From: Eledone cirrhosa | Lineage: Eukaryota | Assembly (NCBI GenBank): GCA_964016885.1 | Contig: OZ024766.1 | Location: 14,012,001 to 14,076,000 of the forward strand | Direction of reading: 5' to 3' | Length of the DNA stretch: 64,000 nt | Shown here: positions 1 to 64,000 of the stretch, in pieces | Layout of the letters: each line of letters begins with the position of its first letter | Numbering within the stretch: the stretch's first letter is position 1 | Made by a program: the position numbers and the translations under genes | Notes under the pieces: model-generated | Told to the model about the DNA's origin: nothing | What the model saw: only the letters and a program-made list of their open reading frames with translations | Databases searched by the model: none

Positions 1-303
1 ATATTTATATTTATATTTCTGGCTATTTCTGGCTGTCGATGGTCCTATTCAGGCCACTGGGATGACGTTGTTCAACGAGTGTATTTTTAAAAAAATGCAA
101 CAAGTGGTTCAAATCATTCGCAGATTTGCATTTGCTGTGTAAACGCAGATGGTTATTTTTCTTCTCATTTGGTGAACATCCAAGAATTTAACTGCTGTGA
201 TTTACGGATTAATAGGTGAAATATATTTCTTACTTAAAGAGCCAGGAACCCAACGGCTGAGCTCCGGCCAGAGATCAGCAGTTGGGGTCCTGACTCTTTT
301 CCT

Positions 304-360
<57 letters not shown>

Positions 361-703
361 ACGAAGGAAATGTGGTAAGGAACCAGGTGGACCATAACGC
401 ACCAAAGTACTCAATACTTGAGGTAGTAGAGTGGGTAATAGGAACCTTATTATATATTTATATATATATATATATAAATAATATATTAATAAATGGAAAC
501 TATATTTATAAAACCATATTTATTTTATTATACATATTTCAAGGGCAACCAAGGCAAACTGTTGAGTGCTTTATATCAGTTATAAAAATGTTTAAGCTTA
601 TTGAATCCCAACAAATTAAATATAACCTCTGCATATATATATATTTATATATATATATATAAATATATATAATACAACATTAGAATTACTACTACATTTT
701 ACT

Positions 704-822
704 TTCTATCTCTGTCTCTCACATCTCTTTCTCTCCCTCTATCTCCCTCTCTCGATATCCCTCTCTTTCTCTCACCCCCCCTCTCTCTCTCTATCTCTCT
801 CTATCTCTCCTCCTGTCTCTCC
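704..822 (+). repeat. CT-rich low-complexity tract; several (TA)n and (CA)n microsatellites per unit
   Basis: Directly visible. (TA)n at e.g. 312-352, 45435-45500 and 59931-60004 varies in length between units. Confidence 0.9.
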
Positions 823-1026
823 CATACACTTACCTAAGGTCATGTAATTTAACTGGGTGTGACTTTCTCTAAAAGTTAATACAAAGACTTGCTTTCAACT
901 GACAGAAACATAGCTACAATGTTGCACACTCATATCATGTGTCTGTATGGCTGACTGCCAGAACTTCATACAGAAATAAAAAAACCCACACAACCAACAT
1001 TCTGGGGTTGATAAAATATAATTGTT

Positions 1027-1592
1027 TCTAATTATATTGACTAATTATATTTACGAATAATATTGACTAATAATATTGACTAATAATATTGACTAATTAT
1101 ATTGACTAATTATATTTACTAATAATATTGACTAATAATATTGACTAATAATATTGACTAATTATATTGACTAATTATATTTACTAATAATATTGACTAA
1201 TAATATTGACTAATAATATTGACTAAGTATATTTACTAATAATATTGACTAATAATATTGACTTATTATATTGACTAATTATATTGACTAATTATATTGA
1301 CTAATTATATTGACTAATTATATTGACTAATTATATTGACTAATAATATTGACTAATTATATTTACTAATAATATTGACTAATTATATTGACTAATTATA
1401 TTTACTAATTATATTTACTAATAATATTTACTAATAATATTGACTAATAATATCGACTAATTATATTGACGAATTATATTGACTAATTATATTTACTAAT
1501 TATATTGACTAATTATATTGACTAATTATATTTACTAATTATATTGACTAATTATATTTACTAATAATAGTAACTAATTATATGAACTAATA
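1027..1592 (+). repeat. 13-bp AT-rich minisatellite (tattgactaatta/tattgactaataa)n
   Basis: Clear 13-bp period. A further block at about 1690-1835 and a reverse-orientation block at about 2020-2170. Present in every unit except the deleted unit near 36.7 kb. Confidence 0.95.
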
Positions 1593-2176
1593 ATTGTTTC
1601 TACGTTAGGAACAAGGCCAGCAATTACCCAGTACATTACTGGTACTTTATTTTATCGACCCCGTAAGGATGAAAGGCAAAGTTAACCTCATTAACTAATT
1701 ATATTGACTAATTATATTAACTAATAATATTAACTAATATTATCACCTAATAATATTAACTAATAACATTCACTAATTATATTAACTAATAATATTAACT
1801 AATATTATCATCTAATAATATTCACTAATAATTTAAATAATTTTTACATTAGGCACAAGGCCAGCAATTACCCCAGTGTATTACTGGTACTTTATTTTAT
1901 CAACCCCGTAAGGATGAAAGGCAAAGTTAACCTCGGCGGGATTTGAATTAGTTAATATTATTCGGTGGATTGGCAGTATTGTTGGAGCGTCGGACGCCTT
2001 GCTTTGATGCATAGAGTTATATAATTAGTAAATATTATTAGTTAATATTATTAGTTAATATTATTTAGTTAATATTATTAGTTAATATTATTAGTCAATA
2101 TAATTAGTTAATATTATTAGTTAATATAATTAGTTAATATTATTAGTTAATATTATTAGTCAATAATAACATTAAT

Positions 2177-2370
2177 GGCAGTGGATTGGCAGTATCAGTG
2201 GAGGGTCGGACGCCATGCTTTGATGCATAGAGTTACGGCCCTTGCCATTCTGAGTTCAAATCCCACCGAGGTTAACTTTGCCTTTCATCCTTACGGGGTC
2301 GATAAAATAAAGTAGCAGTAATTCACTGGGGTAATTGCTGGCCTTGTGCCTAACGTAGAAACAATTATTA
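2177..2370 (+). mobile_element. tRNA-derived octopus-type SINE, near full length
   Basis: ggcagtggattggcagtatc head, B-box gagttcaaatcc, central gcctttcatccttacggggtcgataaaataaagta. Inverted fragments at about 1592-1690, 1845-1947 and 2482-2583. Confidence 0.75.
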
Positions 2371-2629
2371 ACTAATATTACTAACTAATAATATTGATTG
2401 TTGACTAGAAATTTAGAGATTATTTTAATGGTTTCTGATTTAGATGCAAGGCCAACACATTTGGGGAAGGGGTGTTGATTGACCCCAGTGTGTTACTGGT
2501 ACTTTATTTTATCAACCCAGTAAGGATGAAAGGCAAAGCTTACCTTGATGGGATTTGAACTCAGAACGTAAAGGGCCGTAACTGGGTTCAAATCCTACTG
2601 AAGTTATAGCTCTGGCTTTCATCCTAACA

Positions 2630-3410
2630 GGGTTGATAAAGTAAAGTACCAGTAACGTACTGGGGTTGATGAAGTAAAGTACCTGTAACGTTCTTGGGTT
2701 GATAAAGTAAGGTACCAGTAATGTACTGGGGTTGATAAAGTAAAGTACCAGTAATGTACTGGGGTTGATAAAGTAAAGTACCAGTAACGTACTGGGGTTG
2801 ATAAAGTAAAGTACCAGTAATGTACTGGGGTTGATAAAGTAAAGTACCAGTAATGTACTGGGTTTGATAAAGTAAAGTATCAGTAACGTACTGGGGTTGA
2901 TAAAGTAAAGTACCAGTAACGTACTGGGGTTGATAAAGTAAAGTACCAGTAATGTACTGGGGTTGATAAAGTAAAGTACCAGTAATGTACTGGGGTTGAT
3001 AAGGTAAAGTACCTGTAACGTTCTTGGGTTGATAAAGTAAGGTACCAGTAATGTACTGGGGTTGATAAAGTAAAGTACCAGTAATGTACTGGGTTTGATA
3101 AAGTAAAGTATCAGTAACGTACTGGGGTTGATGAAGTAAAGTACCAGTAACGTACTGGGGTTGATAAAGTAAAGTACCAGTAATGTACGGGGGGTTGATA
3201 AAGTAAAGTACCAGTAACGTACTGGGGTTGATAAAGTAAAGTACCAGTAATGTACTGGGGTTGATAAAGTAAAGTACCAGTAACGTACTGGTGTTGATAA
3301 AGTAAAGTACCAGTAAAGTACTGGGGTTGACAAAATAAAGTACCAGTAATGTACTGGGATTGATAAAATAAAGTACCAGTAATGTACTGGGGTTGATAAA
3401 ATAAAGTACC
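2630..3410 (+). repeat. 33-bp minisatellite (ggggttgataaagtaaagtaccagtaaygtact)n, SINE-derived
   Basis: About 24 copies here. Other arrays: 7648-8130, 12045-12627, 17611-17829, 22163-22745, 27395-28207, 33301-34014, 37044-37989, 42872-43420, 47699-48181, 52090-52772, 57698-57916, 62281-62763 (about 7-29 copies each). Confidence 0.95.
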
Positions 3411-3453
3411 TGGACTGGTGAGAGATAAAAGCTGAGATATGAAAATAACTAAC

Positions 3454-3591
3454 CTTTCTGACAACTGTTTCCTTCATAACCTGGAGCACATCTACCCCTT
3501 GAACAGATCCCTAATTCCACATTACACCTGTTGTTATCTTCACAATGACACACCTGATCACAGTTGGCACCAAGTCTTCCACTACTGCACA
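3454..3591 (-). CDS. EGF-like (MEGF10/Draper/SCARF-type) internal exon, copy 1
   Basis: Minus strand reads ...ctgat..aatgttttcctgttacAG|TGTGCAGT...CAGAAAG|GTtagt. 138 bp, phase 1-1. Encodes (V)CSSGRLGANCDQVCHCEDNNRCNVELGICSRGRCAPGYEGNSCQK with 8 Cys and two CxxGxxGxxC motifs. Confidence 0.9.
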
Positions 3592-3929
3592 CTGTAACAG
3601 GAAAACATTGGTGTAGATCAGGGATTGCCAACTTCTTTGCCTCCATGGGCCGGACGAACGCCATAAAAGAATAATTATGGAAAATTACACAAGCTAAAAT
3701 TTAATCTCGAGTGTCGACTATACTATTCATTTCTCAAATCTTGAATTATATTCACAAATACCTCTGAATCCTGTGCTTTCCCTCCTTGAAATGATGGAAA
3801 ATGCACATAATTTTTATTTCAAAGTTGATGTTCCCACAACTGTAGCTTTTTTTCAAAGGCAACAATATGGTTATACATTTCATTTACGAGCTGAGTTTTA
3901 CCTTGAAGTTGTAAATTTAAGTTATTTAA

Positions 3930-4150
3930 CCCTTTAGCACTTACATTACTCTATATTTACTATTGTAATGTCACAGTAAACACTTTATCTTATATAGTTA
4001 TCTCACATAATATTGAATCTATGAGATTTTGATAATATTTATTTTGAGAAGAATACCTTAACGTCAGTATGAGTGGCTAGTTACAGCCGGTTTGAACAGA
4101 AAAAAGTGAGAGATTTCTGGCCGGATATGGCCGGTTTAAATGCTAAAGGG
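3930..4150. mobile_element. 221-bp piggyBac-type MITE (TTAA target-site duplication, TIR CCCTTTAGCA)
   Basis: TTAA|ccctttagca ... tgctaaaggg|TTAA. Other copies start at 8651, 13143, 18349, 23266, 28728, 34535, 38510, 43941, 48702, 53288, 58437 and 63284. Confidence 0.8.
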
Positions 4151-4282
4151 TTAAACGAGTCACAATATCCTCAATAAATACCAAAGTTGTAACAGCAGGC
4201 CTTTTATTGTATTCGAAAGGAATAATACGTATTATTCTTTTATAATCTTTTATAATCTCTATAATTGTATTATTCTTTATCG

Positions 4283-4572
4283 AAAGGTTGTGAGTTCAAT
4301 TCTCAGACCGGGTAATGTGTTGTTTCCTTGAGCAAGACACTTTATTTCAAATTGCTCCAGTTTACTCAGCTGTAAAAATGAGATGATAGGGACTGGGGTC
4401 CCTATCATTCCACTGTAAAGTGGTCGTAGAGGTGCCACGGCAAAAAATCACCCAGCACTCACTGTAAATGAGGTTGGTTTTAGGAAGGGCATCAAGCTGT
4501 AGAAATCAAGCCAGAATCAGTTCCTGTCCCACTCTTGCAAGCAGGGAAAAGGGGACGTAAAATTAAATGATT
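4283..4572 (+). mobile_element. Degenerate tRNA-derived SINE(s) with a CORE-like segment
   Basis: B-box-like gagttcaattc, then ccttgagcaagacactt...ctcagctgtaaaaatgag (CORE-like, from recall), then a 3' part aggaagggcatc...ggacgtaaaatgaaatga. Internal hairpin tgatagggact/(g|a)gtccctatca. One per unit. Confidence 0.65.
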
Positions 4573-4780
4573 TCATAATTCAGGGGTTGATAAAATATAG
4601 TACCAGTGATATCCTGGAGTAGATTTAATAGAATAGCTTAACACACACTCACATATATATATATATCTACTAACCAAAGTATCGCGTGATCTGGTGCGTT
4701 ATGGTCCACCTCGTTCCTTACCATACTTCCTACAACACACACACACACACATATATAGATATATACTTATAAATATATAC

Positions 4781-5087
4781 AGAATAAGGAGCAGGTATTA
4801 CAATAACCTGGGGTTCAAGGGCCCTCACCTGTTCAACAAGCTGCCAAGGAATTTGAGAGATCTGCATGGTGTGGACGTGGATGTTTTCAAGGAACATCTC
4901 GACACCCTGTTACCAGGATCCTGGATGAGCCCACAGCATGGTTCGAAGGTAACCTAAGGGCAGCAACAACGAACCCCCTCTTTGCCGAATGGCCAACCAA
5001 CACAGGTTGGAGAAAGAATGTGTAACAAGGGCATGCCCCAGCATGGCCTCAACTGGATCGCTGGAACACGTTAAAAGAGTAAAAGAG
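4781..5087 (+). mobile_element. 5'-truncated LINE 3' end (CR1/L2-group-like ORF2 C-terminus and 3'UTR)
   Basis: Translates as FKGPHLFNKLPRNLRDL...VDVFKEHLDTLL, then frameshifted LDEP and RAATTNPL motifs typical of such ORF2 termini. Ends in a short tandem tail (taaaagag)2. Present in units 1-12. Confidence 0.75.
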
Positions 5088-5118
<31 letters not shown>

Positions 5119-5417
5119 TTATATTTATATTTCTGGCTATTTCTGGCTGTCGATGGTCCTATTCAGGCCACTGGGATGACGTTGTTCAACGAGTGTATTT
5201 TTAAAAAAATGCAACAAGTGGTTCATATCATTCGCAGATTTGCATTTGCTGTGTAAACGCAGATGGTTATTTTTCTTCTCATTTGGTGAACATCCAAGAA
5301 TTTAACTGCTGTGATTTACGGATTAATAGGTGAAATATATTTCTTACTTAAAGAGCCAGGAACCCAACGGCTGAGCTCCGGCCAGAGATCAGCAGTTGGG
5401 GTCCTGACTCTTTTCCT

Positions 5418-5461
<44 letters not shown>

Positions 5462-8173
5462 TATATTAATAAATGGAAACTATATTTATAAAACCATATT
5501 TATTTTATTATACATATTTCAAGGGCAACCAAGGCAAACTGTTGAGTGCTTTATATCAGTTATAAAAATGTTTAAGCTTATTGAATCCCAACAAATTAAA
5601 TATAACCTCTGCATATATATATATTTATATATATATATATAAATATATATAATACAACATTAGAATTACTACTACATTTTACTTTCTATCTCTGTCTCTC
5701 ACATCTCTTTCTCTCCCTCTATCTCCCTCTCTCGATATCCCTCTCTTTCTCTCACCCCCCTCTCTCTCTCTATCTCTCTCTATCTCTCCTCCTGTCTCTC
5801 CCATACACTTACCTAAGGTCATGTAATTTAACTGGGTGTGACTTTCTCTAAAAGTTAATACAAAGACTTGCTTTCAACTGACAGAAACATAGCTACAATG
5901 TTGCACACTCATATCATGTGTCTGTATGGCTGACTGCCAGAACTTCATACAGAAATAAAAAACCCCACACAACCAACATTCTGGGGTTGATAAAATATAA
6001 TTGTTTCTAATTATATTGACTAATTATATTTACTAATAATATTGACTAATAATATTGACTAATAATATTGACTAATTATATTGACTAATTATATTTACGA
6101 ATAATATTGACTAATAATATTGACTAATAATATTGACTAATTATATTGACTAATTATATTTACTAATAATATTGACTAATAATATTGACTAATAATATTG
6201 ACTAATTATATTGACTAATTATATTTACTAATAATATTGACTAATAATATTGACTAATAATATTGACTAATTATATTTACTAATAATATTGACTAATAAT
6301 ATTGACTTATTATATTGACTAATTATATTGACTAATTATATTGACTAATTATATTGACTAATTATATTGACTAATTATATTGACTAATAATATTGACTAA
6401 TTATATTTACTAATAATATTGACTAATTATATTGACTAATTATATTTACTAATAATATTTACTAATAATATTGACTAATTATATTGACGAATTATATTGA
6501 CTAATTATATTTACTAATTATATTGACTAATTATATTGACTAATTATATTTACTAATTATATTGACTAATTATATTTACTAATAATAGTAACTAATTATA
6601 TGAACTAATAATTGTTTCTACGTTAGGCACAAGGCCAGCAATTACCCAGTACATTACTGGTACTTTATTTTATCGACCCCGTAAGGATGAAAGGCAAAGT
6701 TAACCTCATTAACTAATTATATTGACTAATTATATTAACTAATAATATTAACTAATATTATCACCTAATAATATTAACTAATAACATTCACTAATTATAT
6801 TAACTAATAATATTAACTAATATTATCATCTAATAATATTCACTAATAATTTAAATAATTTTTACATTAGGCACAAGGCCAGCAATTACCCCAGTGTATT
6901 ACTGGTACTTTATTTTATCAACCCCGTAAGGATGAAAGGCAAAGTTAACCTCGGCGGGATTTGAATTAGTTAATATTATTCGGTGGATTGGCAGTATTGG
7001 TGGAGCGTCGGACGCCTTGCTTTGATGCATAGAGTTATATAATTAGTAAATATTATTAGTTAATATTATTAGTTAATATTATTTAGTTAATATTATTAGT
7101 TAATATTATTAGTCAATATAATTAGTTAATATTATTAGTTAATATAATTAGTTAATATTATTAGTTAATATTATTAGTCAATAATAATATTAATGGCAGT
7201 GGATTGGCAGTATCAGTGGAGGGTCGGACGCCATGCTTTGATGCATAGAGTTACGGCCCTTGCCATTCTGAGTTCAAATCCCACCGAGGTTAACTTTGCC
7301 TTTCATCCTTACGGAGTCGATAAAATAAAGTAGCAGTAATTCACTGGGGTAATTGCTGGCCTTGTGCCTAACGTAGAAACAATTATTAACTAATATTACT
7401 AACTAATAATATTGATTGTTGACTAGAAATTTAGAGATTATTTTAATGGTTTCTGATTTAGATGCAAGGCCAACACATTTGGGGAAGGGGTGTTGATTGA
7501 CCCCAGTGTGTTACTGGTACTTTATTTTATCAACCCAGTAAGGATGAAGGGCAAAGCTTACCTTGATGGGATTTGAACTCAGAACGTAAAGGGCCGTAAC
7601 TGGGTTCAAATCCTACTCAAGTTATAGCTCTGGCTTTCATCCTAACAGGGTTGATAAAGTAAAGTACCAGTAACGTACTGGGGTTGATAAAGTAAAGTAC
7701 CAGTAACGTACTGGGGTTGATAAAGTAAAGTACCAGTAATGTACTGGGGTTGATAAAATAAAGTACCAGTAACGTACTGGGGTTGATAAAGTAAAGTACC
7801 AGTAATATACTGGGGTTGATAAAGTAAAGTACCAGTAACGTACTGGGGTTGATAAAATAAAGTACCAGTAACGTACTGGAGTTGATAAAGTAAAGTACCA
7901 GTAATGTACGGGGGTTGATAAAGTAAAGTACCAGTAACGTACTGGGGTTGATAAAGTAAAGTACCAGTAATGTACTGGGGTTGATAAAGTAAAGTACCGG
8001 TAATGTACTGGGGTTGATAAAGTAAAGTACCAGTAACGTACTGGGGTTGATAAAATAAAGTACCAGTAACGTACTGGGGTTGATAAAGTAAACTACCAGT
8101 AATGTACTGGGGTTGATAAAATAAAGTACCTTGACTGGTGAGAGATAAAAGCTGAGATATGAAAATAACTAAC

Positions 8174-8311
8174 CTTTCTCACAACTGTTTCCTTCATAAC
8201 CTGGAGCACATCTACCCCTTGAACAGATCCCTAATTCCACATTACACCTGTTGTTATCTTCACAATGACACACCTGATCACAGTTGGCACCAAGTCTTCC
8301 ACTACTGCACA
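8174..8311 (-). CDS. EGF-like exon, copy 2 (Q>E variant)
   Basis: Same splice sites; one change at 8180 gives SCEK. Confidence 0.88.
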
Positions 8312-9807
8312 CTGTAACAGGAAAACATTGGTGTAGATCAGGGATTGGCAACTTCTTTGCCTCCATGGGCCGGACGAACGCCATAAAAGAATAATTATGG
8401 AAAATTACACAAGCTAAAATTTTTATCTCGAGTGTCGACTATACTATTCATTTCTCAAATCTTGAATTATATTCACAAATACCCCTGAATCCTGTGATTT
8501 CCCTCCTTGAAATGATGGAAAATGCACATAATTTTTATTTCAAAGTTGATGTTCCCACAACTGTAGCTTTTTTTCAAAGGCAACAATATGGTTATACATT
8601 TCATTTACGAGCTGAGTTTTACCTTGAAGTTGTAAATTTAAGTTATTTAACCCTTTAGCACTTACATTATTCTATATTTACTATTGTAGTTTCACAGTAA
8701 ACACTTTATCTTATATAGTTATCTCACATAATATTGAATCTATGAGATTTTGATATTATTTATTTTGAGAAGAATACCTTAACGTCAGTATGAGTGGCTA
8801 GTTACAGCCGGTTTGAACAGAAAAAAGTGAGAGATTTCTGGCCGGATATGGCCGGTTTAAATGCTAAAGGGTTAAACGAGTCACAATATCCTCAATAAAT
8901 ACCAAAGTTGTAACAGCAGGCCTTTTATTGTATTCGAAAGGAATAATACGTATTATTCTTTTAAAATCTTTTATAATCTCTATAATTGTATTATTCTTTA
9001 TCGAAAGGTTGTGAGTTCAATTCTCCGACCGGGTAATGTGTTGTTTCCTTGAGCAAACACTTTATTTCAAATTGCTCCAGTTTACTCAGCTGTAGAAATG
9101 AGATGATAGGGACTGGGGTCCCTATCATTCCACTGTAAAGTGGTCGTAGAGGTGCCACGGCAAAAAATCACCCAGCACTCACTGTAAATGAGGTTGGTTT
9201 TAGGAAGGGCATCAAGCTGTAGAAATCAAGCCAGAATCAGTTCCTGTCCCACTCTTGCAAGCAGGGAAAAGGGGACGTAAAATGAAATGATTTCATAATT
9301 CAGGGGTTGATAAAATATAGTACCAGTGATATCCTGGAGTAGATTTAATAGAATAGCTTAACACACACTCACATATATATATATATCTACTAACCAAAGT
9401 ATCGCGTGATCTGGTGCGTTATGGTCCACCTCGTTCCTTACCATACTTCCTACCACACACACACACACACATATATAGATATATACTTATAAATATATAC
9501 AGAATAAGGAGCAGGTATTACAATAACCTGGGGTTCAAGGGCCCTCACCTCTTCAACAAGCTGCCAAGGAATTTGAGAGATCTGCATGGTGTGGACGTGG
9601 ATGTTTTCAAGGAACATCTCGACACCCTGTTACCAGGATCCTGGATGAGCCCACAGCATGGTTCGAAGGTAACCTAAGGGCAGCAACAACGAACCCCCTC
9701 TTTGCCGAATGGCCAACCAACACAGGTTGGAGAAAGAATGTGTAACAAGGGCATGCCCCAGCATGGCCTCAACTGGATCGCTGGAACACGTTAAAAGAGT
9801 AAAAGAG

Positions 9808-9838
<31 letters not shown>

Positions 9839-10134
9839 TTATATTTATATTTCTGGCTATTTCTGGCTGTCGATGGTCCTATTCAGGCCACTGGGATGAC
9901 GTTCAACGAGTGTATTTTTAAAAAAATGCAACACGTGGTTCAAATCATTCGCAGATTTGCATTTGCTGTGTAAACGCAGATGGTTATTTTTCTTCTCATT
10001 TGGTGAACATCCAAGAATTTAACTGCTGTGATTTACGGATTAATAGGTGAAATATATTTCTTACTTAAAGAGCCAGGAACCCAACGGCTGAGCTCCGGCC
10101 AGAGATCAGCAGTTGGGGTCCTGACTCTTTTCCT

Positions 10135-10167
<33 letters not shown>

Positions 10168-10320
10168 AATAATATATTAATAAATGGAAACTATATTTAT
10201 AAAACCATATTTATTTTATTATACATATTTCAAGGGCAACCAAGGCAAACTGTTGAGTGCTTTATATCAGTTATAAAAATGTTTAAGCTTATTGAATCCC
10301 AACAAATTAAATATAACCTC

Positions 10321-10369
<49 letters not shown>

Positions 10370-11316
10370 ATAAATATATATAATACAACATTAGAATTAC
10401 TACTACATTTTACTTTCTATCTCTGTCTCTCACATCTCTTTCTCTCCCTCTATCTCCCTCTCTCGATATCCCTCTCTTTCTCTCACCCCCCTCTCTCTCT
10501 CTATCTCTCTCTATCTCTCCTCCTGTCTCTCCCATACACTTACCTAAGGTCATGTAATTTAACTGGGTGTGACTTTCTCAAAAGTTAATACAAAGACTTG
10601 CTTTCAACTGACAGAAACATAGCTACAATGTTGCACACTCATATCATGTGTCTGTATGGCTGACTGCCTGAACTTCATACAGAAATAAAAAACCCCACAC
10701 AACCAACATTCTGGGGTTGATAAAATATAATTGTTTCTAATTATATTGACTAATTATATTTACGAATAATATTGACTAATAATATTGACTAATTATATTG
10801 ACTAATTATATTTACTAATAATATTGACTAATAATATTGACTAATTATATTGACTAATTATATTGACTAATTATATTGACTAATTATATTTACTAATAAT
10901 ATTGACTAATAATATTGACTAATTATATTTACTAATAATATTGACTAATAATATTGACTTATTATATTGACTAATTATATTGACTAATTATATTGACTAA
11001 TTATATTGACTAATTATATTTACTAATAATATTGACTAATTATATTTACTAATAATATTGACTAATTATATTGACTAATTATATTGACTAATTATATTGA
11101 CTAATTATATTTACTAATAATATTGACTAATAATATTGACTAATTATATTGACTAATTATATTGACTAATTATATTTACTAATAATATTGACTAATAATA
11201 TTGACTAATTATATTGACGAATTATATTGACTAATTATATTTACTAATTATATTGACTAATTATATTGACTAATAATATTAACTAATAATATTAACTAAA
11301 TAATATTAACTATCAA

Positions 11317-11510
11317 GGGCGGTGGATTGGCAGTATCGGTATAAGGTCGGACGCCGTGCTTTCCAGCATAGTTACGTCCCTTTACGATCTGAGTTCAAAT
11401 CCCGCCGAGGTAGACTTTGCCTTTCATCCTTACGGGGTCGATAAAATAAAGTACCAGTTATGCACTGGGTAATTGCTGGCCTTGTGCCTAAAGTAGAAAC
11501 AATTATTAGT
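11317..11510 (+). mobile_element. Second full-length copy of the same SINE family, found only in 'type Y' units
   Basis: gggcggtggattggcagtatcggt...gagttcaaatcccgccgagg...gtagaaacaattatt. Also at about 21435-21628 and 51362-51555. Confidence 0.7.
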
Positions 11511-12670
11511 AAATATAATTAGTTAATATTATTAGTTAATATAATTAGTTAATATTATTAGTTAATATTATTAGTCAATAATAATATTAATGGCAGTGGA
11601 TTGGCAGTATCAGTGGAGGGTCGGACGCCATGCTTTGATGCATAGAGTTACGGCCCTTGCCATTCTGAGTTCAAATCCCACCGAGGTTAACTTTGCCTTT
11701 CATCCTTACGGGGTCGATAAAATAAAGTAGCAGTAATTCACTGGGGTAATTGCTGGCCTTGTGCCTAACGTAGAAACAATTATTAACTAATATTTCTAAC
11801 TAATAATATTGATTGTTGACTAGAAATTTAGAGATTATTTTAATGGTTTCTGATTTAGATGCAAGGCCAACACATTTGGGGAAGGGGTGTTGATTGACCC
11901 CAGTGTGTTACTGGTACTTTATTTTATCAACCCAGTAAGGATGAAAGGCAAAGCTTACCTTGATGGGATTTGAACTCAGAACGTAAAGGGCCGTAACTGG
12001 GTTCAAATCCTACTGAAGTTATAGCTCTGGCTTTCATCCTAACAGGGTTGATAAAGTAAAGTACCAGTAACGTACTGGGGTTGATAAAGTAAAGTACCTG
12101 TAACGTTCTTGGGTTGATAAAGTAAGGTACCAGTAATGTACTGGGGTTGATAAAGTAAAGTACCAGTAATGTACTGGGTTTGATAAAGTAAAGTACCAGT
12201 AACGTACTGGGGTTGATAAAGTAAAGTACCAGTAATGTACGGGGGGTTGATAAAGTAAGGTACCAGTAATGTACTGGGGTTGATAAAGTAAAGTACCAGT
12301 AATGTACTGGGGTTGATAAGGTAAAGTACCTGTAACGTTCTTGGGTTGATAAAGTAAGGTACCAGTAATGTACTGGGGTTGATAAAGTAAAGTACCAGTA
12401 ATGTACTGGGTTTGATAAAGTAAAGTATCAGTAACGTACTGGGGTTGATAAAGTAAAGTACCAGTAATGTACTGGGGTTGATAAAGTAAAGTACCAGTAA
12501 CGTACTGGTGTTGATAAAGTAAAGTACCAGTAAAGTACTGGGGTTGACAAAATAAAGTACCAGTAATGTACTGGGATTGATAAAATAAAGTACCAGTAAT
12601 GTACTGGGGTTGATAAAATAAAGTACCTGGAATGGTGAGAGATAAAAGCTGAGATATGAAAATAACTAAC

Positions 12671-12808
12671 CTTTCTGACAACTGTTTCCTTCATAACCTG
12701 GAGCACATCTACCCCTTGAACAGATCCCTAATTCCACATTACACCTGTTGTTATCTTCACAATGACACACCTGATCACAGTTGGCACCAAGTCTTCCACT
12801 ACTGCACA
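12671..12808 (-). CDS. EGF-like exon, copy 3
   Basis: Identical to copy 1; AG/GT intact. Confidence 0.88.
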
Positions 12809-14325
12809 CTGTAACAGGAAAACATTGGTGTAGATCAGGGATTGCCAACTTCTTTGCCTCCATGGGCCGGACGAACGCCATAAAAGAATAATTATGGAAA
12901 ATTACACAAGCTAACGTTTAATCTCGAGTGTTGACTATACTATTCATTTCTCAAATCTTGAATTATATTCACAAATACCTCTGAATCCTGTGATTTCCCT
13001 CCTTGAAATGATGGAAAATGCACATAATTTTTATTTCAAAGTTGATGTTCCCACAACTGTAGCTTTTTTTCAAATGTATATGGTTATACATTTCATTTAC
13101 GAGCTGAGTTTTACCTTGAAGTTGTAAATTTAAGTTATTTAACCCTTTAGCACTTACATTACTCTATATTTACTATTGTAATGTCACAGTAAACACTTTA
13201 TCTTATATAGTTATCTCACATAATATTGAATCTATGAGATTTTGATATTATTTATCTTGAGAAGAATACCTTAACGTCAGTATGAGTGGCTAGTTACAGC
13301 CGGTTTGAACAGAAAAAAGTGAGAGATTTCTGGCCGGATATGGCCGGTTTAAATGCTAAAGGGTTAAACGAGTCACAATATCCTCAATAAATACCAAAGT
13401 TGTAACAGCAGGCCTTTTATTGTATTCGAAAGGAATAATACGTATTATTCTTTTATAATCTTTTATAATCTCTATAATTGAATTATTCTTTATCGAAAGG
13501 TTGTGAGTTCAATTCTCCGACCGGTTAATGTGTTGTTTCCTTGAGCAAGACTCTTTATTTCAAATTGCTCCAGTTTACTCAGCTGTAGAAATGAGATGAT
13601 AGGGACTGGGGTCCCTATCATTCCACTGTAAAGTGGTCCTAGAGGTGCCACGGCAAAAAATCACCCAGCACTCACTGTAAATGAGGTTGGTTTTAGGAAG
13701 GGCATCAAGCTGTAGAAATCAAGCCAGAATCAGTTCCTGTCCCACTCTTGCAAGCAGGGAAAAGGGGACGTAAAATGAAATGATTTCATAATTCAGGGGT
13801 TGATAAAATATAGTACCAGTGATATCCTGGGGTAGATTTAATAGAATAGCTTAACTCGCACTCACATATATATATATCTACTAACCAAAGTATCGCGTGA
13901 TCTGGTGCGTTATGGTCCACCTCGTTCCTTACCATACTTCCTACCACACACACACACACACACATATATAGATATATACTTATAAATATATACAGAATAA
14001 GGAGCAGGTATTACAATAACCTGGGGTTCAAGGGCCCTCACCTCTTCAACAAGCTGCCAAGGAATTTGAGAGATCTGCATGGTGTGGACGTGGATGTTTT
14101 CAAGGAACATCTCGACACCCTGTTACCAGGATCCTGGATGAGCCCACAGCATGGTTCGAAGGTAACCTAAGGGCAGCAACAACGAACCCCCTCTTTGCCG
14201 AATGGCCAACCAACACAGGTTGGAGAAAGAATGTGTAACAAGAGCATGCCCCAGCATGGCCTCAACTGGATCGCTGGAACACGTTAAAAGAGAAAAAGAG
14301 AATATATATATATATATATACATAT

Positions 14326-14630
14326 AATGTAGGAGGTGAGTTTTATTGTGGTACAATAAAGCAATGCAGATATCGGATAAGAAGCACTCTACAGTTTGTA
14401 GGACTGGAGTATACATAATATAAGATCAAAAGATGGTTAAAGGAGTTCCATGTATTTTATTATGCGCATTTAAAACTGCACTATCCACAAGTGTTTTTTT
14501 AGCCTTCATATCATGTTCTCCTGTTTTATCTGATGAAAACACAAATATTATTGCATGATGATGTTTGTTTTTGAAATGCGCATAATAAAATACATGGAAC
14601 TCCTTTAACCATCTTTTGATCTTATATTAT
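14326..14630 (+). mobile_element. ~305-bp hammerhead-bearing cassette within (TA)n, probably a Penelope-like element pLTR or retrozyme fragment
   Basis: Also present at about 19530-19834, 24449-24753, 29908-30212, 35716-36020, 39689-39993 and 54471-54775. Empty sites at about 5105, 9825, 45115, 49870 and 59610. Contains the hammerhead motif and a 57-bp inverted repeat. The Penelope-like assignment is inferred. Confidence 0.6.
14515..14600 (+). ncRNA. Type I minimal hammerhead ribozyme motif
   Basis: Stem I tgttttat/ataaaata; core CTGATGA at 14530-14536; ~15-bp stem II at 14537-14572; GAAA at 14573-14576; palindromic stem III ATGCGCAT; AUA triplet with predicted cut after 14584. Confidence 0.75.
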
Positions 14631-14947
14631 ATTTACATATATATATATTTATATTTATATTTCTGGCTATTTCTGGCTGTCGATGGTCCTATTCAGGCCA
14701 CTGGGATGACGTTGTTCAACGAGTGTATTTTTAAAAAAATGCAACAAGTGGTTCAAATCATTCGCAGATTTGCATTTGCTGTGTAAACGCAGATGGTTAT
14801 TTTTCTTCTCATTTGGTGAACATCCAAGAATTTAACTGCTGTGATTTACGGATTAATAGGTGAAATATATTTCTTACTTAAAGAGCCAGGAACCCAACGG
14901 CTGAGCTCCGGCCAGAGATCAGCAGTTGGGGTCCTGACTCTTTTCCT

Positions 14948-15016
<69 letters not shown>

Positions 15017-17872
15017 ACGAAGGAAATGTGGTAAGGAACCAGGTGGACCATAACGCACCAAAGTACTCAATACTTGAGGTGGTAGAGTGGGTAATAGGAA
15101 CCTTATTATATATTTATATATATATATATATAAATAATATATTAATAAATGGAAACTATATTTATAAAACCATATTTATTTCATTATACATATTTCAAGG
15201 GCAACCAAGGCAAACTGTTGAGTGCTTTATATCAGTTATAAAAATGTTTAAGCTTATTGAATCCCAACAAATTAAATATAACCTCTGCATATATATATAT
15301 TTATATATATATATATAAATTTATATAATACAACATTAGAATTACTACTACATTTTACTTTCTATCTCTGTCTCTCACATCTCTTTCTCTCCCTCTATCT
15401 CCCTCTCTCGATATCCCTCTCTTTCTCTCACCCCCCTCTCTCTCTCTATCTCTCTCTATCTCTCCTCCTGTCTCTCCCATACACTTACCTAAGGTCATGT
15501 AATTTAACTGGGTGTGACTTTCTCAAAAGTTAATACAAAGACTTGCTTTCAACTGACAGAAACATAGCTACAATGTTGCACACTCATATCATGTGTCTGT
15601 ATGGCTGACTGCCTGAACTTCATACAGAAATAAAAAACCCCACACAACCAACATTCTGGGGTTGATAAAATATAATTGTTTCTAATTATATTGACTAATT
15701 ATATTTACGCTAATTATATTTACGAATAATATTGACTAATAATATTGACTAATTATATTGACTAATTATATTTACTAATAATATTGACTAATAATATTGA
15801 CTAATTATATTGACTAATTATATTGACTAATTATATTTACTAATAATATTGACTAATAATATTGACTAATTATATTTACTAATAATATTGACTAATAATA
15901 TTGACTTATTATATTGACTAATTATATTGACTAATTATATTGACTAATTATATTGACTAATTATATTTACTAATAATATTGACTAATTATATTTACTAAT
16001 AATATTGACTAATAATATTGACTAATTATATTGACTAATTATATTGACTAATTATATTGACTAATTATATTGACTAATTATATTGACTAATTATATTGAC
16101 TAATTATATTTACTAATAATATTGACTAATTATATTTACTAATAATATTGACTAATTATATTGACTAATTATATTGACTAATTATATTGACTAATTATAT
16201 TTACTAATAATATTGACTAATAATATTGACTAATTATATTGACTAATTATATTTACTAATTATATTGACTAATTATATTGACTAATTATATTGACTAATT
16301 ATATTGACTAATTATATTGACTAATTATATTTACTAATAATAGTAACTAATTATATGAACTAATAATTATTTCTACATTAGCCACAAGGCCAGCAATTAC
16401 CCAGTACATTACTGGTACTTTATTTTATCGACCCCGTAAGGATGAAAGGCAAAGTTAACCTCATTAACTAATTATATTGACTAATAATATTAACTAATTA
16501 TATTGACTAATTATATTAACTAATAATATTAACTAATATTATCACCTAATAATATTAACTAATAACATTCACTAATTATATTAACTAATAATATTAACTA
16601 ATATTATCAACTAATAATATTCATTAATAATTTAAATAATGTTTACATTAGGCACAAGGCCAGCAATTACCCCAGTGTATTACTGGTACTTTATTTTATC
16701 AACCCCGTAAGGATGAAGGGCAAAGTTAACCTCGGCGGGATTTGAATTAGTTAATATTATTCGGTGGATTGGCAGTATCGGTGGAGCGTCGGACGCCATG
16801 CTTTGATGCATAGAGTTACGGCCCTTAGTCAATATAATTAGTAAATATTATTAGTTAATATTATTAGTTAATATAATTAGTTAATATTATTAGTTAATAT
16901 AATTAGTTAATATTATTAGTTAATATTATTAGTTAATATAATTAGTTAATATTATTAGTTAATATTATTAGTTAATATAATTAGTTAATATTATTAGTTA
17001 ATATAATTAGTTAATATTATTAGTTAATATTATTAGTTAATATAATTAGTTAATATTATTAGTTAATATTATTAGTTAATATTATTAGTCAATATAATTA
17101 GTTAATATTATTAATTAATATAATTAGTTAATATTATTAGTCAATAATAACATTAATGGCAGTGGATTGGCAGTATCAGTGGAGGGTGGGACGCCATGCT
17201 TTGATGCATAGAGTTACGGCCCTTGCCATTCTGAGTTCAAATCCCACCGAGGTTAACTTTGCCTTTCATCCTTACGGGGTCGATAAAATAAAGTAGCAGT
17301 AATACACTGGGGTAATTGCTGGCCTTGTGCCTAACGTAGAAACAATTATTAACTAATATTACTAACTAATAATATTGATTGTTGACTAGAAATTTAGAGA
17401 TTATTTTAATGGTTTCTGATTTAGATGCAAGGCCAACACATTTGGGGAAGGGGTGTTGATTGACCCCAGTGTGTTACTGGTACTTTATTTTATCAACCCA
17501 GTAAGGATGAAGGGCAAAGCTTACCTTGATGGGATTTGAACTCAGAACGTAAAGGGCCGTAACTGGGTTCAAATCCTACTGAAGTTATAGCTCTGGCTTT
17601 CATCCTAACAGGGTTGATAAAGTAAAGTACCAGTAACGTACTGGGGTTGATAAAGTAAAGTACCAGTAACGTACTGGGGTTGATAAAGTAAAGTACCAGT
17701 AACGTACTGGCGTTGATAAAGTAAAGTACCAGTAACGAACTGGGGTTGATAAAGTAAACTACCAGTAATGTACTGGGGTTAATAAAATAAAGTACCAGTA
17801 ATGTACTGGGGTTGATAAAATAAAGTACCTGGACTGGTGAGAGATAAAAGCTGAGATATGAAAATAACTAAC

Positions 17873-18010
17873 CTTTCTGACAACTGTTTCTTTCATAACC
17901 TGGAGCACATCTACCCCTTGAACAGATCCCTAATTCCACATTACACCTGTTGTTATCTTCACAATGACACACCTGATCACAGTTGGCACCAAGTCTTCCA
18001 CTACTGCACA
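17873..18010 (-). CDS. EGF-like exon, copy 4 (G>R variant)
   Basis: Change at 17891 gives GYERNSC; AG/GT intact. Confidence 0.86.
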
Positions 18011-19499
18011 CTGTAACAGGAAAACATTGGTGTAGATCAGGGATTGGCAACTTCTTTGCCTCCATGGGCCGGACGAACGCCATAAAAGAATAATTATGGA
18101 AAATTACACAAGCTAAAATTTAATCTCGAGTGTTGACTATACTATTCATTTCTCAAATCTTGAATTATATTCACAAATACCTCTGAATCCTGTGATTTCC
18201 CTCCTTGAAATGATGGAAAATGCACATAATTTTTATTTCAAAGTTGATGTTCCCACAACTGTAGCTTTTTTTCAAAGACAACAATATGGTTATACATTTC
18301 ATTTACGAGCTGTGTTTTACCTTGAAGTTGTAAATTTAAGTTATTTAACCCTTTAGCACTTACATTACTCTATATTTACTATTGTAATGTCACAGTAAAC
18401 ACTTTATCTTATATAGTTATCTCACATAATATTGAATCTATGAGATTTTGATATTATTTATTTTGAGAAGAATACCTTAACGTCAGTATGAGTGGCTAGT
18501 TACAGCCGGTTTGAACAGAAAAAAGTGAGAGATTTCTGGCCGGATATGGCCGGTTTAAATGCTAAAGGGTTAAACGAGTCACAATATCCTCAATAAATAC
18601 CAAAGTTGTAACAGCAGGCCTTTTATTGTATTCGAAAGGAATAATACGTATTATTCTTTTATAATCTTTTATAATCTCTATAATTGTATTATTCTTTATC
18701 GAAAGGTTGTGAGTTCAATTCTCCGACCGGTTAATGTGTTGTTTCCTTGAGCAAGACACTTTATTTCAAATTGCTCCAGTTTACTCAGCTGTAGAAATGA
18801 GATGATAGGGACTGGAGTCCCTATCATTCCACTGTAAAGTGGTCGTAGAGGTGCCACGGCAAAAAATCACCCAGCACTCACTGTAAATGAGGTTGGTTTT
18901 AGGAAGGGCATCAAGCTGTAGAAATCAAGCCAGAATCAGTTCCTGTCCCACTCTTGCAAGCAGGGAAAAGGGGACGTAAAATGAAATGATTTCATAATTC
19001 AGGGGTTGATAAAATATAGTACCAGTGATATCCTGGAGTAGATTTAATAGAATAGCTTAACACACACTCACATATATATATATATCTACTAACCAAAGTA
19101 TCGCGTGATCTGGTGCGTTATGGTCCACCTCGTTCCTTACCATACTTCCTACCACACACACACATATATAGATATATACTTATAAATATATACAGAATAA
19201 GGAGCAGGTATTACAATAACCTGGGGTTCAAGGGCCCTCACCTCTTCAACAAGCTGCCAAGGAATTTGAGAGATCTGCATGGTGTGGACGTGGATGTTTT
19301 CAAGGAACATCTCGACACCCTGTTACCAGGATCCTGGATGAGCCCACAGCATGGTTCGAAGGTAACCTAAGGGCAGCAACAACGAACCCCCTCTTTGCCA
19401 AATGGCCAACCAACACAGGTTGGAGAAAGAATGTGTAACAAGGGCATGCCCCAGCATGGCCTCAACTGGATCGCTGGAACACGTTAAAAGAGTAAAAGA

Positions 19500-19532
<33 letters not shown>

Positions 19533-19718
19533 GTAGGAGGTGAGTTTTATTGTAGTACAATAAAGCAATGCAGATATCGGATAAGAAGCACTCTACAGTT
19601 TGTAGGACTGGAGTATACATAATATAAGATCAAAAGATGGTTAAAGGAGTTCCATGTATTTTATTATGCGCATTTAAAACTGCACTATCCACAAGTGTTT
19701 TTTTAGCCTTCATATCAT

Positions 19719-19804
19719 GTTCTCCTGTTTTATCTGATGAAAACACAAATATTATTGCATGATGATGTTTGTTTTTGAAATGCGCATAATAAAATACATG
19801 GAAC
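19719..19804 (+). ncRNA. Type I minimal hammerhead ribozyme motif
   Basis: Same sequence as 14515-14600. Confidence 0.75.
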
Positions 19805-20151
19805 TCCTTTAACCATCTTTTGATCTTATATTATATATACATATATATATATTTATATTTATATTTCTGGCTATTTCTGGCTGTCGATGGTCCTATTCAG
19901 GCCACTGGGATGACGTTGTTCAACGAGTGTATTTTTAAAAAAATGCAACAAGTGGTTCAAATCATTCGCAGATTTGCATTTGCTGTGTAAACGCAGATGG
20001 TTATTTTTCTTCTCATTTGGTGAACATCCAAGAATTTAACTGCTGTGATTTACGGATTAATAGGTGAAATATATTTCTTACTTAAAGAGCCAGGAACCCA
20101 ACGGCTGAGCTCCGGCCAGAGATCAGCAGTTGGGGTCCTGACTCTTTTCCT

Positions 20152-20202
<51 letters not shown>

Positions 20203-22788
20203 ACGAAGGAAATGTGGTAAGGAACCAGGTGGACCATAACGCACCAAAGTACTCAATACTTGAGGTAGTAGAGTGGGTAATAGGAACCTTATTATATATT
20301 TATATATATATATATATAAATAATATATTAATAAATGGAAACTATATTTATAAAACCATATTTATTTTATTATACATATTTCAAGGGCAACCAAGGCAAA
20401 CTGTTGAGTGCTTTATATCAGTTATAAAAATGTTTAAGCTTATTGAATCCCAACAAATTAAATATAACCTCTGCATATATATATATTTATATATATATAT
20501 ATAAATTTATATAATACAACATTAGAATTACTACTACATTTTACTTTCTATCTCTGTCTCTCACATCTCTTTCTCTCCCTCTATCTCCCTCTCTCGATAT
20601 CCCTCTCTTTCTCTCACCCCCCTCTCTCTCTCTATCTCTCTCTATCTCTCCTCCTGTCTCTCCCATACACTTACCTAAGGTCATGTAATTTAACTGGGTG
20701 TGACTTTCTCAAAAGTTAATACAAAGACTTGCTTTCAACTGACAGAAACATAGCTACAATGTTGCACACTCATATCATGTGTCTGTATGGCTGACTGCCT
20801 GAACTTCATACAGAAATAAAAAACCCCACACAACCAACATTCTGGGGTTGATAAAATATAATTGTTTCTAATTATATTGACTAATTATATTTACGAATAA
20901 TATTGACTAATAATATTGACTAATTATATTGACTAATTATATTTACTAATAATATTGACTAATAATATTGACTAATTATATTGACTAATTATATTGACTA
21001 ATTATATTGACTAATTATATTTACTAATAATATTGACTAATAATATTGACTAATTATATTTACTAATAATATTGACTAATAATATTGACTTATTATATTG
21101 ACTAATTATATTGACTAATTATATTGACTAATTATATTGACTAATTATATTTACTAATAATATTGACTAATTATATTTACTAATAATATTGACTAATTAT
21201 ATTGACTAATTATATTGACTAATTATATTTACTAATTATATTTACTAATAATATTGACTAATAATATTGACTAATTATATTGACTAATTATATTGACTAA
21301 TTATATTTACTAATAATATTGACTAATAATATTGACTAATTATATTGACTAATTATATTGACTAATTATATTGACTAATTATATTGACTAATAATATTAA
21401 CTAATAATATTAACTAAATAATATTAACTATCAAGGGCGGTGGATTGGCAGTATCGGTATAAGGTCGGACGCCGTGCTTTCCAGCATAGTTACGTCCCTT
21501 TACGATCTGAGTTCAAATCCCGCCGAGGTAGACTTTGCCTTTCATCCTTACGGGGTCGATAAAATAAAGTACCAGTTATGCACTGGGTAATTGCTGGCCT
21601 TGTGCCTAAAGTAGAAACAATTATTAGTAAATATAATTAGTTAATATTATTAGTTAATATAATTAGTTAATATTATTAGTTAATATTATTAGTCAATAAT
21701 AATATTAATGGCAGTGGATTGGCAGTATCAGTGGAGGGTCGGACGCCATGCTTTGATGCATAGAGTTACGGCCCTTGCCATTCTGAGTTCAAATCCCACC
21801 GAGGTTAACTTTGCCTTTCATCCTTACGGGGTCGATAAAATAAAGTAGCAGTAATTCACTGGGGTAATTGCTGGCCTTGTGCCTAACGTAGAAACAATTA
21901 TTAACTAATATTTCTAACTAATAATATTGATTGTTGACTAGAAATTTAGAGATTATTTTAATGGTTTCTGATTTAGATGCAAGGCCAACACATTTGGGGA
22001 AGGGGTGTTGATTGACCCCAGTATGTTACTGGTACTTTATTTTATCAACCCAGTAAGGATGAAAGGCAAAGCTTACCTTGATGGGATTTGAACTCAGAAC
22101 GTAAAGGGCCGTAACTGGGTTCAAATCCTACTGAAGTTATAGCTCTGGCTTTCGTCCTAACAGGGTTGATAAAGTAAAGTACCAGTAACGTACTGGGGTT
22201 GATAAAGTAAAGTACCTGTAACGTTCTTGGGTTGATAAAGTAAGGTACCAGTAATGTACTGGGGTTGATAAAGTAAAGTACCAGTAATGTACTGGGTTTG
22301 ATAAAGTAAAGTACCAGTAACGTACTGGGGTTGATAAAGTAAAGTACCAGTAATGTACGGGGGGTTGATAAAGTAAGGTACCAGTAATGTACTGGGGTTG
22401 ATAAAGTAAAGTACCAGTAATGTACTGGGGTTGATAAGGTAAAGTACCTGTAACGTTCTTGGGTTGATAAAGTAAGGTACCAGTAATGTACTGGGGTTGA
22501 TAAAGTAAAGTACCAGTAATGTACTGGGGTTGATAAAGTAAAGTATCAGTAACGTACTGGGGTTGATAAAGTAAAGTACCAGTAATGTACTGGGGTTGAT
22601 AAAGTAAAGTACCAGTAACGTACTGGTGTTGATAAAGTAAAGTACCAGTAAAGTACTGGGGTTGACAAAATAAAGTACCAGTAATGTACTGGGATTGATA
22701 AAATAAAGTACCAGTAATGTACTGGGGTTGATAAAATAAAGTACCTGGACTGGTGAGAGATAAAAGCTGAGATATGAAAATAACTAAC

Positions 22789-22926
22789 CTTTCTGACAAC
22801 TGTTTCCTTCATAACCTGGAGCACATCTACCCCTTGAACAGATCCCTAATTCCACATTACACCTGTTGTTATCTTCACAATGACACACCTGATCACAGTT
22901 GGCACCAAGTCTTCCACTACTGCACA
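22789..22926 (-). CDS. EGF-like exon, copy 5
   Basis: Identical to copy 1. Confidence 0.88.
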
Positions 22927-24637
22927 CTGTAACAGGAAAACATTGGTGTAGATCAGGGATTGCCAACTTCTTTGCCTCCATGGGCCGGACGAACGCCATA
23001 AAAGAATAATTATGGAAAATTACACAAGCTAAAATTTTTATCTCGAGTGTTGACTATACTATTCATTTCTCAAATCTTGAATTATATTCACAAATACCTC
23101 TGAATCCTGTGATTTCCCTCCTTGAAATGATGGAAAATGCACATAATTTTTATTTCAAAGTTGATGTTCCCACAACTGTAGCTTTTTTTCAAAGGCAACA
23201 ATGTGGTTATACATTTCATTTACGAGCTGAGTTTTACCTTGAAGTTGTAAATTTAAGTTATTTAACCCTTTAGCACTTACATTACTCTATATTTACTATT
23301 GTAATGTCACAGTAAACACTTTATCTTATATAGTTATCTCACATAATATTGAATCTATGAGATTTTGATATTATTTATTTTGAGAAGAATACCTTAACGT
23401 CAGTATGAGTGGCTAGTTACAGCCGGTTTGAACAGAAAAAAGTGAGAGATTTCTGGCCGGATATGGCCGGTTTAAATGCTAAAGGGTTAAACGATTCACA
23501 ATATCCTCAATAAATACCAAAGTTGTAACAGCAGGCCTTTTATTGTATTCGAAAGGAATAATACGTATTATTCTTTTATAATCTTTTATAATCTCTATAA
23601 TTGTATTATTCTTTATCGAAAGGTTGTGAGTTCAATTCTCCGACCGGTTAATGTGTTGTTTCCTTGAGCAAGACACTTTATTTCAAATTGCTCCAGTTTA
23701 CTCAGCTGTAGAAATGAGATGATAGGGACTGGGGTCCCTATCATTCCACTGTAAAGTGGTCCTAGAGGTGCCACGGCAAAAAATCACCCAGCACTCACTG
23801 TAAATGAGGTTGGTTTTAGGAAGGGCATCAAGCTGTAGAAATCAAGCCAGAATCAGTTCCTGTCCCACTCTTGCAAGCAGGGAAAAGGGGACGTAAAATG
23901 AAATGATTTCATAATTCAGGGGTTGATAAAATATAGTACCAGTGATATCCTGGGGTAGATTTAATAGAATAGCTTAACTCGCACTCACATATATATATAT
24001 CTACTAACCAAAGTATCGCGTGATCTGGTGCGTTATGGTCCACCTCGTTCCTTACCATACTTCCTACCACACACACACACACACACATATATAGATATAT
24101 ACTTATAAATATATACAGAATAAGGAGCAGGTATTACAATAACCTGGGGTTCAAGGGCCCTCACCTCTTCAACAAGCTGCCAAGGAATTTGAGAGATCTG
24201 CATGGTGTGGACGTGGATGTTTTCAAGGAACATCTCGACACCCTGTTACCAGGATCCTGGATGAGCCCACAGCATGGTTCGAAGGTAACCTAAGGGCAGC
24301 AACAACGAACCCCCTCTTTGCCGAATGGCCAACCAACACAGGTTGGAGAAAGAATGTGTAACAAGAGCATGCCCCAGCATGGCCTCAACTGGATCGCTGG
24401 AACACGTTAAAAGAGAAAAAGAGAATATATATATATATATATACATATAATGTAGGAGGTGAGTTTTATTGTGGTACAATAAAGCAATGCAGATATCGGA
24501 TAAGAAGCACTCTACAGTTTGTAGGACTGGAGTATACATAATATAAGATCAAAAGATGGTTAAAGGAGTTCCATGTATTTTATTATGCGCATTTAAAACT
24601 GCACTATCCACAAGTGTTTTTTTAGCCTTCATATCAT

Positions 24638-24723
24638 GTTCTCCTGTTTTATCTGATGAAAACACAAATATTATTGCATGATGATGTTTGTTTTTGAAAT
24701 GCGCATAATAAAATACATGGAAC
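24638..24723 (+). ncRNA. Type I minimal hammerhead ribozyme motif
   Basis: Same sequence as 14515-14600. Confidence 0.75.
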
Positions 24724-25070
24724 TCCTTTAACCATCTTTTGATCTTATATTATATTTACATATATATATATTTATATTTATATTTCTGGCTATTTCTGGC
24801 TGTCGATGGTCCTATTCAGGCCACTGGGATGACGTTGTTCAACGAGTGTATTTTTAAAAAAATGCAACAAGTGGTTCAAATCATTCGCAGATTTGCATTT
24901 GCTGTGTAAACGCAGATGGTTATTTTTCTTCTCATTTGGTGAACATCCAAGAATTTAACTGCTGTGATTTACGGATTAATAGGTGAAATATATTTCTTAC
25001 TTAAAGAGCCAGGAACCCAACGGCTGAGCTCCGGCCAGAGATCAGCAGTTGGGGTCCTGACTCTTTTCCT

Positions 25071-25127
<57 letters not shown>

Positions 25128-28100
25128 ACGAAGGAAATGTGGTAAGGAACCAGGTGGACCATAACGCACCAAAGTACTCAATACTTGAGGTAGTAGAGTG
25201 GGTAATAGGAACCTTATTATATATTTATATATATATATATATAAATAATATATTAATAAATGGAAACTATATTTATAAAACCATATTTATTTTATTATAC
25301 ATATTTCAAGGGCAACCAAGGCAAACTGTTGAGTGCTTTATATCAGTTATAAAAATGTTTAAGCTTATTGAATCCCAACAAATTAAATATAACCTCTGCA
25401 TATATATATATTTATATATATATATATAAATATATATAATACAACATTAGAATTACTACTACATTTTACTTTCTATCTCTGTCTCTCACATCTCTTTCTC
25501 TCCCTCTATCTCCCTCTCTCGATATCCCTCTCTTTCTCTCACCCCCCTCTCTCTCTCTATCTCTCTCTATCTCTCCTCCTGTCTCTCCCATACACTTACC
25601 TAAGGTCATGTAATTTAACTGGGTGTGACTTTCTCTAAAAGTTAATACAAAGACTTGCTTTCAACTGACAGAAACATAGCTACAATGTTGCACACTCATA
25701 TCATGTGTCTGTATGGCTGACTGCCAGAACTTCATACAGAAATAAAAAACCCACACAACCAACATTCTGGGGTTGATAAAATATAATTGTTTCTAATTAT
25801 ATTGACTAATTATATTTACGAATAATATTGACTAATAATATTGACTAATAATATTGACTAATTATATTGACTAATTATATTTACTAATAATATTGACTAA
25901 TAATATTGACTAATAATATTGACTAATTATATTGACTAATTATATTTACTAATAATATTGACTAATAATATTGACTAATAATATTGACTAAGTATATTTA
26001 CTAATAATATTGACTAATAATATTGACTTATTATATTGACTAATTATATTGACTAATTATATTGACTAATTATATTGACTAATTATATTGACTAATTATA
26101 TTGACTAATAATATTGACTAATTATATTTACTAATAATATTGACTAATTATATTGACTAATTATATTTACTAATTATATTTACTAATAATATTTACTAAT
26201 AATATTGACTAATAATATCGACTAATTATATTGACGAATTATATTGACTAATTATATTTACTAATTATATTGACTAATTATATTGACTAATTATATTTAC
26301 TAATTATATTGACTAATTATATTTACTAATAATAGTAACTAATTATATGAACTAATAATTGTTTCTACGTTAGGAACAAGGCCAGCAATTACCCAGTACA
26401 TTACTGGTACTTTATTTTATCGACCCCGTAAGGATGAAAGGCAAAGTTAACCTCATTAACTAATTATATTGACTAATTATATTAACTAATAATATTAACT
26501 AATATTATCACCTAATAATATTAACTAATAACATTCACTAATTATATTAACTAATAATATTAACTAATATTATCATCTAATAATATTCACTAATAATTTA
26601 AATAATTTTTACATTAGGCACAAGGCCAGCAATTACCCCAGTGTATTACTGGTACTTTATTTTATCAACCCCGTAAGGATGAAAGGCAAAGTTAACCTCG
26701 GCGGGATTTGAATTAGTTAATATTATTCGGTGGATTGGCAGTATTGTTGGAGCGTCGGACGCCTTGCTTTGATGCATAGAGTTATATAATTAGTAAATAT
26801 TATTAGTTAATATTATTAGTTAATATTATTTAGTTAATATTATTAGTTAATATTATTAGTCAATATAATTAGTTAATATTATTAGTTAATATAATTAGTT
26901 AATATTATTAGTTAATATTATTAGTCAATAATAACATTAATGGCAGTGGATTGGCAGTATCAGTGGAGGGTCGGACGCCATGCTTTGATGCATAGAGTTA
27001 CGGCCCTTGCCATTCTGAGTTCAAATCCCACCGAGGTTAACTTTGCCTTTCATCCTTACGGGGTCGATAAAATAAAGTAGCAGTAATTCACTGGGGTAAT
27101 TGCTGGCCTTGTGCCTAACGTAGAAACAATTATTAACTAATATTACTAACTAATAATATTGATTGTTGACTAGAAATTTAGAGATTATTTTAATGGTTTC
27201 TGATTTAGATGCAAGGCCAACACATTTGGGGAAGGGGTGTTGATTGACCCCAGTGTGTTACTGGTACTTTATTTTATCAACCCAGTAAGGATGAAAGGCA
27301 AAGCTTACCTTGATGGGATTTGAACTCAGAACGTAAAGGGCCGTAACTGGGTTCAAATCCTACTGAAGTTATAGCTCTGGCTTTCATCCTAACAGGGTTG
27401 ATAAAGTAAAGTACCAGTAACGTACTGGGGTTGATGAAGTAAAGTACCTGTAACGTTCTTGGGTTGATAAAGTAAGGTACCAGTAATGTACTGGGGTTGA
27501 TAAAGTAAAGTACCAGTAATGTACTGGGGTTGATAAAGTAAAGTACCAGTAACGTACTGGGGTTGATAAAGTAAAGTACCAGTAATGTACTGGGGTTGAT
27601 AAAGTAAAGTACCAGTAATGTACTGGGTTTGATAAAGTAAAGTATCAGTAACGTACTGGGGTTGATAAAGTAAAGTACCAGTAACGTACTGGGGTTGATA
27701 AAGTAAAGTACCAGTAATGTACGGGGGTTGATAAAGTAAAGTACCAGTAACGTACTGGGGTTGATAAAGTAAAGTACCAGTAATGTACTGGGGTTGATAA
27801 AGTAAAGTACCAGTAATGTACTGGGTTTGATAAAGTAAAGTATCAGTAACGTACTGGGGTTGATAAAGTAAAGTACCAGTAACGTACTGGGGTTGATAAA
27901 GTAAAGTACCAGTAATGTACGGGGGTTGATAAAGTAAAGTACCAGTAACGTACTGGGGTTGATAAAGTAAAGTACCAGTAATGTACTGGGGTTGATAAAG
28001 TAAAGTACCAGTAACGTACTGGGGTTGATAAAATAAAGTACCAGTAATGTACTGGGATTGATAAAATAAACTACCAGTAACGTACTGGGGTTGATAAAGT

Positions 28101-28250
28101 AAAGTACCAGGAATGTACTGGGGTTGATAAAGTAAAGTACCAGTAATGTACTGGGGTTGATAAAATAAAGTACCAGTAATGTACTGGGGTTGACAAAATA
28201 AAGTACCTGGACTGGTGAGAGATAAAAGCTGAGATATGAAAATAACTAAC

Positions 28251-28388
28251 CTTTCTGACAACTGTTTCCTTCATAACCTGGAGCACATCTACCCCTTGAA
28301 CAGATCCCTAATTCCACATTACACCTGTTGTTATCTTCACAATGACACACCTGATCACAGTTGGCACCAAGTCTTCCACTACTGCACA
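28251..28388 (-). CDS. EGF-like exon, copy 6
   Basis: Identical to copy 1. Confidence 0.88.
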
Positions 28389-30096
28389 CTGTAACAGGAA
28401 AACATTGGTGTAGATCAGGGATTGCCAACTTCTTTGCCTCCATGGGCCGGACGAACGCCATAAAAGAATAATTATGGAAAATTACACAAGCTAAAATTTT
28501 TATCTCGAGTGTCGACTATACTATTCATTTCTCAAATCTTGAATTATATTCACAAATACCTCTGAATCCTGTGATTTCCCTCCTTGAAATGATGGAAAAT
28601 GCACATAATTTTTATTTCAAAGTTGATGTTCCCACAACTGTAGCTTTTTTTCAAAGGCAACAATATGGTTATACATTTCATTTACGAGCTGAGTTTTACC
28701 TTGAAGTTGTAAATTTAAGTTATTTAACCCTTTAGCACTTACATTACTCTATATTTACTATTGTAATGTCACAGTAAACACTTAATTTTATATAGTTATC
28801 TCACATAATATTGAATCTATAAGATTTTGATATTATTTATTTTGAGAAGAATACCTTAACGTCAGTATGAGTGGCTAGTTACAGCCGGTTTGAACAGAAA
28901 AAAGTGAGAGATTTCTGGCCGGATATGGCCGGTTTAAATGCTAAAGGGTTAAACGAGTCACAATATCCTCAATAAATACCAAAGTTGTAACAGCAGGCCT
29001 TTTATTGTATTCGAAAGGAATAATACGTATTATTCTTTTATAATCTTTTATAATCTCTATAATTGTATTATTCTTTATCGAAAGGTTGTGAGTTCAATTC
29101 TCCGACCGGTTAACGTGTTGTTTCCTTGAGCAAACACTTTATTTCAAATTGCTCCAGTTTACTCAGCTGTAGAAATGAGATGATAGGGACTGGAGTCCCT
29201 ATCATTCCACTGTAAAGTGGTCGTAGCGGTGCCACGGCAAAAAATCACCCAGCACTCACTGTAAATGAGGTTGGTTTTAGGAAGGGCATCAAGCTGTAGA
29301 AATCAAGCCAGAATCAGTTCCTGTCCCACTCTTGCAAGCAGGGAAAAGGGGACGTAAAATGAAATGATTTCATAATTCAGGGGTTGATAAAATATAGTAC
29401 CAGTGATATCCTGGGGTAGATTTAATAGAATAGCTTAACACACACTCACATATATATATATATCTACTAACCAAAGTATCGCGTGATCTGGTGCGTTATG
29501 GTCCACCTCGTTCCTTACCATACTTCCTACCACACACACACACACACATATATAGATATATACTTATAAATATATACAGAATAAGGAGCAGGTATTACAA
29601 TAACCTGGGGTTCAAGGGCCCTCACCTCTTCAACAAGCTGCCAAGGAATTTGAGAGATCTGCATGGTGTGGACGTGGATGTTTTCAAGGAACATCTCGAC
29701 ACCCTGTTACCAGGATCCTGGATGAGCCCACAGCATGGTTCGAAGGTAACCTAAGGGCAGCAACAACGAACCCCCTCTTTGCCAAATGGCCAACCAACAC
29801 AGGTTGGAGAAAGAATGTGTAACAAGGGCATGCCCCAGCATGGCCTCAACTGGATCGCTGGAACACGTTAAAAGAGTAAAAGAGAATATATATATATATA
29901 TACATATAATGTAGGAGGTGAGTTTTATTGTAGTACAATAAAGCAATGCAGATATCGGATAAGAAGCACTCTACAGTTTGTAGGACTGGAGTATACATAA
30001 TATAAGATCAAAAGATGGTTAAAGGAGTTCCATGTATTTTATTATGCGCATTTAAAACTGCACTATCCACAAGTGTTTTTTTAGCCTTCATATCAT

Positions 30097-30182
30097 GTTC
30101 TCCTGTTTTATCTGATGAAAACACAAATATTATTGCATGATGATGTTTGTTTTTGAAATGCGCATAATAAAATACATGGAAC
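30097..30182 (+). ncRNA. Type I minimal hammerhead ribozyme motif
   Basis: Same sequence as 14515-14600. Confidence 0.75.
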
Positions 30183-30729
30183 TCCTTTAACCATCTTTTG
30201 ATCTTATATTATATATACATATATATATATTTATATTTATATTTCTGGCTATTTCTGGCTGTCGATGGTCCTATTCAGGCCACTGGGATGACGTTGTTCA
30301 ACGAGTGTATTTTTAAAAAAATGCAACACGTGGTTCAAATCATTCGCAGATTTGCATTTGCTGTGTAAACGCAGATGGTTATTTTTCTTCTCATTTGGTG
30401 AACATCCAAGAATTTAACTGCTGTGATTTACGGATTAATAGGTGAAATATATTTCTTACTTAAAGAAATATATACAAAGGAGATTAATCATTTTAAAAGG
30501 TATCTATATTTGAAGTTCTAGTCAAGCTTTAATTAGTTACCTACCTAGCTATGTGTGCCTACATTCTTTACAAATTATTCCCTGTGATTGTTTCATGTAT
30601 TTATTATATATATATATATATATGTCAATCTATTTCTAGTTGATATGTAATGCTCGGATCTAATCTTTCAGCTTATTCTACGCATGGTGCATGTCTCTCA
30701 GACATGACAACCCTTAATTTTAATTTGGG

Positions 30730-30787
<58 letters not shown>

Positions 30788-30836
30788 ATATATATATATC
30801 TCAGAGTACTCAATACTTAGGGTAGAAGAGTGGGTA

Positions 30837-30910
30837 ATAGGAAAAGAGCCAGGAACCCAACAGCTGAGCTCTGGCCAGAGATCAGCAGTTGGGTTCCTGA
30901 CTCTTTTCCT

Positions 30911-30912
<2 letters not shown>
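30837..30912. repeat. 76-bp near-perfect palindrome without a spacer
   Basis: ataggaaaagagccaggaacccaacagctgagctctgg|ccagagatcagcagttgggttcctgactcttttcctat: 38-bp arms with 3 mismatches. Full length also at about 40628-40703; left-truncated in most units (e.g. 236-305). Confidence 0.9.
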
Positions 30913-30947
<35 letters not shown>

Positions 30948-33900
30948 TAAATGGAAACTATATTTATAAAACCATATTTATTTTATTATACATATTTCAA
31001 GGCAACCAAGGCAAACTGTTGAGTGCTTTATATCAGTTATAAACATTTTTAAGCTTATTGAATCCCAACAAATTAAATATAACCTCTGCATATATATATA
31101 TATATATATATATAATACATTAGAATTACTACTACATTTTACTTTCTATCTCTCTGCCTCTTCCACTTTTAGTCTCCATTCTTCCCACTTTCTCTCTCTC
31201 CCTCTCTCTCTGTCTCTCTCACATCTCTTTCTCTCCCTCTATCTCCCTCTCTCGATATCCCTCTCTTTCTCTCTCTCTCTGTCTCTCTCGCCCCCTCTCT
31301 CTCTATCTCTCCTCCTGTCTCTCCCATACACTTACCTAAGGTCATGTAATTTAACTGGGTGTGACTTTCTCTAAAAGTTAATACAAAGACTTGCTTTCAA
31401 CTGACAGAAACATAGCTACGATGTTGCACACTCATATCATGTGTCTGTATGGCTGACTGTCTGAACTTCATACAGAAATAAAAAACCCACACAACCAACA
31501 TTCTGGGGTTGATAAAATATAATTGTTTCTAATTATATTGACTAATTATATTTACTAATAATATTGAGTAATAATATTGACTAATTATATTGACTAATTA
31601 TATTGGCTAATTATATTGAGTAATAATATTGACTAATTATATTGACTAATTATATTGACTAATTATATTGACTAATTATATTGACTAATTATATTGACTT
31701 ATTATATTGACTAATTATATTTACTAATAGTATTGACTAATAATATTTACTAATTATATTGACTAATTATATTGACTAATTATATTGACTAATTATATTG
31801 ACTAATTATATTTACTAATTATATTGACTAAATATATTTACTAATAATAGTAACTAATTATATGAACTAATAATAATTTCTACGTTAGCCACAAGGCCAG
31901 CAATTACCCAGTACATTACTGGTACTTTATTTTATCGACCCCGTAAGGATGAAAGGCAAAGTTAACCTCATTAACTAATTATATTGACTAATTATATTAA
32001 CTAATAATATTAACTAATATTATCACCTAATAATATTAACTAATAACATTCACTAATTATATTAACTAATAATATTAACTAATATTATCAACTAATAATA
32101 TTCACTAATAATTTAAATAATTTTTACATTAGGCACAAGGCCAGCAATTACCCCAGTGTATTACTGGTACTTTATTTTATCAACCCCGTAAGGATGAAGG
32201 GCAAAGTTAACCTCGGCGGGATTTGAATTAGTTAATATTATTCGGTGGATTGGCAGTATCGGTGGAGCGTCGGACGCCATGCTTTGATGCATAGAGTTAT
32301 ATAATTAGTAAATATTATTAGTTAATATTATTAGTTAATATAATTAGTTAATATTATTAGTTAATATAATTAGTTAATATTATTAGTTAATATTATTAGT
32401 TAATATTATTAGTTAATATTATTAGTCAATATAATTAGTTAATATTATTAGTTAATATAATTAGTTAATATTATTAGTTAATATTATTAGTTAATATTAT
32501 TAGTTAATATAATTAGTTAATATTATTAGTTAATATAATTAGTTAATATTATTAGTTAATATTATTAGTTAATATTATTAGTTAATATTATTAGTCAATA
32601 TTATTAGTTAATATTATTAGTTAATATTATTTAGTTAATATTATTAGTTAATATTATTAGTCAATATAATTAGTTAATATTATTAGTTAATATAATTAGT
32701 TAATATTATTAGTTAATATTATTAGTTAATATTATTAGTTAATATTATTTAGTTAATATTATTAGTTAATATTATTAGTCAATATAATTAGTTAATATTA
32801 TTAATTAATATAATTAGTTAATATTATTAGTCAATAATAATATTAATGGCAGTGGATTGGCAGTATCAGTGGAGGGTCGGACGCCATGCTTTGATGCATA
32901 GAGTTACGGCCCTTGCCATTCTGAGTTCAAATCCCACCGAGGTTAACTTTGCCTTTCATCCTTACGGGGTCGATAAAATAAAGTAGCAGTAATTCACTGG
33001 GGTAATTGCTGGCCTTGTGCCTAACGTAGAAACAATTATTAACTAATATTTCTAACTAATAATATTGATTGTTGACTAGAAATTTAGAGATTATTTTAAT
33101 GGTTTCTGATTTAGATGCAAGGCCAACACATTTGGGGAAGGGGTGTTGATTGACCCCAGTGTGTTACTGGTACTTTATTTTATCAACCCAGTAAGGATGA
33201 AAGGCAAAGCTTACCTTGATGGGATTTGAACTCAGAACGTAAAGGGCCGTAACTGGGTTCAAATCCTACTGAAGTTATAGCTCTGGTTTTCATCCTAACA
33301 GGGTTGATAAAGTAAAGTACCAGTAACGTACTGGGGTTGATGAAGTAAAGTACCTGTAGCGTTCTTGGGTTGATAAAGTAAGGTACCAGTAATGTACTGG
33401 GGTTGATAAAGTAAAGTACCAGTAATGTACTGGGGTTGATAAAGTAAAGTACCTGTAACGTTCTTGGGTTGATAAAGTAAGGTACCAGTAATGTACTGGG
33501 GTTAATAAAGTAAAGTACCAGTAATGTACTGAGTTTGATAAAGTAAAGTATCAGTAACGTACTGGGGTTGATAAAGTAAAGTACCAGTAACGTACTGGGG
33601 TTGATGAAGTAAAGTACCTGTAACGTTCTTGGGTTGATAAAGTAAGGTACCAGTAATGTACTGGGGTTGATAAAGTAAAGTACCAGTAATGTACTGGGGT
33701 TGATAAAGTAAAGTACCTGTAACGTTCTTGGGTTGATAAAGTAAGGTACCAGTAATGTACTGGGGTTGATAAAGTAAAGTACCAGTAATGTACTGGGTTT
33801 GATAAAGTAAAGTATCAGTAACGTACTGGGGTTGATAAAGTAAAGTACCAGTAATGTACTGGGGTTGATAAAGTAAAGTACCAGTAACGTACTGGGGTTG

Positions 33901-34057
33901 ATAAAGTAAAGTACCAGTAAAGTACTGGGGTTGACAAAATAAAGTACCAGTAATGTACTGGGATTGATAAAATAAAGTACCAGTAATGTACTGGGGTTGA
34001 TAAAATAAAGTACCTGGACTGGTGAGAGATAAAAGCTGAGATATGAAAATAACTAAC

Positions 34058-34195
34058 CTTTCTGACAACTGTTTCCTTCATAACCTGGAGCACATCTACC
34101 CCTTGAACAGATCCCTAATTCCACATTCCACCTGTTGTTATCTTCACAATGACACACCTGATCACAGTTGGCACCAAGTCTTCCACTACTGCACA
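34058..34195 (-). CDS. EGF-like exon, copy 7 (C>W variant)
   Basis: TGT>TGG at 34128 removes the fifth Cys; frame and splice sites intact. Confidence 0.84.
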
Positions 34196-35904
34196 CTGTA
34201 ACAGGAAAACATTGGTGTAGATCAGGGATTGCCAACTTCTTTACCTCCATGGGCCGGACGAACGCCATAAAAGAATAATTATGGAAAATTACACAAGCTA
34301 AAATTTTTATCTCGAGTGTCGACGATACTATTCATTTCTCAAATCTTGAATTATATTCACAAATACCTCTGAATCCTGTGATTTCCCTCCTTGAAATGAT
34401 GGAAAATGCACATAATTTTTATTTCAAAGTTGATGTTCCCACAACTCTAGCTTTTTTTCAAAGGCAACAATATGGTTATACATTTCATTTACGAGCTGAG
34501 TTTTAACTTGAAGTTGTAAATTTAAGTTATTTAACCCTTTAGCACTTACATTATTCTATATTTACTATTGTAGTTTCACAGTAAACACTTTATCTTATAT
34601 AGTTATCTCACATAATATTGAATCTATGAGATTTTGATATTATTTATTTTGAGAAGAATACCTTAACGTCAGTATGAGTGGCTAGTTACAGCCGGTTTGA
34701 ACAGAAAAAAGTGAGAGATTTCTGGCCGGATATGGCCGGTTTAAATGCTAAAGGGTTAAACGAGTCACAATATCCTCAATAAATACCAAAGTTGTAACAG
34801 CAGGCTTTTTATTGTATTGGAAAGGAATAATACGTATTATTCTTTTATAATCTTTTATAATCTCTATAATTGTATTATTCTTTATCGAAAGGTTGTGAGT
34901 TCAATTCTCAGACCGGGTAATGTGTTGTTTCCTTGAGCAAGACACTTTATTTCAAATTGCTCCAGTTTACTCAGCTGTAGAAATGGGATGATAGGGACTG
35001 GGGTCCCTATCATTCCACTGTAAAGTGGTCCTAGAGGTGCCACGGCAAAAAATCACCCAGCAGTCACTGTAAATGAGGTTGGTTTTAGGAAGGGCATCAA
35101 GCTGAGGAAATCAAGCCAGAATCAGTTCCTGTCCCACTCTTGCAAGCAGGGAAAAGGGGACGTAAAATGAAATGATTTCATAATTCAGGGGTTGATAAAA
35201 TATAGTACCAGTGATATCCTGGGGTAGATTTAATAGAATAGCTTAACACACACTCACATATATATATATATCTACTAACCAAAGTATCGCGTGATCTGGT
35301 GCGTTATGGTCCACCTCGTTCCTTACCATACTTCCTACCACACACACACACACACATATATAGATATATACTTATAAATATATACAGAATAAGGAGCAGG
35401 TATTACAATAACCTGGGGTTCAAGGGCCCTCACCTCTTCAACAAGCTGCCAAGGAATTTGAGAGATCTGCATGGTGTGGACGTGGATGTTTTCAAGGAAC
35501 ATCTCGACACCCTGTTACCAGGATCCTGGATGAGCCCACAGCATGGTTCGAAGGTAACCTAAGGGCAGCAACAACGAACCCCCTCTTTGCCAAATGGCCA
35601 ACCAACACAGGTTGGAGAAAGAATGTGTAACAAGGGCATGCCCCAGCATGGCCTCAACTGGATCGCTGGAACACGTTAAAAGAGTAAAAGAGAATATATA
35701 TATATATATACATATAATGTAGGAGGTGAGTTTTATTGTGGTACAATAAAGCAATGCAGATATCGGATAAGAAGCACTCTACAGTTTGTAGGACTGGAGT
35801 ATACATAATATAAGATCAAAAGATGGTTAAAGGAGTTCCATGTATTTTATTATGCGCATTTAAAACTGCACTATCCACAAGTGTTTTTTTAGCCTTCATA
35901 TCAT

Positions 35905-35990
35905 GTTCTCCTGTTTTATCTGATGAAAACACAAATATTATTGCATGATGATGTTTGTTTTTGAAATGCGCATAATAAAATACATGGAAC
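35905..35990 (+). ncRNA. Type I minimal hammerhead ribozyme motif
   Basis: Same sequence as 14515-14600. Confidence 0.75.
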
Positions 35991-36575
35991 TCCTTTAACC
36001 ATCTTTTGATCTTATATTATATATACATATATATATATTTATATTTATATTTCTGGCTATTTCTGGCTGTCGATGGTCCTATTCAGGCCACTGGGATGAC
36101 GTTGTTCAACGAGTGTATTTTTAAAAAAATGCAACAAGTGGTTCAAATCATTCGCAGATTTGCATTTGCTGTGTAAACGCAGATGGTTATTTTTCTTCTC
36201 ATTTGGTGAACATCCAAGAATTTAACTGCTGTGATTTACGGATTAATAGGTGAAATATATTTCTTACTTAAAGAAATATATACAAAGGAGATTAATCATT
36301 TTAAAAGGTATCTATATTTGAAGTTCTAGTCAAGCTTTAATTAGTTACCTACCTAGCTATGTGTGCCTACATTCTTTACAAATTATTCCCTGTGATTGTT
36401 TCATGTATTTATTATATATATATATATATATGTCAATCTATTTCTAGTTGATATGTAATGCTCGGATCTAATCTTTCAGCTTATTCTACGCATGGTGCAT
36501 GTCTCTCAGACATGACAACCCTTAATTTTAATTTGGGATATATATATATATACATATATATATACATATATATAG

Positions 36576-36619
<44 letters not shown>

Positions 36620-38032
36620 CTCAGAGTACTCAATACTTAGGGTAGAAGAGTGGGTAATAGGAAAAGAGCCAGGAACCCAACAGCTGAGCTCTGGCCAGAG
36701 ATCCTTACGGGGTCGATAAAATAAAGTAGCAGTAATTCACTGGGGTAATTGCTGGCCTTGTGCCTAACGTAGAAACAATTATTAACTAATATTTCTAACT
36801 AATAATATTGATTGTTGACTAGAAATTTAGAGATTATTTTAATGGTTTCTGATTTAGATGCAAGGCCAACACATTTGGGGAAGGGGTGTTGATTGACCCC
36901 AGTGTGTTACTGGTACTTTATTTTATCAACCCAGTAAGGATGAAAGGCAAAGCTTACCTTGATGGGATTTGAACTCAGAACGTAAAGGGCCGTAACTGGG
37001 TTCAAATCCTACTGAAGTTATAGCTCTGGCTTTCATCCTAACAGGGTTGATAAAGTAAAGTACCAGTAACGTACTGGGGTTGATGAAGTAAAGTACCTGT
37101 AACGTTCTTGGGTTGATAAAGTAAGGTACCAGTAATGTACTGGGGTTGATAAAGTAAAGTACCAGTAATGTACTGGGGTTGATAAAGTAAAGTACCTGTA
37201 ACGTTCTTGGGTTGATAAAGTAAGGTACCAGTAATGTACTGGGGTTGATAAAGTAAAGTACCAGTAATGTACTGGGTTTGATAAAGTAAAGTATCAGTAA
37301 CGTACTGGGGTTGATAAAGTAAAGTACCAGTAACGTACTGGGGTTGATAAAGTAAAGTACCAGTAATGTACGGGGGGTTGATAAAGTAAGGTACCAGTAA
37401 TGTACTGGGGTTGATAAAGTAAAGTACCAGTAATGTACTGGGGTTGATAAGGTAAAGTACCTGTAACGTTCTTGGGTTGATAAAGTAAGGTACCAGTAAT
37501 GTACTGGGGTTGATAAAGTAAAGTACCAGTAATGTACTGGGTTTGATAAAGTAAAGTATCAGTAACGTACTGGGGTTGATAAAGTAAAGTACCTGTAACG
37601 TTCTTGGGTTGATAAAGTAAAGTACCAGTAATGTACGGGGTTTGATAAAGTAAAGTACCAGTAATGTACTGGGTTTGATAAAGTAAAGTATCAGTAACGT
37701 ACTGGGGTTGATAAAGTAAAGTACCAGTAATGTACTGGGGTTGATAAAGTAAAGTACCAGTAACGTACTGGGGTTGATAAAGTAAAGTACCAGGAATGTA
37801 CTGGGGTTGATAAAGTAAAGTACCAGTAATGTACTGGGGTTGATAAAATAAAGTACCAGTAACGTACTGGGGTTGATAAAGTAAAGTACCAGTAAAGTAC
37901 TGGGGTTGACAAAATAAAGTACCAGTAATGTACTGGGATTGATAAAATAAAGTACCAGTAATGTACTGGGGTTGATAAAATAAAGTACCTGGACTGGTGA
38001 GAGATAAAAGCTGAGATATGAAAATAACTAAC

Positions 38033-38170
38033 CTTTCTGACAACTGTTTCCTTCATAACCTGGAGCACATCTACCCCTTGAACAGATCCCTAATTCCACA
38101 TTACACCTGTTGTTATCTTCACAATGACACACCTGATCACAGTTGGCACCAAGTCTTCCACTACTGCACA
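38033..38170 (-). CDS. EGF-like exon, copy 8
   Basis: Identical to copy 1. Confidence 0.88.
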
Positions 38171-39877
38171 CTGTAACAGGAAAACATTGGTGTAGATCAG
38201 GGATTGCCAACTTCTTTGCCTCCATGGGCCGGACGAACGCCATAAAAGAATAATTATGGAAAATTACACAAGCTAAAATTTTTATCTCGAGTGTTGACTA
38301 TACTATTCATTTCTCAAATCTTGAATTATATTCACAAATACCTCTGAATCCTGTGATTTCCCTCCTTGAAATGATGGAAAATGCACATAATTTTTATTTC
38401 AAAGTTGATGTTCCCACAACTGTAGCTTTTTTTCAAAGGCAACAATGTGGTTATACATTTCATTTACGAGCTGAGTTTTACCTTGAAGTTGTAAATTTAA
38501 GTTATTTAACCCTTTAGCACTTACATTACTCTATATTTACTATTGTAATGTCACAGTAAACACTTTATCTTATATAGTTATCTCACATAATATTGAATCT
38601 ATGAGATTTTGATAATATTTATTTTGAGAAGAATACCTTAACGTCAGTATGAGTGGCTAGTTACAGCCGGTTTGAACAGAAAAAAGTGAGAGATTTCTGG
38701 CCGGATATGGCCGGTTTAAATGGTAAAGGGTTAAACGAGTCACAATATCCTCAATAAATACCAAAGTTGTAACAGCAGGCCTTTTATTGTATTCGAAAGG
38801 AATAATACGTATTATTCTTTTATAATCTTTTATAATCTCTATAATTGTATTATTCTTTATCGAAAGGTTGTGAGTTCAATTCACAGACCGGTTAATGTGT
38901 TGTTTCCTTGAGCAAGACACTTTATTTCAAATTGCTCCAGTTTACTCAGCTGTAGAAATGAGATGATAGGGACTGGAGTCCCTATCATTCCACTGTAAAG
39001 TGGTCGTAGAGGTGCCACAGCAAAAAATCACCCAGCACTCACTGTAAATGAGGTTGGTTTTAGGAAGGGCATCAAGCTGTAGAAATCAAGCCAGAATCAG
39101 TTCCTGTCCCACTCTTGCAAGCAGGGAAAAGGGGACGTAAAATGAAATGATTTCATAATTCAGGGGTTGATAAAATATAGTACCAGTGATATCCTGGGGT
39201 AGATTTAATAGAATAGCTTAACACACACTCACATATATATATATATCTACTAACCAAAGTATCGCGTGATCTGGTGCGTTATGGTCCACCTCGATCCTTA
39301 CCATACTTCCTACCACACACACACACACACACATATATAGATATATACTTATAAATATATACAGAATAAGGAGCAGGTATTACAATAACCTGGGGTTCAA
39401 GGGCCCTCACCTCTTCAACAAGCTGCCAAGGAATTTGAGAGATCTGCATGGTGTGGACGTGGATGTTTTCAAGGAACATCTCGACACCCTGTTACCAGGA
39501 TCCTGGATGAGCCCACAGCATGGTTCGAAGGTAACCTAAGGGCAGCAACAACGAACCCCCTCTTTGCCAAATGGCCAACCAACACAGGTTGGAGAAAGAA
39601 TGTGTAACAAGGGCATGCCCCAGCATGGCCTCAACTGGATCGCTGGAACACGTTAAAAGAGTAAAAGAGAATATATATATATACATATAATGTAGGAGGT
39701 GAGTTTTATTGTAGTACAATAAAGCAATGCAGATATCGGATAAGAAGCACTCTACAGTTTGTAGGACTGGAGTATACATAATATAAGATCAAAAGATGGT
39801 TAAAGGAGTTCCATGTATTTTATTATGCGCATTTAAAACTGCACTATCCACAAGTGTTTTTTTAGCCTTCATATCAT

Positions 39878-39963
39878 GTTCTCCTGTTTTATCTGATGAA
39901 AACACAAATATTATTGCATGATGATGTTTGTTTTTGAAATGCGCATAATAAAATACATGGAAC
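39878..39963 (+). ncRNA. Type I minimal hammerhead ribozyme motif
   Basis: Same sequence as 14515-14600. Confidence 0.75.
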
Positions 39964-40526
39964 TCCTTTAACCATCTTTTGATCTTATATTATATATACA
40001 TATATATATATTTATATTTATATTTCTGGCTATTTCTGGCTGTCGATGGTCCTATTCAGGCCACTGGGATGACGTTGTTCAACGAGTGTATTTTTAAAAA
40101 AATGCAACAAGTGGTTCAAATCATTCGCAGATTTGCATTTGCTGTGTAAACGCAGATGGTTATTTTTCTTCTCATTTGGTGAACATCCAAGAATTTAACT
40201 GCCGTGATTTACGGATTAATAGGTGAAATATATTTCTTACTTAAAGAAATATATACAAAGGAGATTAATCATTTTAAAAGGTATCTATATTTGAAGTTCT
40301 AGTCAAGCTTTAATTAGTTACCTACCTAGCTATGTGTGCCTACATTCTTTACAAATTATTCCCTGTGATTGTTTCATGTATTTATTATATATATATATAT
40401 ATATGTCAATCTATTTCTAGTTGATATGTAATGCTCGGATCTAATCTTTCAGCTTATTCTACGCATGGTGCATGTCTCTCAGACATGACAACCCTTAATT
40501 TTAATTTGGGATATATATATATATAC

Positions 40527-40562
<36 letters not shown>

Positions 40563-40701
40563 GTTTGTGTGTGTGTGTATATATATATATCTCAGAGTAC
40601 TCAATACTTAGGGTAGAAGAGTGGGTAATAGGAAAAGAGCCAGGAACCCAACAGCTGAGCTCTGGCCAGAGATCAGCAGTTGGGGTCCTGACTCTTTTCC
40701 T

Positions 40702-40738
<37 letters not shown>

Positions 40739-40877
40739 TAAATGGAAACTATATTTATAAAACCATATTTATTTTATTATACATATTTCAAGGCAACCAA
40801 GGCAATCTGTTGAGTGCTTTATATCAGTTATAAACATTTTTAAGCTTATTGAATCCCAACAAATTAAATATAACCTC

Positions 40878-40932
<55 letters not shown>

Positions 40933-43463
40933 CAACATTAGAATTACTACTACATTTTACTTTCTATCTCTCTGCCTCTTCCACTTTTAGTCTCCATTCT
41001 TCCCACTTTCTCTCTCTCCCTCTCTCTCTGTCTCTCTCACATCTCTTTCTCTCCCTCTATCTCCCTCTCTCGATATCCCTCTCTTTCTCTCTCTCTCTCT
41101 GTCTCTATCGCCCCCTCTCTCTCTATCTCTCCTCCTGTCTCTCCCATACACTTACCTAAGGTCATGTAATTTAACTGGGTGTGACTTTCTCTAAAAGTTA
41201 ATACAAAGACTTGCTTTCAACTGACAGAAACATAGCTACGATGTTGCACACTCATATCATGTGTCTGTATGGCTGACTGTCTGAACTTCATACAGAAATA
41301 AAAAACCCACACAACCAACATTCTGGGGTTGATAAAATATAATTGTTTCTAATTATATTGACTAATTATATTTACTAATAATATTGAGTAATAATATTGA
41401 CTAATTATATTGACTAATTATATTTACTAATAATATTGAGTAATAATATTGACTAATTATATTGACTAATTATATTGACTAATTATATTGAGTAATAATA
41501 TTGACTAATTATATTTACTAATTATATTGACTAATTATATTGACTAATTATATTGACTAATTATATTGACTTATTATATTGACTAATTATATTTACTAAT
41601 AGTATTGACTAATAATATTGACTAATTATATTGACTAATTATATTGACTAATTATATTGACTAATTATATTTACTAATTATATTTACTAATTATATTGAC
41701 TAATTATATTTACTAATAATAGTAACTAATTATATGAACTAATAATTGTTTCTACGTTAGGCACAAGGCCAGCAATTACCCAGTACATTACTGGTACTTT
41801 ATTTTATCGACCCCGTAAGGATGAAAGGCAAAGTTAACCTCATTAACTAATTATATTGACTAATTATATTAACTAATAATATTAACTAATATTATCACCT
41901 AATAATATTAACTAATAACATTCACTAATTATATTAACTAATAATATTAACTAATATTATCAACTAATAATATTCACTAATAATTTAAATAATTTTTACA
42001 TTAGGCACAAGGCCAGCAATTACCCCAGTGTATTACTGGTACTTTATTTTATCAACCCCGTAAGGATGAAAGGCAAAGTTAACCTCGGCGGGATTTGAAT
42101 TAGTTAATATTATTCGGTGGATTGTCAGTATCGGTGGAGCGTCGGACGCCATGCTTTGATGCATAGAGTTATATAATTAGTAAATATTATTAGTTAATAT
42201 TATTAGTTAATATAATTAGTTAATATTATTAGTTAATATAATTAGTTAATATAATTAGTTAATATTATTAGTAAATATTATTAGTTAATATTATTAGTTA
42301 ATATTATTTAGTTAATATTATTAGTTAATATTATTAGTCAATATAATTAGTTAATATTATTAGTTAATATAATTAGTTAATATTATTAGTTAATATTATT
42401 AGTCAATAATAATATTAATGGCAGTGGATTGGCAGTATCAGTGGAGGGTCGGACGCCATGCTTTGATGCATAGAGTTACGGCCCTTGCCATTCTGAGTTC
42501 AAATCCCACCGAGGTTAACTTTGCCTTTCATCCTTACGGGGTCGATAAAATAAAGTAGCAGTAATTCACTGGGGTAATTGCTGGCCTTGTGCCTAACGTA
42601 GAAACAATTATTAACTAATATTACTAACTAATAATATTGATTGTTGACTAGAAATTTAGAGATTATTTAATGGTTTCTGATTTAGATGCAAGGCCAACAC
42701 ATTTGGGGAAGGGGTGTTGATTGACCCCAGTGTGTTACTGGTACTTTATTTTATCAACCCAGTAAGGATGAAAGGCAAAGCTTACCTTGATGGGATTTGA
42801 ACTCAGAACGTAAAGGGCCGTAACTGGGTTCAAATCCTACTGAAGTTATAGCTCTGGCTTTCATCCTAACAGGGTTGATAAAGTAAAGTACCAGTAACGT
42901 ACTGGGGTTGATAAAGTAAAGTACCTGTAACGTTCTTGGGTTGATAAAGTAAGGTACCAGTAATGTACTGGGGTTGATAAAGTAAAGTACCAGTAATGTA
43001 CTGGGTTTGAAAAAGTAAAGTATCAGTAACGTACTGGGGTTGATAAGGTGAAGTACCAGTAACGTACTGGGGTTGATAAAATAAAGTAGCAGTAATGTAC
43101 GGGGGTTGATAAAGTAAAGTACCAGTAACGTACTGGGGTTGATAAAGTAAAGTACCAGTAATGTACGGGGGTTGATAAAGTAAAGTACCAGTAACGTACT
43201 GGGGTTGATAAAGTAAAGTACCAGTAATGTACGGGGGTTGATAAAGTAAAGTACCAGTAATATACTGGGGTTGATAAAGTAAAGTACCAGTAACGTACTG
43301 GGGTTGATAAAGTAAAGTACCAGTAAAGTACTGGGGTTGACAAAATAAAGTACCAGTAATGTACTGGGATTGATAAAATAAAGTACCAGTAATGTACTTG
43401 GGTTGATAAAATAAAGTACCTGGACTGGTGAGAGATAAAAGCTGAGATATGAAAATAACTAAC

Positions 43464-43601
43464 CTTTCTGACAACTGTTTCCTTCATAACCTGGAGCACA
43501 TCTACCCCTTGAACAGATCCCTAATTCCACATTACACCTGTTGTTATCTTCACAATGACACACCTGATCACAGTTGGCACCAAGTCTTCCACTACTGCAC
43601 A
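43464..43601 (-). CDS. EGF-like exon, copy 9
   Basis: Identical to copy 1. Confidence 0.88.
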
Positions 43602-45096
43602 CTGTAACAGGAAAACATTGGTGTAGATCAGGGATTGCCAACTTCTTTGCCTCCACGGGCCGGACGAACGCCATAAAAGAATAATTATGGAAAATTACAC
43701 AAGCTAAAATTTTTATCTCGAGTGTCGACTATACTATTCATTTCTCAAATCTTGAATTATATTCACAAATACCTCTGAATCCTGTGATTTCCCTCCTTGA
43801 AATGATGGAAAATGCACATAATTTTTATTTCAAAGTTGATGTTCCCACAACTGTAGCTTTTTTTCAAAGGCAACAATATGGTTATACATTTCATTTACGA
43901 GCTGAGTTTTACCTTGAAGTTGTAAATTTAAGTTATTTAACCCTTTAGCACTTACATTACTCTATATTTACTATTGTAATGTCACAGTAAACACTTTATC
44001 TTATATAGTTATCTCACATAATATTGAATCTATGAGATTTTGATAATATTTATTTTGAGAAGAATACCTTAACGTCAGTATGAGTGGCTAGTTACAGCCG
44101 GTTTGAACAGAAAAAAGTGAGAGATTTCTGGCCGGATATGGCCGGTTTAAATGCTAAAGGGTTAAACGAGTCACAATATCCTCAATAAATACCAAAGTTG
44201 TAACAGCAGGCCTTTTATTGTATTCGAAAGGAATAATACGTATTATTCTTTTATAATCTTTTATAATCTCTATAATTGTATTATTCTTTATCGAAAGGTT
44301 GTGAGTTCAATTCTCAGACCGGGTAATGTGTTGTTTCCTTGAGCAAGACACTTTATTTCAAATTGCTCCAGTTTACTCAGCTGTAGAAATGAGATGATAG
44401 GGACTGGAGTCCCTATCATTCCACTGTAAAGTGGTCGTAGAGGTGCCACGGCAAAAAATCACCCAGCACTCACTGTAAATGAGGTTGGTTTTAGGAAGGG
44501 CATCAAGCTGTAGAAATCAAGCCAGAATCAGTTCCTGTCCCACTCTTGCAAGCAGGGAAAAGGGGACGTAAAATGAAATGATTTCATAATTCAGGGGTTG
44601 ATAAAATATAGTACCAGTGATATCCTGGAGTAGATTTAATAGAATAGCTTAACACACACTCACATATATATATATATCTACTAACCAAAGTATCGCGTGA
44701 TCTGGTGCGTTATGGTCCACCTCGTTCCTTACCATACTTCCTACAACACACACACACATATATAGATATATACTTATAAATATATACAGAATAAGGAGCA
44801 GGTATTACAATAACCTGGGGTTCAAGGGCCCTCACCTCTTCAACAAGCTGCCAAGGAATTTGAGAGATCTGCATGGTGTGGACGTGGATGTTTTCAAGGA
44901 ACATCTCGACACCCTGTTACCAGGATCCTGGATGAGCCCACAGCATGGTTCGAAGGTAACCTAAGGGCAGCAACAACGAACCCCCTCTTTGCCGAATGGC
45001 CAACCAACACAGGTTGGAGAAAGAATGTGTAACAAGGGCATGCCCCAGCATGGCCTCAACTGGATCGCTGGAACACGTTAAAAGAGTAAAAGAGAA

Positions 45097-45127
<31 letters not shown>

Positions 45128-45426
45128 TTATATTTATATTTCTGGCTATTTCTGGCTGTCGATGGTCCTATTCAGGCCACTGGGATGACGTTGTTCAACG
45201 AGTGTATTTTAAAAAAAATGCAACAAGTGGTTCAAATCATTCGCAGGTTTGCATTTGCTGTGTAAACGCAGATGGTTATTTTTCTTCTCATTTGGTGAAC
45301 ATCCAAAAATTTAACTGCTGTGATTTACGGATTAATAGGTGAAATATATTTCTTACTTAAAGAGCCAGGAACCCAACAGCTGAGCTCTGGCCAGAGATCA
45401 GCAGTTGGGGTCCTGACTCTTTTCCT

Positions 45427-45507
<81 letters not shown>

Positions 45508-45594
45508 ACAAAGGAAATGTGGTAAGGAACCAGGTGGACCATAACGCACCAAAGTACTCAATACTTGAGGTAGTAGAGTGGGTAATAGGAACCT

Positions 45595-45630
<36 letters not shown>

Positions 45631-48224
45631 TATATTAATAAATGGAAACTATATTTATAAAGCCATATTTATTTTATTATACATATTTCAAGGGCAACCA
45701 AGGCAATCTGTTGAGTGCTTTATATCAGTTATAAAAATGTTTAAGCTTATTGAATCCCAACAAATTAAATATAACCTCTGCATATATATATATTTATATA
45801 TATATATATAAATATATATAATACAACATTAGAATTACTACTACATTTTACTTTCTATCTCTGTCTCTCACATCTCTTTCTCTCCCTCTATCTCCCTCTC
45901 TCGATATCCCTCTCTTTCTCTCACCCCCCCTCTCTCTCTCTATCTCTCTCTATCTCTCCTCCTGTCTCTCCCATACACTTACCTAAGGTCATGTAATTTA
46001 ACTGGGTGTGACTTTCTCTAAAAGTTAATACAAAGACTTGCTTTCAACTGACAGAAACATAGCTACGATGTTGCACACTCATATCATGTGTCTGTATGGC
46101 TGACTGCCTGAACTTCATACAGAAATAAAAAACCCACACAACCAACATTCTGGGGTTGATAAAATATAATTGTTTCTAATTATATTGACTAATTATATTT
46201 ACTAATAATATTGAGTAATAATATTGACTAATTATATTTACTAATAATATTGACTAATTATATTTACTAATAATATTGACTAATTATATTTACTAATAAT
46301 ATTGACTAATTATATTGACTAATTATATTGACTAATTATATTTACTAATAATAGTAACTAATTATATGAACTAATAATTGTTTCTACGTTAGGCACAAGG
46401 CCAGCAATAACCCAGTACATTACTGGTACTTTATTTTATCGACCCCGTAAGGATGAAAGGCAAACTTAACCTCATTAACTAATTATATTGACTAATTATA
46501 TTAACTAATAATATTAACTAATATTATCACCTAATAATATTAACTAATAACATTCACTAATTATATTAACTAATAATATTAACTAATAATATTAACTAAT
46601 AATATTCACTAATAATATTCACTAATAATTTAAATAATTTTTACATTAGGCACAAGGCCAGCAATTTTCCCAGTGTATTACTGGTACTTTATTTTATCAA
46701 CCCCGTAAGGATGAAAGGCAAAGTTAACCTCGGCGGGATTTCAATTAGTTAATATTATTCGGTGGATTGGCAGTATCGGTGGAGCGTCGGACGCCATGCT
46801 TTGATGCATAGAGTTATATAATTAGTAAATATTATTAGTTAATATTATTAGTTAATATTATTAGTTAATATAATTAGTTAATATTATTAGTTAATATTAT
46901 TAGTTAATATTATTAGTTAATATAATTAGTTAATATAATTAGTTAATATTATTAGTTAATATTATTAGTTAATATTATTAGTTAATATAATTAGCTAATA
47001 TTATTAGTTAATATTATTAGTTAATATAATTAGTTAATATTATTAGTTAATATTATTAGTTAATATTATTAGTTAATATAATTAGTTAATATTATTAGTT
47101 AATATTATTAGTTAATATTATTAGTTAATATTATTAGTTAATATAATTAGTTAATATTATTACTTAATATTATTAGTCAATATAATTAGTTAATATTATT
47201 AGTTAATATTATTAGTTAATATTATTAGTCAATAATAATATTAATGGCAGTGGATTGGCAGTATCAGTGGAGGGTCGGACGCCATGCTTTGATGCATAGA
47301 GTTACGGCCCTTGCCATTCTGAGTTCAAATCCCACCGAGGTTAACTTTGCCTTTCATCCTTACGGAGTCGATAAAATAAAGTAGCAGTAATTCACTGGGG
47401 TAATTGCTGGCCTTGTGCCTAACGTAGAAACAATTATTAACTAATATTACTAACTAATAATATTGATTGTTGACTAGAAATTTAGAGATTATTTTAATGG
47501 TTTCTGATTTAGATGCAAGGCCAACACATTTGGGGAAGGGGTGTTGATTGACCCCAGTGTGTTACTGGTACTTTATTTTATCAACCCAGTAAGGATGAAG
47601 GGCAAAGCTTACCTTGATGGGATTTGAACTCAGAACGTAAAGGGCCGTAACTGGGTTCAAATCCTACTCAAGTTATAGCTCTGGCTTTCATCCTAACAGG
47701 GTTGATAAAGTAAAGTACCAGTAACGTACTGGGGTTGATAAAGTAAAGTACCAGTAACGTACTGGGGTTGATAAAGTAAAGTACCAGTAATGTACTGGGG
47801 TTGATAAAATAAAGTACCAGTAACGTACTGGGGTTGATAAAGTAAAGTACCAGTAATATACTGGGGTTGATAAAGTAAAGTACCAGTAACGTACTGGGGT
47901 TGATAAAATAAAGTACCAGTAACGTACTGGAGTTGATAAAGTAAAGTACCAGTAATGTACGGGGGTTGATAAAGTAAAGTACCAGTAACGTACTGGGGTT
48001 GATAAAGTAAAGTACCAGTAATGTACTGGGGTTGATAAAGTAAAGTACCGGTAATGTACTGCGGTTGATAAAGTAAAGTACCAGTAACGTACTGGGGTTG
48101 ATAAAATAAAGTACCAGTAACGTACTGGGGTTGATAAAGTAAACTACCAGTAATGTACTGGGGTTGATAAAATAAAGTACCTTGACTGGTGAGAGATAAA
48201 AGCTGAGATATGAAAATAACTAAC

Positions 48225-48362
48225 CTTTCTCACAACTGTTTCCTTCATAACCTGGAGCACATCTACCCCTTGAACAGATCCCTAATTCCACATTACACCT
48301 GTTGTTATCTTCACAATGACACACCTGATCACAGTTGGCACCAAGTCTTCCACTACTGCACA
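48225..48362 (-). CDS. EGF-like exon, copy 10 (Q>E variant)
   Basis: Change at 48231, same as copy 2. Confidence 0.88.
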
Positions 48363-49852
48363 CTGTAACAGGAAAACATTGGTGTAGATCAGGGATTGGC
48401 AACTTCTTTGCCTCCACGGGCCGGACGAACGCCATAAAAGAATAATTATGGAAAATTACACAAGCTAAAATTTTTATCTCGAGTGTCGACTATACTATTC
48501 ATTTCTCAAATCTTGAATTATATTCACAAATACCCCTGAATCCTGTGATTTCCCTCCTTGAAATGATGGAAAATGCACATAATTTTTATTTCAAAGTTGA
48601 TGTTCCCACAACTGTAGCTTTTTTTCAAAGGCAACAATATGGTTATACATTTCATTTACGAGCTGAGTTTTACCTTGAAGTTGTAAATTTAAGTTATTTA
48701 ACCCTTTAGCACTTACATTATTCTATATTTACTATTGTAGTTTCACAGTAAACACTTTATCTTATATAGTTATCTCACATAATATTGAATCTATGAGATT
48801 TTGATATTATTTATTTTGAGAAGAATACCTTAACGTCAGTATGAGTGGCTAGTTACAGCCGGTTTGAACAGAAAAAAGTGAGAGATTTCTGGCCGGATAT
48901 GGCCGGTTTAAATGCTAAAGGGTTAAACGAGTCACAATATCCTCAATAAATACCAAAGTTGTAACAGCAGGCCTTTTATTGTATTCGAAAGGAATAATAC
49001 GTATTATTCTTTTAAAATCTTTTATAATCTCTATAATTGTATTATTCTTTATCGAAAGGTTGTGAGTTCAATTCTCCGACCGGGTAATGTGTTGTTTCCT
49101 TGAGCAAACACTTTATTTCAAATTGCTCCAGTTTACTCAGCTGTAGAAATGAGATGATAGGGACTGGGGTCCCTATCATTCCACTGTAAAGTGGTCGTAG
49201 AGGTGCCACGGCAAAAAATCACCCAGCACTCACTGTAAATGAGGTTGGTTTTAGGAAGGGCATCAAGCTGTAGAAATCAAGCCAGAATCAGTTCCTGTCC
49301 CACTCTTGCAAGCAGGGAAAAGGGGACGTAAAATGAAATGATTTCATAATTCAGGGGTTGATAAAATATAGTACCAGTGATATCCTGGAGTAGATTTAAT
49401 AGAATAGCTTAACACACACTCACATATATATATATATCTACTAACCAAAGTATCGCGTGATCTGGTGCGTTATGGTCCACCTCGTTCCTTACCATACTTC
49501 CTACCACACACACACATATATAGATATATACTTATAAATATATACAGAATAAGGAGCAGGTATTACAATAACCTGGGGTTCAAGGGCCCTCACCTCTTCA
49601 ACAAGCTGCCAAGGAATTTGAGAGATCTGCATGGTGTGGACGTGGATGTTTTCAAGGAACATCTCGACACCCTGTTACCAGGATCCTGGATGAGCCCACA
49701 GCATGGTTCGAAGGTAACCTAAGGGCAGCAACAACGAACCCCCTCTTTGCCGAATGGCCAACCAACACAGGTTGGAGAAAGAATGTGTAACAAGGGCATG
49801 CCCCAGCATGGCCTCAACTGGATCGCTGGAACACGTTAAAAGAGTAAAAGAG

Positions 49853-49883
<31 letters not shown>

Positions 49884-50179
49884 TTATATTTATATTTCTG
49901 GCTATTTCTGGCTGTCGATGGTCCTATTCAGGCCACTGGGATGACGTTCAACGAGTGTATTTTTAAAAAAATGCAACACGTGGTTCAAATCATTCGCAGA
50001 TTTGCATTTGCTGTGTAAACGCAGATGGTTATTTTTCTTCTCATTTGGTGAACATCCAAGAATTTAACTGCTGTGATTTACGGATTAATAGGTGAAATAT
50101 ATTTCTTACTTAAAGAGCCAGGAACCCAACGGCTGAGCTCCGGCCAGAGATCAGCAGTTGGGGTCCTGACTCTTTTCCT

Positions 50180-50221
<42 letters not shown>

Positions 50222-50369
50222 TATATTAATAAATGGAAACTATATTTATAAAACCATATTTATTTTATTATACATATTTCAAGGGCAACCAAGGCAAACT
50301 GTTGAGTGCTTTATATCAGTTATAAAAATGTTTAAGCTTATTGAATACCAACAAATTAAATATAACCTC

Positions 50370-50414
<45 letters not shown>

Positions 50415-52815
50415 ATAAATATATATAATACAACATTAGAATTACTACTACATTTTACTTTCTATCTCTGTCTCTCACATCTCTTTCTCTCCCTCTATCT
50501 CCCTCTCTCGATATCCCTCTCTTTCTCTCACCCCCCTCTCTCTCTCTATCTCTCTCTATCTCTCCTCCTGTCTCTCCCATACACTTACCTAAGGTCATGT
50601 AATTTAACTGGGTGTGACTTTCTCAAAAGTTAATACAAAGACTTGCTTTCAACTGACAGAAACATAGCTACAATGTTGCACACTCATATCATGTGTCTGT
50701 ATGGCTGACTGCCTGAACTTCATACAGAAATAAAAAACCCCACACAACCAACATTCTGGGGTTGATAAAATATAATTGTTTCTAATTATATTGACTAATT
50801 ATATTTACGAATAATATTGACTAATAATATTGACTAATTATATTGACTAATTATATTTACTAATAATATTGACTAATAATATTGACTAATTATATTGACT
50901 AATTATATTGACTAATTATATTTACTAATTATATTTACTAATAATATTGACTAATAATATTGACTAATTATATTTACTAATAATATTGACTAATAATATT
51001 GACTTATTATATTGACTAATTATATTGACTAATTATATTGACTAATTATATTGACTAATTATATTTACTAATAATATTGACTAATTATATTTACTAATAA
51101 TATTGACTAATTATATTGACTAATTATATTGACTAATTATATTGACTAATTATATTTACTAATAATATTGACTAATAATATTGACTAATTATATTGACTA
51201 ATTATATTGACTAATTATATTTACTAATAATATTGACTAATAATATTGACTAATTATATTGACGAATTATATTGACTAATTATATTTACTAATTATATTG
51301 ACTAATTATATTGACTAATAATATTAACTAATAATATTAACTAAATAATATTAACTATCAAGGGCGGTGGATTGGCAGTATCGGTATAAGGTCGGACGCC
51401 GTGCTTTCCAGCATAGTTACGTCCCTTTACGATCTGAGTTCAAATCCCGCCGAGGTAGACTTTGCCTTTCATCCTTACGGGGTCGATAAAATAAAGTACC
51501 AGTTATGCACTGGGTAATTGCTGGCCTTGTGCCTAAAGTAGAAACAATTATTAGTAAATATAATTAGTTAATATTATTAGTTAATATAATTAGTTAATAT
51601 TATTAGTTAATATTATTAGTCAATAATAATATTAATGGCAGTGGATTGGCAGTATCAGTGGAGGGTCGGACGCCATGCTTTGATGCATAGAGTTACGGCC
51701 CTTGCCATTCTGAGTTCAAATCCCACCGAGGTTAACTTTGCCTTTCATCCTTACGGGGTCGATAAAATAAAGTAGCAGTAATTCACTGGGGTAATTGCTG
51801 GCCTTGTGCCTAACGTAGAAACAATTATTAACTAATATTTCTAACTAATAATATTGATTGTTGACTAGAAATTTAGAGATTATTTTAATGGTTTCTGATT
51901 TAGATGCAAGGCCAACACATTTGGGGAAGGGGTGTTGATTGACCCCAGTGTGTTACTGGTACTTTATTTTATCAACCCAGTAAGGATGAAAGGCAAAGCT
52001 TACCTTGATGGGATTTGAACTCAGAACGTAAAGGGCCGTAACTGGGTTCAAATCCTACTGAAGTTATAGCTCTGGCTTTCATCCTAACAGGGTTGATAAA
52101 GTAAAGTACCAGTAACGTACTGGGGTTGATAAAGTAAAGTACCTGTAACGTTCTTGGGTTGATAAAGTAAGGTACCAGTAATGTACTGGGGTTGATAAAG
52201 TAAAGTACCAGTAATGTACTGGGTTTGATAAAGTAAAGTACCAGTAACGTACTGGGGTTGATAAAGTAAAGTACCAGTAATGTACGGGGGGTTGATAAAG
52301 TAAGGTACCAGTAATGTACTGGGGTTGATAAAGTAAAGTACCAGTAATGTACTGGGGTTGATAAGGTAAAGTACCTGTAACGTTCTTGGGTTGATAAAGT
52401 AAGGTACCAGTAATGTACTGGGGTTGATAAAGTAAAGTACCAGTAATGTACTGGGTTTGATAAAGTAAAGTATCAGTAACGTACTGGGGTTGATAAAGTA
52501 AAGTACCAGTAACGTACTGGGGTTGATAAAGTAAAGAACCAGTAATGTACGGGGGGTTGATAAAGTAAAGTACCAGTAACGTACTGGGGTTGATAAAGTA
52601 AAGTACCAGTAATGTACTGGGGTTGATAAAGTAAAGTACCAGTAACGTACTGGTGTTGATAAAGTAAAGTACCAGTAAAGTACTGGGGTTGACAAAATAA
52701 AGTACCAGTAATGTACTGGGATTGATAAAATAAAGTACCAGTAATGTACTGGGGTTGATAAAATAAAGTACCTGGAATGGTGAGAGATAAAAGCTGAGAT
52801 ATGAAAATAACTAAC

Positions 52816-52953
52816 CTTTCTGACAACTGTTTCCTTCATAACCTGGAGCACATCTACCCCTTGAACAGATCCCTAATTCCACATTACACCTGTTGTTATC
52901 TTCACAATGACACACCTGATCACAGTTGGCACCAAGTCTTCCACTACTGCACA
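52816..52953 (-). CDS. EGF-like exon, copy 11
   Basis: Identical to copy 1. Confidence 0.88.
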
Positions 52954-54659
52954 CTGTAACAGGAAAACATTGGTGTAGATCAGGGATTGCCAACTTCTTT
53001 GCCTCCATGGGCCGGACGAACGCCATAAAAGAATAATTATGGAAAATTACACAAGCTAAAATTTAATCACGAGTGTTGACTATACTATTCATTTCTCAAA
53101 TCTTGAATTATATTCACAAATACCTCAGAATCCTGTGATTTCCCTCCTTGAAATGATGGAAAATGCACATAATTTTTATTTCAAAGTTGATGTTCCCACA
53201 ACTGTAGCTTTTTTTCAAATGTATATGGTTATACATTTCATTTACGAGCTGAGTTTTACCTTGAAGTTGTAAATTTAAGTTATTTAACCCTTTAGCACTT
53301 ACATTACTCTATATTTACTATTGTAATGTCACAGTAAACACTTTATCTTATATAGTTATCTCACATAATATTGAATCTATGAGATTTTGATATTATTTAT
53401 TTTGAGAAGAATACCTTAACGTCAGTATGAGTGGCTAGTTACAGCCGGTTTGAACAGAAAAAAGTGAGAGATTTCTGGCCGGATATGGCCGGTTTAAATG
53501 CTAAAGGGTTAAACGATTCACAATATCCTCAATAAATACCAAAGTTGTAACAGCAGGCCTTTTATTGTATTCGAAAGGAATAATACGTATTATTCTTTTA
53601 TAATCTTTTATAATCTCTATAATTGTATTATTCTTTATCGAAAGGTTGTGAGTTCAATTCTCCGACCGGGTAATGTGTTGTTTCCTTGAGCAAGACACTT
53701 TATTTCAAATTGCTCCAGTTTACTCAGCTGTAGAAATGAGATGATAGGGACTGGGGTCCCTATCATTCCACTGTAAAGTGGTCCTAGAGGTGCCACGGCA
53801 AAAAATCACCCAGCACTCACTGTAAATGAGGTTGGTTTTAGGAAGGGCATCAAGCTGTAGAAATCAAGCCAGAATCAGTTCCTGTCCCACTCTTGCAAGC
53901 AGGGAAAAGGGGACGTAAAATGAAATGATTTCATAATTCAGGGGTTGATAAAATATAGTACCAGTGATATCCTGGGGTAGATTTAATAGAATAGCTTAAC
54001 TCGCACTCACATATATATATATCTACTAACCAAAGTATCGCGTGATCTGGTGCGTTATGGTCCACCTCGTTCCTTACCATACTTCCTACCACACACACAC
54101 ACACACACATATATAGATATATACTTATAAATATATACAGAATAAGGAGCAGGTATTACAATAACCTGGGGTTCAAGGGCCCTCACCTCTTCAACAAGCT
54201 GCCAAGGAATTTGAGAGATCTGCATGGTGTGGACGTGGATGTTTTCAAGGAACATCTCGACACCCTGTTACCAGGATCCTGGATGAGCCCACAGCATGGT
54301 TCGAAGGTAACCTAAGGGCAGCAACAACGAACCCCCTCTTTGCCGAATGGCCAACCAACACAGGTTGGAGAAAGAATGTGTAACAAGAGCATGCCCCAGC
54401 ATGGCCTCAACTGGATCGCTGGAACACGTTAAAAGAGAAAAAGAGAATATATATATATATATATACATATAATGTAGGAGGTGAGTTTTATTGTGGTACA
54501 ATAAAGCAATGCAGATATCGGATAAGAAGCACTCTACAGTTTGTAGGACTGGAGTATACATAATATAAGATCAAAAGATGGTTAAAGGAGTTCCATGTAT
54601 TTTATTATGCGCATTTAAAACTGCACTATCCACAAGTGTTTTTTTAGCCTTCATATCAT

Positions 54660-54745
54660 GTTCTCCTGTTTTATCTGATGAAAACACAAATATTATTGCA
54701 TGATGATGTTTGTTTTTGAAATGCGCATAATAAAATACATGGAAC
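54660..54745 (+). ncRNA. Type I minimal hammerhead ribozyme motif
   Basis: Same sequence as 14515-14600. Confidence 0.75.
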
Positions 54746-55092
54746 TCCTTTAACCATCTTTTGATCTTATATTATATTTACATATATATATATTTATATT
54801 TATATTTCTGGCTATTTCTGGCTGTCGATGGTCCTATTCAGGCCACTGGGATGACGTTGTTCAACGAGTGTATTTTTAAAAAAATGCAACAAGTGGTTCA
54901 AATCATTCGCAGATTTGCATTTGCTGTGTAAACGCAGATGGTTATTTTTCTTCTCATTTGGTGAACATCCAAGAATTTAACTGCTGTGATTTACGGATTA
55001 ATAGGTGAAATATATTTCTTACTTAAAGAGCCAGGAACCCAACGGCTGAGCTCCGGCCAGAGATCAGCAGTTGGGGTCCTGACTCTTTTTCT

Positions 55093-55157
<65 letters not shown>

Positions 55158-57959
55158 ACGAAGGAAATGTGGTAAGGAACCAGGTGGACCATAACGCACC
55201 AAAGTACTCAATACTTGAGGTGGTAGAGTGGGTAATAGGAACCTTATTATATATTTATATATATATATATATAAATAATATATTAATAAATGGAAACTAT
55301 ATTTATAAAACCATATTTATTTTATTATACATATTTCAAGGGCAACCAAGGCAAACTGTTGAGTGCTTTATATCAGTTATAAAAATGTTTAAGCTTATTG
55401 AATCCCAACAAATTAAATATAACCTCTGCATATATATATATTTATATATATATATATAAATTTATATAATACAACATTAGAATTACTACTACATTTTACT
55501 TTCTATCTCTGTCTCTCACATCTCTTTCTCTCCCTCTATCTCCCTCTCTCGATATCCCTCTCTTTCTCTCACCCCCCTCTCTCTCTCTATCTCTCTCTAT
55601 CTCTCCTCCTGTCTCTCCCATACACTTACCTAAGGTCATGTAATTTAACTGGGTGTGACTTTCTCAAAAGTTAATACAAAGACTTGCTTTCAACTGACAG
55701 AAACATAGCTACAATGTTGCACACTCATATCATGTGTCTGTATGGCTGACTGCCTGAACTTCATACAGAAATAAAAAACCCCACACAACCAACATTCTGG
55801 GGTTGATAAAATATAATTGTTTCTAATTATATTGACTAATTATATTTACGAATAATATTGACTAATAATATTGACTAATTATATTGACTAATTATATTTA
55901 CTAATAATATTGACTAATAATATTGACTAATTATATTGACTAATTATATTTACTAATAATATTGACTAATAATATTGACTAATTATATTTACTAATAATA
56001 TTGACTAATAATATTGACTTATTATATTGACTAATTATATTGACTAATTATATTGACTAATTATATTGACTAATTATATTTACTAATAATATTGACTAAT
56101 TATATTTACTAATAATATTGACTAATAATATTGACTAATTATATTGACTAATTATATTGACTAATTATATTGACTAATTATATTGACTAATTATATTTAC
56201 TAATAATATTGACTAATTATATTTACTAATAATATTGACTAATTATATTGACTAATTATATTGACTAATTATATTGACTAATTATATTTACTAATAATAT
56301 TGACTAATAATATTGACTAATTATATTGACTAATTATATTTACTAATTATATTGACTAATTATATTGACTAATTATATTGACTAATTATATTGACTAATT
56401 ATATTGACTAATTATATTTACTAATAATAGTAACTAATTATATGAACTAATAATTATTTCTACATTAGCCACAAGGCCAGCAATTACCCAGTACATTACT
56501 GGTACTTTATTTTATCGACCCCGTAAGGATGAAAGGCAAAGTTAACCTCATTAACTAATTATATTGACTAATAATATTAACTAATTATATTGACTAATTA
56601 TATTAACTAATAATATTAACTAATATTATCACCTAATAATATTAACTAATAACATTCACTAATTATATTAACTAATAATATTAACTAATATTATCAACTA
56701 ATAATATTCATTAATAATTTAAATAATTTTTACATTAGGCACAAGGCCAGCAATTACCCCAGTGTATTACTGGTACTTTATTTTATCAACCCCGTAAGGA
56801 TGAAGGGCAAAGTTAACCTCGGCGGGATTTGAATTAGTTAATATTATTCGGTGGATTGGCAGTATCGGTGGAGCGTCGGACGCCATGCTTTGATGCATAG
56901 AGTTACGGCCCTTAGTCAATATAATTAGTAAATATTATTAGTTAATATTATTAGTTAATATAATTAGTTAATATTATTAGTTAATATAATTAGTTAATAT
57001 TATTAGTTAATATTATTAGTTAATATAATTAGTTAATATTATTAGTTAATATTATTAGTTAATATAATTAGTTAATATTATTAGTTAATATAATTAGTTA
57101 ATATTATTAGTTAATATTATTAGTTAATATAATTAGTTAATATTATTAGTTAATATTATTAGTTAATATTATTAGTCAATATAATTAGTTAATATTATTA
57201 ATTAATATAATTAGTTAATATTATTAGTCAATAATAACATTAATGGCAGTGGATTGGCAGTATCAGTGGAGGGTGGGACGCCATGCTTTGATGCATAGAG
57301 TTACGGCCCTTGCCATTCTGAGTTCAAATCCCACCGAGGTTAACTTTGCCTTTCATCCTTACGGGGTCGATAAAATAAAGTAGCAGTAATTCACTGGGGT
57401 AATTGCTGGCCTTGTGCCTAACGTAGAAACAATTATTAACTAATATTTCTAACTAATAATATTGATTGTTGACTAGAAATTTAGAGATTATTTTAATGGT
57501 TTCTGATTTAGATGCAAGGCCAACACATTTGGGGAAGGGGTGTTGATTGACCCCAGTGTGTTACTGGTACTTTATTTTATCAACCCAGTAAGGATGAAGG
57601 GCAAAGCTTACCTTGATGGGATTTGAACTCAGAACGTAAAGGGCCGTAACTGGGTTCAAATCCTACTGAAGTTATAGCTCTGGCTTTCATCCTAACAGGG
57701 TTGATAAAGTAAAGTACCAGTAACGTACTGGGGTTGATAAAGTAAAGTACCAGTAACGTACTGGGGTTGATAAAGTAAAGTACCAGTAACGTACTGGGGT
57801 TGATAAAGTAAAGTACCAGTAACGAACTGGGGTTGATAAAGTAAACTACCAGTAATGTACTGGGGTTAATAAAATAAAGTACCAGTAATGTACTGGGGTT
57901 GATAAAATAAAGTACCTGGACTGGTGAGAGATAAAAGCTGAGATATGAAAATAACTAAC

Positions 57960-58097
57960 CGTTCTGACAACTGTTTCTTTCATAACCTGGAGCACATCTA
58001 CCCCTTGAACAGATCCCTAATTCCACATTACACCTGTTGTTATCTTCACAATGACACACCTGATCACAGTTGGCACCAAGTCTTCCACTACTGCACA
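57960..58097 (-). CDS. EGF-like exon, copy 12 (G>R and K>N variant)
   Basis: Changes at 57978 and 57961; the second is the -2 position of the donor (AAG|GT > ACG|GT). Confidence 0.84.
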
Positions 58098-59592
58098 CTG
58101 TAACAGGAAAACATTGGTGTAGATCAGGGATTGCCAACTTCTTTGCCTCCACGGGCCGGACGAACGCCATAAAAGAATAATTATGGAAAATTACACAAGC
58201 TAAAATTTTTATCTCGAGTGTCGACTATACTATTCATTTCTCAAATCTTGAATTATATTCACAAATACCTCTGAATCCTGTGATTTCCCTCCTTGAAATG
58301 ATGGAAAATGCACATAATTTTTATTTCAAAGTTGATGTTCCCACAACTGTAGCTTTTTTTCAAAGGCAACAATATGGTTATACATTTCATTTACGAGCTG
58401 AGTTTTACCTTGAAGTTGTAAATTTAAGTTATTTAACCCTTTAGCACTTACATTACTCTATATTTACTATTGTAATGTCACAGTAAACACTTTATCTTAT
58501 ATAGTTATCTCACATAATATTGAATCTATGAGATTTTGATAATATTTATTTTGAGAAGAATACCTTAACGTCAGTATGAGTGGCTAGTTACAGCCGGTTT
58601 GAACAGAAAAAAGTGAGAGATTTCTGGCCGGATATGGCCGGTTTAAATGCTAAAGGGTTAAACGAGTCACAATATCCTCAATAAATACCAAAGTTGTAAC
58701 AGCAGGCCTTTTATTGTATTCGAAAGGAATAATACGTATTATTCTTTTATAATCTTTTATAATCTCTATAATTGTATTATTCTTTATCGAAAGGTTGTGA
58801 GTTCAATTCTCAGACCGGGTAATGTGTTGTTTCCTTGAGCAAGACACTTTATTTCAAATTGCTCCAGTTTACTCAGCTGTAGAAATGAGATGATAGGGAC
58901 TGGAGTCCCTATCATTCCACTGTAAAGTGGTCGTAGAGGTGCCACGGCAAAAAATCACCCAGCACTCACTGTAAATGAGGTTGGTTTTAGGAAGGGCATC
59001 AAGCTGTAGAAATCAAGCCAGAATCAGTTCCTGTCCCACTCTTGCAAGCAGGGAAAAGGGGACGTAAAATGAAATGATTTCATAATTCAGGGGTTGATAA
59101 AATATAGTACCAGTGATATCCTGGAGTAGATTTAATAGAATAGCTTAACACACACTCACATATATATATATATCTACTAACCAAAGTATCGCGTGATCTG
59201 GTGCGTTATGGTCCACCTCGTTCCTTACCATACTTCCTACAACACACACACACATATATAGATATATACTTATAAATATATACAGAATAAGGAGCAGGTA
59301 TTACAATAACCTGGGGTTCAAGGGCCCTCACCTCTTCAACAAGCTGCCAAGGAATTTGAGAGATCTGCATGGTGTGGACGTGGATGTTTTCAAGGAACAT
59401 CTCGACACCCTGTTACCAGGATCCTGGATGAGCCCACAGCATGGTTCGAAGGTAACCTAAGGGCAGCAACAACGAACCCCCTCTTTGCCGAATGGCCAAC
59501 CAACACAGGTTGGAGAAAGAATGTGTAACAAGGGCATGCCCCAGCATGGCCTCAACTGGATCGCTGGAACACGTTAAAAGAGTAAAAGAGAA

Positions 59593-59623
<31 letters not shown>

Positions 59624-59922
59624 TTATATTTATATTTCTGGCTATTTCTGGCTGTCGATGGTCCTATTCAGGCCACTGGGATGACGTTGTTCAACGAGTG
59701 TATTTTAAAAAAAATGCAACAAGTGGTTCAAATCATTCGCAGGTTTGCATTTGCTGTGTAAACGCAGATGGTTATTTTTCTTCTCATTTGGTGAACATCC
59801 AAAAATTTAACTGCTGTGATTTACGGATTAATAGGTGAAATATATTTCTTACTTAAAGAGCCAGGAACCCAACAGCTGAGCTCTGGCCAGAGATCAGCAG
59901 TTGGGGTCCTGACTCTTTTCCT

Positions 59923-60007
<85 letters not shown>

Positions 60008-60098
60008 TATAACAAAGGAAATGTGGTAAGGAACCAGGTGGACCATAACGCACCAAAGTACTCAATACTTGAGGTAGTAGAGTGGGTAATAGGAACCT

Positions 60099-60134
<36 letters not shown>

Positions 60135-62806
60135 TATATTAATAAATGGAAACTATATTTATAAAACCATATTTATTTTATTATACATATTTCAAGGGCA
60201 ACCAAGGCAATCTGTTGAGTGCTTTATATCAGTTATAAAAATGTTTAAGCTTATTGAATCCCAACAAATTAAATATAACCTCTGCATATATATATATTTA
60301 TATATATATATATAAATATATATAATACAACATTAGAATTACTACTACATTTTACTTTCTATCTCTGTCTCTCACATCTCTTTCTCTCCCTCTATCTCCC
60401 TCTCTCGATATCCCTCTCTTTCTCTCACCCCCCCTCTCTCTCTCTATCTCTCTCTATCTCTCCTCCTGTCTCTCCCATACACTTACCTAAGGTCATGTAA
60501 TTTAACTGGGTGTGACTTTCTCTAAAAGTTAATACAAAGACTTGCTTTCAACTGACAGAAACATAGCTACGATGTTGCACACTCATATCATGTGTCTGTA
60601 TGGCTGACTGCCTGAACTTCATACAGAAATAAAAAACCCACACAACCAACATTCTGGGGTTGATAAAATATAATTGTTTCTAATTATATTGACTAATTAT
60701 ATTTACTAATAATATTGAGTAATAATATTGACTAATTATATTTACTAATAATATTGACTAATTATATTTACTAATAATATTGACTAATTATATTTACTAA
60801 TAATATTGACTAATTATATTGACTAATTATATTGACTAATTATATTTACTAATAATAGTAACTAATTATATGAACTAATAATTGTTTCTACGTTAGGCAC
60901 AAGGCCAGCAATAACCCAGTACATTACTGGTACTTTATTTTATCGACCCCGTAAGGATGAAAGGCAAACTTAACCTCATTAACTAATTATATTGACTAAT
61001 TATATTAACTAATAATATTAACTAATATTATCACCTAATAATATTAACTAATAACATTCACTAATTATATTAACTAATAATATTAACTAATATTATCAAC
61101 TAATAATATTCACTAATAATATTCACTAATATTATCAACTAATAACATTCACTAATTATATTGACTAATAATATTAACTAATAATATTCACTAATAATAT
61201 TCACTAATAATTTAAATAATTTTTACATTAGGCACAAGGCCAGCAATTTTCCCAGTGTATTACTGGTACTTTATTTTATCAACCCCGTAAGGATGAAAGG
61301 CAAAGTTAACCTCGGCGGGATTTCAATTAGTTAATATTATTCGGTGGATTGGCAGTATCGGTGGAGCGTCGGACGCCATGCTTTGATGCATAGAGTTATA
61401 TAATTAGTAAATATTATTAGTTAATATTATTAGTTAATATTATTAGTTAATATAATTAGTTAATATTATTAGTTAATATTATTAGTTAATATTATTAGTT
61501 AATATAATTAGTTAATATAATTAGTTAATATTATTAGTTAATATTATTAGTTAATATTATTAGTTAATATAATTAGCTAATATTATTAGTTAATATTATT
61601 AGTTAATATAATTAGTTAATATTATTAGTTAATATTATTAGTTAATATTATTAGTTAATATAATTAGTTAATATTATTAGTTAATATTATTAGTTAATAT
61701 TATTAGTTAATATTATTAGTTAATATAATTAGTTAATATTATTACTTAATATTATTAGTCAATATAATTAGTTAATATTATTAGTTAATATTATTAGTTA
61801 ATATTATTAGTCAATAATAATATTAATGGCAGTGGATTGGCAGTATCAGTGGAGGGTCGGACGCCATGCTTTGATGCATAGAGTTACGGCCCTTGCCATT
61901 CTGAGTTCAAATCCCACCGAGGTTAACTTTGCCTTTCATCCTTACGGAGTCGATAAAATAAAGTAGCAGTAATTCACTGGGGTAATTGCTGGCCTTGTGC
62001 CTAACGTAGAAACAATTATTAACTAATATTACTAACTAATAATATTGATTGTTGACTAGAAATTTAGAGATTATTTTAATGGTTTCTGATTTAGATGCAA
62101 GGCCAACACATTTGGGGAAGGGGTGTTGATTGACCCCAGTGTGTTACTGGTACTTTATTTTATCAACCCAGTAAGGATGAAGGGCAAAGCTTACCTTGAT
62201 GGGATTTGAACTCAGAACGTAAAGGGCCGTAACTGGGTTCAAATCCTACTCAAGTTATAGCTCTGGCTTTCATCCTAACAGGGTTGATAAAGTAAAGTAC
62301 CAGTAACGTACTGGGGTTGATAAAGTAAAGTACCAGTAACGTACTGGGGTTGATAAAGTAAAGTACCAGTAATGTACTGGGGTTGATAAAATAAAGTACC
62401 AGTAACGTACTGGGGTTGATAAAGTAAAGTACCAGTAATATACTGGGGTTGATAAAGTAAAGTACCAGTAACGTACTGGGGTTGATAAAATAAAGTACCA
62501 GTAACGTACTGGAGTTGATAAAGTAAAGTACCAGTAATGTACGGGGGTTGATAAAGTAAAGTACCAGTAACGTACTGGGGTTGATAAAGTAAAGTACCAG
62601 TAATGTACTGGGGTTGATAAAGTAAAGTACCGGTAATGTACTGGGGTTGATAAAGTAAAGTACCAGTAACGTACTGGGGTTGATAAAATAAAGTACCAGT
62701 AACGTACTGGGGTTGATAAAGTAAACTACCAGTAATGTACTGGGGTTGATAAAATAAAGTACCTTGACTGGTGAGAGATAAAAGCTGAGATATGAAAATA
62801 ACTAAC

Positions 62807-62944
62807 CTTTCTCACAACTGTTTCCTTCATAACCTGGAGCACATCTACCCCTTGAACAGATCCCTAATTCCACATTACACCTGTTGTTATCTTCACAATG
62901 ACACACCTGATCACAGTTGGCACCAAGTCTTCCACTACTGCACA
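62807..62944 (-). CDS. EGF-like exon, copy 13 (Q>E variant)
   Basis: Change at 62813, same as copies 2 and 10. Confidence 0.88.
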
Positions 62945-64000
62945 CTGTAACAGGAAAACATTGGTGTAGATCAGGGATTGGCAACTTCTTTGCCTCCACG
63001 GGCCGGACGAACGCCATAAAAGAATAATTATGGAAAATTACACAAGCTAAAATTTTTATCTCGAGTGTCGACTATACTATTCATTTCTCAAATCTTGAAT
63101 TATATTCACAAATACCCCTGAATCCTGTGATTTCCCTCCTAGAAATGATGGAAAATGCACATAATTTTTATTTCAAAGTTGATGTTCCCACAACTGTAGC
63201 TTTTTTTCAAAGGCAACAATATGGTTATACATTTCATTTACGAGCTGAGTTTTACCTTGAAGTTGTAAATTTAAGTTATTTAACCCTTTAGCACTTACAT
63301 TATTCTATATTTACTATTGTAGTTTCACAGTAAACACTTTATCTTATATAGTTATCTCACATAATATTGAATCTATGAGATTTTGATATTATTTATTTTG
63401 AGAAGAATACCTTAACGTCAGTATGAGTGGCTAGTTACAGCCGGTTTGAACAGAAAAAAGTGAGAGATTTCTGGCCGGATATGGCCGGTTTAAATGCTAA
63501 AGGGTTAAACGAGTCACAATATCCTCAATAAATACCAAAGTTGTAACAGCAGGCCTTTTATTGTATTCGAAAGGAATAATACGTATTATTCTTTTAAAAT
63601 CTTTTATAATCTCTATAATTGTATTATTCTTTATCGAAAGGTTGTGAGTTCAATTCTCCGACCGGGTAATGTGTTGTTTCCTTGAGCAAACACTTTATTT
63701 CAAATTGCTCCAGTTTACTCAGCTGTAGAAATGAGATGATAGGGACTGGGGTCCCTATCATTCCACTGTAAAGTGGTCGTAGAGGTGCCACGGCAAAAAA
63801 TCACCCAGCACTCACTGTAAATGAGGTTGGTTTTAGGAAGGGCATCAAGCTGTAGAAATCAAGCCAGAATCAGTTCCTGTCCCACTCTTGCAAGCAGGGA
63901 AAAGGGGACGTAAAATGAAATGATTTCATAATTCAGGGGTTGATAAAATATAGTACCAGTGATATCCTGGAGTAGATTTAATAGAATAGCTTAACACACA

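What the first reader, a model, noticed from the sequence alone, without database searches (positions are those of the whole stretch)
3454..62944. Intragenic 'exon satellite': at least 13 nearly identical symmetric EGF exons, one per ~5-kb tandem unit
Seen: every unit has one 138-bp phase 1-1 exon with intact AG/GT sites, a CTGAT branch-like motif about 27 nt upstream and no stop codon. Joining exon to exon (G|TG = Val) gives a seamless (VCSSG...SCQK)n polymer. Seven copies are identical. I see no promoter, signal-peptide, transmembrane or terminal exon in the unit, so this is not a gene cluster. Known: this Cys pattern matches the MEGF10/Draper/SCARF-type repeats of invertebrate engulfment and recognition receptors, whose repeats are usually strongly diverged. 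Inference: this is a receptor whose ectodomain length is set by a ~5-kb-unit VNTR spanning over 60 kb. Because all exons are symmetric, any subset can be skipped in frame, allowing allelic or splice-generated length diversity.
Basis: partly seen in the sequence, partly recalled or inferred. Interest (0 to 1): 0.85.

Follow-up and report, generated by a model that had tools for sequence, protein, structure and literature searches.

The report
Spliced orphan-exon satellite in an octopus
A 5-kb DNA repeat carrying one receptor exon stands 27 times in a row, and its exon appears joined head to tail in one sequencing run that is likely RNA, but the array lies in a headless, tailless partial copy of a receptor gene from another chromosome, so it likely makes non-coding RNA rather than a variable-length receptor.

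Summary
In detail: 13 intact 138-nt EGF exons, one per 4.0-5.8-kb unit, 7 identical. The array has 27 full copies over 131 kb; about 80 copies lie on four contigs, in blocks of 1, 3, 13, 21 and 27. One public run (type unrecorded, likely RNA) holds the exon-to-exon junction, which was not found in the assembly or a DNA-like run. It also holds a second junction, to a cryptic acceptor present in every unit and followed by a stop after 35 codons.

The receptor reading fails. The parent gene (53 EGF exons, galactose-binding domain, single-copy transmembrane candidate) lies on C22 with one copy of this exon. Only its middle ~76 kb was duplicated. The window's array lacks the upstream exons and seven downstream ones. 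Duplicates diverge about neutrally (56 nonsynonymous, 16 synonymous; p=0.55), and all 35 duplicate copies examined replace a near-invariant Phe.

Best reading (0.65): a transcribed, spliced exon macrosatellite in a decaying partial duplicate. It resembles LPA KIV-2 in build but lacks the flanking coding exons. Earlier scan notes describe related lectin-EGF genes on other DNA of this genome, not this array.

The parts
1..64000 (-). Part of array A, a ~5-kb-unit macrosatellite (27 full units, 131 kb, G000:C27:13.985-14.116 Mb); the window lies wholly inside it
62807..62944 (-). EGF exon X copy (Q>E variant)
57960..58097 (-). EGF exon X copy (G>R and K>N; donor -2 position changed)
52816..52953 (-). 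EGF exon X copy (commonest type)
48225..48362 (-). EGF exon X copy (Q>E)
43464..43601 (-). EGF exon X copy (commonest type)
38033..38170 (-). EGF exon X copy (commonest type)
34058..34195 (-). EGF exon X copy (invariant Cys changed to Trp)
28251..28388 (-). EGF exon X copy (commonest type)
22789..22926 (-). EGF exon X copy (commonest type)
17873..18010 (-). EGF exon X copy (invariant Gly changed to Arg)
12671..12808 (-). EGF exon X copy (commonest type)
8174..8311 (-). EGF exon X copy (Q>E)
3454..3591 (-). EGF exon X copy (commonest type); reference copy on which the contigs were laid
4736..5060 (-). Cryptic exon C: acceptor at 5060, stop codon at 4956-4954. A 355-nt contig of X4 has 30 nt of exon X and 325 nt beyond; 30 of those letters were shown and match 5060-5031, the rest is inferred by length
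9674..9780 (-). Cryptic exon C, acceptor to stop codon
14167..14273 (-). Cryptic exon C, acceptor to stop codon
19367..19473 (-). Cryptic exon C, acceptor to stop codon
24290..24396 (-). Cryptic exon C, acceptor to stop codon
29751..29857 (-). Cryptic exon C, acceptor to stop codon
35559..35665 (-). Cryptic exon C, acceptor to stop codon
39536..39642 (-). Cryptic exon C, acceptor to stop codon
44961..45067 (-). Cryptic exon C, acceptor to stop codon
49719..49825 (-). Cryptic exon C, acceptor to stop codon
54312..54418 (-). Cryptic exon C, acceptor to stop codon
59457..59563 (-). Cryptic exon C, acceptor to stop codon
3592..4220 (-). The only part of the upstream intron shared with the parent gene (about 630 bp); beyond 4220 the unit carries sequence foreign to the parent
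4221..6009 (.). Foreign, repeat-rich flank shared by the C19 and C27 arrays; contains exon C. The unit junction lies at about 6005-6010
6007..8130 (.). Downstream-intron part of the next unit: 13-bp and 33-bp minisatellites, whose length differences account for much of the unit-size variation

Best explanation
The window is part of a 27-unit macrosatellite that carries one EGF exon per unit inside a partial, headless and tailless duplicate of a receptor gene on C22; the array is likely transcribed and spliced, and likely yields non-coding RNA rather than a receptor. Steps: (1) shown: the middle ~76 kb of the C22 gene was copied to many places, without its N-terminal EGF exon, last 12 EGF exons and transmembrane candidate. 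(2) shown: in one sub-lineage (C19, C27) everything beyond 630 bp upstream of exon X is foreign, repeat-rich DNA that contains a cryptic acceptor (C). (3) inferred: a ~5-kb tandem duplication of X with its flanks was expanded by unequal crossing-over to 3, 13, 21 and 27 copies, which placed C downstream of every X donor. (4) shown in one run's contigs, RNA nature inferred: X joins to X and X joins to C. (5) inferred: each unit offers an exit into a stop codon, so most transcripts carry a few EGF exons, lack a signal peptide and membrane anchor, and are not under selection as protein.
For: Parent on C22 with one X, 53 open AG/GT-bounded EGF exons and a transmembrane candidate found at 1 place. 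Duplicated segment maps to parent 1,669,019-1,745,314. The galactose-binding exon pattern has 19 matches and the last duplicated EGF exon 33. Array A: nearest upstream family exons are an orphan E0/F1 pair 176 kb away; E14-E20 are missing before the next exon 80 kb downstream. Against the parent, 127 duplicate exon copies show 56 nonsynonymous and 16 synonymous distinct variants (ratio 0.84, p=0.55 against neutrality), 7 Cys losses, 1 stop and 7 frameshifted copies. The F2 donor is dead in 2 of 4 duplicate copies. All 35 full duplicate X copies examined carry F6L, at a column that is Phe in 12 of 13 aligned exons; 5 of the 8 further amino-acid variants hit invariant or near-invariant Gly/Cys columns. 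X4 contigs of 58 nt (30+28) and 140 nt (3454-3593), with breaks at 3483 and 3564, match a k=31 simulation of X-X plus X-C joining; parent-type splicing predicts 142 nt and 3566. Neither junction is in the assembly or among the 4 laid contigs of DNA-like run X1.
Against: All 35 full X copies examined keep AG/GT and an open frame, and exon divergence is lower than intron divergence (0.007 vs 0.011-0.015; Fisher p=0.51). The neutrality test has low power, counts variants rather than events, and may mix similar exons (E6, E10). The expression evidence is one run of unrecorded type. Its junction contigs have 30 and 28 letters on the two sides, below the tool's 31-letter rule for a bridge. Contigs cannot say which array (C19 or C27) made the RNA, or whether it is linear or circular. 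The 5' start of the transcript was not found, so an unrecognised signal-peptide exon is not excluded.
Confidence: 0.65

Rival explanations
1. The array is the coding core of a new chimeric gene. An unrecognised upstream exon supplies a start and signal peptide, and the per-unit choice between exon X and exon C yields a ladder of secreted poly-EGF proteins, each ending in the same 35-residue Cys-rich tail.
For: Both junctions are in X4. All 35 X copies examined are open with intact splice sites. The C tail is open for 35 codons in 12 of 12 units. F1, 176 kb upstream, is phase-compatible with X.
Against: No credible signal-peptide exon in the 176 kb upstream; the ORFs read in the nearest 59 kb look like transposon remnants (read by eye, output partly cut). 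No junction into X from another exon among the 7 X4 contigs laid. Variants hit conserved Gly/Cys/Phe. The two in-frame ATGs just upstream of X give no hydrophobic leader.
Confidence: 0.12
2. The X-X junction is a back-splice (circular RNA), or comes mainly from the three-copy C19 arrays, and the window's array is largely silent.
For: A head-to-tail junction of identical exons looks the same for linear and circular RNA. The C acceptor also occurs in the C19 arrays (8 of 69 matches).
Against: 61 of 69 C acceptors and 58 of 75 exact X matches lie on C27. The X-C junction is a forward splice that needs tandem units. Common unit variants (Q44E, G40R, C22W) were seen only in C27 copies among those fetched, but contigs collapse variants, so this was not testable.
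Confidence: 0.13
3. One reading: one membrane receptor whose ectodomain length is set by this VNTR.
For: Symmetric intact exons; X-X joining seen; family EGF exons lie downstream on the same strand.
Against: The transmembrane candidate was found once, on C22. No convincing phase-1 transmembrane exon in 195 kb downstream of array A (26 weak hydrophobic candidates, hydropathy at most 2.36 against 3.28 for the homologue's helix). No PTP profile hit in any fetched region and none of 72 PF00102 matches near the loci. A rough 27% exit per unit would let about 2 in 10,000 transcripts cross all units (contig depth is a poor measure).
Confidence: 0.04
4. The array length and the many paralogous blocks are inflated by misassembly or retained haplotypes.
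For: Blocks are 98-100% identical and lie among satellites. No long reads were seen.
Against: Units differ by 1-1.5% and in minisatellite length, each with its own spacing. Tandem units are needed for the X-C junction seen in sample S2.
Confidence: 0.06

Closest known systems
[quoted passage not shown]
   Same: Unit of about 5.5 kb with near-identical exons (98-100%) for a Cys-rich module; tens of tandem copies; derived by duplication from a parent gene.
   Different: KIV-2 has two exons per unit and lies inside a translated gene with flanking coding exons. Here there is one exon per unit, no leader, anchor or C-terminal exon was found, and every unit carries a stop-containing alternative exon. 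Variation between individuals was not tested.
LPAL2-type transcribed partial-duplicate pseudogene (PMC7613587, one passage read)
   Same: Expressed, unprocessed partial duplicate holding repeat-module exons of its parent.
   Different: Here one exon went on to form a macrosatellite of up to 27 units in at least three large arrays, and the duplicates are spread over several chromosomes.
Molluscan MEGF/galactose-binding-domain receptor-like tyrosine phosphatases (Biomphalaria sudanica SudRes1, PMC12297450, passages read; Octopus sinensis XP_036365016)
   Same: Same EGF module and exon phase. The C22 parent has EGF, galactose-binding, EGF repeats and a transmembrane candidate in the same order. 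Paralogue clusters are typical of the family.
   Different: The window's array is an isolated fragment. No PTP domain was found for the parent within 111 kb downstream of its transmembrane candidate.
Branchiostoma belcheri KAI8487025 and Liolophura XP_064596704 predicted receptors
   Same: Runs of near-identical EGF modules of this type inside predicted receptors.
   Different: There the homogenised repeats lie inside gene models with membrane and signalling domains; their genomic unit sizes were not examined.

Membership tests
Molluscan MEGF/GBD receptor-like PTP | Multiple EGF modules | tested here: met
   best hit O. sinensis XP_036365016, E=5e-145 for the exon profile, 58% identity to X.
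Molluscan MEGF/GBD receptor-like PTP | Galactose-binding (F5/8 C) domain in the same gene | tested here: not met
   Array A has only an orphan first half (F1) 176 kb upstream, without F2. The C22 parent has F1 and F2; F1 matches PF22633 at E=2.9e-4, below cut-off, and F2 alone gave no Pfam match.
Molluscan MEGF/GBD receptor-like PTP | Single transmembrane segment | tested here: not met
   None convincing downstream of array A. A candidate lies at C22:1,788,774-1,788,845 and was found at one place only.
Molluscan MEGF/GBD receptor-like PTP | Intracellular PTP domain | tested here: not met
   0 of 72 PF00102 matches near any family locus; best E=5.4 with a 48-sequence PTP profile over all regions.
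MEGF10/Draper/SCARF engulfment receptors | N-terminal EMI domain (feature recalled) | tested here: inconclusive
   No direct EMI search. tblastn with homologues that include Draper, PEAR1 and MEGF10-named proteins found only EGF and galactose-binding exons.
MEGF10/Draper/SCARF engulfment receptors | Membrane anchor with signalling tail (feature recalled) | tested here: not met
   Not found at the array locus. The parent's tail exons were not identified.
LPA KIV-2-type coding VNTR | Multi-kb tandem unit with near-identical exons | tested here: met
   Units 3,975-5,807 bp; exon p-distance 0.007.
LPA KIV-2-type coding VNTR | Units spliced head to tail in frame | tested here: inconclusive
   Junction contig in one run, exact k=31 geometry, but 30+28 letters (below the 31-letter rule), run type unrecorded, and linear versus circular not resolved.
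LPA KIV-2-type coding VNTR | Unique leader and C-terminal coding exons flanking the array | tested here: not met
LPA KIV-2-type coding VNTR | Copy number polymorphic between individuals; protein isoform size follows copy number | not testable with these tools
   Only paralogous blocks within one assembly were counted (1, 3, 13, 21, 27).
Transcribed unprocessed partial-duplicate pseudogene | Truncated copy of an intact parent, introns kept | tested here: met
Transcribed unprocessed partial-duplicate pseudogene | Disabling changes and relaxed selection | tested here: met
   7 of 127 exon copies frameshifted, 1 stop, 7 Cys losses, ratio 0.84 with p=0.55; donor lost in 2 of 4 F2 copies. The X copies themselves have no frameshift or stop.
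Transcribed unprocessed partial-duplicate pseudogene | Transcribed but not translated into a functional protein | not testable with these tools
   Transcription is inferred from X4; no ribosome or peptide data.

The most novel reading that the evidence does not exclude
A self-terminating exon satellite: every 5-kb unit offers both another EGF module and a stop-bearing exit exon, so one locus makes a ladder of soluble poly-EGF proteins of 1 to 27 modules with a common Cys-rich tail. These could act as decoys for the C22 lectin-EGF receptor, with the length distribution set by splice choice and array size.
Probability: 0.12. Interest if true: 0.85.

Novelty: new variant of a known kind. Interest (0 to 1): 0.45.

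Why it matters
It shows a single receptor exon leaving its gene and becoming a spliced macrosatellite of about 80 copies within a short time (parent to duplicates 96-98% identical, duplicates about 99%). It also shows how a tandem duplication moved an upstream cryptic acceptor downstream of every donor, creating a per-unit stop option. That is a clean natural case for asking how KIV-2-like coding VNTRs start and whether they begin as neutral passengers. It warns that such arrays will be annotated as giant receptors. If the RNA were translated and secreted it would be a new way to make length-graded recognition proteins in a cephalopod, but the evidence leans against that.

Tried and rejected
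Homologue searches with the single exon and with the first galactose-binding exon found nothing; both are weak evidence. No RNA holder was listed for the stretch; X4's type is unrecorded. X17 (guessed RNA, another organism) had no contig on the exon. X4 has no contig at window 4190-4234 where X1 has one; a hole proves nothing, so whether exon C is terminal or runs on to the next X stays open. X5 and X6 (organisms B, C) hold the exon at depth about 3 and X7 (organism D) at about 65; contig depth is no copy number and the samples may be mixtures, so nothing was concluded about other species. X4 shows more A>G places than X1 (21 vs 10); taken as a hint of RNA only. Helitron capture was considered because a Helitron (PF14214, PF05970) follows the last duplicated exon; rejected because it has its own termini about 4.5 kb beyond the parent-derived edge. 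A signal-peptide-like ORF at C20:5,289,183 was rejected: the stretch recurs in 5 of 5 units checked, within what looks like repeat-derived DNA. A signal-peptide candidate for the parent at C22:1,640,136 is doubtful because its 3' part overlaps a common repeat. A hydrophobic stretch after the last C20 exon was rejected as intronic. The idea that the 14 C20 units form one receptor found no leader or anchor between units or at the ends fetched. The LINE-like origin of exon C (antisense to a stretch resembling a LINE ORF2 end) is recalled; Pfam gave no match. Literature searches found no description of such an array in a cephalopod; subscription papers are not covered. No structure or complex prediction was run.
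Full report
Observation. The window is a tandem array with units of 3,975-5,807 bp. Each of 13 units has a 138-nt minus-strand exon (X) between AG and GT, open in phase 1-1 and encoding an 8-Cys EGF-type module. Seven copies are identical; the four variable sites are all nonsynonymous. Units also hold 13-bp and 33-bp minisatellites of varying length.

Extent. The window is G000:C27:14,012,001-14,076,000. An exact pattern at the exon start has 75 matches: 12 on C19 (four loci of three), 5 on C20 (single copies) and 58 on C27. Fetching gaps added four variant copies on C27 and one on C22. The C27 blocks then hold 13, 27 (array A, the window's), 21 and 1 full copies, about 80 in the genome. Not every gap was fetched, so these are lower bounds. 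Arrays A and B share flanks over tens of kb on both sides, so they are paralogous segmental duplicates with different unit numbers. The genome is taken to be an octopus from the best protein hit and earlier notes.

Family. A profile of 13 related exons hits O. sinensis XP_036365016 best; it has a galactose-binding domain, EGF repeats, a transmembrane helix and a PTP domain. This architecture is described for Biomphalaria MEGF/GBD receptor phosphatases (PMC12297450, passages read). Near-identical EGF runs also occur in Branchiostoma and chiton gene models, so homogenised repeats of this module are not unique.

The parent. Family exons occur at many places: 19 matches for the first galactose-binding exon and 33 for exon E21. 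On C20 they form tandem units of about 110-125 kb with no leader or anchor found between them. Of the loci fetched, only C22 continues beyond E21. It has an N-terminal EGF exon at 1,663,980, both galactose-binding exons, 53 open AG/GT-bounded EGF exons by motif count, and a transmembrane candidate at 1,788,774. That candidate was found at one place; the other 40 matches cover only an adjacent repeat. The parent has one X, which differs from the duplicates at two codons. The duplicated part maps to parent 1,669,019-1,745,314 and so excludes the N-terminal exon, the last 12 EGF exons and the anchor. No PTP was found near the parent or any duplicate, and the parent's leader and tail exons remain unidentified.

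Context of array A. Only about 630 bp upstream of X comes from the parent. Beyond that lies a flank shared by the C19 and C27 arrays, whose ORFs look like transposon remnants by eye. The nearest upstream family exons are an orphan E0/F1 pair 176 kb away, with F2 and E1-E12 missing. Downstream come a truncated X, no E14-E20, and E21 80 kb on. A scan of 195 kb downstream gave 26 weak hydrophobic candidates, none convincing.

Selection. Against the parent, 127 duplicate exon copies show 56 nonsynonymous and 16 synonymous distinct variants (ratio 0.84; p=0.55 against neutrality), 7 Cys losses, one stop and 7 frameshifted copies. A count against a C20 reference gave 47 and 15 (p=0.43). All 35 full duplicate X copies examined carry F6L and S31R. 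F6 is Phe in 12 of 13 aligned exons, and 5 of 8 further X variants hit invariant or near-invariant Gly or Cys. On the other side, none of the 35 has a stop, frameshift or lost splice dinucleotide, and exon divergence is lower than intron divergence, though not significantly. The test is weak.

Expression. No holder was on record as RNA. Run X4 (organism A, sample S2, type unrecorded) has a 140-nt contig covering exactly 3454-3593, at depth 145 against 22-30 for the flanking intron contigs; run X1 has one contig across exon and intron. X4 also has a 58-nt contig made of the last 30 and first 28 nt of X, and a 355-nt contig joining the last 30 nt of X to sequence whose first 30 letters match window 5060-5031. 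A k=31 graph simulation of genomic DNA plus X-X and X-C joins reproduces 58, 140, and the breaks at 3483 and 3564; parent-type splicing predicts 142 and 3566. Neither junction is in the assembly. Caveats: it is one run; the sides are 30 and 28 letters, under the tool's 31-letter rule (k=31 geometry cannot give more here); the joint table itself listed none; linear and circular RNA look alike; and the source array is not resolved. The X4 contig matches the duplicate version of X at both parent-diagnostic sites.

The cryptic exon. The acceptor at 5060 has a pyrimidine tract and is followed by a stop after 35 codons in 12 of 12 window units. Its context has 69 matches, all at the C19 and C27 arrays. 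It lies upstream of the first X in each array checked, so tandem duplication is what put it downstream of an X donor (inferred). Taking contig depths 69 and 26 at face value, about 27% of splices exit per unit, giving about 3.6 X copies per transcript; this is a rough figure only.

Mechanism and verdict. Partial duplication of a C22 lectin-EGF receptor gene, loss of the 5' part in one sub-lineage, tandem duplication of one exon, and expansion by unequal crossing-over (inferred) produced a spliced macrosatellite with a stop option in each unit and no leader or anchor found. In build it is closest to LPA KIV-2 (PMC7613587, passages read; PMC11462820, start of abstract), and in status to LPAL2-like expressed partial duplicates. 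Six searches (listings only) found no account of such an array in a cephalopod. No supplements were read; gene lists in those of PMC12297450 could bear on family naming. Earlier scan notes describe related lectin-EGF genes elsewhere in this genome; look-ups by place, sequence and words returned nothing for this array.

Noticed in passing
G000:C22:1,713,794-1,724,983 (L164:3794 to L165:4983): Inside the open parent gene, 18 tandem EGF exons at mostly 0.4-0.7 kb spacing with 93% mean identity; the C20 duplicate examined has three at this place, two of them frameshifted. A better candidate for a receptor with variable ectodomain length.
   Followed up: partly
G000:C20:3.48-5.30 Mb (L021-L030, L041-L060, L101-L120): Fourteen tandem units of about 100-220 kb spacing, each a partial copy of the C22 gene, bounded by satellite DNA at both ends; exon content differs between units.
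   Followed up: partly
L038:8066 to L039:3907 (C19:35,438,066-35,443,907): A young Helitron (Rep and PIF1 helicase frames broken by single stops) followed by a short related element, carried by the duplicates downstream of E21, next to a LINE.
   Followed up: partly
L027:9395-10000 region and L060 (C20:4,070,780 downwards; 4,189,500-4,200,000): Minisatellites derived from the 3' part of EGF exons (54-bp and 38-bp type units) expanded inside introns of the duplicates, up to more than 10 kb.
   Followed up: no
L010:1999-2085 (C27:13,981,999-13,982,085): A 5'-truncated X copy (nt 52-138) without acceptor ends array A.
   Followed up: partly
G000:C27:14,505,468-14,599,671: Spacings in array B repeat after about 46.5 kb and partly match those of array A (5.20, 4.92, 5.46 kb), which suggests a higher-order duplication and shared unit types.
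   Followed up: no
L158 region, C23:28,964,428-28,995,532 (L157-L160): A duplicate with a locally repeated exon pair and an in-frame stop in one EGF exon.
   Followed up: no
L152-L153 equivalent not applicable; C22:1,761,361-1,761,543 (L147:1361-1543): One parent EGF exon carries an in-frame poly-Gly insertion (183 nt instead of 138).
   Followed up: no
window 3646-3664, minus strand: Two in-frame ATGs in the intron just upstream of X would open a frame into the exon without a signal peptide.
   Followed up: partly

Follow-up and report, generated by a model that had tools for sequence, protein, structure and literature searches.

A hammerhead ribozyme motif recurring in an EGF-exon array of Eledone cirrhosa probably belongs to a single Penelope-like insertion multiplied by duplication

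Results

A 301-bp insertion occupies seven sites of an EGF-exon array

The window, a stretch of 64,000 nucleotides from Eledone cirrhosa (contig OZ024766.1, positions 14,012,001 to 14,076,000), contains 13 copies of a short EGF-like exon (Table 1). The exon matches the Pfam family EGF_STAB1-2 with E=1.1e-4 and 22.9 bits, which is under the curated cut-off of 27, and a search for its 45-aa product among longer proteins returned no candidate. A LINE-like fragment was also noted, for which the Pfam match was weak and was judged spurious.

A first-pass annotation had described a type I hammerhead ribozyme motif in seven units of this array, six of them consecutive and 4.0-5.8 kb apart. It can be seen from the positions of the cores that this spacing holds (5204, 4919, 5459, 5808 and 3973 nt, followed by 14782 nt), and that one EGF exon lies between consecutive hammerhead sites. 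That annotation had overlooked an insertion with inverted arms that is absent from some of the units. The hammerhead is part of this one repeat-family insertion and not of the array unit. Twelve sites could be scored, seven filled and five empty. The reference copy, 14327-14627, lies within a (TA)n tract of an intron, and the next exon is 1.52 kb away; all of the filled units have the insertion at the same site with the same junction. Between filled units the insertion differs at 0-1 positions in 302 bp, as against 7-30 in the flanking 1.66 kb. The two 14-bp flanks show no differences in three copies and one difference in four, and at the empty sites the C-containing word of the TA tract occurs once. 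These comparisons suggest that a single insertion was likely multiplied as the EGF-exon array duplicated, and that the regular 4-6 kb spacing is inherited from that duplication.

Table 1. Coordinates of the features in the window (position 1 is its first nucleotide).
Feature	Position	Strand	Details
EGF exon	12671..12808	-	138 nt, symmetrical AG/GT, 8-cysteine EGF-like repeat; 1 of 13 copies
Other EGF exon starts	3454, 8174, 17873, 22789, 28251, 34058, 38033, 43464, 48225, 52816, 57960, 62807
Target-site duplication, left	14313..14326	+	14 bp, holds the single C of the TA tract
Whole insertion, reference copy	14327..14627		301 bp; filled versus empty site comparison
Inverted 5'-truncated copy	14327..14471	-	begins inside GAAA box; runs into extension
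Tail-like 3' extension	14327..14408	-	about 80 nt; inverted copy only
Forward copy	14468..14627	+	without about 7 nt of family 5' end
Type I hammerhead	14515..14600	+	pairing, descriptor and context checks
Stem I extension	14515-14519/14596-14600	+	5 bp
Stem I	14522-14529/14585-14592	+	8 bp, one G-U
Hammerhead core	14530-14536	+	CUGAUGA
Stem II	14537-14572	+	15 bp over 16 positions; three G-U, one C-U mismatch
GAAA box	14573-14576	+
Stem III palindrome	14576-14583	+
AUA triplet	predicted cut after 14584	+
Target-site duplication, right	14628..14641	+	first 3 nt also match element end
Insertion copy 2	19531..19831		core 19734
Insertion copy 3	24450..24750		core 24653
Insertion copy 4	29909..30209		core 30112
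Insertion copy 5	35717..36017		core 35920
Insertion copy 6	39690..39990		core 39893
Insertion copy 7	54472..54772		core 54675
Empty sites	5081..5135; others at 9801, 45088, 49846, 59584		filled/empty comparison

The insertion consists of a forward copy and an inverted, truncated copy of the same element, joined via a 4-nt microhomology at 14468-14471. The inverted copy includes stem III, the AUA triplet and the 3' strand of stem I, which together make up a substrate half-site. The resulting inverted arms (14409-14475/14570-14636) are 67 nt long and 96% complementary, with a perfect 57-bp pairing of 14415-14471 with 14574-14630, and the extension is predicted to fold into two small hairpins with AC-rich loops. 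The GC content of the element is 0.31. No reverse transcriptase (RT) or GIY-YIG reading frame was found in any of the six frames of the insertion, so that as a Penelope-like element it would have to be a derivative, either truncated or non-autonomous. By analogy with the Penelope intron, 14501-14502 was considered as a splice acceptor, and this was dropped because G14502 is A in 0.74 of the reads of one public run (X21). A sigma-70 promoter scan gave chance levels only, and the bacterial-type model is irrelevant to a eukaryote.

Structure of the hammerhead motif

All seven copies of the motif on the + strand were confirmed as originally described, and their context is identical from 25 nt before to 85 nt after the core. 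The core boxes CUGANGA and GAAA and an NUH triplet are all present. Stem II is indeed closed by A-U and not by the usual G-C: every window copy has A10.1-U11.1, and the conserved G10.1-C11.1 pair of type I hammerheads is absent from them. The assignment to the kind with a short palindromic stem III that is typical of Penelope-like elements is likewise supported. On the minus strand a structural descriptor found no hammerheads in the window.

To gauge chance occurrence, one 5202-nt unit was shuffled 3000 times with its dinucleotides preserved; a relaxed descriptor that accepts any stem of at least 4 bp matched in 5 of the 3000, and every stricter descriptor in none. The seven copies count as one observation, since only 0-1 base differs in 302. 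The Rfam check that had been proposed was negative: no hammerhead match was obtained for the window as a whole at E up to 1, nor for 14330-14625 at E up to 10. Rfam miRNA and snoRNA matches were rejected, as they fell short of the gathering thresholds and stem from TA tracts or from the inverted arms. The fold of the isolated motif is no better than that of shuffles (z -0.44 to -0.97).

Folding alone and in read-through RNA

As an isolated motif the ribozyme is predicted to form stems I and II with P of about 0.87, giving three helices round the core and open at stem I. Stem III has 2 bp (P 0.001) in the monomer versus 8 bp in the predicted dimer, and two isolated copies are predicted to favour a double hammerhead (-40.9 kcal/mol, against -29.4 kcal/mol for two monomers). 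The modelling agrees with the earlier suggestion that hammerheads of this kind often act as dimers.

In read-through + strand RNA the predicted probability of stem I is about 1e-18 to 3e-18, and forcing the ribozyme fold is predicted to cost about 27 kcal/mol. A13-A14, stem III, the triplet and the 3' strand of stem I are all taken up by pairing with the inverted arm; the ribozyme is therefore predicted, at equilibrium, to be unable to fold in such RNA because its own inverted arm pairs its 3' half. Folding of transcript prefixes predicts that the block arises as soon as the 3' half of the ribozyme has been made. An RNA beginning at 14468 escapes the arm (predicted P of stem I 0.09-0.29), so the forward copy could fold, given a retained internal promoter. 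We conclude that the hammerhead is probably inactive at this locus, since the inverted arm is predicted to prevent its folding, and that it is probably a passenger. The idea that a + strand transcript would be cut into unit-length antisense RNAs finds no support in these models, in which the arm buries the catalytic 3' half. The companion claim, that the minus strand would stay uncut, holds in that no complete ribozyme lies there, but the inverted copy does supply a substrate half-site, which is predicted to be buried (opening cost 43 kcal/mol).

The repeat family in public reads

Four of 23 public sequencing runs were used (X1, X5, X6 and X21), the small-share runs X7-X20 being left out. The element was aligned by 3317 contigs in X1, 48 in X5 and 37 in X6, and by 4895 reads in X21, 4754 of them only partly on the stretch; summed read depths are not copy numbers. 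The reads reveal a variable repeat family. Its 5' end is fixed, its flanks are many and unrelated, and the inversion point varies. Loose ends before 14468 have the same last 7-9 letters in all four runs, with a whole-consensus agreement of 0.68-0.79 in three of them. Nine left-arm positions (14359-14429) are joined to 14468, the intervening letters being the same 7-8, complete or in part, and at the loose ends before 14410 there are 32 X1 contigs that continue into TA. Taken with the arms, the reads suggest a family RNA or monomer of about 260 nt.

Among the variants listed, stem I and stem II pairing is kept in nine of ten, and the frequency of the tenth equals that of its partner (G10.1-C11.1, unphased). 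A14537G and T14572C, the G and C alleles at 10.1 and 11.1, are each present in 0.20 of X21 reads, again unphased, and at each of the four G-U wobbles of the window copy the family also has Watson-Crick alleles. The only core change among the listed variants is at N7, a free position, and none of the 11 strict core positions varies in that list (P=0.07 by chance). This pattern is statistically not strong, as the variants are unphased and transitions readily keep A-U or G-U pairs. Two single-locus variants, C14581G and C14467A, break the palindrome.

Pattern scans of metagenome contigs, viral contigs and prokaryote genomes gave no matches, which is expected for an animal repeat and uninformative on novelty. 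A literature search whose coverage mostly excluded subscription papers brought up no description of the family, although the supplementary alignments of PMC4209133 and PMC8557442 could include it; the same limited search turned up no work on the rate effect of A10.1-U11.1.

Discussion

A Penelope-like insertion carrying a passenger ribozyme

The explanation that we favour, and consider to be quite likely, is that one 301-bp Penelope-like insertion, likely non-autonomous, was likely spread by duplication and carries a ribozyme that is predicted to be self-occluded in read-through RNA. The traits of a Penelope derivative found here are a hammerhead with a palindromic stem III near the 3' end, a variable inverted copy and a 14-bp duplication in TA. 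In the portions of the literature available, Penelope-like insertions are described as having an inverted 5'-truncated copy, a tail and a (TA)n bias (PMC8557442), the tail being 30-40 bp (Craig et al. 2021, PMC8557442; Schostak et al. 2008, PMC2377424; Frangieh et al. 2024, PMC11167929), with AT-rich targets and two RT start sites that define it (PMC11167929). As far as these accounts go, EN+ Penelope-like insertions share with the present one an inverted 5'-truncated copy adjoining the 5' end, which yields inverted arms, an extension at one end only, an AT or (TA)n target and a target-site duplication. The differences are that the extension here is about 80 nt and not 30-40, that the 5' end of the forward copy is fixed across the family and not random, and that an RT-endonuclease frame is absent.

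Penelope-like hammerheads have a palindromic helix III, a long helix II and a need for dimers, and occur mostly as single motifs from truncated elements, with some opposite-strand pairs, according to the text available of Cervera and De la Pena (2014, PMC4209133). Relative to the pseudo-LTR hammerheads of that account, the motif described here is also of type I, with a small palindromic helix III and an unusually long helix II; it is likewise predicted to depend on dimers, occurs singly in copies that are truncated or inverted, and is highly varied in sequence within the genome. It departs from them, on the same partial account, in a stem II of about 15 bp (6-8 bp there), in having no extra nucleotide between 9 and 10.1, in A10.1-U11.1 at the place of a conserved G-C, and in the lack of a linked ORF.

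We propose that a family RNA of about 260 nt would have been reverse-transcribed at a nick in (TA)n, the RT/GIY-YIG protein presumably coming from an autonomous Penelope-like partner. One cDNA would have been primed at the far 3' end and truncated, while a second, primed about 45-50 nt past the cut site, would have been nearly complete; the two may then have been joined in inverted orientation through the 4-nt microhomology. Unequal crossing-over or gene conversion could have carried one copy into seven units. In source copies the ribozyme would serve the life cycle of the element, probably as a dimer via the palindromic stem III, whereas at the EGF-array locus it would be a passenger.

Alternative explanations

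The insertion might instead be a solo derivative of a tandem non-LTR retrozyme, with a monomer of about 260 nt that elsewhere lies head-to-tail, is cut to unit length and is circularised, which we regard as unlikely. By the size of its monomer, its low GC (0.31) and its type I hammerhead the element would suit the 150-450 bp class of metazoan non-LTR retrozymes, with which it also has in common that it is non-coding and presumably mobilised by Penelope-like proteins, in the parts available of Cervera and De la Pena (2020, PMC7229834); retrozyme monomers and a Penelope-like origin are described in what is accessible of a preprint (Li et al. 2026, bioRxiv 10.64898/2026.07.22.740005). Moreover, in three of four runs 4-5 nt of the far 3' end recur in the letters immediately before the family 5' end, as at a circular junction. 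However, the copy here is single and inverted and not head-to-tail, and the 4-6 kb period belongs to an array of host exons, unlike the head-to-tail arrays of those accounts. There was no strand-changing or backward joint among the 15 joints listed of 18, and ahead of the shared letters the loose-end consensus does not match the element 3' end, although masking of 14230-14331 weakens this test. An inverted arm does not figure in the retrozyme accounts in the available text of PMC7229834 or Li et al. (2026).

We think it very unlikely that, as first proposed, a + strand transcript is cut into 4-6 kb RNAs that are each antisense to one EGF exon and regulate the gene. Seven intact cores in one orientation with one exon between consecutive sites would suit it, and so would the insertion being more uniform than its flanks, which either recent spread or selection could give. 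Against this, the arm is predicted to bury the catalytic 3' half, dimer partners would be 4-6 kb apart, the motif is missing from five of 12 units, and the window copy has A10.1-U11.1 and four wobbles at places where the family has Watson-Crick alleles. Penelope-type hammerheads are also reported to cleave poorly in vitro, even as dimers, in the available text of PMC4209133 and of a review (PMC6765202).

Highly improbable, in our view, is a new and very abundant SINE-like mini-Penelope family, of about 260 nt and with a fixed 5' end, whose hammerhead is still under selection, whose RNA could cut host introns in trans and whose 57-bp hairpins might act on splicing or editing of an EGF-repeat gene in which only some exons carry them. 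Inverted insertions of such a family would silence the ribozyme within them and yet keep a complete substrate half-site on the host sense strand, and a trans duplex with 8-bp and 8-bp arms is predicted at -27.5 kcal/mol. The schistosome Sm-alpha and Sj-alpha repeats, SINE-like and hammerhead-bearing according to a review (PMC6765202), are comparable as short dispersed retroposons with a type I hammerhead; the present element differs from that description in its palindromic, dimer-type stem III, its inverted structure and the fact that no promoter was identified.

It is scarcely credible that the insertion is a MITE with the 67-nt arms as terminal inverted repeats and an incidental hammerhead. 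Its short, non-coding sequence, long inverted arms and TA surroundings would fit, but 82 nt separate the end of the insertion from the start of the left arm, and the hammerhead motif exceeds chance. Common TA/TAA MITEs have target duplications of 2-3 bp, in contrast to the 14 bp here. That the inversion point and arm length vary among copies largely refutes this reading.

Implications

The Penelope-like insertion would be a host-regulatory finding only if trans cleavage or antisense processing were demonstrated. It adds a hammerhead-bearing, Penelope-type family with a long stem II that is missed by Rfam, and illustrates how a ribozyme that recurs at regular intervals in a tandem array can go back to one transposon insertion, multiplied when the host sequence was duplicated. 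Units with and without the insertion offer an internal control for splicing effects on identical exons. The building of inverted Penelope-like insertions is given as not understood in the available text of PMC8557442, and the family, which combines a fixed 5' end with two 3' ends and numerous inversion points, is a useful natural data set on how such insertions are assembled.

The hammerhead motif lies within an array of EGF exons

The window is a tandem array with units of roughly 4-6 kb, each carrying on the minus strand one symmetrical 138-nt AG/GT exon that encodes an EGF-like repeat. The best Pfam match of the exon was EGF_STAB1-2 (E=1.1e-4, under the curated cut-off), and a protein search with the exon translation found no host-gene candidate. 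Exon variants include Cys-to-Trp in the 34058 unit and Gly-to-Arg at 17873 and 57960.

The first-pass annotation had claimed a hammerhead ribozyme here and had proposed descriptor and Rfam searches for it. It can be seen in the table that the motif is indeed present, in seven copies; a descriptor search of the window, which gave no minus-strand hit, recovered the same seven on the plus strand. When one 5202-nt unit was shuffled, 5/3000 dinucleotide shuffles matched a relaxed descriptor and 0/3000 matched stricter versions. The Rfam search returned no hammerhead match, and the folding energy of the hammerhead by itself was not better than that of shuffles.

Features of the array and of the reference insertion (window positions)
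Feature	Position	Strand	Details
EGF exons	3454-62944	minus	13, near-identical
Hammerhead cores (start)	14530, 19734, 24653, 30112, 35920, 39893, 54675	plus	context identical; spacing 5204, 4919, 5459, 5808, 3973, 14782 nt
Stem I		plus	8 bp + 5-bp extension
Stem II		plus	15 bp, including three G-U pairs; one C-U mismatch
GAAA box	14573-14576	plus	
Palindrome	14576-14583	plus	8 nt
AUA triplet	ends 14584	plus	
Insertion	14327-14627		301 bp
Inverted copy	14471 down to 14327		begins within GAAA box
Forward copy	14468-14627		carries ribozyme
Inverted arms	14409-14475 / 14570-14636		67 nt each
Perfect pairing of arms	14415-14471 / 14574-14630		57 bp; six other copies likewise
Extension of inverted copy	14327-14408	minus	
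LINE-like 3' end	13985-14290 and equivalents		broken
GC-richer hairpin	14880-14945, 30832-30916, 40623-40707		imperfect; in each unit
13-bp and 33-bp minisatellites (examples)	15682-17146, 17611-17829		
3973-nt unit without 13-bp arrays	36274-36700		

Other features of the units were also noted. Minisatellite copy number differs widely among units (6.6 to 28.6 copies for the 33-bp repeat) and explains much of the variation in unit length. The GC-richer hairpin is probably another small repeat; its versions at 30.8 and 40.6 kb are longer and gave sub-threshold Rfam mir-9201 matches. Units at 30.5, 36.3 and 40.2 kb leave a shared downstream segment at a common point and are a subfamily with a rearrangement. 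The units are mosaic: 8143, 48194 and 62776 are near-identical, with 1-2 differences across as much as 1.66 kb, as are 43433 and 57929 (2 differences), implying recent higher-order duplications or conversion. The introns also contain SINE-like repeats that may resemble octopus repeats.

A single insertion appears to have spread through the array

The motif is carried by a 301-bp insertion in an intronic (TA)n tract. Among the 12 fully visible TA-tract sites (those at both window ends being left out), seven are filled and five empty. A 14-bp duplication that includes the sole C of the tract flanks the insertion, exact in three copies and with one difference in four. All seven copies share their position and internal junction and show 0-1 base difference in 302, against 7-30 differences between filled units in the adjoining 1.66 kb. 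This comparison therefore points to one single insertion that was later spread through the array, and the even hammerhead spacing is thus the array period rather than a property of the ribozyme.

The inverted copy, joined to the forward copy at a 4-nt microhomology, extends ~80 nt past the end point of the latter. No open reading frame was found in the insertion. Immediately before the TA tract lies the broken 3' end of a presumably LINE-like reading frame, an identity based on resemblance and given no support by a Pfam search of the fragment. The extension contains an AATAAA word and is predicted to fold into small hairpins, the first directly following the nearer 3' end, the second ~14 nt ahead of the far end; their AC-rich loops recall the AC-rich RT start loop in the part of PMC11167929 consulted.

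The insertion belongs to a family of short elements

Of 23 listed public sequencing runs, four were chosen and aligned to 14230-14740 at 80% likeness: X1 and X21, from one organism, and X5 and X6, from two others. X1 may come from the same source as the window. Depth was confined to the insertion, the flanks being skipped as repeats in the read alignment. Run X1 gave 3317 contigs and a summed depth of 0.4-1.7 million across most of the insertion (7-35 for the single records listed), X5 48 contigs, X6 37 and X21 4895 reads. The X1 summed depth, which is not a copy number, suggests a family of thousands of copies or more. In all four runs the loose ends ahead of 14468 agree over their final 7-9 letters and differ beyond them, from which we infer a short element (~260 nt by addition) whose 5' end is fixed here, as opposed to random truncation of a long one. 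Among the joints listed, the family 5' end is reached from nine left-arm positions (14359-14429), so copies differ in their inversion point. The nearer 3' end is marked by loose ends that run into TA at 14410 (32 X1 contigs).

Between 14476 and 14608, 30 listed alleles were classed with X21 counts, left-arm rows and 19 further, unlisted rows being left out. Among these, 9/10 stem I and II alleles preserve pairing; the tenth, T14572C, has a frequency of 0.20, equal to that of A14537G, and in combination these two unphased alleles would yield the canonical G10.1-C11.1 pair. Each of the four wobbles in the window copy has a Watson-Crick counterpart among the alleles, and N7 is the sole core position with a listed allele. 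The pattern is consistent with selection on the ribozyme, short of proof because core invariance gives P=0.07, wobbles are favoured by transitions and two single-locus alleles disrupt the palindrome.

Read-through RNA is predicted to remain uncut

In equilibrium predictions, to which all fold results refer, the isolated motif forms stems I and II (P about 0.87), and two isolated copies prefer a double hammerhead (-40.9 vs -29.4 kcal/mol). When the inverted arm was included, P(stem I) fell to about 3e-18 and the forced ribozyme fold cost about 27 kcal/mol; with starts at 14327-14460, all the prefixes tested that reached 14592 or beyond had stem I blocked (P(stem I) <=5e-5), so that read-through plus-strand RNA of the array is predicted not to be cut. 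The proposal that such RNA is processed into antisense units is therefore unsupported. RNA begun at 14468 escapes the arm (predicted P(stem I) 0.09-0.29), so ribozyme activity might still arise from an internal promoter; its product would be a short element RNA, not an antisense RNA that spans exons. A substrate half-site lies in the inverted copy on the minus strand, with a predicted pairing of -27.5 kcal/mol with the enzyme half; opening it within the pre-mRNA hairpin has a predicted cost of 43 kcal/mol, and we regard cleavage of host introns there by family RNA as very improbable.

The minus strand, the pre-mRNA strand, is likewise predicted to form the 57-bp hairpin (-116 kcal/mol), 1.52 kb from an exon, where it is a possible ADAR substrate; arms of adjacent units could pair across an exon.

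Relation to Penelope-like elements

In the sections of the sources drawn on here, Penelope-like element (PLE) insertions show a (TA)n bias, bear at their 5' end a copy that is inverted and 5'-truncated, and have at one end a tail of 30-40 bp (PMC8557442), and an internal promoter and target-site duplications are reported (PMC2377424). PLE hammerheads, mostly single motifs, have a palindromic helix III, a long helix II and a conserved G10.1-C11.1 pair, with low activity even as dimers (PMC4209133). Targets are AT-rich, the tail is defined by two RT start sites, and the protein-assisted ribozyme is dispensable for insertion in vitro, while RNA-seq ends are reported to be absent from the cut site (PMC11167929). 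Retrozymes, tandem units of 150-450 bp (PMC7229834), are argued to descend from PLEs (bioRxiv 10.64898/2026.07.22.740005). If the octopus resemblance of the intron repeats holds, an Octopus vulgaris annotation bears on this element: 31 Penelope-like families are given there as recently active, and 'ribozyme' occurs 0 times in the main text as accessed (PMC13282606). The initial assignment to PLE-type hammerheads was broadly right, and the element behaves as a non-autonomous PLE derivative would; its membership is likely rather than certain, because the defining PLE protein is absent from the insertion.
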